From sequence record SRR22947727_1908: a stretch of DNA of 35,782 nucleotides; one strand, given 5' to 3'. Under the pieces are notes generated by a model. The model did not search any database and was not told where the DNA came from. It saw nothing but the letters and a program-made list of their open reading frames with translations. Numbering within the stretch: position 1 is the stretch's first letter; every line of letters starts with the position of its first letter. Shown here one piece after another: positions 1 to 35,782 of the stretch. A program made the position numbers and the translations under genes.

Positions 1-105
1 CTGGTGCAAACCGTTGCTGCGCAAAAAGGCTCGCATTTGCCAAGCCTTGACGAAACCGTCACGCTTGTCGATAGCTGGCTTGAAAAAAACCGCGCTGCCA
101 GCTAG
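1..105 (+). CDS. 3' end of a CDS truncated by the window edge, product unknown
   Basis: Frame 1 is open from base 1 (LVQTVAAQKGSHLPSLDETVTLVDSWLEKNRAAS) to TAG at 103-105 and is followed by a terminator-like hairpin. Confidence 0.65.
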   Translation: MVQTVAAQKGSHLPSLDETVTLVDSWLEKNRAAS

Positions 106-145
106 GGGTGAAACTTTAACAATTTTGCCATTTTAAGGTAAATCA

Positions 146-198
146 GGGCCATGGGTGAAAGCTGGAAGCGGCAATTACCCATGGCCTTTTCTGCTTTT
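146..198 (+). terminator. Rho-independent terminator between convergent genes
   Basis: GGCCATGGGT (147-156) pairs with ACCCATGGCC (177-186), with an inner GCTG/CGGC stem, followed by TTTTCTGCTTTT. Confidence 0.7.
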
Positions 199-205
199 GA
201 CGAAT

Positions 206-1027
206 CTATAGATCAAGCGGCATATGTCGATTTACATCCTTATAGAGCAAATAACGGAACGGATCGGGACCCCCGGCATAACAGGCTTGTGGGCAAAAAG
301 CGCGAAGCCACATATAGTCACCCGCTTCGACCTCAACCCAATCTTGATTCAAATGATAAACCGCCTTGCCACTTAGAACGAAAAGCCCATGTTCCATCAC
401 ATGTGTTTCGGCAAAAGGGATCGTGCCGCCCGGTTGAAAGGTCACGATATTCACATGCATGTCATGGCGTAAATCGGTCGGATCAACAAATCTTGTGGTG
501 GCCCATTGCCCATCAGTATCGGGCATAGCGATCGGGTCAACAGCGCCATCGCTTGTGACAAAAGCATCAGGCCGGTCAATGCCGTTAACCACCTTATATC
601 GTTTGCGAATCCAGTGAAAGCTGGCTGTTTGGCTGCCATCATTGATGATCGTCCAATCACATCCTGCTGGCAGATAGGTATAGCCTCCAATCGTCAAAGG
701 GTGCGCTGTACCGTCAATGGTTATTGTCATTGAACCGCTTGTCACAAAAAGCACTGATTGCGCGTCGGCATTATCATCTGGCCGGTCGCTGCCGCCACCC
801 GATTCAATTTCCATCAGATAATGGGAAAAGGTTTCAGAAAAGCCGGTCATGGGACGCGCTAAAACCCATAATCTGGTCTTGCTCCAAAACGGCAGATAGC
901 TTGTCACGATATCCGATAAAACACCTTTTGGGATTACTGCATATCCGGTGGTAAAGACCGCGCGATCTGACAATAATTGAGATTGCGGCGGCAGGCCGCC
1001 TGATGGTGTCCAATAAGGGGAGCTCAA
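206..1027 (-). CDS. allE: (S)-ureidoglycine aminohydrolase (AllE/YlbA/UGHY bicupin)
   Basis: Contains GGLPPQ..L..RA.FT..YAVIPKG, RHDMHVNIVTFQPGG.IPFAETHVMEHGL and FRYLLYKDVNRH. TTG start with AGGAG 8 nt upstream. Confidence 0.9.
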   Translation of the reverse strand: MSSPYWTPSGGLPPQSQLLSDRAVFTTGYAVIPKGVLSDIVTSYLPFWSKTRLWVLARPMTGFSETFSHYLMEIESGGGSDRPDDNADAQSVLFVTSGSMTITIDGTAHPLTIGGYTYLPAGCDWTIINDGSQTASFHWIRKRYKVVNGIDRPDAFVTSDGAVDPIAMPDTDGQWATTRFVDPTDLRHDMHVNIVTFQPGGTIPFAETHVMEHGLFVLSGKAVYHLNQDWVEVEAGDYMWLRAFCPQACYAGGPDPFRYLLYKDVNRHMPLDL

Positions 1028-1185
1028 ATCATCATCTCCTGTGTCATGCTATTTTGACTTTTTGCGGCAATCCGATTGCCAATTACCAATGTCAATTAGG
1101 GCAGTTTTCATAAACTTGTCAAATCTTAGCCAAAGGTAAAGGGGCTTGTCTAAAGCTGTTGGTTGTTACAAATGCCGATTTTGAC

Positions 1186-2043
1186 CTATTTCAAAAATTG
1201 ATCAGCATCGTCATCATAGCCGTCTTCACGCGTTAATTGCCGCAAAATGCCGGAATTGATCACTGGCGGTGCATCATCAGGATTTGCCTGTCCAAGCACT
1301 TGCTGGATGGCGCTATAGGTTGCGGCAAGTGATGCCAGATAGGGTTGATGCCCCCGAAGACATATGCGCGCCCCCATTTTTGCCAGATCATCGGCTTGAG
1401 GCGCAAGTGAGCCAATGCCACCAAGCATAATAGGAAGATCGGTTGCGGCGCAAAGCGCGGTCAAATCCTCAAGGGAACGGGCACCGATCAGCGTAATACC
1501 ATCGACGCCAGTTTTTTCATAGGCCTTGATTCGGGCGATGCAATCGTCACGGCCGGTAACGGTGGCCGCACTGGTCCGCGCCAGAATAACCAAATCAGCA
1601 TCAACACGCCCTGCCACAGCCGCCCGCATTTTACCAACCGCCTCATCAATATTCAAAAGCTGTGTTGCCTCCGATCCAAAAGGTTGGGGCAGATCAGTAT
1701 CTTCAATGGTGATTGCGGCAAGGCCAGAATGCTCAAGTTCGCGGATTGTGCGCTGTACATTCATGGCATTGCCATAGCCATGATCAGCATCGGCAATAAC
1801 CGCCAGATCACCCGCCCGGCAAATCCGCAAGGCCATATCAGCAAATTCTGACGCGGTGATTAGCATTTTATCGGGTGCGCCAAGGATCGACATTGCCGCC
1901 ACCGATCCGGCAAGCATGCCAACCTGGCCGCCAAGGTCTTCGACCATGCGTGCCGATAAAGGGTCAAAAACCGTTGCTGGTGTGATGCATTCATTGCCTG
2001 CCAAAATCTGCCGAAACCGTTGACGCCGTGCTGTCCAATTCAT
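1186..2043 (-). CDS. Oxaloacetate decarboxylase-like protein (PA4872 type, isocitrate lyase/PEP mutase superfamily)
   Basis: Contains VFDPLSAR, G.LAGSVA...LGAPD..LIT..E and DADHGYGNAMNV.RT. EDTDLP replaces the KRCGH loop. Start moved to ATG 2043 (MNWTARR). Confidence 0.8.
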   Translation of the reverse strand: MNWTARRQRFRQILAGNECITPATVFDPLSARMVEDLGGQVGMLAGSVAAMSILGAPDKMLITASEFADMALRICRAGDLAVIADADHGYGNAMNVQRTIRELEHSGLAAITIEDTDLPQPFGSEATQLLNIDEAVGKMRAAVAGRVDADLVILARTSAATVTGRDDCIARIKAYEKTGVDGITLIGARSLEDLTALCAATDLPIMLGGIGSLAPQADDLAKMGARICLRGHQPYLASLAATYSAIQQVLGQANPDDAPPVINSGILRQLTREDGYDDDADQFLK

Positions 2044-2108
2044 GTTGCCTAGTCCTTTGGTAAAATCTAATTTGGGGTTGTTTGGCCAGTGCAAAACAGG
2101 GTGTTTGC

Positions 2109-2975
2109 CTAGGCAATTTTATCTTGTGTCTTATTATCAAAATCGCTGGCGTCATGGCGTTCATGAAGCTGGAATTCCGGTGCCCCAGACACACGGTTAA
2201 CCATGCGGCCACGTTTCACCGCCGGACGCGAATCGATCGCTTTGGCCCAGCGAATGACATGACTATAGGTTTGCACATCCAGAAATTCAGCCGCATTATA
2301 AAGACGGCCAAGAACCAACTGCCCATACCAAGCCCAAATCGCAATATCGGCAATGCTGTATTCGTCACCACTGACATAGCTATGTTCGGCAAGTTGGCGA
2401 TCAAGAACATCAAGCTGGCGTTTGGTTTCCATTGTAAAACGGTCAATCGGATAGGGCAGTTTTTCTGGCGCATAGGCATAGAAATGGCCAAAGCCGCCAC
2501 CAAGATAAGGCGCGCTTCCCATCTGCCAGAAAAGCCATGATAAACATTCGGTTCGGCCGACAGGGTCCTTTGGGATCAATGTTGCGAATTTATCTGCCAG
2601 ATAGAGTAAAATATTGCCTGATTCGAACACGCGCAATGGCGGCGATATTGAATGATCCATCAAGGCCGGAATTTTTGAATTTGGGTTAATCTCGACAAAA
2701 CCGTTGCCGAATTGGTCGCCATTGCGAAACTGGATCAGCCATGCGTCATATTCGGCGCCAGTGATGTTTTGCGCCAATAATTCTTCAAGCATCACGGTTA
2801 TTTTTACGCCATTCGGTGTGGCTAGCGAATAAAGCTGAAGCGGGTGTTTGCCAACAGCAAGCGGCTTGTCATGCGTTGCGCCTGCAATTGGCCGGTTGAT
2901 ATTGGCAAATGTGCCACCATTCTCGGCTTGCCATGTCCAGACCGCCGGTGGGGTATAAGGATTATTGTTGGTCAT
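2109..2975 (-). CDS. yghU: Glutathione-dependent disulfide-bond oxidoreductase (GST Nu class, YghU)
   Basis: Contains YTPP.VW.W, FANINRP.AG, QLYSLATPNGVK, NPNSKIPAL, FESG and WLFWQMGSAPYLGGGFGHFYAYAP. Start moved to ATG 2975 with RBS AAGGAG. Confidence 0.9.
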   Translation of the reverse strand: MTNNNPYTPPAVWTWQAENGGTFANINRPIAGATHDKPLAVGKHPLQLYSLATPNGVKITVMLEELLAQNITGAEYDAWLIQFRNGDQFGNGFVEINPNSKIPALMDHSISPPLRVFESGNILLYLADKFATLIPKDPVGRTECLSWLFWQMGSAPYLGGGFGHFYAYAPEKLPYPIDRFTMETKRQLDVLDRQLAEHSYVSGDEYSIADIAIWAWYGQLVLGRLYNAAEFLDVQTYSHVIRWAKAIDSRPAVKRGRMVNRVSGAPEFQLHERHDASDFDNKTQDKIA

Positions 2976-4197
2976 TTTTATCTCCTTTGATCTTAAATTC
3001 GTCTGGGGGGCATAGGTCGGCCAGTCGATCGAGATGGCGTAGTTTTGGAAAAATATACCAGCCGCCAATCGCCACGCCCAATGCTGCCAGTCCGCCAATA
3101 AACACAGTTGCAACAGGGCCAAGAAGTGCGGCGGCGCTGCCAGCCCGAACATCACCCATTTCATTTGATGAAGAAATGAAAATGGCGTTCACCGCGCTAA
3201 CTCTGCCGCGAAGATGATCGGGTGTGGCCAATTGAATAAGGGTCATGCGGATATTGACACTTACCATATCGGCTGCGCCATAGACAAACAAGGCCACAAG
3301 GCTGACCCAAAAAATGGTCGAAACTGCAAAAACCAGAATTGACGCTGCAAACACCAACAGAGCGGCGAAAAGACAAAGCCCCGACCGCCGCATCGTCGGC
3401 AAGGCAGCAAGCCCAAGCCCAACAACAACCCCGCCAAGCGCCGGCATGCCGCGCAACACACCAAGTGATTCTGGCCCGACATTCAAGATATCAGCGGCAT
3501 AAACCGGCAGCAAGGTCACAACCGACCCCATAAGAACAATGAACAGATCAAGCGCGATCGCCCCAAGAACAATTGAATTTGACCGAACATAGGCAACGCC
3601 GCCAAGAACCATATCAAGGCTTCGGCCAACAGGCTTTAGCCGGGTTAATTTTGGCAAAAACAGATAGGCAATTGTGCTGATCACCATCAAGCCAGCGGCA
3701 ACAAGATAGGTGTAAACGTCAATCACCGTAATCAGAACACCCGCCAGCAATGGCCCCGCCGTGGCAAAAATTTTGCCAATGGTGGAATTCAGTGCAATCG
3801 CACGCGACAGCATGGCAGGCGGAACGATATTGGGAATGATGGCTTGTTGGGCTGGTGTGTAAAACGCCTTGACCCCGCCATGCGCAAATAGTAGCGCAAA
3901 AATGACCGTCAAATTCAAATCACTGGCAAGCATGGCCATAGTGATACCAATCAAAATCACCGCTTCGGTAATGGTGCAGATGATTAACAGGGCTTTTCGC
4001 GGCAAACTGTCAGTTGCCCAGCCAGTAACAAAGAAAAACAGAAAAATCGGCATGATCTGCATCAGCCCGACAAGCGCCAGATCAAACGGGTCGCCGCTAT
4101 TTTGATACAGATGCCAGCCAATCGCAATTGACAGCATTGTCGTGACAAGGCTGACAGCGGCACGCGCGGTTAGGAATGCAAAAAAATCAACAGGCAT
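2962..4197 (-). CDS. MFS transporter (EntS/MFS_3-like)
   Basis: About 12 hydrophobic segments, G..TD..PRK motif-A variant and TLIQLATPDHLRGRVSAVN. The start may be 4197 or as far up as 4263. Overlaps the yghU start by 14 nt. Confidence 0.85.
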   Translation of the reverse strand: MPVDFFAFLTARAAVSLVTTMLSIAIGWHLYQNSGDPFDLALVGLMQIMPIFLFFFVTGWATDSLPRKALLIICTITEAVILIGITMAMLASDLNLTVIFALLFAHGGVKAFYTPAQQAIIPNIVPPAMLSRAIALNSTIGKIFATAGPLLAGVLITVIDVYTYLVAAGLMVISTIAYLFLPKLTRLKPVGRSLDMVLGGVAYVRSNSIVLGAIALDLFIVLMGSVVTLLPVYAADILNVGPESLGVLRGMPALGGVVVGLGLAALPTMRRSGLCLFAALLVFAASILVFAVSTIFWVSLVALFVYGAADMVSVNIRMTLIQLATPDHLRGRVSAVNAIFISSSNEMGDVRAGSAAALLGPVATVFIGGLAALGVAIGGWYIFPKLRHLDRLADLCPPDEFKIKGDKNDQQ

Positions 4198-4381
4198 GAT
4201 GATCGATAAATAGTTGATGGGCGAAAGATATTTGATGTCAGTAAATAGTTGATAAGCAGGCAATCATTGGTGGCGCTGGAAATAGGCTGATGTTATTTGT
4301 TATGATGCGAGCTTAACCAAACTCTAATTTACGCCAGCTCTCGCCACTTGTCGCCTGAAATATCACCTTGTGATTTATCCT

Positions 4382-4425
4382 TGCCAGTACCAATATCAAT
4401 ATCAATATCAATATCAATACTGGCA
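4382..4425. repeat. (CAATAT)x4 plus CAATAC tandem repeat enclosed by an 8-bp inverted repeat
   Basis: TGCCAGTA 4382-4389, hexamers 4391-4420 and TACTGGCA 4418-4425; 3 nt past the stop codon of the CoA-transferase gene. Confidence 0.85.
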
Positions 4426-4428
4426 CCC

Positions 4429-5694
4429 TTAGGGCTGGCTAATCACATTTAGTGCAATCAATTGATCAATTTCATTATCTTGAAATCCGGCCTTGGCCAA
4501 TTCGGCGCGGCTGTGCTGGCCAAGTGTTGGCGCTGGCATGCGCAGTCGGTCAAGATTGTTTTCCATAATCGGAAGTGGCTGATGCATTGGCACCTTGCCC
4601 ATTGCCGCATCAGTTGCCGGATTGGTTGCCGCTACATAAATGCCGCGTTCGATAAAATGCGGGTCATTGGCATTATCGGCAATATTATTGACTGGCGCGG
4701 CGGTAATGCCCTCAGCGTCAAAAATGGCTAAAACCTCTTTTCGGCTTCGCGCGGCGATCCAGCCGCCGACCACTATGTCTATCTCGGCCTGATGTTTCAC
4801 CCGCGCCGCATTGGTGGCAAATTTTGGATCATTAATCATCGCTGCTGCCCCAACAGTGGCAAAAAGGCGTTTGGCTGTTGATTGGATTGATGCCGAAATG
4901 GCGATGAAATGATCATCTGATGTTTGGTAGATATTGCGTGGGCTTGCCGTGTTTGATCCATTGCCAACGCGCTGTTTGACCTCTCCAGTAACGGCATAAT
5001 CAAAAGCATCAGGGCCGATCGCCGAAACCATGGAATCAAGAAGCGCAAGATCAATAACTTGGCCGTGGCCGGTTTGTTCGCGGCCACGTAATGCCATCAT
5101 GATGCCGTTTGATCCGTAAAGGCCGGAAATCATATCTGCCAGCGCTACCGGCGGCAGCAATGGACCGCCACCCACCTCGCCAGTACGGCTGGCAAATCCT
5201 GACATCGCCTCGACAAGAGTGCCAAAACCGGGTCGGTGGCTATAGGGCCCAGATTGACCAAATCCGGAAACCCGCAAAATGATCAAACCCGGATTGCGCT
5301 GATGCAAAATCGCCGGTGCCAGCCCCATTGATTCTAAAATTCCCGGGCGAAAGCTTTCGATCATAATATCCGCCTGATCAATTAAACGGGTTAGAATATC
5401 GATTGATTTTTCATGCCGGAAATCAAGAGCGATGCTTGTTTTATTGCGGCAATAGACCGACCAGAATGTTTGTATGCCATCCTGTTGCCATGCGCGAAGC
5501 GGGTCGCCGGCTGGCAAAGGCTCTATCTTGGTGACGTCAGCACCCGAATCAGCCAGCTGGAGCGAGGCCATATTGCCGGCAACAAGACGTGAAAGATCAA
5601 CAACCCTTATGCCAGAAAGAGGCCCAGAATTTGACGCGGCATAACCGACATTTTTCCATGGTTGGCGTGACGCGTCCGGTACCTCTTTTTTCAT
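4429..5694 (-). CDS. CaiB/BaiF family III CoA-transferase
   Basis: Contains GPLSGIRVVDLSRLVAG, GAD V.KIEP, RNK.SI.LD, ESFRPG, SGFGQSGPY and the catalytic Asp in LADMISG. Start moved to ATG 5694, just after the permease stop. Confidence 0.9.
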   Translation of the reverse strand: MKKEVPDASRQPWKNVGYAASNSGPLSGIRVVDLSRLVAGNMASLQLADSGADVTKIEPLPAGDPLRAWQQDGIQTFWSVYCRNKTSIALDFRHEKSIDILTRLIDQADIMIESFRPGILESMGLAPAILHQRNPGLIILRVSGFGQSGPYSHRPGFGTLVEAMSGFASRTGEVGGGPLLPPVALADMISGLYGSNGIMMALRGREQTGHGQVIDLALLDSMVSAIGPDAFDYAVTGEVKQRVGNGSNTASPRNIYQTSDDHFIAISASIQSTAKRLFATVGAAAMINDPKFATNAARVKHQAEIDIVVGGWIAARSRKEVLAIFDAEGITAAPVNNIADNANDPHFIERGIYVAATNPATDAAMGKVPMHQPLPIMENNLDRLRMPAPTLGQHSRAELAKAGFQDNEIDQLIALNVISQP

Positions 5695-5695
5695 T

Positions 5696-7540
5696 TCACA
5701 ATCCGTAATACCAAGGAATAAAGGCGGAATATACAAGCCAGATGAGAATGACCAAGGGCGATCCCACTTTGAGAAAATCCTTGAAATGATAACTTCCCGG
5801 TCCCATCACCAGCAAGCTTGTCTGATAGGCAAAGGGGGTTGCAAAGGCGCAATTGGCGGCAAACACAATGGTGATGGCAAAGATTCGTGGGTCAATGCCA
5901 ATCTCGGCACCGATATGAAGGCCAATTGGGGCGAAAAGAACGGCGCAGGTCTTGGTGCTGATGATATTCGACATCAAGGCAACCATCAGGAAGAATGTGC
6001 TTAAAACCACCCTTGGGCTGGCGGTTCCGGTGACGGACAGAATGAGATTGGCAAGATAGGTGGCAGCGCCAGTGGCCTCCATCGCCACCCCAAGTGCAAG
6101 TGCTGCCGCGATCGTTGTGATGACTTTAAAATCTAGGGCGCGGGTTGCCTGTTGCAAGCTGATGACATTGGTAGCCACCATCGCCAAGGCGCCAAAAAAA
6201 GACGAAATCACGATTGGCACCAAACCAAATGCCGCTGATAGAACCACCGAAAGAAAAATGAAAATAGAAACATTGGCCGATTTCAGATTTGGCAGTTCCT
6301 CAACCGAAAATTCGACCAGAACAACATCGAGATCTTCGCGTAAACCGCGAAGCGTTTCGGTATCACATTTGACCAAAAGCAGATCGCCTGCCGCCAACTT
6401 GGCCTGTCCCATGCGGCTGCGGATCATGTGCGCGTGATGTTGGATTCCCAGAACCTGACAATTATGCCGATATTCAAAACCGGTTCGGCTAATGGTGTTA
6501 TCGACCAAAGATGATGATGGTGTGATCATCATCTCAACAACAATCTTTTCAGATTTCTTATGGCTGCTCGGATTTGTCCGATAGCCTTCAGCTGGGGTTA
6601 ATCCATAGCCAGAATCCATCAATTTGGTCAGATCCTCGCGGGTTGCCGAAAGCGCAATGACATCATCTTCGCGTAATTTCAAACCGGTAAAGGGCGGCAA
6701 GATTGTTTTGCCAAGCCGGTTGATCATCCGCACATTTATATCAGGCAATTCGTGAAACATGCGCACGCCAAGCGACTGGCCAATCAGCCTTGATCCGGCA
6801 TTAATCGAAATCTCTGCCATGAAATGCTGATCAAGACGTTCGCGCATGCGATGGCTAAGGCTATTTCGGTGCGGCAGAAATTTCGGCGCAATAATCGTCA
6901 CATAGGCAAGGCCGGTACCGGCAAGAAGCAATCCGGGAAGGGTGAATTCAAAAAAGGTAAACCCATGAAAACCGGCTTCAATCAGCGCGTTTGATACCAA
7001 TAGATTTGTGCCTGAGCCTACAAGGGTGGTCATGCCGCCAACAACAGCAACAAAGCTAAGCGGCATAAGTAATTTAGAGGCGGGAATATGAAATCTTTGC
7101 GCGATGCCCTGCATGATGGGGATGAAAATAATGACCACAGGGATATTGTTCAAAAAGGCACTAATCAACAGCACAGTGACAAGTGATATTAAAGTGGCAA
7201 TCCATAATTTGCCCATGCTCAACGCCAGCATATGGCGAGAGAAAATTTCCAAAATTCCCGTTTTCACAACGCCCTGACCGACAACCAGAAGTGCCAAAAC
7301 GGTCAGCATCGCTGGATTGGCAAATCCTGATAATATTTTGCTAGATGGCAAAATATTGCTGCCGTTCTGGTCAATGATTGGGAAAAAGTGAAAGAAAAAT
7401 AACAAAATCAGAACAACGCCGAGGGCGGTGATTTCCATTGGTATTTTCTCATTTGCATAGCAAAAAAGCGCGCTGACAATAAGGCTGAACAAAAACATCA
7501 TCTCGAAGGTCATGCCGGCATTTTCAATAATTGTTGTCAT
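5696..7540 (-). CDS. SLC13/DASS-family permease with two TrkA-C domains
   Basis: Contains SGFANPA..TV.AL, SAFLNNIPVV, SKLLMPLSF...GGM.TLVGSGTNLLV, a central soluble region and FATPFAYQT..LVMGPG.Y.F.DFLKVG. Confidence 0.9.
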   Translation of the reverse strand: MTTIIENAGMTFEMMFLFSLIVSALFCYANEKIPMEITALGVVLILLFFFHFFPIIDQNGSNILPSSKILSGFANPAMLTVLALLVVGQGVVKTGILEIFSRHMLALSMGKLWIATLISLVTVLLISAFLNNIPVVIIFIPIMQGIAQRFHIPASKLLMPLSFVAVVGGMTTLVGSGTNLLVSNALIEAGFHGFTFFEFTLPGLLLAGTGLAYVTIIAPKFLPHRNSLSHRMRERLDQHFMAEISINAGSRLIGQSLGVRMFHELPDINVRMINRLGKTILPPFTGLKLREDDVIALSATREDLTKLMDSGYGLTPAEGYRTNPSSHKKSEKIVVEMMITPSSSLVDNTISRTGFEYRHNCQVLGIQHHAHMIRSRMGQAKLAAGDLLLVKCDTETLRGLREDLDVVLVEFSVEELPNLKSANVSIFIFLSVVLSAAFGLVPIVISSFFGALAMVATNVISLQQATRALDFKVITTIAAALALGVAMEATGAATYLANLILSVTGTASPRVVLSTFFLMVALMSNIISTKTCAVLFAPIGLHIGAEIGIDPRIFAITIVFAANCAFATPFAYQTSLLVMGPGSYHFKDFLKVGSPLVILIWLVYSAFIPWYYGL

Positions 7541-7948
7541 ATTGATTGGGTTTTTCTTTCAAATGATGAGCGCAAATGGGCTTGGGGGATGAAATGCCTA
7601 TCGTCGACCGGTATGAAACTGGACTGCAATATTTTAGGGCTTGATACGCTTATCGATCATCTTAGCGAAGCGAGTCTCAAAATACAGTATTTTCTGGATT
7701 GAATCGGGAAAAAGCTTTCTTCAAAACAGTTTGCTGGTTGGTAGATTATTGTGTTTATGGGCTTGCCTAACCATGATTTAGGCAAGCAATCACAATCAGA
7801 CAAGAAATAGCCGAAAGTTTTTCTTTTCAAGACGGCTGTTTTGCTTTTTCATATAGTCCAAATCAGCTTTGCCATATCCCTATATTCAATCGATCATCCC
7901 CACCAAAATTTGTAAATTTATTCGCCAAAATGAAAGAAAGACCCTGAC

Positions 7949-10141
7949 ATGCCCTATAATGATTATCGTCAAGATTTGATGGGTGAGGCCACATTAACGC
8001 CATTGGGCCAGTTTGAAATCGGCACATATCAAAGCTTTAAATTGATTTATACCGCTGGCAAATTTGGCATTGATGATCAAGGTGGGCTTCGGATTGGATT
8101 TCGGGGGCATTTTGATGGCTCGGCAATCCAGTTTAGCGACCCCACAGCGGCTGGATATACAACGGTTGAGGCCTCTAATGGTGCCGTTCTTGAAGTGTCA
8201 TGGGAGGCGCGCCGCAATATTCGCCCTTGGAATAAAAGCCTTTATATCCGCTGTTTGCGCTTCTTGCGCGAGGGCGACCAGATAGTGATTAATTTTGGTA
8301 ATCAATCCAAAGGGTCGCCAGGCTGGTTATTGCAAACATTTTGCGAGTCAGCCTTTACCTTTCAGATCACGGTTGATCCTTTCGCGACCCAAGATTTCAT
8401 TGCGCTGCCGAGCGCGGCCAACCCAACCATTGCGATGGTGCCGGGTGATCCGGCGCATTGGAAGGCGGTTTTGCCAACATTGCGGCGGCCGGGTGAGACA
8501 TTTCGATTGTCAATCAAAGGTGATGACCGCTGGGGCAATCCATCAAACCGTTTTGCCGGAAAGATTAAACTGAAAACCAATTTGCCGGTCACGGGCCTTG
8601 CTGAAATTATTGATCTAAAGGCGGGTGATTTTGGCGCTGTCATTGAAGGGCTTTCGGTGGAAAGTCCGGGGGTGTTACATCTCACCGTTCTTGATGAACA
8701 TGATCAGCTGATCGCAACGGCAAACCCGCTAGTGATCCGCCAAGTCGATGCGGCGCATTTCTGGAGCGATATGCATGCACAAAGTGGCGAGACAATCGGC
8801 GTTGGAACGGCGCGCGAATATTTTGACTTTGCGCGTAACAAGGCGTTTCTCGATATTGCTGGCCATCAGGGAAATGATTTTCAGATTACCGACGCATTTT
8901 GGCAGCATTTGAACGAGCTGACAGCCGAATATAATGAAGATAATCGCTTTTTGACATTGCCAGGTTATGAATGGTCGGGAAATACCGGCCTTGGCGGTGA
9001 TCATAATGTGTGGTTTCGAGATGAAGGCCGCCCGATTTATCGGTCAAGCCGCGCCTTGATCAGCGACCGCACTTTCCCCGAAAATGATGTTTTATCGACA
9101 CCCGATCTAATCGAAAAATTGCAAAACGAAGATGCGATTGTCGTGGCGCATGTTGGCGGGCGTTATGCCGATATCAAATATGCACATGATGCAAAACTAG
9201 AACCATCGGTCGAGGTGCATTCATCATGGGGTACTTTTGAATGGATTTTGCGCGATGCGTTCGAGTGCGGCTATCGGGTTGGCATTGTCGGATCAAGCGA
9301 CGGACATAAGGGACGACCCGGTGCCGAATATCCGGGGGATAGTCAATTTGGCTCTTATGGCGGCCTGACCTGCCATCTTTTACCGCAATTGGACCGCGAC
9401 ACGTTTTTTGACGCTTTCCGTAACCGGCGGCATTATGCGACGACTGGGGCGCGGATCTATATGAATGTGACCGCACGCTTGGGCGATCAAACCCTGCAAA
9501 TTGGTGATATCGTCAGCACTGAGCTTGACCATCTAGATCTTGCCTTTGACATTATCGGCACGGCACCGATTGAACGTGTAGATATTTTCAATGGGCTGGA
9601 TCTGGTGCGAACCACCCGCCCGTGGCATGATCAAACCGCGCTAAGCCGGTTACGCGTTACTTGTGCTGGCCAGCATTATCGTGGGCGTGGCCGCTTGGTG
9701 AAATGGGATGTTTCGGCCAATCTTACCGGCGGCAAAATTAATCGTATTAACGCAATCAATTTCTGGAATCCAAATCGCCAGCCAACGCAGATTTCGGCAA
9801 CTGAGGCGGCGTGGAAAACAGTGACAACTGGCGGTGCATCATCAGTTGATTTCTGGCTGGATGATGCCGCGCTGGCAAGCCAGATCAATGTTCAGACAAA
9901 TTTTGAATCCATTTCAGCATCAGTGGCCGATATTGATGAAACTGGCATCACCGTTGATTGTGGGGGCATGGATATCCGGCTTCATATTGAACGGCTTCCC
10001 GCCATATTGGAGTCTGCATCGCTGTCAGGTGAGCAATCTTTTGCGCTTGCCGCCGGAACCGAACAGCGGCTTTATGTTCGCGTGACACAAGAAGATGGTC
10101 ATCAGGCATGGAGCAGCCCAATCTATGTTGCAAAACCATAG
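7949..10141 (+). CDS. DUF3604-like protein with a PHP-type metallohydrolase core
   Basis: 730 aa with WSDMHAQS, HQGNDF, PGYEWSG, GGDHNV, AHVGG, EVHS.WG, SSDGHKGRPG, YATTG and C-terminal YVRV.QEDG..AWSSPI. Confidence 0.75.
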   Translation: MPYNDYRQDLMGEATLTPLGQFEIGTYQSFKLIYTAGKFGIDDQGGLRIGFRGHFDGSAIQFSDPTAAGYTTVEASNGAVLEVSWEARRNIRPWNKSLYIRCLRFLREGDQIVINFGNQSKGSPGWLLQTFCESAFTFQITVDPFATQDFIALPSAANPTIAMVPGDPAHWKAVLPTLRRPGETFRLSIKGDDRWGNPSNRFAGKIKLKTNLPVTGLAEIIDLKAGDFGAVIEGLSVESPGVLHLTVLDEHDQLIATANPLVIRQVDAAHFWSDMHAQSGETIGVGTAREYFDFARNKAFLDIAGHQGNDFQITDAFWQHLNELTAEYNEDNRFLTLPGYEWSGNTGLGGDHNVWFRDEGRPIYRSSRALISDRTFPENDVLSTPDLIEKLQNEDAIVVAHVGGRYADIKYAHDAKLEPSVEVHSSWGTFEWILRDAFECGYRVGIVGSSDGHKGRPGAEYPGDSQFGSYGGLTCHLLPQLDRDTFFDAFRNRRHYATTGARIYMNVTARLGDQTLQIGDIVSTELDHLDLAFDIIGTAPIERVDIFNGLDLVRTTRPWHDQTALSRLRVTCAGQHYRGRGRLVKWDVSANLTGGKINRINAINFWNPNRQPTQISATEAAWKTVTTGGASSVDFWLDDAALASQINVQTNFESISASVADIDETGITVDCGGMDIRLHIERLPAILESASLSGEQSFALAAGTEQRLYVRVTQEDGHQAWSSPIYVAKP

Positions 10142-10627
10142 ATAACAGCAGGCGTGGTGTTGATAAGGCGGTTTTTGAAGGGTTGGTGGGGAGGCTTTAG
10201 AGTCTGCAAACCCATCGGAATAGCGAAATTATAATGCGCTTGCAGTAGTTCGAAACCTCGACAAAAGCTGGCATCTATCAAAAATTCTCAATATATCAAA
10301 GAATCTCTCAAATAATTTTGAGGCGTTTTTTGGTATACACCTCTTACCCACTTTTTGGTTGGCAATCAGTCACACAAGACTATATCGTTTTATAGCAACT
10401 GGATGTGTTACATACCGGTTTAGCAAAAATATTCTTTGTTAATAATGGATGGAGCGATAGCGTTCTACAAGGCGTGAGAGAAGCCGCAAATGGCCAGTCG
10501 ACAAACAAGATATTCGTATCTCAACTGGCAAGAGTGTTTTCGACTTTATGATTGAGCCCCCATTTGTTGATAAGTATCGCTAATCCGACCCGATCTTTTT
10601 TATTTTTTTTACAGAGATGCATTTACT

Positions 10628-12019
10628 ATGGACAAAAACTCAACAGAGGCTGAAAGCACAAGTATTGCAGAAAATTTTGCCAACTGGGCACTTGATGAAG
10701 CTACTGCTTTACCGCACACAAGTAATCAAATTATAGCGCGCATGACATATGACGCTGTGGGTTTGATGTACGCTGCTCGCAACGAGGATTATATTCTTTC
10801 GGTCAAAGAATCAGCGATTGAAAAAGGCGGTTGCCGGGCTGTTGGCCATAAAACTAAATTAGGGTTGTATGACAGCTGTTTGGTAAATGGAACAGCAATA
10901 CACGGAGAAGATTTTGATGACACTTACGAGGGCACACCTGTTCACTTAGCCGCATCTTTGGTTCCACCAATGATTGCTCTCAGTAGTATATGTCAAATCG
11001 ACCGTCATGATTGGGTAAGATCAATTTCTCTAGCTGCTGAACTCATTTGTCGACTTGTAGTTGTTGCACCGACTGCAATTCACCGGCAAGGATTTCATCC
11101 AACGGGTGTATTAGGTGCTTTTGGCGCTACTGCGGTTGCAGGAGTCTGTCTCCAATTGCAGCCTAAACAACTGGCTAGTGCTCTTGGTATTGTGGGAAGT
11201 ATGACGTCTGGCATCATTGAGTATCTTGCTGAGGGAACTTGGACAAAACGCATGCATCCAGGCTGGGCTGCAGCTAGTGGTCTCAAGGCAGCTCTTATGG
11301 CAAGAAATGGCTTTCTTGGACCCAGAACAGTTTTTGAGGGAGAACATGGTTTCTTTAAGGCTTTTGCCGACCCTTCAATAAAACAGGATTTATCAGTTTT
11401 GGACAACTGGGGTAGATCTTGGCATTTTGACCAAGTTGCTTTTAAACCTTTCGCGTGTGGAACAATGACGCAGCCGTTTATTGATTGTGCGATAAGTGCA
11501 CGTGGTAAGGTTGACATTAAAGACGTTGAAAAGATTGTGGCTCATATAGGTGAGGGAACTGTCCATAGGTTATGGGAGCCCTTAGACGAAAAGCGTCGGC
11601 CTTCAACACCATATGGTGCAAAGTTTTCTGTCCCTTATTGCGTAGCCGTTGGCATGGTTTTTGGTGATGCTGGGCTTTTACAATTTACCGAAAAAACTCT
11701 TGCTGATGATCGAGTGATTGAGCTTGCGCATCGGGTTTCGTACAGAATAAACCCTGAGGACCCATACCCTAGAGACTATGTCGGCTGGTTAGAAGTCCAC
11801 ACAAGGTCTGGGGTTGTTCACCATTTCAAACAGCCCTGCATGCGTGGTGGAAAAAACCAGCCCATGACCGACTCAGAAATAAAATCCAAATTTATTGCTA
11901 ACTGCACATATGGTCGGTTAAAGCACGAGGAAGCGTCACTCGCTTTTGAGTCGCTTGAGTTATTCTTCAGCAGCCCAGACTCAAATGCAGACAGGCTTTT
12001 CTCTGAATTGCCAGTGTAA
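10628..12019 (+). CDS. MmgE/PrpD family protein (paralogue A)
   Basis: Contains NGTAIHGEDFDDTYEGTPVH, GFHPTG, TKRMHPGWAA, FEG.HG, KPFACG and AKFSVPY. Confidence 0.9.
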   Translation: MDKNSTEAESTSIAENFANWALDEATALPHTSNQIIARMTYDAVGLMYAARNEDYILSVKESAIEKGGCRAVGHKTKLGLYDSCLVNGTAIHGEDFDDTYEGTPVHLAASLVPPMIALSSICQIDRHDWVRSISLAAELICRLVVVAPTAIHRQGFHPTGVLGAFGATAVAGVCLQLQPKQLASALGIVGSMTSGIIEYLAEGTWTKRMHPGWAAASGLKAALMARNGFLGPRTVFEGEHGFFKAFADPSIKQDLSVLDNWGRSWHFDQVAFKPFACGTMTQPFIDCAISARGKVDIKDVEKIVAHIGEGTVHRLWEPLDEKRRPSTPYGAKFSVPYCVAVGMVFGDAGLLQFTEKTLADDRVIELAHRVSYRINPEDPYPRDYVGWLEVHTRSGVVHHFKQPCMRGGKNQPMTDSEIKSKFIANCTYGRLKHEEASLAFESLELFFSSPDSNADRLFSELPV

Positions 12020-12105
12020 AAAGTAGTTTGAAGAATTCGGCTATCCATACACTTATTAAAAAGTGCAAGCCAACTATCATGAATAAATAGTGATCTTAAT
12101 CCAGT

Positions 12106-12864
12106 TTAATATTGCATCACCACACCACCATTGATCTGGAGCATTTGACCGTTAACGAAGCCACCATTTTCTGAGCACAAGTAAGCGATCATTCCACCAA
12201 TATCACTGGGCTTGCCCAAACGTCCTGACGGATTGTCTTTCAATAGTTTCTGATAATTTTTATTAGGCTCAGGATTATCCATATCGGCGCCGTCCGGTGG
12301 AAAAGTGCCTGGAGAAATAATATTCGACGTTATACCACTAGGTCCAAACTCAACTGCAAGGGCCTTCGTCAGCCCCCAAAGGGCATGTTTTGAGACTGAG
12401 ACGAAGCCTGCACCTGGGTAACCCCTTTGCGCATTCATGCCGGTAAAATGGATCACGCGTCCCCAGCCTTTTTTTACCATGAAAGGCAAAGCTGCACGCG
12501 CAAGCCAAATTGGTCCGTTCATATTCACGTTAATCACATTTTGCCATTCATTGTTCTCTATTTCTAGAAATGGCCCGTGAGGTCTAATGGCCGCATTATT
12601 GACAAGAATATCTATGCTCCCAAAAGCATCTACAGCTTTGTTGATGATTAGTTCTGCCTCTTGTTTGACACCTATATTGCCCATTGCTACAGACGCGTCC
12701 ACACCAAGTGCACGCACCTCTTCTGCCACTGCCTCTGCCGCGTTAAGATTTGTGCTGCCATTTACGACGATATTGTGACCAGCTTTGGCCAGTTCATGCG
12801 CAATTCCTCGACCTATGTTTTTACCTGACCCGGTGATAAGTGCTGTTTTTCTGCCCTGTGCCAT
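12106..12864 (-). CDS. SDR family oxidoreductase lacking the canonical catalytic Tyr
   Basis: Contains TGSGKNIG, DILVNNAA, ISPG, GRLG.P.DI and VNGQ.LQINGG; YxxxK appears as VSVSK. Start moved to ATG 12864 with GGAG upstream. Confidence 0.88.
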   Translation of the reverse strand: MAQGRKTALITGSGKNIGRGIAHELAKAGHNIVVNGSTNLNAAEAVAEEVRALGVDASVAMGNIGVKQEAELIINKAVDAFGSIDILVNNAAIRPHGPFLEIENNEWQNVINVNMNGPIWLARAALPFMVKKGWGRVIHFTGMNAQRGYPGAGFVSVSKHALWGLTKALAVEFGPSGITSNIISPGTFPPDGADMDNPEPNKNYQKLLKDNPSGRLGKPSDIGGMIAYLCSENGGFVNGQMLQINGGVVMQY

Positions 12865-13259
12865 CGTGAACTCCAAAAAATAGCCGTTTGATATAAAATT
12901 ATATTCTATTTCATTTTTGTAAAGTTTTACGTGCTCGATAGATCCTTCTTGCTCAGAAAAACCAGGGGCCAGACGGCAGTTTTGACAATGGTATTAAGAG
13001 TTGACTTTTTGACAACTACGGCAAGTTACATTTAACGATTTATGGCTAATTGAAGTCTGAACAGGCTCATTAATCAGCCTGCCCAATGCCAACACCAAAT
13101 TTATAGCAAAGTTGAAACCAATCCCGCCCAATACGACAACATTAATTGAGAGTATAAGGCGTCATTATCATTTAGTTGATAGAAACACGTATTGATTACC
13201 CAAAGGTCTTTTTGCGGCAGCTCCAATCAAGTTGTATGGAGAATTTATTAAGTATTGGG

Positions 13260-14156
13260 TCAATCAGAAATGGGAACTGTACTTTTAACAATAGTTTTAT
13301 CGAGCTCTTCATATTGGTGATAATCAATCACATCATAAAGTTCACTTCGTGTCATCATTTGCTCTTTGAATTGTGACGCTGAGCCGTTTTGTAGCAGGCT
13401 TTTGTAAAAACCTTTCATCGTGGCAGCGGCAACGCGCAACGCTGAAACGGGGTATATAACCAACTCAAAGCCCAATTTTGTCCATTCTTCCATGGATGTT
13501 TCGGGGGTGATACCAAATTCGGTCATGTTGGCTAAAAGCGGTCCCTCAACTTGCTCTCTGACCATTTGCATGTCTAATGTTGATCCAAGTGCCTCAACGA
13601 AGATGATGTCCGCCCCAGCTTTCCGATAGGCAACTGCACGTTTGATTGCTTCATCAATTGAAAGCTGCCCTGCGTCTGTCCTTGCGCACACCAATGTTTT
13701 CTTTACTGATGCTTTACAAGCAACAATCTTACGACACATATCTTCCACTGATATAAGCCGTTTATCATTCAAATGGCCGCATTTTTTTGGCATTTCTTGA
13801 TCTTCAATCTGAATTGCGGCAACACCCATGCTGTCAAGTGTTTGTGACAGCGTCATTAAATTCAAGATTTCTCCGTATCCGGTATCACAGTCCACGATTA
13901 ATGGTAAATTCGATGATCTTAGAATACCCCTAACAGCATAAATGAGTTCATCTGAAGTCATCACGCCGAGGTCTGGTAGCGCTAGCGAGGCTGATAAAGC
14001 TGCTCCAGATAAATAGAGAACCTTAAAACCCGCATCTTTTGCGAGTTTGGCAGAAAGTGGGTTATAGACGCCTGCTACTGACAAGCTGGCTTTTTGGGTC
14101 ATCGCTTGCGTAAGTGTTGCGGCATGATTGACGTCATTTACTTGAGATAGATACAT
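13260..14156 (-). CDS. prpB: 2-methylisocitrate lyase-like protein (PrpB/MmgF type)
   Basis: Contains LYLSGAA..ASL.LPDLG, VDCDTGYG, IEDQ.MPKKCGHLNDK, ARTDA, LANMTEFG.TP, YPVS.LR and M.TR.ELY..I.Y..YE.LD. Confidence 0.8.
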   Translation of the reverse strand: MYLSQVNDVNHAATLTQAMTQKASLSVAGVYNPLSAKLAKDAGFKVLYLSGAALSASLALPDLGVMTSDELIYAVRGILRSSNLPLIVDCDTGYGEILNLMTLSQTLDSMGVAAIQIEDQEMPKKCGHLNDKRLISVEDMCRKIVACKASVKKTLVCARTDAGQLSIDEAIKRAVAYRKAGADIIFVEALGSTLDMQMVREQVEGPLLANMTEFGITPETSMEEWTKLGFELVIYPVSALRVAAATMKGFYKSLLQNGSASQFKEQMMTRSELYDVIDYHQYEELDKTIVKSTVPISD

Positions 14157-14188
14157 TCTTCGAGCCTTATTTTCTTAATGGATGCTTG

Positions 14189-15559
14189 TCAGGTACCTCT
14201 AGTGAGGCTCATTAGGTTTGCTATGTCTGGCAGGTCTTCGAACCTCCATATTGCCTCGACGATAGCCTCAGGCTTTGAGCTCAGGCGCTTTCCGCTTGCA
14301 TTAGCTAAAAATTTCTCAACGAGAAAATCTGATGAGACGGGGTTTTTCGTTGTTCCAAGGGCATGCTCAACGTTGACAGTCTCAATATTACCATTTTTAT
14401 ATTTTACGCGAACTTCGCACTGATCTTTTCGAAAGTCATCTTTGGGAACTGGGTTGATTTTTTGGCGAAGCGACGAAACATCTGGAGCGACTGCTCGTGC
14501 GTCAGAATATTGGGATAGACCGGCGTGGCGGTCAATATAGCCTACAGCAGCTGAATGCTTCAGGCTGAATTTTGATTTTAGTCCGGTTTGTGGGTCTTCA
14601 ACGCCTGTAATTGTAATGGTGTGAGGGTGTATGAGGGCATCGACACTCTCAATCTCATCATGTGGAATATTAGTGTTTTTGCTTGCTGTAATCATGGCAT
14701 CAATCAATGGGTGTTGAACTATCCCGCAAGCATATGGCTTGTACCCATTTGTTAGAATAGCCCAATTGCTGCCCAGATTTTTTGTCAAAAAATCATAATT
14801 TTGAGTCTTACTGTAGATTTTTGAAAAACCCTTCCGTCCTTCGACAATTTCATCAGAGCTGTCATATCCTGAGCTGGCCATTAAGGCTGCTAGAATACCA
14901 TTGGAAGCGGCTCTGCCGGCGTGAAAGGATTTGGACATGGTGCCCCGGTTTTGTTGCATGCCCGCCGCTTGAGTGGCTGAAAATCCAAGTGCAAAAGTAG
15001 TTTTTTCAGCGTCGAGCTTCAGCAAAGATGCGGATGCCACACCGGCAGCAATAGTGCCGAGTGTGCCCGTCAAATGCCAGCCGCCATCGTGATGGTCCGG
15101 AGCTGTTTGGCCAACCCGAACCCCTGCTTCAAACCCAAGCGTGTAAGCGAGAATGATGTCCTGTCCAGTTTTTTTCTTGTTTTCGCCCAGTCCCAAAATG
15201 GCGGCAAGAACCGGGGAACTAGTATGAAGAACCACGCCCCCCATATGTGTGTCATCATAATCATAAAAGTGACCCATTTGACCATTTACTAGCGCTGCCT
15301 CGAGCGGTCCAAACTCGCCTTTTTGGCCAATCACTGACGCACCTGTTTTTGAGGAAAACTCTGATAGTGTCTCGATAAATTTTCCAATTCTGGGATTGTC
15401 GCTAGCGGCAATCGCACAGCCCATCCAATCAAGAATGCCCCGTTTCGCTTCTTCAACCACCTCTCGGGGTAGATCGGTAAATTTCAAGTTCGAGCAGAAC
15501 GAAGAGAACTCACGTGTTAAACCCAATTCAAGGGGTGCTACGCCATACTTAACTGACAT
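14189..15559 (-). CDS. MmgE/PrpD family protein (paralogue B)
   Basis: Contains NGQMGHFYDYDDTHMGGVVLH, GWHLTG, KSFHAG, KPYACGIVQH and SKFS. RBS GGAG; overlaps the DUF4387 stop. Confidence 0.9.
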   Translation of the reverse strand: MSVKYGVAPLELGLTREFSSFCSNLKFTDLPREVVEEAKRGILDWMGCAIAASDNPRIGKFIETLSEFSSKTGASVIGQKGEFGPLEAALVNGQMGHFYDYDDTHMGGVVLHTSSPVLAAILGLGENKKKTGQDIILAYTLGFEAGVRVGQTAPDHHDGGWHLTGTLGTIAAGVASASLLKLDAEKTTFALGFSATQAAGMQQNRGTMSKSFHAGRAASNGILAALMASSGYDSSDEIVEGRKGFSKIYSKTQNYDFLTKNLGSNWAILTNGYKPYACGIVQHPLIDAMITASKNTNIPHDEIESVDALIHPHTITITGVEDPQTGLKSKFSLKHSAAVGYIDRHAGLSQYSDARAVAPDVSSLRQKINPVPKDDFRKDQCEVRVKYKNGNIETVNVEHALGTTKNPVSSDFLVEKFLANASGKRLSSKPEAIVEAIWRFEDLPDIANLMSLTRGT

Positions 15560-15863
15560 CGATTATCTCCAAATCAAGAATGGGAGCATATTGTTGCCCT
15601 CCGTGGTTATCAGGGTCTCCCAAGTCTCCCTGTGATACAGCCCTTGGGAAAGATATTTTTATCGTGGAAATCAAAGGTATTGCAAACGTATCAATTTTTT
15701 CTGATGCAATACCGTAAATATCAGCGACATTTTTTGCACTCAAAATATTTTGATCAAGACACTTATTGAACATTTCTGAGTTTTTGAACATCACATCGAT
15801 TGTGACAACGAAAGGCCCCGCATTTTTGCTTCTGATGAGCTTCGTGCAATCTCGCAATTTCAA
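15549..15863 (-). CDS. DUF4387 family small protein
   Basis: Contains L.D....IRSKNAGPF..TID.MF, IKISFPR....G..GD.D.HG.QQYAP. TTGA overlap with the upstream gene. Confidence 0.85.
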   Translation of the reverse strand: MKLRDCTKLIRSKNAGPFVVTIDVMFKNSEMFNKCLDQNILSAKNVADIYGIASEKIDTFAIPLISTIKISFPRAVSQGDLGDPDNHGGQQYAPILDLEIIDVS

Positions 15864-17251
15864 TTGATTTCAGTCCCGTTCATAATGGTTACAAAGCGGC
15901 AAGGGAAAAAGTCGAGTGGATTTGAAGTCTCCATCAAGCTATCGCCTGCGAATTTATAAACTTTACCTCTCTCCAAAAAAGGAGGGCTGTGCCGACAGGC
16001 GACGCCAGTGATCAGGCCGCTCCATTCAGGTATTGGCAAATGCAAAGCCTGATGCCGCGCTAATGAAATAATGGTATTTGAAATTTCTTGGGTATCAGAT
16101 GTGATTTCCAAAACTAGACCAATTTCATGGCTTGTAATTTTTTTGACTGGCTCAAGGTCACCCATTACAGCGTCTTTACCATAAATAGCGATGTTAAAAT
16201 GGTAGGTCGGTGAGTCTTTGCCATAAACGTCGTGCACCCTGGATTTTAACCGTTTTTTTAGTCTCCCTGCCCAATCATCAATCTGACCAATGATCATTGG
16301 ATCGCGGATACCGCCAATGATTACGCTCTGGTAACCTAGGAACACAGCTCCTTCGAGTTTTGCATTTTTAACGGTTTTAGGCTTAAAGGAACTATTGGTA
16401 ACCCTGACACGTCGAGAGCTAACCGCTTGATAGTGAGACTTTGCAATATTAAGGACACCATCGGGCTCAATCAATTCAAACGGATTAGCATTTTCATAAA
16501 GGCTATGTGCCGCAACGCTTTGTGGTGTGCAGATCATTTCTCCAGAAAGCGGTTCAACCTCGAAAGCTGTTTTTTCGAGTTCAGCAAAAAGACAGTCGGG
16601 AGAGGATCGAGTCTCGGCCGCAGCAGCGCCGCATTCGAGAATTTTCGCAGCGTGCCACGCAACAGCGGGATCAATGCCTCTCATTATTGGTAGGGCTGCA
16701 TAAATCGCGCAGTCGCTTGAGCGGCCAGCGATAACAATGTCAGCTTTCTGATCAAGTGCATAGACAAAGGGATCGGCGCCCATCATCCCGACGATCCTCT
16801 CGGATGCTTGAATAGCCTCGTAATCAAGGCCAGGATACGAAATTGGTGTTATTTTACCCCTGTTCCATAGCTCCGTGAGTGTTGATTTGTCTTGCTCAGC
16901 ATCGATGAGTGCGAGCTTAAAAGACATTTCATTTTCAGACGCAATTTCTAGTGTAATTTCTTTTAAGCTTTCGACATGGGGGCGTCCTCCGGCTGTGCCC
17001 GCAGACCCGATAATCAAGGGAATATTGGCAGATCTTGCAGCTTTCATCAACAGAGAGAGGTCTCGCTTCACTGCGACTTTAGGGAAAGCGGTCTTGCCAG
17101 CTCCGAGGTAGTAGGGCCCCGGGTCGGTGGAGCCCGCATCACATCCAATGAAGTCTGGGCCCAACGCCATGCCACGCAAAAGAGAGCTCTCGCGAAACCC
17201 AGACCCCAAAACACCATTTCCCGCAATGGCTTTTACTCTTAAACCGCTCAT
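15860..17251 (-). CDS. Acyclic terpene utilisation AtuA-family (DUF1446-like) protein
   Basis: Contains G.LG.GF, D.GSTDPGPYYLG.G, IPLIIGSAG.AG, AGRSSD, WH..KILECGA, SVAAH.LYE and G.RDP..I.QID. Confidence 0.82.
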   Translation of the reverse strand: MSGLRVKAIAGNGVLGSGFRESSLLRGMALGPDFIGCDAGSTDPGPYYLGAGKTAFPKVAVKRDLSLLMKAARSANIPLIIGSAGTAGGRPHVESLKEITLEIASENEMSFKLALIDAEQDKSTLTELWNRGKITPISYPGLDYEAIQASERIVGMMGADPFVYALDQKADIVIAGRSSDCAIYAALPIMRGIDPAVAWHAAKILECGAAAAETRSSPDCLFAELEKTAFEVEPLSGEMICTPQSVAAHSLYENANPFELIEPDGVLNIAKSHYQAVSSRRVRVTNSSFKPKTVKNAKLEGAVFLGYQSVIIGGIRDPMIIGQIDDWAGRLKKRLKSRVHDVYGKDSPTYHFNIAIYGKDAVMGDLEPVKKITSHEIGLVLEITSDTQEISNTIISLARHQALHLPIPEWSGLITGVACRHSPPFLERGKVYKFAGDSLMETSNPLDFFPCRFVTIMNGTEIN

Positions 17252-17285
17252 TTAGGTGTTTTTTCCAGTCTTTTTGCCGAATCCG

Positions 17286-17849
17286 TTACCCAAAAAACTG
17301 GTCATCAGCATAGACTGGTGGCTTGAATTTATTTTTCTTTGATCCGCCCGGCAGCGGTAAGCCATCGTTACCAACGCGGTCCCTCAAGTCACCAGAGTGT
17401 GCCCTGGAACCTACCCTCAGTAAAACCAGAGGTTCTTCACTAGTGCAGGTGAAGTTGTATAACGTGCCGGCGGGCAACATAATTCCTTCGTTTGAACCGA
17501 TTTCTTTTTTCTCCTCATTTGGACCGTGGAAGACAGCTTTGCCTTGCAGGATCACAAACATATGGTCTTCATTATTATGGGCGTGTAATGTATTCTCACC
17601 ACCTGACGCGTATACCTTAATCCAGGCCCATAAGTTCTCTGTTTCCGCCAATGGGTTTATGCTTCGTCCATCTGTGACCAGTTGGGTTCTCATGGAAAAA
17701 AATTGAGGTTTTTTGTCTTCACAAAGGGGACTAAACTTCCCCATTTGCCGGCCTGGAACCTCGTCAACACCGTACCTTTGCCGCATGCCACGATAATCGT
17801 CGGATATAACCTCTCCTGAGGTGCCATTATTGGATGATGTTGTGCTCAT
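17286..17849 (-). CDS. Cupin domain protein
   Basis: Contains KVYASGGENTLHAHNNEDHMF.ILQG and MLPAGTLYNF. RBS AGGAGG upstream. Confidence 0.85.
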   Translation of the reverse strand: MSTTSSNNGTSGEVISDDYRGMRQRYGVDEVPGRQMGKFSPLCEDKKPQFFSMRTQLVTDGRSINPLAETENLWAWIKVYASGGENTLHAHNNEDHMFVILQGKAVFHGPNEEKKEIGSNEGIMLPAGTLYNFTCTSEEPLVLLRVGSRAHSGDLRDRVGNDGLPLPGGSKKNKFKPPVYADDQFFG

Positions 17850-17929
17850 GTGAACCTCCTGTGCTAACCAGAAACAAACAAATTCATTTTTCTCAACCCA
17901 TGCTATTTAGTCATGGATTGGGCATTTCG

Positions 17930-18829
17930 TCAAAACGTCTGTGACTGCAAAACTTTCTTTGCAACAGCTTTAAGTGCCAAAGCAGCTGGTGACAGGCTCG
18001 AGTCTTGGCTGATCAAAATACCAATAGACCTGCTAATACTGGGGCCGCTTATTTTACGCGAAATGATCGGCAGATTATGGATTGCGGTTGATGATAGGTA
18101 TGGCACTGCGGAAATGCCAAGGTTGTGGCCAACTAAACTTAACAAAGCAGGCAAATGCCCAACTTCATATTTTCCGGTCAAATGAACGCCTAAATCATCT
18201 AACCCTTTTTCAAGTAATCGTCGTGTTCCACTTTCGGGACGCATTTCAATGAAGTTGTATTTTTCAAGACATTGCCAAGTGACAGTGGATTGGATATTCA
18301 ATTCATGGTCCCTGTGGGCGACAAGCATGAACGGATCAGAATAACATTTTTCAAAATCAACTCTCTCATCGCTAGTTGCGCTTGGCGCAATGCCAAACTC
18401 AACCTCTCCAGAGTAGACCTTTTCAACAACATTAGGGCCAGAACCTTCGGTAATTTTCACGGATACATTTGGGTGGAGTTCTGAAAAATCTCTCAGAATA
18501 TTTGGCAAAATTGTGGTTGCAATTGTCATATTCATTGACACTTTAATGGTCCCTGTGCGCGCCGAGACAAGGTCTTTGATTTGCTGGTTTGAACGATAAA
18601 AATCGTTAACCGTTCGCATCGCAATCGGAAGATAATTCCTACCAAGTGCAGTCAGGGAGACACCACGATAGCGTCGGTCTATCAATTGAGCCCCGAGAGT
18701 ATTCTCAAGTCTTTGAATTCGTCTTGTTAAAGCGGGTTGAGTGACTTTCAGCGAAGCGGCAGCGGTTTGGTAATTTCCAAAATGCACTAAGCTTACAAAA
18801 GCTGAAATACTATCGATGGTTAATTTCAT
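17930..18829 (-). CDS. LysR family transcriptional regulator
   Basis: N-terminal HTH (AAASLKVTQPALTRRIQRLE..LG..L.DR..RGVSLT..G), C-terminal LSPAA; transcribed divergently from the TauD-family gene. Confidence 0.95.
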   Translation of the reverse strand: MKLTIDSISAFVSLVHFGNYQTAAASLKVTQPALTRRIQRLENTLGAQLIDRRYRGVSLTALGRNYLPIAMRTVNDFYRSNQQIKDLVSARTGTIKVSMNMTIATTILPNILRDFSELHPNVSVKITEGSGPNVVEKVYSGEVEFGIAPSATSDERVDFEKCYSDPFMLVAHRDHELNIQSTVTWQCLEKYNFIEMRPESGTRRLLEKGLDDLGVHLTGKYEVGHLPALLSLVGHNLGISAVPYLSSTAIHNLPIISRKISGPSISRSIGILISQDSSLSPAALALKAVAKKVLQSQTF

Positions 18830-18844
18830 TCAACAATTTCCATA

Positions 18845-18887
18845 TTATGCATCAATGTAATAATACAATAAAAATTATTACATTGAT
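18845..18887. promoter_or_regulatory. Putative operator: perfect 14-bp inverted repeat and LysR-type box in the divergent promoter
   Basis: ATCAATGTAATAAT (18851-18864), 9-nt spacer, ATTATTACATTGAT (18874-18887); overlaps TTAT-N11-ATAA (18845-18863). Confidence 0.65.
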
Positions 18888-18946
18888 TTATTATTTTATC
18901 CATAGTCTCGTTGAAGAAAGGGTAAAAGTTTGAAGGGAGAGAAGTC

Positions 18947-19876
18947 TTGGCCGCACTGAACCAGAAATCAAATGACGTTTCCAAAATTCAGTTAGAAAAA
19001 TTAAGCGCACCCCTAGGTGCTAAAATCACGGGAATTGATTTCTCTCAGCCAATTAATGATGAAATTAAGAAGTTTTTGAAAAAGGCTTGGTCTGATCATT
19101 TGATATTAATTTTCAAAGGTCAGCAGCATATCTCTCAGGAGCAACATATCGAAGCAACGAGAGTTTTCGGTCTTCCGGTGCCGGGTGCCAGCCGAAGTTA
19201 TTTTGAAGCTGCCAATGTTGAGTCCAATTTACTCTCTCAACATCAAGAAATTATTATGGTTACCAACATGGGGCCTGACGGAAAACCCGCCAAAGAAAAT
19301 GCATCTTTAGGAAGCGGTGAAGTGGTCTGGCATTCCGACAATTCCTATATTGAAGAGCCGCCCATCGGTAGCTTTTTGAGATCTTTGGTCTTGCCTGTAG
19401 ATGGTGGAAACACATCATTTAGCAATCAATATCTAGCGTATGAAACATTGCCGTCGGATATTAAGGTCAAAATAGCTGGCCTATACACAAAGCAAGATGC
19501 AAGCAGAAACTCAGCTGGAAAACTCCGTCCAGGAATAAAGGCGCCTGCAAGTCTTGAAGAGGTGCCCGGCCCCAATCACCCCTTGGTGAGATTGCATCCA
19601 GTTTCAAAAAAGCCGGCTCTTTATCTTGGCCGCAGGCGCGTGTTCCCATCACAATATATTATTGGTTGGAACCAAAAAGAGAGTGAAGAAATGCTTGATT
19701 TCCTCTGGGAGCATGCCACTCAAGATCGATTTAAATATACTCATGTTTGGGAGCTGGGAGACATGATTCTTTGGGATAACCGTTGCACAATGCATTATCG
19801 TGACCCAATAAATTCTGATCAGTTGCGGGTTATGCATCGCACACAAATGCAGCGTGAAAAACCTATTTGTGCATGA
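18947..19876 (+). CDS. TauD/TfdA family Fe(II)/2-oxoglutarate dioxygenase
   Basis: Contains LGA.ITG.D, WHSDNSY, GGNT.F, HPLVR.HP, LYLG and W..GD...WDNRCTMHYR...R.MHR. TTG start with GGAG upstream. Confidence 0.92.
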   Translation: MAALNQKSNDVSKIQLEKLSAPLGAKITGIDFSQPINDEIKKFLKKAWSDHLILIFKGQQHISQEQHIEATRVFGLPVPGASRSYFEAANVESNLLSQHQEIIMVTNMGPDGKPAKENASLGSGEVVWHSDNSYIEEPPIGSFLRSLVLPVDGGNTSFSNQYLAYETLPSDIKVKIAGLYTKQDASRNSAGKLRPGIKAPASLEEVPGPNHPLVRLHPVSKKPALYLGRRRVFPSQYIIGWNQKESEEMLDFLWEHATQDRFKYTHVWELGDMILWDNRCTMHYRDPINSDQLRVMHRTQMQREKPICA

Positions 19877-19908
19877 ACTGATTTCAGGCATTTGGCGGGG
19901 AGATAATT

Positions 19909-21285
19909 ATGAGTGATACAGTAACTGAAGAGTTTGCTTCGTGGCTTTCGTCGTTTGAGCTCAGCGATGTTAGCCCCAGGATGAGGGAGGTTGCCCTTCT
20001 TGATCTGGTTGATGCGGCGGGTTTGTGTGTGGCAGCTGCACCTGAGATCTACGCCAAGCAATTAATCTCAAGTTGGGATAATGACGGTACTTGCACCGCA
20101 ATTGGCCATGCAAGGGGGTTGGATGCAGCTGGAGCTGCGCTTCTGAACGGGGTGGGCACCCACGGAGAGGACTTCGATGATACCCTAGAAGGAGCTCCAA
20201 TTCGCGTAGGTGCAATGACAATACCTGCTGCCCTTGCTGTCGGGGAGCGCTTCAACCTGACTGGTGAACGTGTGTTTTTAGGAATCTGTGCTGGGCTAGA
20301 GGCCGTGTGCAGGATCAATACAGTCGCGCCGGGGCACATTCACAAAGCTGGTTTCCACCCAGTTGGGGTGATTGGAGCGCTAGGTGCAGCCGCAGCAAGC
20401 TCTGTTACGCTTGGCTTGGATAAAGCGCAAACTACAGCAGCATTTGGTATCGCTGGAAGCCTTGCCTCGGGCATATTGGAGTATTTGACAGAAGGTTCCT
20501 GGACAAAACGCTTGCATCCAGGCTGGGCAGCGCAAAGCGGTGTCAAAGCCGCAATAATTGCAAGGTCTGGATTTTTTGCTCCAAAAACGGTGCTTGATGG
20601 GCCGCACAGCTTCTTCAACGCGTTTGCTCCAACCTCTGAGCCAGATTTTTCTGAAATGCTTGATGGATTTGGTTCCAAATGGTTGGCAGAGGATATTGTC
20701 TTTAAGCCATATGCCTGCGGCACCATGATACACCCATACATCGATTGCATGATCGAATTGCGCCGTCGCGGTATAAAAGCCGATCAGATAATTCGAATAA
20801 GTTGTAAGACTGGTGAGGGTTTGGTTCATCGGCTGTGGGAGCCGCTGGCAGCCAAGCACTCGCCGCCATCCGGATATGCCGCAAAGTTTTCGATGCCATT
20901 TTGTATGGCGGTCAGTTTCTTCGATGGTGATGCAGGATTGAATCAATTTTCTGATCAGCGCGTCAACGACCCTGAGGTTCTTAGACTGGCAGAGCTTATA
21001 AGCTATAAAATTGATCCGGAAAATGAGTACCCGCGAAACTATACGGGTCACATCAGAGTTGAGTTACGCTCTGGTGAGTTTATTGAGATTAATCAACCGC
21101 ACATGCGTGGAGGCAAGCATGAGCCGCTCACAGAGAAGCAAATTACTGAAAAATTTGTGAATAATTGCATACATGGGGGATGGAATCAGGGTGAACATGA
21201 GGCTCTGTTGGAGTTTTTGATGAATATGAATTCGCACCAAGACATGTTGGGTTTCGCGCGGGTTGCAAGTTCAGAGTCAGATTGA
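19909..21285 (+). CDS. MmgE/PrpD family protein (paralogue C; conserved His replaced by Arg)
   Basis: Contains NGVGTHGEDFDDTLEGAPIR, GFHPVG, TKRLHPGWAA, KPYACGTMIH and AKFSMPF. Clearly close to paralogue A. Confidence 0.9.
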   Translation: MSDTVTEEFASWLSSFELSDVSPRMREVALLDLVDAAGLCVAAAPEIYAKQLISSWDNDGTCTAIGHARGLDAAGAALLNGVGTHGEDFDDTLEGAPIRVGAMTIPAALAVGERFNLTGERVFLGICAGLEAVCRINTVAPGHIHKAGFHPVGVIGALGAAAASSVTLGLDKAQTTAAFGIAGSLASGILEYLTEGSWTKRLHPGWAAQSGVKAAIIARSGFFAPKTVLDGPHSFFNAFAPTSEPDFSEMLDGFGSKWLAEDIVFKPYACGTMIHPYIDCMIELRRRGIKADQIIRISCKTGEGLVHRLWEPLAAKHSPPSGYAAKFSMPFCMAVSFFDGDAGLNQFSDQRVNDPEVLRLAELISYKIDPENEYPRNYTGHIRVELRSGEFIEINQPHMRGGKHEPLTEKQITEKFVNNCIHGGWNQGEHEALLEFLMNMNSHQDMLGFARVASSESD

Positions 21286-21354
21286 GGGGTTGAATTATGT
21301 GGCCAGTGCCTTACCATCTTAAAAAAGGTCAATGTATCGATATGGGAGGAGATT

Positions 21355-22455
21355 ATGATTTTTAGAAATCTAGCCAAGGTTATGCTAACAGCTGCCGCAG
21401 GACTTTTGGTCAGCATTGCAGCTGTTTTGCCGGCATCAGCGGTAGACTTTAGTGGCAAAAAAATCACTATTATCACGCCATTTAAGGAAGGTGGTGGTAC
21501 CGATGGACTTGCCAGGTTGTTTGCACCTTATTTGCAAAAAGAACTACCAGGCAACCCTGATGTGATAGTGCTGAATCAGCCTGGCGGTGGCGGTGTAACC
21601 GGCAGCAACAAGTTCCAGCGCACGGATGTCAAAGACGGTACGGTGCTGGGGATGGGCTCAACCTCAACATTTGTCGCTTATGCAATCGGCGGTGATAAAG
21701 TTAAGTATGACCCCATGACTTGGGAGCCAATTATCTTGATGCTTCGTGGCGCTATCGTATACGCGAATGGCGACAAAATGGGCTTAAAGGGTGGATTAAA
21801 TGATCCTAAAGGCGATGTTGCAATCGCTCAGTCAAAGCCTGTCGTTATTGGTATGAAAACGCCAACCTCTGCTGAGTTGAGTGACTACCTCTCTTGGAGA
21901 ATGCTTGGTGCAAATGTCAAGCCAGTTTTTGGTTTGAGTACATCCAAGCAGCGCAAGGCTTATTTCCGTCAAGAAATCATGGCTAATGTTGATGGAACAG
22001 GGCCCTTCCTAACAAAAGTTATCGGTAAATCCGATTTTAATACAGTGCCAATGTTTGCCTTTGGTTACGATGGGCCTGACGGTAATAGACTTCGGGATCC
22101 TGATGCGCCTGATTTGCCTACAATGGAAGAGTTCTATCAAGCAGCTTTTGGAAAAGCGCCAAAAGGACCGGCTTATGATGCCTACCGAAACATTACTGGT
22201 TTGCGCGTGATGTCTAAATTAATTGCTCTTCCGCCTGGAACACCAAAAGACGTTGTTGACGTTTACGTTTCAGCTGTGAAGCGTATCGCTGAGGACCCGA
22301 AAGCAGCAAAAGCGATCAAAAAAGAAGTTGGAAGCTTGCCAGTTTTCTACGGTGAAGCTGCAAAACCAATCATGGCGGGTGGTTTTAAAATTAAGCCGTC
22401 GGCAAGAGAGTGGATGGCTAAGGAGCTTGGCGAAAAATTCAACGTAAAAATGTAA
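21355..22455 (+). CDS. Tripartite tricarboxylate transporter substrate-binding protein (TctC/Bug-like)
   Basis: Signal peptide ending LPASA, FSGK.I.II.PFKEGGGTD..AR, NQPGGGG..G.N and LPPGTP.DVV. RBS GGAGG. Confidence 0.85.
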   Translation: MIFRNLAKVMLTAAAGLLVSIAAVLPASAVDFSGKKITIITPFKEGGGTDGLARLFAPYLQKELPGNPDVIVLNQPGGGGVTGSNKFQRTDVKDGTVLGMGSTSTFVAYAIGGDKVKYDPMTWEPIILMLRGAIVYANGDKMGLKGGLNDPKGDVAIAQSKPVVIGMKTPTSAELSDYLSWRMLGANVKPVFGLSTSKQRKAYFRQEIMANVDGTGPFLTKVIGKSDFNTVPMFAFGYDGPDGNRLRDPDAPDLPTMEEFYQAAFGKAPKGPAYDAYRNITGLRVMSKLIALPPGTPKDVVDVYVSAVKRIAEDPKAAKAIKKEVGSLPVFYGEAAKPIMAGGFKIKPSAREWMAKELGEKFNVKM

Positions 22456-22478
22456 CCTGAGAGAATAATGACCATAAT

Positions 22479-22505
22479 GGAGCCACACGGGTGATGTGTG
22501 GCTCC
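22479..22505 (+). promoter_or_regulatory. Intercistronic stem-loop after the substrate-binding protein gene
   Basis: GGAGCCACAC (22479-22488) pairs with GTGTGGCTCC (22496-22505); 7-nt loop; no U-tract. Confidence 0.65.
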
Positions 22506-22534
22506 TCAACAGTATTAACGGTGCGAGGGAAATC

Positions 22535-24514
22535 ATGATTGATGCTGGCATTGCCGCTTTGGTTGCAATCACTAGTCCCATTCATATACTGCACTTGTTT
22601 TTTGGGGTTATCATCGGTCTTGTGGTGGGTATACTTCCGGGCCTTGGCGGCACTGCTGGACTAGCGCTGTTATTGCCGTTTGTGTTTGGCATGGATCCAA
22701 GCCTTGCACTTGCAATGATGATTGGCCTTCAGTCTGTTACTACCACTTCAGATACATTCCCCTCAGTTTTGATGGGTATTCCTGGGACTTCAGGTTCTCA
22801 AGCTACTGTTTTAGATGGGTTTCCGCTCGCCAAGAAAGGTGAGGGGGCAAGAGCACTGTCTGCGGCATTTATTTCCTCGATGTTTGGGGGAGTGTTTGGG
22901 GCTCTTGTTCTTTCGGTAGCAATTTTCTTTGCTATGCCGATAATTCTTGCTGTCGGCTTCGGTGAGCAAATGATGCTCGTTGTCCTCGCGTTAACCATGG
23001 TTGGAATGCTAACAGGGGCTAATCCTTGGAAAGGTTTAGCAGCTTGCGGTCTTGGTCTTATGCTTGGCTCACTTGGGGCCGCCCCTTTTACAGGCATTGA
23101 ACGTTTGGACTTTGGTACCGACTACCTGATTGACCCGCTGCCCCTCGTGGTTGTGGGGTTGGCAATGTTTGCCACTCCAGAAATTGTAGATCTTTTACGC
23201 CGTCAGGAAACTATTTCTGAAAAGCCCCTCATGGGGCATGGGTGGGCAGTAGGGTTTAGAGATTGGATGTCAAACAAATGGCTGTCGCTCAGGTGCGCGA
23301 TAATTGGGTGTTTGGTCGGCGCTTTGCCGGGCCTTGGTGGTACAGTGATAGACTGGATCGCTTATGGTCATGCTATCCAAACCACAAACAATAAAGAAAA
23401 GTATGGCACAGGTGACATTCGGGGCGTAATTGCTCCGGAGTCTGCCAACAATGCTAAAGAGGGTGGAGCTCTTGTGCCTACATTACTGTTCGGAATTCCT
23501 GGCTCTGGCAGTATGGCAATCCTACTTGGTGGTTTCGTTCTAATTGGTATTGAACCTGGTGTAGACATGGTGACCTATCAACTGGACCTCGTTTACCTTA
23601 TTATTTGGTCTGTTGCCTTGGCCAACATCATCGGCGCCGGTATTTGTTTCGTTCTGGCACCTCAGATTTCAAAACTTACAACAATAAAATATACACTGCT
23701 TGCACCCATAATGTTTGGGCTGATTTTCTTTGCTGCATTTCAGGCAACGCGGTCATGGGGGGATCTTATAGCCCTCTTCATTGTTAGTTTGCTTGGTATC
23801 TATATGAAGCGCTTTGGTTGGCCCCGCCCCGCGCTCTTGATCGGCTTTGTTCTGGCTGACCAAGTTGAGGAGCTTGTTTACCAAACTTTTACTGTTTATG
23901 GGTTGTCGGTATTTGAGCGGCCAATTGTTCTGGTGTTAGTGGGTTTGACCGCCTTATCAGTATTTGCTGTTATCAGGTTTAAAAATGAGCCAGCAGATTT
24001 GAGTGCTACAGGGCCTCACACTAACCAAAATAAGCTGCCTCAATTAATGTTTCTTGGTTCTATATTCTTATTTATCGGCATGCTTTTTGTTGATGCAATA
24101 CAGTATGATTATTTGACCGGCCTCTTTCCGATCTTTGCGACTTGTCTGACTGCAGCGTTTCTTATGCCTCTGTGTTTTCAAATAGTAACAAGCGCAGCAC
24201 CAAGCACGGCATTTTTTGACTCAGAGCGTGTTGCTGGCACTTCCGGCGGTTTACTTAAGTCAAACGAACATTACATCTTTTGGTTGTTTGGAATGTTGGT
24301 ATTCTCAGCTTTGGTTGGGTTTGTAATCGGTATTGCTGCTTTTATTCTTCTGTTTTTACTTCTAAAGGCACGCTTATCCGTTGTGAGGTCTGGCCTCGGT
24401 GCACTTGCTTTTGTACTTTTTTTGGGAGTTTTGTCCGACCGGCTCACACTTCAATACCCGACTGGCCTCCTGCAAGACGCTGCGGGCGTTGATCTCCCAT
24501 GGCCATTTCAATAA
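22535..24514 (+). CDS. TctA-family permease with a C-terminal TctB-like extension
   Basis: Contains G..PGLGG...LALLLP, IPGT....AT.LDG.P.A.KG, G.LPGLGG....W.AY and APESANNA..GG...PTL.FGIPG, plus about 160 aa of extra hydrophobic helices. Start moved to ATG 22535. Confidence 0.88.
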   Translation: MIDAGIAALVAITSPIHILHLFFGVIIGLVVGILPGLGGTAGLALLLPFVFGMDPSLALAMMIGLQSVTTTSDTFPSVLMGIPGTSGSQATVLDGFPLAKKGEGARALSAAFISSMFGGVFGALVLSVAIFFAMPIILAVGFGEQMMLVVLALTMVGMLTGANPWKGLAACGLGLMLGSLGAAPFTGIERLDFGTDYLIDPLPLVVVGLAMFATPEIVDLLRRQETISEKPLMGHGWAVGFRDWMSNKWLSLRCAIIGCLVGALPGLGGTVIDWIAYGHAIQTTNNKEKYGTGDIRGVIAPESANNAKEGGALVPTLLFGIPGSGSMAILLGGFVLIGIEPGVDMVTYQLDLVYLIIWSVALANIIGAGICFVLAPQISKLTTIKYTLLAPIMFGLIFFAAFQATRSWGDLIALFIVSLLGIYMKRFGWPRPALLIGFVLADQVEELVYQTFTVYGLSVFERPIVLVLVGLTALSVFAVIRFKNEPADLSATGPHTNQNKLPQLMFLGSIFLFIGMLFVDAIQYDYLTGLFPIFATCLTAAFLMPLCFQIVTSAAPSTAFFDSERVAGTSGGLLKSNEHYIFWLFGMLVFSALVGFVIGIAAFILLFLLLKARLSVVRSGLGALAFVLFLGVLSDRLTLQYPTGLLQDAAGVDLPWPFQ

Positions 24515-24584
24515 TCCACCTAATGTTGTGAGACGCGTGCTTTTGTATTTTTAGCGATAGAAAGCTCTTTGATGAGGTTAAAAA

Positions 24585-25700
24585 ATGATTTCTGATTTCA
24601 AAATAAGCTCATTGGAAGCTTTTGCGGTCGCAATGCCTTTGGTTGATGTTTTTACCAGTGGTGGAAAATCTAAAAATGTTGCCAAAAGTGTGGTTGTTAG
24701 GATCACGGCGTCTGATGGAAGCGTTGGAATAAGCAGTGCTGATCCATCAAGTCGTGCGGTGTTCCCGGAACGTGCAGAAGACCTGTCACACACGATAAAT
24801 AAAAAGCTTAAGCCTATGTTGATTGGACAATCACTGTTCAACATAAACCTTATCTCTAAAATTATTGCAAACAGCACTCAAACTCAGCTGGGTGCCCGAG
24901 CCGCAATTGAGACTGCGTGCGTTGATTTAATTTGTCGTCGCCTTGGCGTCTCATTGTCTGATTATCTTGGTGGAGTGTTGACGCCAACTGTTGACTTTAA
25001 TGGCTGGGTGGGCGAGTTGCCGCCAGATGATGCAGCCGTTGAGGCAGTGGGCTGGGTCAAAGCGGGCTTTAAATCAATGAAAATCAAGGTAGGCAGTGAC
25101 CTTCGTCAAGATATTGAGCGAGTACTGGCCATTCGTGATGTTGTAGGTGCTTCAGTAAGATTACGTATGGATGCCAATGAGCAATACAGTGTTAAACAAG
25201 CGTTAGAGCTTGATGAAGCTGTAAAAAACTGTGATCTCGAGCTATTTGAACAACCAGTCATTAGGAGTGATTTGGAGGGGCTTGCTGAAGTCAGACGCAA
25301 TTGTAAGACGCCAATCATGGCGGATGAGTCGATCAGTGATCACTCGAGTTTGTTGCGCGTGATTCGAGCAGACTGTGCAGATTATGTAAAATTTGGAGTT
25401 GCACAGGCTGGAGGCGTTCTTGCTGCTGGAAAGATGATCTCGACTGCAGCAGCAGCCGGTTTAAAGGTGGTTATGGGACACGGTTTTGGCCTCAATCCCA
25501 GCACCATGGCTGAGATCATGATTGGGGCGGCTTATGAAAATATCTTGCCAGGTCTTGAGTGTGTCGGTCCGCTAAAGGCTGCTGATACTGTGACAAACGA
25601 GGCGCTAGATATTAGTCCAGGATATTTTACCGTGCCAAACTCCCCCGGTTTATCAGTCACATTTGACGACGAGAAACTGGCTCGTTATCGGATTGATTGA
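24585..25700 (+). CDS. Enolase superfamily protein, muconate-lactonising/dipeptide-epimerase subgroup
   Basis: KxK (MKIKVG), metal ligands in DANE, EQP and ADES, and a second Lys in YVKF. Confidence 0.85.
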   Translation: MISDFKISSLEAFAVAMPLVDVFTSGGKSKNVAKSVVVRITASDGSVGISSADPSSRAVFPERAEDLSHTINKKLKPMLIGQSLFNINLISKIIANSTQTQLGARAAIETACVDLICRRLGVSLSDYLGGVLTPTVDFNGWVGELPPDDAAVEAVGWVKAGFKSMKIKVGSDLRQDIERVLAIRDVVGASVRLRMDANEQYSVKQALELDEAVKNCDLELFEQPVIRSDLEGLAEVRRNCKTPIMADESISDHSSLLRVIRADCADYVKFGVAQAGGVLAAGKMISTAAAAGLKVVMGHGFGLNPSTMAEIMIGAAYENILPGLECVGPLKAADTVTNEALDISPGYFTVPNSPGLSVTFDDEKLARYRID

Positions 25701-25828
25701 TTGACGAAGCTTTTTGCGTTGAACAATATTTTTGCTATTACTTTTGATCAAAATTTTGGCAGGCAAGATTTATAAGCCTTCACAAAAATTAGAGTCACCG
25801 TCTGAACAGGATGTCGAGCTAATCATGA

Positions 25829-26908
25829 TTAGGACTCAATTTTGTCCGTTTTGAAATAAACCGTATGATTATCGATATTAAAACTCAAGCCGTTGGCTCG
25901 CATTGCTTCAAAAATGGGCTCTAACACGCTGGTCTCGTCTTCTAAATCAGTAATGAAGGTTTGGTTCTTTTCGTCGCGTCTGACCAGAGAAAACCCAAAA
26001 GATTTTAATTTTTTGTCTTGGATGTTGACACGGCCTATCATTCCTACCCAATTTCCGTGCACTTTCCCTCGGTGGCCATTGTGGAAAACAAAACTCCCAA
26101 CGCCGTAAAAAATAGGTTTTGATTTATAAATTTCTGTGGGAAGTGGCATGTGTGGGCCATGCCCCAGAATTATATCTGCGCCAGCATCAATGGCTGCGTG
26201 AGCGATTTCACGCATATAATCAAGTACATCCTCTTTATAGCCCCAGTGGAATGAGGTGATCAAAATGTCCGTTGTCTCTCTCAGTTTGTGGATTTGTGTA
26301 ACGAGATCTTTGAGATATTTTTTGTCGGCCCATGTATGGATATCTGGAGGTGTGCCGGGCCGGTTTGATGCGTAACCATCAATTTTTGGGCTATAAGCAG
26401 TATGAATTTTTACCGTAGCGACACCGGGATGTGATGCGGACGCTTCATGATTGCTGGGCCAGTAAACAGATGTTCGCTGGATAAGCCCAACTCGAATGCC
26501 ATTGATTGTTTTTAAAGCTGGTTGGCACGCTTCTTCCCAATTTTTGCCTACTCCTGAAAACGCTATCTGCTGGTCGTTTAGAACAGCAATAGTTGACCTA
26601 ATTGCGTTATCACCAAAATTTGTGTTGTTAGCGTTACCAACCATAGTGATGTTGGCGGCTTTTAGAGCTTTCACAGCTGCTGGGTGTGCATAGAAGCCCT
26701 CACGCTGACCTGATCGTTCGTAGAAGTGTCCGGTGCAAGACTGATTATTTGCCGTACCTTCATTAGCAACGAAACAGCATTCCAAATTTGAAATCACCGC
26801 ATCTGCTGCCCACAATTCGGATCTTATGCGCTCAAAAACGTGCTTTGCATTTCCTAAGCCCATGAAGTTTAGATCACCGGTCAAAATAAATTTCTGCTCA
26901 ATTGACAT
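25829..26908 (-). CDS. CapA/PGA_cap-family metallophosphoesterase-fold protein, apparently cytoplasmic
   Basis: Contains TGD, NLE, ANNT (usually ANNH), SFHWG, AHAAIDAGAD.ILGHGPH...P.EIY..KPIFYG.GSF.F. No signal peptide or N-terminal anchor. Confidence 0.85.
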   Translation of the reverse strand: MSIEQKFILTGDLNFMGLGNAKHVFERIRSELWAADAVISNLECCFVANEGTANNQSCTGHFYERSGQREGFYAHPAAVKALKAANITMVGNANNTNFGDNAIRSTIAVLNDQQIAFSGVGKNWEEACQPALKTINGIRVGLIQRTSVYWPSNHEASASHPGVATVKIHTAYSPKIDGYASNRPGTPPDIHTWADKKYLKDLVTQIHKLRETTDILITSFHWGYKEDVLDYMREIAHAAIDAGADIILGHGPHMPLPTEIYKSKPIFYGVGSFVFHNGHRGKVHGNWVGMIGRVNIQDKKLKSFGFSLVRRDEKNQTFITDLEDETSVLEPIFEAMRANGLSFNIDNHTVYFKTDKIES

Positions 26909-27010
26909 AAAAAATCATCCTATCCTTTTTCAAAATATTTTGCTGTCAGCTGTGCCAGTTTAGACTAATGTTTTTTATTATGATTTAAATAACTTTGTGG
27001 CTAAACAGAG

Positions 27011-28339
27011 ATGAACAAAAGTATAGCAGAATTTGCAGCAAAGCTAAATTATCAGGATTTGCCTGAGCCTGTGGTTACAATAATTAAACATAGTTTTATT
27101 GATGCCATCGCTTGCGCTCTTTTTGGCTCCACCAAAGTATGGTCTGAAATGGCTCGAGATGTTGTTGCGTCCGAGAACCAAAATGGCACGTGTATTTTTC
27201 CCTCATTTCCAAAGAGTGGGCTGCCACCCAGTTCAGCAGCCCTCTTGCTAGGCTCTTACTGTCATGCTTTTGAACTGGATAACTTGCGCTTCCCAGGGGC
27301 AGGGGTGCACCCTGGTGCAGTAATTATGTGTCCTTTGGTGGCCTTGGCGCGGGAATATGGTCTGTCAGGCAGGAAGTTAATTGCATCTGCAGTTGTTGGT
27401 GTAGAAGCGTTGTCTCGTTTAGGGCTGGCCACAAAGCACTCGCTTGAAAATCGAGGGTTTCATGCGCCTGGGGTTATTGGGCCGGTGGGTGGAGCGATCG
27501 CTTGTGCAGCAGCTTTAGGAGCAAATTCTAAGCAGATTATGAATGCTAGCGGCATAGCTGCGTCGATGTCGGCTGGATTGCTTGCGTTTGCCAAGTCAGA
27601 TGGCGGTGGGATGATTAAGAGACTTCATCTTGGGCGGTCCGCAGAAGCCGCCGTAAGGGCAGCGCAACTTGCCATGAGAGGATTTGAAGGGCCAGATACG
27701 GCTGTGGATGGCCAATTTGGCCTATTAGAGGCGTTTTGTCCTGAGTTCAACAAAATTGCTTTAACCGAAGAGCTAGGTTCAAGGTGGGAGTCACTTTCGA
27801 TTTGTTTCAAGACATTTCCAGCTCACATAACAGCACATGCGCCACTGATGGCGACATTGGAATTGCTACAAACTTGTAAGTTTTCCATTTCTGAGATTGC
27901 CAGAATAACGATTTATGCATCTAAAAAGGTAGTTTCTCATCATAATATCAAACAGCCCCATGACATAATGCAAGCACAGTATTCGGTTCCATTCTGCCTT
28001 GCTGCTGGCCTTGTTGTAGATTTAAGTGACCCAGAAAATTTTAACTCAGATTTATTGCAAAATCCTGTTTTGCAGGCAATTTTGCAAAAAATTGAGGTCT
28101 TTGAACATGATGGACAGGCCGAGCATTCATGGCATGCTCGCGTGACGATTACCATGCAAGATGGACAAGTAATTGAAAATGATGCAGCCCAGTTCCGGGG
28201 GCTGCCCAACATGCCGATGAGTGACTATGACATTTCTAGGAAGTTTCATCTGCTTACGAAAAGAGTCACAGTTCCAAATCATTTGTTATCAGATTTGATG
28301 AAAATGGAGGATTTGCAAACCTTACCAGGCATGGTTTGA
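27011..28339 (+). CDS. MmgE/PrpD family protein (paralogue D)
   Basis: Contains A.F...L.Y.DLP..V, HAFELDNLRFPGAGVHPG, GFHAPG, KRLHLG, KTFPAHITAH, AQYSVPF and G.P..PM. Confidence 0.9.
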   Translation: MNKSIAEFAAKLNYQDLPEPVVTIIKHSFIDAIACALFGSTKVWSEMARDVVASENQNGTCIFPSFPKSGLPPSSAALLLGSYCHAFELDNLRFPGAGVHPGAVIMCPLVALAREYGLSGRKLIASAVVGVEALSRLGLATKHSLENRGFHAPGVIGPVGGAIACAAALGANSKQIMNASGIAASMSAGLLAFAKSDGGGMIKRLHLGRSAEAAVRAAQLAMRGFEGPDTAVDGQFGLLEAFCPEFNKIALTEELGSRWESLSICFKTFPAHITAHAPLMATLELLQTCKFSISEIARITIYASKKVVSHHNIKQPHDIMQAQYSVPFCLAAGLVVDLSDPENFNSDLLQNPVLQAILQKIEVFEHDGQAEHSWHARVTITMQDGQVIENDAAQFRGLPNMPMSDYDISRKFHLLTKRVTVPNHLLSDLMKMEDLQTLPGMV

Positions 28340-29860
28340 TTATTGATTTGCCCCCATGAATTCAACAGCGCTGGAGCCAGCGATACGCCCAAAAGTTGCC
28401 CCTGACATTAGGCCAGTTCCACTGGCGTAGTTGTGATAAAAAAGACCTCCAACCATTTCCCCTGCTGCAAAAAGTCCTGGGATCAATCCACCAAAAATAT
28501 TCTCCACCTGTGCTTTTGTTGTGACCTTTACTCCCCCGAAGGTGAAAGTTACGCCAGTAGTAACGTGATAGGCATGAAAAGGAGGTGTATCTATCGGACA
28601 AGCCCAGTTTGTTTTATCAATGGTGAGGCCATGAGTGGCTTTTCCGTCTAAAACATTTGGATTGAATTGGGCAGAAGTGTCACAGGCTTCATTAAATGCT
28701 TTTATTGTTTGCAGAAACTTGCGTGGGTTCACGCCGTCCAATTTTTCGGCCAGTTCTTCAAGAGAATTTGCTTCAGCCTTAGTGGTTCGCCTGATAAAAT
28801 ACTCACTTCGCAGAAGAGAGGTGGATTTAGCATCAAATATTTGCCACGCCTGCATTCCAGGTTGCTTTAGGATTTCACCCCCATACTTTGCATAGGTGTG
28901 ACTATGGAAATTTAGTCCCTCATCGACATATCTCTCGCCGTCTAGATTTACAATTACCCCATAGGGATAATTATGTTTCTGAAATTGATCGCCAATTGAT
29001 AGGTCGCCATATGGAGGTGCGTTAACATCCCAAGCTACAGAGTGGCAGCCCGACCAGTTGCCATAAGGCATAGCTCCGGCGGCAAGTGCCATATTAAGGC
29101 CGGCACCCATATTGTATTTTGTGCCGCGAACCTTTGCTAGGTCCCATCCAGGCCCCAGGTATCTTGCCCGCATTTCTGGGTTTGACTCAAAACTTCCGCA
29201 TGCAAGTATAACTGCCTTGCAGTTTAGGTCGAACGATTGCTGTTTATGAGATGCTTTTATTCCCGTAACCCTCTGGTCTTGCATCAGCAACTGATTGACA
29301 GGCGTTTCGTAAGCAATGGCAATTTCCAGTTTTTCAGCTGTTGCGTAGAGCGCTTTCAATAATTCCGGGCCACCGCCCCATATGTGGAGCGCGAGACCAC
29401 CCCAAAATTTAAATTTTCCGTCAATTTTGTATGCCTGCCTGCCAAGACCGGGTTGTAGCTTAACTCCTCTTTCGGAAATCCATTTTGCGCTAGCGTGACT
29501 ATTCCTGATCAATGTTTCACACAGATCTGCGTCCGTTCTGTATTGAGTTAGTTCGAACATATCATCAAAATATTGATCAACGCTATAGCTTCCAAAATCG
29601 ATGTTTTTTAACTCCTCTGGCGAAATGTCTGGGTAGATATCCAGGATATCATCGACACCAGAGTAAGCAAATCGGAAAGCTCCGCCGGTAAAATGTGAGT
29701 TTCCTCCTTTTTCATTCTCAGGCGCTGCCTCACAAATTAACACCTTGGCACCTTTTTCTCTTGCAGAAATAGCGGCGCATAAAGCTGCGTTACCAGCACC
29801 CACCACAATGATGTCGGGGTTATAACTTAGGATTTCGCTAAGGTCGTTCAATTGTGGCAT
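28340..29860 (-). CDS. tcuA: TcuA-like FAD-dependent tricarballylate dehydrogenase family flavoprotein
   Basis: Contains VVGAGNAALCAA..A, GGNS.FTGGAFR, GRQA.K.DG...FWGG, WD.AKVRG, YP.G..VN..G.R..DEG, G.TFTFGG and GLF..NY.SG.GL.SG..FGRIAG. Start moved to ATG 29860. Confidence 0.8.
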   Translation of the reverse strand: MPQLNDLSEILSYNPDIIVVGAGNAALCAAISAREKGAKVLICEAAPENEKGGNSHFTGGAFRFAYSGVDDILDIYPDISPEELKNIDFGSYSVDQYFDDMFELTQYRTDADLCETLIRNSHASAKWISERGVKLQPGLGRQAYKIDGKFKFWGGLALHIWGGGPELLKALYATAEKLEIAIAYETPVNQLLMQDQRVTGIKASHKQQSFDLNCKAVILACGSFESNPEMRARYLGPGWDLAKVRGTKYNMGAGLNMALAAGAMPYGNWSGCHSVAWDVNAPPYGDLSIGDQFQKHNYPYGVIVNLDGERYVDEGLNFHSHTYAKYGGEILKQPGMQAWQIFDAKSTSLLRSEYFIRRTTKAEANSLEELAEKLDGVNPRKFLQTIKAFNEACDTSAQFNPNVLDGKATHGLTIDKTNWACPIDTPPFHAYHVTTGVTFTFGGVKVTTKAQVENIFGGLIPGLFAAGEMVGGLFYHNYASGTGLMSGATFGRIAGSSAVEFMGANQ

Positions 29861-31223
29861 TTTCGATAAACTCCGATAAGTGCTGGATGTCAGAAACATC
29901 TTGGAAATTTTGAAGCTTGTTTGCTAACTCAACTTCGCTGCCACGCGCTAAAACCCCAACGCAACAATCATAGAACTTATTTATGAGTGCGTTTTCTGGT
30001 AACGGGTGGTTCTTATCACGGCCTACAGGCGCGTCTACAAATTTTTGTAAATTTCTCCCATCTTTTGTCGTGATAGTCAATTCTGCGTAGTAAACATTCT
30101 TTTCATTTGGTTTCGATTCTGGGTGGGGTTCTGCTCTGATGTTGGTGGCCAGAAATTGTTGTATTTCCGGTTCATTAACTGCATTATCTGAAAAATCAGA
30201 CAAGGAAATCTTTCCATTTTGTAATGCACGACTGACCACGTATTGTACGGAAAACTTGCCATCAAAACCTGTTTTTACCTCTGGTCGATCAGTATGTTTA
30301 AGTCGCCGTGGGTGCGTCCATGAGAGCACTGACTGGATATCGCTCAATTGCAAATCATGTTCTCTTTTGAGCGCGATCGCAGCATCAACAGCGGGGTGGG
30401 TACTGCCACAGCAGGGGTGAAGCTTAACCGCAATTCCAGGTTCAACAATTTCGAAGGGGTCGCCCCAAGCTTCGAGCAAACGGTCGGGGTCATAATTACC
30501 TCGCCCATTGTAAACTTCAAAAAATCCCTGCTGCCCCTCCAGTGCAACGGAACCGGCTGTCAAGCCTGCGTCTGCCATTCGAACAGCGAGCAGGCCATTT
30601 CTTGTGCAATGGCCAACGTGGTATGGTTTAGTATATGTGCCAAAGTTAGCTTTTATACCAGAAGCCATGGAAGCTGCGATTGCAATTGCGGTCGCGGTTT
30701 TGTCAACGTCTAAGTTTTGCAATCGAGCGTTTGCCGCTACAGCACCAAAAATTCCGAGAGTGGTGGTGGGGTGCCACCCTTTTTCATAATGGTGGAAATT
30801 TAACACTTTCGCCATTGCACAAATAGTCTCGACGCCTACTGTATAGGCCTCAATAACATCCCGTCCATTAGCGTGCATGCTTTCGCTGTTTGCTAGAAGA
30901 CCAGCTAAAATTGGCACGGTAGGATGACCGCCCATGGTGTTGTTACAATCATCAAAATCAAGCGCATGCGACGACGTGCCATTTATCATGGCGGCATCGA
31001 GCATGCTTACCTTGAGTTTTTTTCCATAGATAAGAGCGCCATCTCTAGTGTTCTTCGCTTCAAGCGCTTTAATGACAGATTGTGTTGCCTCACTTTTTGA
31101 TCCAATGAGGGTAACGCCAACTGTGTCCAGCAGAGCGGAATTTGCTGATTCAATGATCCTTTGATCTGCAACGTCTACCTTAGAATTTATGATGCGGTCA
31201 GCTAGAATGTAGGATAAAGACAA
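29838..31223 (-). CDS. MmgE/PrpD family protein (paralogue E; iminodisuccinate-epimerase-like His/Tyr pair)
   Basis: Contains NGTSSHALDFDDCNNTMGGHP, HHYEKGWHPT, KPYHVG, KLHPCCGSTH and GKFSVQY. TTG start; overlaps the tcuA start by 23 nt. Confidence 0.9.
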   Translation of the reverse strand: MSLSYILADRIINSKVDVADQRIIESANSALLDTVGVTLIGSKSEATQSVIKALEAKNTRDGALIYGKKLKVSMLDAAMINGTSSHALDFDDCNNTMGGHPTVPILAGLLANSESMHANGRDVIEAYTVGVETICAMAKVLNFHHYEKGWHPTTTLGIFGAVAANARLQNLDVDKTATAIAIAASMASGIKANFGTYTKPYHVGHCTRNGLLAVRMADAGLTAGSVALEGQQGFFEVYNGRGNYDPDRLLEAWGDPFEIVEPGIAVKLHPCCGSTHPAVDAAIALKREHDLQLSDIQSVLSWTHPRRLKHTDRPEVKTGFDGKFSVQYVVSRALQNGKISLSDFSDNAVNEPEIQQFLATNIRAEPHPESKPNEKNVYYAELTITTKDGRNLQKFVDAPVGRDKNHPLPENALINKFYDCCVGVLARGSEVELANKLQNFQDVSDIQHLSEFIENATIERP

Positions 31224-31339
31224 TAAAAAATTCCTTATTCATTGCGCAGGGTTTTTTGTGTATGGTCTTATCGTGTGGCGTTCTCAATTGAACCTAATAT
31301 TAACAATTTTTTCAATAGATAAATTAAACGGAGGATGTA

Positions 31340-32737
31340 ATGGGTCACGCTGGAGGTATCGGAAATCCCTACTCAATGGGTATTGCAAATTTTGTTTCCA
31401 GCTTCGATCTCCTGAATGTTCCGGATAATGTCAAACATAGAGCAAAACTCTTGTTTCTAGACAGTATTGGTTGCGGCCTTTATGGAGCACGTCTGGAGTG
31501 GACACGGAAGTTGATTGCAGCCATCACAAAAGTTGATCAGACCAAAAGCTGTTCATTATTAGCTGGTCTGGAGAAGATGGGGCCACTGCACGCAGCACTT
31601 GTAAATGGAACGCAAATCCAGGGATTTGAATTAGATGATGTCCATCGAAAGGGTGTGCTGCATGTTGGCGCTGTTACCTTGCCGCCACTTTTCGCGTTGG
31701 CAGAACTGAAGCCTGAGATCACTGGCAATGATTTTTTGCGAGCGGCTATCGCGGGTTATGAAATAGGGCCTCGAGTTGGCTTGTGTATGGGGCAAGAACA
31801 TATTGGCCAAGGTTGGCATTCCGGCGCGACAGTTGGTGTTTTTTCTGCAGTTGCCGGCGCTTCGAATCTATTGAAATTGACAGCTGAGGAAACATTGCAT
31901 GCAATCGGTATAGCTGGAACCCAATCGTCTGGTTTGATGGCGGCCCAATTTGGTGCAATGGTCAAGCGTATGCATGCTGGTAAATCTGCTCACAGTGGCT
32001 TGCTTGCGGCGTTGCTTGCAAAAGAGGGCTTTACAGGTATCGTGGATGTCTTTGAGGCGCCATATGGTGGATTTTGTTCAACATTTTCTCGATCGGAGGA
32101 TCGTTTCGATCTTGAACAATTAGTTGCAGGTCTTGGGGAAGAGTACCAACTAATGAATATCGCGTTGAAGTTCTATTCTTGTGTTGGCTCGAATCATACG
32201 ACCCTAGATGCGATAAAAGACATACAGAAACGGCGCCCATTTTCTGTGGATGACTTCAAAGAAATACGAGTTTTTGGTTCGCGAGTAACAGTCGATCATG
32301 TTGGTTGGGACTATCGACCAGAAGGTCTTACGTCTGCTCAATTAAACTTGCCTTTTTGCGTCGCAACACTACTTTTGGAGGGTGATGTTTTCGTAGACCA
32401 GTTCACTTCAGATTGTGTGGGTGATCCAGCTAGAATTGAGCTGTCTCGGAGAATTAAGGTGATCCACGACCCAAACATTACGAAAAGAGGTTCTGGATAT
32501 CGGCATATGGTCAGGGTCGAAGTTGAGTTTGAAAATGGTGATCTTGAGAGTGAAACAAGGGAGTACCCACGAGGTAGTGAATACGACTTTGCAAGTGATG
32601 AGGAAATCATAAGTAAATTTAGAACATTGGCGAAAAGCTCGATCAGTGACACGTCAGTAAAAAATATAGTCGACATGGTAATGAATATCGAGGCGCTGGG
32701 ATCTGCCGATCTGTTATTGGCAGAGATGTCGGGGTAA
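31340..32737 (+). CDS. MmgE/PrpD family protein (paralogue F)
   Basis: Contains NGTQIQGFELDDVHRKGVLH, GWHSG, KRMHAG, KFYSCVGSNH and AQLNLPF. RBS GGAGG. Confidence 0.9.
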   Translation: MGHAGGIGNPYSMGIANFVSSFDLLNVPDNVKHRAKLLFLDSIGCGLYGARLEWTRKLIAAITKVDQTKSCSLLAGLEKMGPLHAALVNGTQIQGFELDDVHRKGVLHVGAVTLPPLFALAELKPEITGNDFLRAAIAGYEIGPRVGLCMGQEHIGQGWHSGATVGVFSAVAGASNLLKLTAEETLHAIGIAGTQSSGLMAAQFGAMVKRMHAGKSAHSGLLAALLAKEGFTGIVDVFEAPYGGFCSTFSRSEDRFDLEQLVAGLGEEYQLMNIALKFYSCVGSNHTTLDAIKDIQKRRPFSVDDFKEIRVFGSRVTVDHVGWDYRPEGLTSAQLNLPFCVATLLLEGDVFVDQFTSDCVGDPARIELSRRIKVIHDPNITKRGSGYRHMVRVEVEFENGDLESETREYPRGSEYDFASDEEIISKFRTLAKSSISDTSVKNIVDMVMNIEALGSADLLLAEMSG

Positions 32738-32743
32738 CGGTTC

Positions 32744-33637
32744 GTGGCCCTCGAATCAAAGTCATTACTGAAGTTGCTCTGTGAGAGAAAAATCACAATT
32801 TTTCCAGGTGTCTATGATGGGTACAGTGCGCGGCTTGTTTCTGCAAGTGGCTTTGAAACAGCAACAATTTCAGGCGCTGGCTTGTCAGAGTCCCGTCTCG
32901 GATGGGCAGACCGAGGTATATTAACCTTCAAAGATAACCTAAACGCTTGTGCAGAGATCGCGTCATGTTGTGATCTAAAATTAGTGGCTGATGCAGATAC
33001 TGGATACGGAAACGCAGTAAATGTTCATTTTACTGTAAAGGCTTTCGAAAGGGCCGGTGTCCATTGTCTTTCTATTGAGGACCAAGTTTTTCCAAAAAGA
33101 TGTGGGCACATGTCTGGCAAAAGACTGATTTCTTTGTCAGAGGCGAAAGATAAAATAAAAGCAGCTGTTGATGCTAGAATGTCAGATGAATTTCTGATTC
33201 GCGCACGTACTGATGCCGCAAATATTGATGGGGTAAATGCGGCTGTTGATCGTTTGGGGGAGTACATTGAATGCGGTGCGGATTGCGTTTTTGCTGACGC
33301 TCTCCATAATATAGACGATATCAAGACTATCGCGAGTGCTGCTGCAAAGCCGTTGTTTGTCAACATGGGGTTTGGCCTTCGTAAGCGCTCCACAACCCCC
33401 TTAATCAGCCCAACTGAACTTGAGTCCATAGGGGTTAAGGCAGTTTCATATCCTCGCCTTCTCACCTCAGCAGCAGTTAGGGGAATGCGTCTAGCAATTG
33501 ATGCTTTCAATAGTGATGTCGTTGGCAAGGGGCTAACGGTGGATCGGCCCGATCTCGCCGTTGATTTTGATGAGTTGAATGAGCTAGTTGGCCTGGATTT
33601 TCTCTCCTCTCTCGAAGAGCGTTTTGTCAAAGATTAA
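32744..33637 (+). CDS. Isocitrate lyase/PEP mutase family lyase (dimethylmalate lyase/PrpB-like)
   Basis: Contains PGVYDG.SAR, ISGAG, DADTGYGNAVNV, IEDQVFPKRCGHMSGK, ARTDA and VNMG. GTG start 6 nt after paralogue F. Confidence 0.88.
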   Translation: MALESKSLLKLLCERKITIFPGVYDGYSARLVSASGFETATISGAGLSESRLGWADRGILTFKDNLNACAEIASCCDLKLVADADTGYGNAVNVHFTVKAFERAGVHCLSIEDQVFPKRCGHMSGKRLISLSEAKDKIKAAVDARMSDEFLIRARTDAANIDGVNAAVDRLGEYIECGADCVFADALHNIDDIKTIASAAAKPLFVNMGFGLRKRSTTPLISPTELESIGVKAVSYPRLLTSAAVRGMRLAIDAFNSDVVGKGLTVDRPDLAVDFDELNELVGLDFLSSLEERFVKD

Positions 33638-33659
33638 TGAAAAGAAAAGGTTTAGAATC

Positions 33660-35021
33660 GTGTCTGATCCGATTTTGATTGAAGAAAAATTATATGACTA
33701 TATTTTTGCAGCGCCTCATCAAGAATTACCTGAAAAAATTGAGTCTAAAACTAGGGTGCATCTATTAGACACATTAGTTGCAATAATTTCCGGCACGACC
33801 CTGTTACCGGGAAAGGTTGCGACTAATTTTGTTGGATCCATACCGTCTAAACCTACGTGCACTCTAATCGGCACCCCAAAAAAGGTGGGTGTCTTCGAAG
33901 CTGCTTTGGTCAATGGGATGATCGCGCACGCGGATGAGACAGATGACAGTCATCTGGCAGGGCGGTTCCACCCGGGCTGCGCTATAGTTCCCGCAGCTAT
34001 TGCTGCTGCAGAAACCGCTAATGCGAGCTCTGAGGTTTTGCTGCGGGCTATAGCTCTGGGTTATGAGATTGGGGCGCGATGTAATATGGCGCTCGGTGTC
34101 CGCGACCCCAGCAAGGCTAAGTTTTCTACGCATTGCTTTGGCGGTTTGTTCGGAGCTGCAGCGTCATCATCTGCTTGTTTGGGCCTTGAACGCGAAGAAA
34201 TCAATAGCCTGATGTCATTTACCGTCCAGCAAGCGTCAGGTTTGCCGTATTGGAACAGAGATCCCGATCACATTGAAAAGGCTTTTGTTTTTGGAGGAAA
34301 AGGAGCGCGGGACGGCTTGTACTCGGCTTTTTTTGCCAAGTCGAAAATGACTTCACCACCTAATCCTTTCACGGGGAAACGAGGTTTGTTTGCTTGTTTT
34401 GCTGAAGATCCCGAGCCGGAAAAGTTGACAGACCGATTAGGCGATGTTTTTGAAATTGACAATGCATCAATTAAGAAGTGGTGTGTTGGATCTCCGATGC
34501 AATCTGTTTTGGACGCTCTGGAAACCATTGCATCTAAGCAAAGCTTTGATCCTGATTTTATTGAAAAGATCAGTTTAACCATGCCGTCAGACCGTATACA
34601 CATTGTTGATAACGCGTCTATGCCAACTGTTTGTCTTCAGCATTTAGTGGCGTTGATGATTTTTACAGGTGACTGTAAGTTTGCGGATGCGCATGATGAG
34701 TCTCTGATGACTAATCCTGGAATTTTGAAAATTCGGGAGAAAATTGAGGTCATAAAATCTGATGCTCTCGCCAGAGCAAAGCCAGCGCGGCAATCCATTG
34801 TAAATATCAAGCTCTCGAATGGTGATGAATTGAGCCATCATGCAAAAGTTGTGCATGGAACCCCGCAAAGGCCGATGAATAGGGAAGATGTGGCCAAGAA
34901 AACTACTTCTATTCTCAGTTCAGTCTCGAATAAGGATTTCTCTCAGTTATTAGATATTTGTCTGGAGCAGAAAAAGTTTAGCATAGCGGAGTTGCTGAAA
35001 AGCTGTGAGATAGCACATTGA
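33660..35021 (+). CDS. MmgE/PrpD family protein (paralogue G, most divergent)
   Basis: Contains NGMIAHADETDDSHLAGRFHPG, FSTHCFGG, HIEKAFVFGG, IKKWCVGSPMQ and GTP.RPM. Start moved to GTG 33660. Confidence 0.88.
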   Translation: MSDPILIEEKLYDYIFAAPHQELPEKIESKTRVHLLDTLVAIISGTTLLPGKVATNFVGSIPSKPTCTLIGTPKKVGVFEAALVNGMIAHADETDDSHLAGRFHPGCAIVPAAIAAAETANASSEVLLRAIALGYEIGARCNMALGVRDPSKAKFSTHCFGGLFGAAASSSACLGLEREEINSLMSFTVQQASGLPYWNRDPDHIEKAFVFGGKGARDGLYSAFFAKSKMTSPPNPFTGKRGLFACFAEDPEPEKLTDRLGDVFEIDNASIKKWCVGSPMQSVLDALETIASKQSFDPDFIEKISLTMPSDRIHIVDNASMPTVCLQHLVALMIFTGDCKFADAHDESLMTNPGILKIREKIEVIKSDALARAKPARQSIVNIKLSNGDELSHHAKVVHGTPQRPMNREDVAKKTTSILSSVSNKDFSQLLDICLEQKKFSIAELLKSCEIAH

Positions 35022-35092
35022 TCAATATTGAGTTTGGTATCCCTAGTGCTTTCCTGATCACAGTTCGGTGTAAATTTTAGAAAGAAATAACA

Positions 35093-35782
35093 ATGACACT
35101 TGAATTGTTGATCATACCAGTCGCAGCATTTGTGGCTGCGGTTATAAGTGGTTTGGGTGGCTTTGGTGGGGCATTAATTTTGGTCATAATCCTCACTCCT
35201 ATTGTCGGTGTAAAGGCTGTGATACCTCTAATTTCGGTATTCGCAACGTGCAATAATTTGAGCCGCGTTTTTATTTATCGGAAATCGATTGTATGGAAAA
35301 CTGCAGCTCAATTCACGGCAGCGTCAATACCCGGAGTCTATTTTGGCGCAAAGATTTTGGATTGGTTGCCAGAGAGAGCGTTGCTCTTCGTGCTTGGATT
35401 GACATTGTTGGGCGCAATTCCTTTGGGCCGCTATTTGAAAAAAAGTGAGTTCACCTCCGGAGTGAAAACAATTGTTGCTTTTGGAGCTGTGTTTGGTCTT
35501 GTTAGTGGTGCAACCGCAGGAACAGGAATGTTTGTCATAGCTGGCCTCAATAGTGCTGGCTTGCGTGGCCCTGTTCTTTTGGGAACTGATGCTGTTATAG
35601 GTTTTTTCAATGGAACTATGCGAGCGAGCGTTTATTCAGCACTTGGGTTGTTAACCCCACAGATGATTATATCTGGTCTAATGATGGGCGCTCTTACGGT
35701 TCCCGGAAACTGGGTAGCTAGCAAGATCGTAAGTAGAATGGGTGATAATATCCATGCAAAATTGATCGAGGCACTTATTGCG
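35093..35782 (+). CDS. Sulfite exporter TauE/SafE family membrane protein, 3'-truncated by the window edge (absent from the ORF track)
   Basis: ATG 35093 opens a frame running to the window end: MTLELLIIPVAAFVAAVISGLGGFGGALIL...SIPGVYFGA...FGLVSGATAGTG...LLGTDAVIG. Confidence 0.82.
   Translation, partial: MTLELLIIPVAAFVAAVISGLGGFGGALILVIILTPIVGVKAVIPLISVFATCNNLSRVFIYRKSIVWKTAAQFTAASIPGVYFGAKILDWLPERALLFVLGLTLLGAIPLGRYLKKSEFTSGVKTIVAFGAVFGLVSGATAGTGMFVIAGLNSAGLRGPVLLGTDAVIGFFNGTMRASVYSALGLLTPQMIISGLMMGALTVPGNWVASKIVSRMGDNIHAKLIEALIA

Follow-up and report, generated by a model that had tools for sequence, protein, structure and literature searches.

Clusters with several prpD genes have been noted before in SAR11, where they lie beside TTT transporter paralogues; the passages that mention them leave them uncharacterised and offer methylcitrate as a guess at the substrate (PMC11796062). 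MmgE/PrpD homologues as a whole number 50,344, spread over 21,713 species, for an average near 2.3 in genomes with at least one, and the known members of the branch that contains IDS epimerase, CAD and IRG1 are presented, in the same survey, as enzymes that work through an enolate and take free 2-substituted succinates, not CoA esters, as substrates (PMC12290011). In the methylaspartate cluster, the citramalate-cleaving step was given as not known in the relevant section of a 2015 account (PMC4682846); a preprint employs a two-subunit enzyme, cmlAB, that cleaves citramalate directly into pyruvate and acetate (10.64898/2026.01.16.699985).

The window analysed here, 35,782 nucleotides of record SRR22947727_1908, is from a SAR116 (Puniceispirillales) bacterium. 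Its island (10628-35782) has seven PrpD-like genes, M1 to M7, around a TTT system, and is laid out as about six transcription units around this one divergent uptake system. The original prediction of seven full-length MmgE/PrpD genes in about 24 kb was borne out: in a Pfam scan, 7 of the 28 ORFs pass the curated cut-offs for both MmgE_PrpD_N and MmgE_PrpD_C. They span 24.4 kb, encode proteins of 442-477 aa without internal stops and account for 7 of the 21 island genes. Given the genomic average above, seven copies within 24 kb is far above chance expectation. The paralogues are highly diverged, with pairwise identities of 22-30% except for M1 and M3 (43%; overall range 22-43%). The TcuA, AtuA-like/DUF4387, TauD, enolase, CapA-like, SDR, cupin and TauE genes named at the outset were likewise all found, and a literature search found no description of this cluster.

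Our best reading is that the island is a modular network acting on 2-substituted succinates (branched C5-C7 acids) taken up by the TTT system. That it is a conserved SAR116 accessory catabolic island degrading a family of such compounds, with no CoA-activating enzyme in the island, is a proposal to which we give slightly less than even chances. Which acids are used, in what sequence the steps run and that CoA plays no part are our inferences: the acids would most likely be of the methylsuccinate, mesaconate, citramalate, aconitate or tricarballylate type, possibly with hetero-substituted succinates as further substrates. The predicted logic of uptake, desaturation, isomerisation/hydration/decarboxylation and C-C cleavage fits the gene families present. 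A single complex polycarboxylate as the substrate is not borne out: outside SAR116 the island modules recur in varying combinations. Literature listings yielded no paper on C5 branched acids in seawater, none of them pairing an acid term with a marine term.

Sequence comparison places all seven paralogues in the IDS-epimerase/CAD/IRG1 branch, not with PrpD. The paralogue profile matches structures of that branch at 258-293 bits versus 91-117 bits for PrpD, and the preference is the same when each paralogue is run singly. Nearest to a characterised member is M5 (IDS epimerase 2hp3, 210.9 bits), and the best score of any paralogue against a characterised enzyme does not exceed 211 bits. M1 (10628-12019, +) is a single gene with both Pfam domains at the island's left edge, where GC3 falls from 0.48-0.52 to 0.36; together with M3 (19909-21285, +) it forms a SAR116-only clade (SH-aLRT 100). 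M2 (14189-15559, -), M4 (27011-28339, +), M5 (29838-31223, -), M6 (31340-32737, +) and M7 (33588-35021, +; start codon uncertain) each fall in a clade with non-SAR116 alphaproteobacterial orthologues (SH-aLRT 95-100, with 100 for M6), from lineages including Rhodospirillales, Hyphomicrobiaceae and Roseobacteraceae. Orthologues of M2 occur in loci L005 and L006 (52-53% identity), those of M4 in L004 (45%) and L008/L009 (38-39%), and whole-length orthologues of M6 in nine loci outside SAR116 (58-70%), with a partial copy at the edge of L026. M7, the most divergent paralogue, has 437 representatives at E<=1e-30 and no NCBIfam match at E<=1e-5; in all four members of its closest clade a TauE gene lies at most two genes away.

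Six conserved active-site residues, as given in the pertinent part of PMC12290011, were mapped onto M1-M7. All seven paralogues keep the two lysines and the acidic residue, and each histidine occurs in six. M1 has the full set, and in M2 the canonical H, D, H, H, K, K set is complete. M3 has arginine at the position of the catalytic histidine (His99 of IDS epimerase), as do its orthologues in the SAR116 genomes L001 and L002. The M4 signature is Asp88 to Glu, D-D to D-N, plus Leu; in M5 the fifth motif position is Cys; in the M6 clade the first conserved His is Gln in 5 of 5 tabulated rows; and M7, in the window and in L015, has Phe at the His150 position within the motif KAF(V/D)FG. These deviations are orthogroup-specific and common to orthologues elsewhere, including non-SAR116 ones for M4, M5 and M6. 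The paralogues would share enolate chemistry on a 1,4-dicarboxylate core, each with a separate specificity, and might invert a stereocentre, shift a double bond, add or remove water, or decarboxylate. The island genes compared with their L001 orthologues are under purifying selection, dN/dS being 0.06-0.33 in all 17, a set that includes M2-M6 and leaves out M1 and M7; synonymous sites are saturated for one of the two SAR116 comparison genomes.

The acids would be imported by a binding protein and a fused TctA. Of the predicted TctC/TctA-B system, the binding protein (21355-22455, +) and TctA (22496-24514, +) are present; the former scores below the cut-off for Pfam TctC (20.5 versus 27 bits), and the island has no separate tctB. 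A profile from 22 homologues identifies the binding protein as a divergent TTT (TctC/Bug-like) member, matching Bug/TctC structures at 35-58 bits, and every solved TTT protein is only a distant relative. It has 478 relatives at E<=1e-3 among 7,998 candidates scored, and its 91%-identity cluster holds 282 sequences. The TctA permease (Pfam TctA, 394 bits, residues 32-448) bears a C-terminal membrane extension, roughly 220 aa long, containing some four hydrophobic segments (residues 469-644); homologues across the loci are 633-678 aa long.

The TcuA-like FAD-dependent dehydrogenase (28340-29899, -; NF006130, 563.9 bits, cut-off 369), directly downstream of M5, may desaturate substituted succinates to ene-acids. 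It scores 281 bits against TIGR02485, under the cut-off of 372.6, and its translation probably begins 13 codons after the called start, with an alternative ATG at codon 14. M5 and the TcuA-like gene are neighbours in the window, L001, L002, L004 and L026, and homologues of the latter were found in L002 (89%), L004 (79%), L026 (70%) and L047 (53%). TcuA normally requires TcuB; no TcuB-like partner was found within the window. The TauD/TfdA-family Fe(II)/2-oxoglutarate dioxygenase (18947-19876, +; Pfam TauD, 181.7 bits), paired with M3, could provide an oxidative route for non-eliminable substituents. Its score for the taurine dioxygenase equivalog is 145.6 bits, under the cut-off of 313, and it has homologues in L004 (74%), L006 (66%), and L069 and L071 (57%). 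The TauE/SafE-family anion permease (35093-35782, +; Pfam TauE, 82.4 bits), cut by the window end, might export anionic by-products or move substrate; its homologues adjoin M7-type genes in L003, L005 and L015.

Cleavage of 2-hydroxy-acids would fall to three lyases, releasing either pyruvate or glyoxylate together with acetate, succinate or a similar acid. The original prediction had recognised two of the ICL family, and both are there; it missed a third gene of the PEP-mutase/ICL family, which lies upstream of the island (1186-2094, -) and has no K(K/R)CGH motif, and it gave no role to the pair formed by the AtuA-like (15860-17251, -) and DUF4387 (15549-15863, -; Pfam DUF4387, 101.8 bits) proteins. 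These are the probable large and small subunits, respectively, of a Cml-like, CoA-independent 2-hydroxy-acid (citramalate-type) lyase. A new finding here is that the pair is homologous to the recently solved CoA-independent citramalate lyase: the best Foldseek match of the AtuA-like AF2 model (pLDDT 84.9, pTM 0.82) is 9evf_A, 'Citramalate lyase - ADP - pyruvate complex' (E 3e-51, TM 0.87, 36% identity), the second-best being far weaker (E 3e-3). The homologous E. coli O157 pair, ECs_0760 (40% identity to the AtuA-like protein, E 2e-107) and ECs_0759 (32% to DUF4387, E 1e-19), sits within the methylaspartate cluster. In the window the AtuA-like and DUF4387 genes, neighbours in every locus examined, overlap by 4 nt, and M2 and DUF4387 overlap by 11 nt. 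Since identity to citramalate lyase relatives is only 36-40%, the AtuA-like substrate may differ from citramalate. Being a lyase homologue, the pair brings the C-C lyases of the island to three, and its homology makes small branched C5-type acids no less likely as substrates than tri-/tetracarboxylates. The other two are PrpB-like members of the ICL/PEP-mutase family. ICL1 (13260-14156, -), which ends the cupin-AtuA-DUF4387-M2-ICL1 operon, has the motif PKKCGH, 38.6% identity to E. coli PrpB and 326.8 bits against TIGR02317 prpB (cut-off 354.4). ICL2 (32744-33637, +), in the operon M6-ICL2-M7, has the motif PKRCGH, 39% identity to E. coli PrpB over 218 aa, 221.5 bits against the same model, again under the cut-off, and 81% identity to its L002 counterpart.

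CoA chemistry may nevertheless take part in the pathway: a family III CoA-transferase is encoded at 4429-5736, 5 kb upstream of the island, with weak homologues (25-37%) in 11 of 77 other loci, yet 10628-35782 itself encodes no CoA-activating enzyme, with no CoA transferase, ligase or acyl-CoA dehydrogenase found there. The island could also join unrelated functions, because across the 77 other loci, outside SAR116, nothing beside the related transporters matches the two lyase operons, M1, M3 or the enolase over the whole length at 40% identity or more; only a partial AtuA was found, at the L026 edge. The synteny search revealed no chance mosaic: the gene order of the array is kept in two further SAR116 genomes (L001, L002), and in a Rhodospirillales MAG (L004) the SBP, TctA, PGA_cap, M4, TcuA, M5 and M6 genes have the same order and strand, with cupin, TauD and LysR recurring in changed places. 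L026 contains M6, M5, TcuA, SBP, TctA and AtuA. Smaller blocks are found again around related TTT transporters, where 33 of 79 loci have one or more MmgE/PrpD genes, amounting to 67 ORFs in 1.28 Mb; the loci were picked by binding-protein homology, several from one genome, so that the counts are not independent. The methylcitrate cycle is ruled out, as had been predicted: against PrpD equivalog models with cut-offs of 458-950, M1-M7 reach 25-50 bits, they share 20-24% identity with E. coli PrpD, and prpC, prpE, acnD and prpF are lacking, with no Pfam match to citrate synthase, AMP-binding ligase, aconitase or PrpF among the 28 ORFs.

The SDR-family oxidoreductase (12106-12876, -; Pfam adh_short_C2, 176 bits) reaches none of the NCBIfam equivalog cut-offs and is kept in L001 (97%) and L002 (74%). 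The Cupin_2 protein (17286-17849, -; 36 bits), which opens the lyase operon, retrieves only generic cupin clusters in an atlas search; in L004 it has 67% identity and lies near the TauD homologue. The enolase-superfamily (MR/MLE) enzyme (24585-25700, +; Pfam MR_MLE_N, MR_MLE_C) has muconate cycloisomerase as its top NCBIfam match (187.7 bits, under the cut-off of 335) and is a variable island member, found in L001, not in L002. The two large gaps contain no ORFs above 66 aa. The PGA_cap (CapA-like, metallophosphatase-fold) gene (25829-26908, -; Pfam PGA_cap, 165.9 bits) is divergent from M4, and homologues (42-46% identity) occur in nine further loci; in all three loci with strands read (L004, L006 and L072), the gene likewise diverges from one of the MmgE/PrpD family. 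A LysR-type regulator (17930-18829, -; Pfam HTH_1, LysR_substrate), missing from the earlier gene list, is divergent from the TauD-M3-transporter operon, and LysR genes of 40-44% identity adjoin the binding-protein gene in L004, L006, L015 and L018.

Seven MmgE/PrpD genes and all the other genes named in the original prediction were recovered with Pfam and NCBIfam models among the 28 non-overlapping long ORFs of the window. Both Pfam MmgE/PrpD domains are found in each of the seven paralogues, namely, M1 (10628–12019, +), M2 (14189–15559, −), M3 (19909–21285, +), M4 (27011–28339, +), M5 (29838–31223, −), M6 (31340–32737, +) and M7 (33588–35021, +), with scores of 168–234 bits for MmgE_PrpD_N and 75–116 bits for MmgE_PrpD_C (gathering cut-off 32.1). 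Operon limits were drawn from strand and gap sizes. M1 and the SDR gene (−) each stand alone, followed by a minus-strand unit of cupin, AtuA-like, DUF4387, M2 and ICL1 genes with 4- and 11-nt overlaps. A LysR gene (−) is divergent from TauD, M3, the binding protein, TctA and enolase (+), and PGA_cap (−) is divergent from M4 (+). The remaining units are M5 with TcuA (−) and M6, ICL2, M7 and TauE (+). A scan for promoter- and terminator-like sites in 10000–29999 is of no help for operon limits, yielding 40 and 15 sites, respectively, versus 30.0 ± 5.1 and 21.8 ± 4.5 in shuffled sequences. GC3 ranges from 0.48 to 0.52 across the seven genes before 10.2 kb and from 0.36 to 0.48 across all 21 genes after it, so that the left edge of the island is also a compositional border. 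Rfam produced no match in the window at gathering thresholds, and the two larger intergenic gaps contain no ORF longer than 66 aa. The longest-ORF starts of TcuA and M7 are probably too far upstream: that of TcuA creates a 62-nt overlap with M5 and is followed by an ATG at codon 14 (homologues have 507 aa), and that of M7 is a TTG with a 50-nt overlap with ICL2.

The seven paralogues share 22–30% pairwise identity, except for M1 and M3 (43%), and only 14 columns are invariant in their alignment. A profile of all seven scores 258–293 bits against B. subtilis 'IRG1', IDS epimerase and cis-aconitate decarboxylases (CAD), and only 91–117 bits against PrpD structures. Single paralogues score 41–147 bits against CAD and 77–211 bits against IDS epimerase, with no curated model available for either; the top single match is that of M5 to IDS epimerase (210.9 bits), the remaining paralogues reaching 77–141 bits. 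IDS epimerase of Agrobacterium tumefaciens BY6 (PDB 2hp0/2hp3) is the closest solved relative of M1, M3, M4, M5 and M7. Unlike in the IDS pathway, however, there is no C-N lyase in the island, and the bit scores indicate different subfamilies. The distance to PrpD is larger. The best scores against the NCBIfam PrpD equivalog models are 25–50 bits, with no match for M7, versus cut-offs of 458 (TIGR02330), 575 (NF006943) and 950 (NF042438). E. coli PrpD is 20–24% identical to six paralogues and does not match M3 at 1e-3; included as a single outgroup row, it joins the remaining 65 rows of the tree through a branch 2.13 changes per column long, a value that measures distance, not placement. Neither citrate synthase, acyl-CoA ligase/AMP-binding protein, aconitase nor PrpF is found among the 28 ORFs with Pfam. 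The claim that this locus does not encode the methylcitrate cycle thus holds, the PrpD cut-offs being missed by far and prpC, prpE, acnD and prpF being absent.

Phylogenetic analysis included the seven paralogues and 58 of the 67 MmgE/PrpD ORFs from related loci, nine partial or over-long ORFs being omitted; the tree was obtained by a quick IQ-TREE search with SH-aLRT as the only support measure. M2, M4, M5, M6 and M7 each belong to a clade with non-SAR116 alphaproteobacterial proteins (support 95–100), and M1 and M3 form a clade confined to SAR116 (support 100). The substrate-binding and catalytic set of the branch is described as H85, D88, H99, H150, K198 and K266 in IDS-epimerase numbering (PMC12290011), and these residues were placed on the paralogues via HMMER alignment to that enzyme. 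All six are kept in M1, M2 and M5. Both lysines are present in all seven proteins, as is an acidic residue at position 88, which is Asp in M1, M2, M3 and M5 and Glu in M4, M6 and M7. Each histidine is conserved in six of the seven, H85 being replaced by Gln in M6, H99 by Arg in M3 and H150 by Phe in M7. In the 34 of 65 tree rows that were tabulated, each deviation is common to the orthologues in other genomes, for M4, M5 and M6 also outside SAR116. The His150-to-Phe change of M7 is found in the window and in one further locus (L015) along with an altered Lys motif, and M4 and M5 have motif variants of their own. Across 17 genes compared with the closest genome, a Candidatus Puniceispirillum single-cell genome (L001), dN/dS is 0.06–0.33. 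As judged from these sequence data, the paralogues are working, differentiated enzymes rather than decaying duplicates. The M7 subfamily has 437 representatives at E ≤ 1e-30. For M6, 705 plasmid records were matched by tblastn, the top one being 41% identical; around this match, in Variovorax, TTT binding proteins and LysR are all that recurs from the island, and the candidate was rejected.

Cleavage of carbon–carbon bonds is predicted for three island lyases acting on 2-hydroxy-acids. Two of these are ICL1 (13260–14156, −) and ICL2 (32744–33637, +), which match Pfam PEP_mutase at 143.7 and 153.9 bits, respectively. Both contain a K(K/R)CGH motif, which we take to be the catalytic-cysteine motif of the PEP-mutase/ICL fold (ICL1, PKKCGH, residue 124; ICL2, PKRCGH, residue 118); the motif is absent from the upstream paralogue at 1186–2094. 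Their identity to E. coli PrpB is 38.6% and 39%, and both miss the PrpB model TIGR02317 (326.8 and 221.5 bits, respectively; cut-off 354.4). The island thus resembles prpBCDE in that an MmgE/PrpD-fold enzyme stands with a lyase of the ICL/PrpB family, and does so twice (M2 with ICL1, and M6 and M7 with ICL2), but no paralogue is PrpD, neither lyase reaches the PrpB cut-off, and synthase and ligase are missing.

The third putative lyase is the pair of the AtuA-like protein (15860–17251, −) and the DUF4387 protein (15549–15863, −), the gene of the latter lying directly downstream with a 4-nt overlap. The AtuA-like family is large and strongly conserved: no fewer than 5,694 proteins match at E ≤ 1e-20, many with 53–59% identity. 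An AlphaFold model built from 30 sequences (pLDDT 84.9, pTM 0.82) has a sole strong PDB match, 9evf_A (E 3e-51, TM 0.87/0.88, 461 aligned columns, 36% identity), the next match being at E 3e-3. The 9evf entry was released in October 2025 under the title 'Citramalate lyase - ADP - pyruvate complex'. Atlas searches with the AtuA-like protein and the cupin returned their own family names only. In E. coli O157:H7 Sakai, a 456-aa gene and a 105-aa gene, overlapping by 4 nt as in the window, are located downstream of glutamate mutase E and methylaspartase; their products match the window pair at 40% (E 2e-107) and 32% (E 1e-19) identity. The RefSeq names of these genes (L081, 46934–48618), 'acyl-CoA synthetase' for ECs_0759 (105 aa) and '3-methylaspartate ammonia-lyase' for ECs_0760 (456 aa), look wrong. 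By homology, the two are probably the DUF4387 and AtuA/DUF1446 subunits of citramalate lyase. In 2015, a DUF1446 gene was noted in this cluster, in which the fate of (S)-citramalate was then unknown (PMC4682846). A 2026 preprint makes use of a two-subunit 'cmlAB' citramalate lyase of Raoultella planticola that converts citramalate directly to pyruvate and acetate (10.64898/2026.01.16.699985). We infer that 9evf and Cml represent one enzyme type, to which the DUF1446/DUF4387 pair also belongs. Literature searches retrieved neither a primary paper on the new citramalate lyase nor one on DUF4387.

The two genes are adjacent in every locus inspected, including E. coli O157 and plasmids of Diaphorobacter, Cupriavidus (two copies) and Klebsiella. 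In enterobacteria the pair has glutamate mutase, methylaspartase and the mesaconase FumD as neighbours, whereas the island pair, of the same fold, is accompanied by an MmgE/PrpD gene and a PrpB-like lyase. At 36–40% identity, the window pair may act on a 2-alkylmalate other than citramalate. On a Diaphorobacter plasmid the pair is followed by an MmgE/PrpD gene of another subfamily; since its product is 26% identical to M2 and 30% to M3, it was rejected as an M2 orthologue, and the pairing is kept at the family level only. Membership of the Klebsiella plasmid pair in a methylaspartate cluster was also rejected, the neighbours being aldehyde dehydrogenases and a class I fumarase. In this Klebsiella pneumoniae plasmid, pHNLC3 (L085, 26–2725), annotated blaCTX-M-24 and fosA3 genes lie by IS elements a few kb from the metabolic genes.

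The TcuA-like flavoprotein (28340–29899, −) passes one of the two curated TcuA models, NF006130 (563.9 bits, cut-off 369), and falls below the other, older one, TIGR02485 (281 bits, cut-off 372.55). TcuA normally works with TcuB, a membrane-bound Fe-S protein by which the flavin is reoxidised, and with the transporter TcuC, all encoded at one locus. As in tcuRABC of Salmonella enterica, which serves tricarballylate use, the FAD enzyme is encoded next to an organic-acid uptake system. However, neither a TcuB-like nor a TcuC-like gene was found in the window or among the scanned neighbours of TcuA homologues in three related loci (L004, L026, L047), and the island enzyme is always paired with M5, the two genes being adjacent in five of five genomes with M5. 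The uptake system is probably of the TTT type. TctA (22496–24514, +) scores 394 bits against Pfam; the binding protein (21355–22455, +) is below the Pfam TctC cut-off (20.5 versus 27), and its profile matches Bug/TctC structures at E values of 5e-15 to 5e-8. There is no separate tctB gene in the window. TctA has 672 aa, the Pfam match stops at residue 448, and the last ~220 residues contain about four hydrophobic segments; homologues in related loci have 633–678 aa. This C-terminal hydrophobic extension may replace tctB, and the system has the appearance of a TTT subfamily in which a TctB-like tail is fused to TctA. The TauD-like protein reaches 145.6 bits against the taurine dioxygenase model NF007104, missing its cut-off of 313, and can be placed only as a member of the Pfam TauD/TfdA family.

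Conservation of the island was assessed through the transporter: a profile built from the binding protein plus 21 homologues yielded 79 loci from species-representative genomes, several from one genome, each with up to 10 kb on either side. The best two loci are from the Candidatus Puniceispirillum single-cell genome (L001) and from a 'SAR116 cluster bacterium' (L002). The former has the same gene order from the end of M1 to M6, with proteins 80–98% identical. Synonymous distance to this genome varies more than 10-fold between neighbours within 12106–32737 of the window, from 0.035 in ICL1, 0.053 in SDR and 0.062 in M2 to 0.32 in AtuA, 0.37 in the binding protein and 0.585 in DUF4387, a spread which suggests recombination inside the island within the population. 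In L002, proteins are 50–89% identical and the order from SDR to ICL2 is retained, with synonymous distance saturated (not computable) for 13 of 15 genes compared. In L002, SDR and ICL1 are separated by an additional TauE-family gene (1235–1993, −), and the enolase gene is missing; no remnant of this TauE was detected at the corresponding 383-nt gap of the window, 12877–13259 (tblastn E > 3, no ORF longer than 66 aa).

Outside SAR116, the blocks are distributed piecemeal. The richest example is a Rhodospirillales MAG chromosome (L004) with homologues of cupin (67% identity), TauD (74%), the binding protein (46%), TctA (70%), PGA_cap (46%), M4 (45%), TcuA (79%), M5 (59%) and M6 (70%), and with LysR. 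Seven of these genes (binding protein, TctA, PGA_cap, M4, TcuA, M5 and M6) have the order and strands of the window, the locus stopping within M6. A gene of the FMN-dependent 2-hydroxy-acid dehydrogenase family (11154–12467, +) lies between its binding-protein gene and TctA, and upstream (1851–3452, +) are genes for a three-domain rhodanese, 5 kb away, and an MFS transporter. Another locus (L026) holds M6, M5, TcuA, the binding protein, TctA and the start of an AtuA gene. The transporter is accompanied by TauE and an M7-type gene in L003, L005 and L015, and an M2 orthologue by LysR and the transporter in L005 and L006. Eight more loci contain subsets of an M6 orthologue (58–61%), the transporter, an M7-like gene, another MmgE/PrpD gene and PGA_cap. 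An HMM of the seven paralogues picked up 67 MmgE/PrpD ORFs in the 1.28 Mb of all 79 loci; at least one is present in 33 loci, at least two in 18 (in one of which the two hits are fragments of one gene) and at least three in 11. For ICL1, ICL2, M1, M3, enolase and the whole AtuA/DUF4387 pair, no counterpart at ≥40% identity was found in the 77 loci besides L001 and L002.

We tentatively favour, at somewhat less than an even chance, a network that would break down a family of related substituted-succinate substrates, and prefer it over a single substrate or unrelated cassettes because the modules are distributed piecemeal outside SAR116. Each paralogue except M1 has a fixed partner: the TcuA-like flavoprotein for M5, the Cml-like lyase and ICL1 for M2, ICL2 and TauE for M6 and M7, the TauD-like dioxygenase and the transporter for M3, and PGA_cap for M4. 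Imported substituted succinates would be stereo-inverted, desaturated, hydrated or decarboxylated to 2-hydroxy-acids, which would then be split by one of the three lyases. Since there is no CoA enzyme in the island, this chemistry would take place on free acids. One illustrative chain, made up of chemistry known in these families, would lead from a tricarballylate-type acid to aconitate (TcuA), from aconitate to itaconate (a CAD-like step), from itaconate to mesaconate or citraconate, from these to citramalate (a hydratase step) and from citramalate to pyruvate and acetate (Cml-like). Characterised members of the MmgE/PrpD branch are described as using free acids with a 1,4-dicarboxylate core, via an enolate, and methylsuccinate isomerase as inactive on methylsuccinyl-CoA (PMC12290011).

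A known parallel to such a network is the itaconate–methylsuccinate cluster found in Pseudomonas aeruginosa and Cupriavidus necator (Ict, Ich, Ccl, Mcd and an MmgE/PrpD-type (S)-(R)-methylsuccinate isomerase). As described (PMC12290011; PMC13491972), it shares with the island a non-PrpD-branch MmgE/PrpD enzyme acting on a free 2-substituted succinate and a LysR regulator, and both stereoisomers enter a sequence of dehydrogenation, hydration and lyase steps to pyruvate and a C2 unit. However, the cluster runs on CoA esters, with CoA transferase, acyl-CoA dehydrogenase and citramalyl-CoA lyase, and has one MmgE/PrpD gene, whereas the island has seven and no CoA enzyme, the TcuA-like protein standing for Mcd and the Cml-like and PrpB-like free-acid lyases for Ccl; the isomerase was compared by description only. 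The suggestion of an undescribed system survives for the combination of known families, which is apparently CoA-free, but not for all of its parts, one of which maps onto the recently solved lyase. A bolder version, possible but rather doubtful, is a CoA-free network in which the MmgE/PrpD fold would have given rise to five or more ancient specificities (epimerase, double-bond isomerase, hydratase, decarboxylase and possibly a beta-eliminating, TauE-tied M7 type releasing sulfite or another anion), feeding a TcuB-independent TcuA-type dehydrogenase and three free-acid lyases, so that abundant surface-ocean bacteria, namely, SAR116 and further marine alphaproteobacteria with the core block, would consume substituted succinates.

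A single linear route for one tricarboxylate of the tricarballylate/aconitate type is an unlikely alternative to the substrate-family network. Here, TTT uptake and oxidation by TcuA to aconitate would be followed by successive MmgE/PrpD steps, namely, CAD-like decarboxylation to itaconate, a double-bond shift to citraconate or mesaconate and hydration to citramalate, which the Cml-like lyase would split into pyruvate and acetate; the PrpB-like lyases would handle hydroxy-tricarboxylate side products. The island has a single uptake system and a single regulator, its TcuA-like protein passes an NCBIfam TcuA equivalog cut-off, CAD chemistry occurs within the same family branch, a citramalate-lyase homologue is present, and the order of the whole array is kept in L002 despite saturated synonymous sites. 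However, seven isomerase-type enzymes and three lyases exceed what such a route needs, TcuB is missing, no paralogue is near CAD, and TauD, PGA_cap, SDR, cupin, enolase and TauE are left without a role. The modules are also found apart, or otherwise combined, in other genomes. Of the original proposal, which assumed one complex polycarboxylate or a family of stereoisomers, the real, conserved, non-methylcitrate catabolic island is retained; a single substrate is not supported.

The same distribution would agree with a storage site in a flexible genomic island, in which unrelated modules of one or two enzymes have in common only the enzyme family and a preference for organic acids. We regard this, too, as unlikely. 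Varying subsets occur outside SAR116 (M7 with TauE, M5 with TcuA, M6 with an M7-like gene and PGA_cap, and M2 with LysR), enolase and the second TauE come and go among SAR116 genomes, the uneven synonymous distances between neighbours suggest recombination inside the island, and GC3 is unlike that of the flanking genes. A precedent is provided by the Tct-7/Tct-8 islands of SAR11, likewise flexible islands of marine oligotrophic alphaproteobacteria, where TTT paralogues and 'multiple' prpD genes occur in several versions of the cassette (PMC11796062). The SAR11 islands also hold prpF and malate dehydrogenase; lyases, AtuA, TauD and PGA_cap are unmentioned in the accessible text of that paper, which places its gene lists in figures and supplements. 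Against independent modules, the same blocks meet repeatedly around the same transporter subfamily across alphaproteobacterial lineages, as in L004 and L026, the seven paralogues have one transporter between them, and the window and L002 agree in gene order at 50–89% protein identity.

Compared with the network for substituted succinates in general, a version for hetero-substituted, especially sulfonated, succinates of the sulfosuccinate type is improbable and is kept alive because TauD and TauE genes recur and a rhodanese is found in L004. MmgE/PrpD enzymes would racemise the substrate or eliminate its substituent, the TauD-like enzyme would hydroxylate the substituent-bearing carbon, and TauE would export the released sulfite. 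A TauD-family gene lies by the transporter in four loci outside SAR116 (57–74% identity); TauE adjoins M7 in the island and is within two genes in all four members of the closest M7 clade, and L002 has a second TauE. SAR116 bacteria are also predicted to use sulfonates and oxidise sulfite (PMC12262181). Nevertheless, TauD and TauE are family names only, the taurine dioxygenase cut-off is missed, neither sulfite dehydrogenase nor any further sulfur gene lies in the window, the lyases, TcuA and PGA_cap go unexplained, and literature searches found no natural source of such compounds. Finally, a modified 2-methylcitrate cycle serving propionate, or methylcitrate uptake, as was proposed for the SAR11 islands (PMC11796062), has hardly any probability, since the PrpD scores, identities and branch length and the missing genes all stand against it, even if automatic annotation often names MmgE/PrpD proteins 2-methylcitrate dehydratase and ICL1 comes near the PrpB cut-off.

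Five activities are described for MmgE/PrpD enzymes, the fifth found in 2025, among 50,344 homologues that are mostly uncharacterised (PMC12290011). The island is a compact test bed for new ones, with seven diverged members that each have a conserved active-site signature and a defined partner. The AtuA/DUF4387-type lyase beside MmgE/PrpD enzymes, here and on the Diaphorobacter plasmid, suggests a general CoA-free route for branched dicarboxylates. The carriers are SAR116 and other marine alphaproteobacteria, and close copies of the island proteins form clusters of 109–282 sequences in protein collections, so the island substrates may matter for surface-ocean carbon flux. If the CoA-free network is true, substituted succinates would be dissolved organic acids not yet listed as substrates of marine bacteria. 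Literature searches found no paper linking SAR116 or Puniceispirillum with prpD or tricarboxylate, nothing relevant linking tricarballylate or TcuA with MmgE and marine bacteria, and nothing on C5 acids in seawater or phytoplankton exudates; in the accessible text of a SAR116 ecophysiology paper, the terms TTT, tricarboxylate, dicarboxylate and itaconate do not occur. If these are ordinary organic-acid cassettes, the gain is better annotation than '2-methylcitrate dehydratase', 'methylisocitrate lyase' and 'acyclic terpene utilisation'.

The left flank (1–10141) encodes a ureidoglycine aminohydrolase, the PEP-mutase/ICL-family protein that lacks the K(K/R)CGH motif, a YghU-type GST, an MFS transporter, a family III CoA-transferase, a CitMHS/TrkA-C transporter and a DUF3604-like protein. 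By gene content, the CoA-transferase, transporter and ICL-like genes could be a separate organic-acid module. An E. coli origin was rejected: 1–10000 has no megablast match to E. coli genomes, and the enterobacterial-looking NCBIfam names borne by the upstream genes are misleading. In a Hyphomicrobiaceae MAG (L047, 13267–17630), a TcuA homologue (53% identity) right after TctA is followed by large and small subunits of the aconitase family and an ICL-family gene, with a gene of the arylmalonate-decarboxylase/maleate-isomerase family nearby; to judge from these family assignments, this is another gene assortment of the tricarboxylate type.
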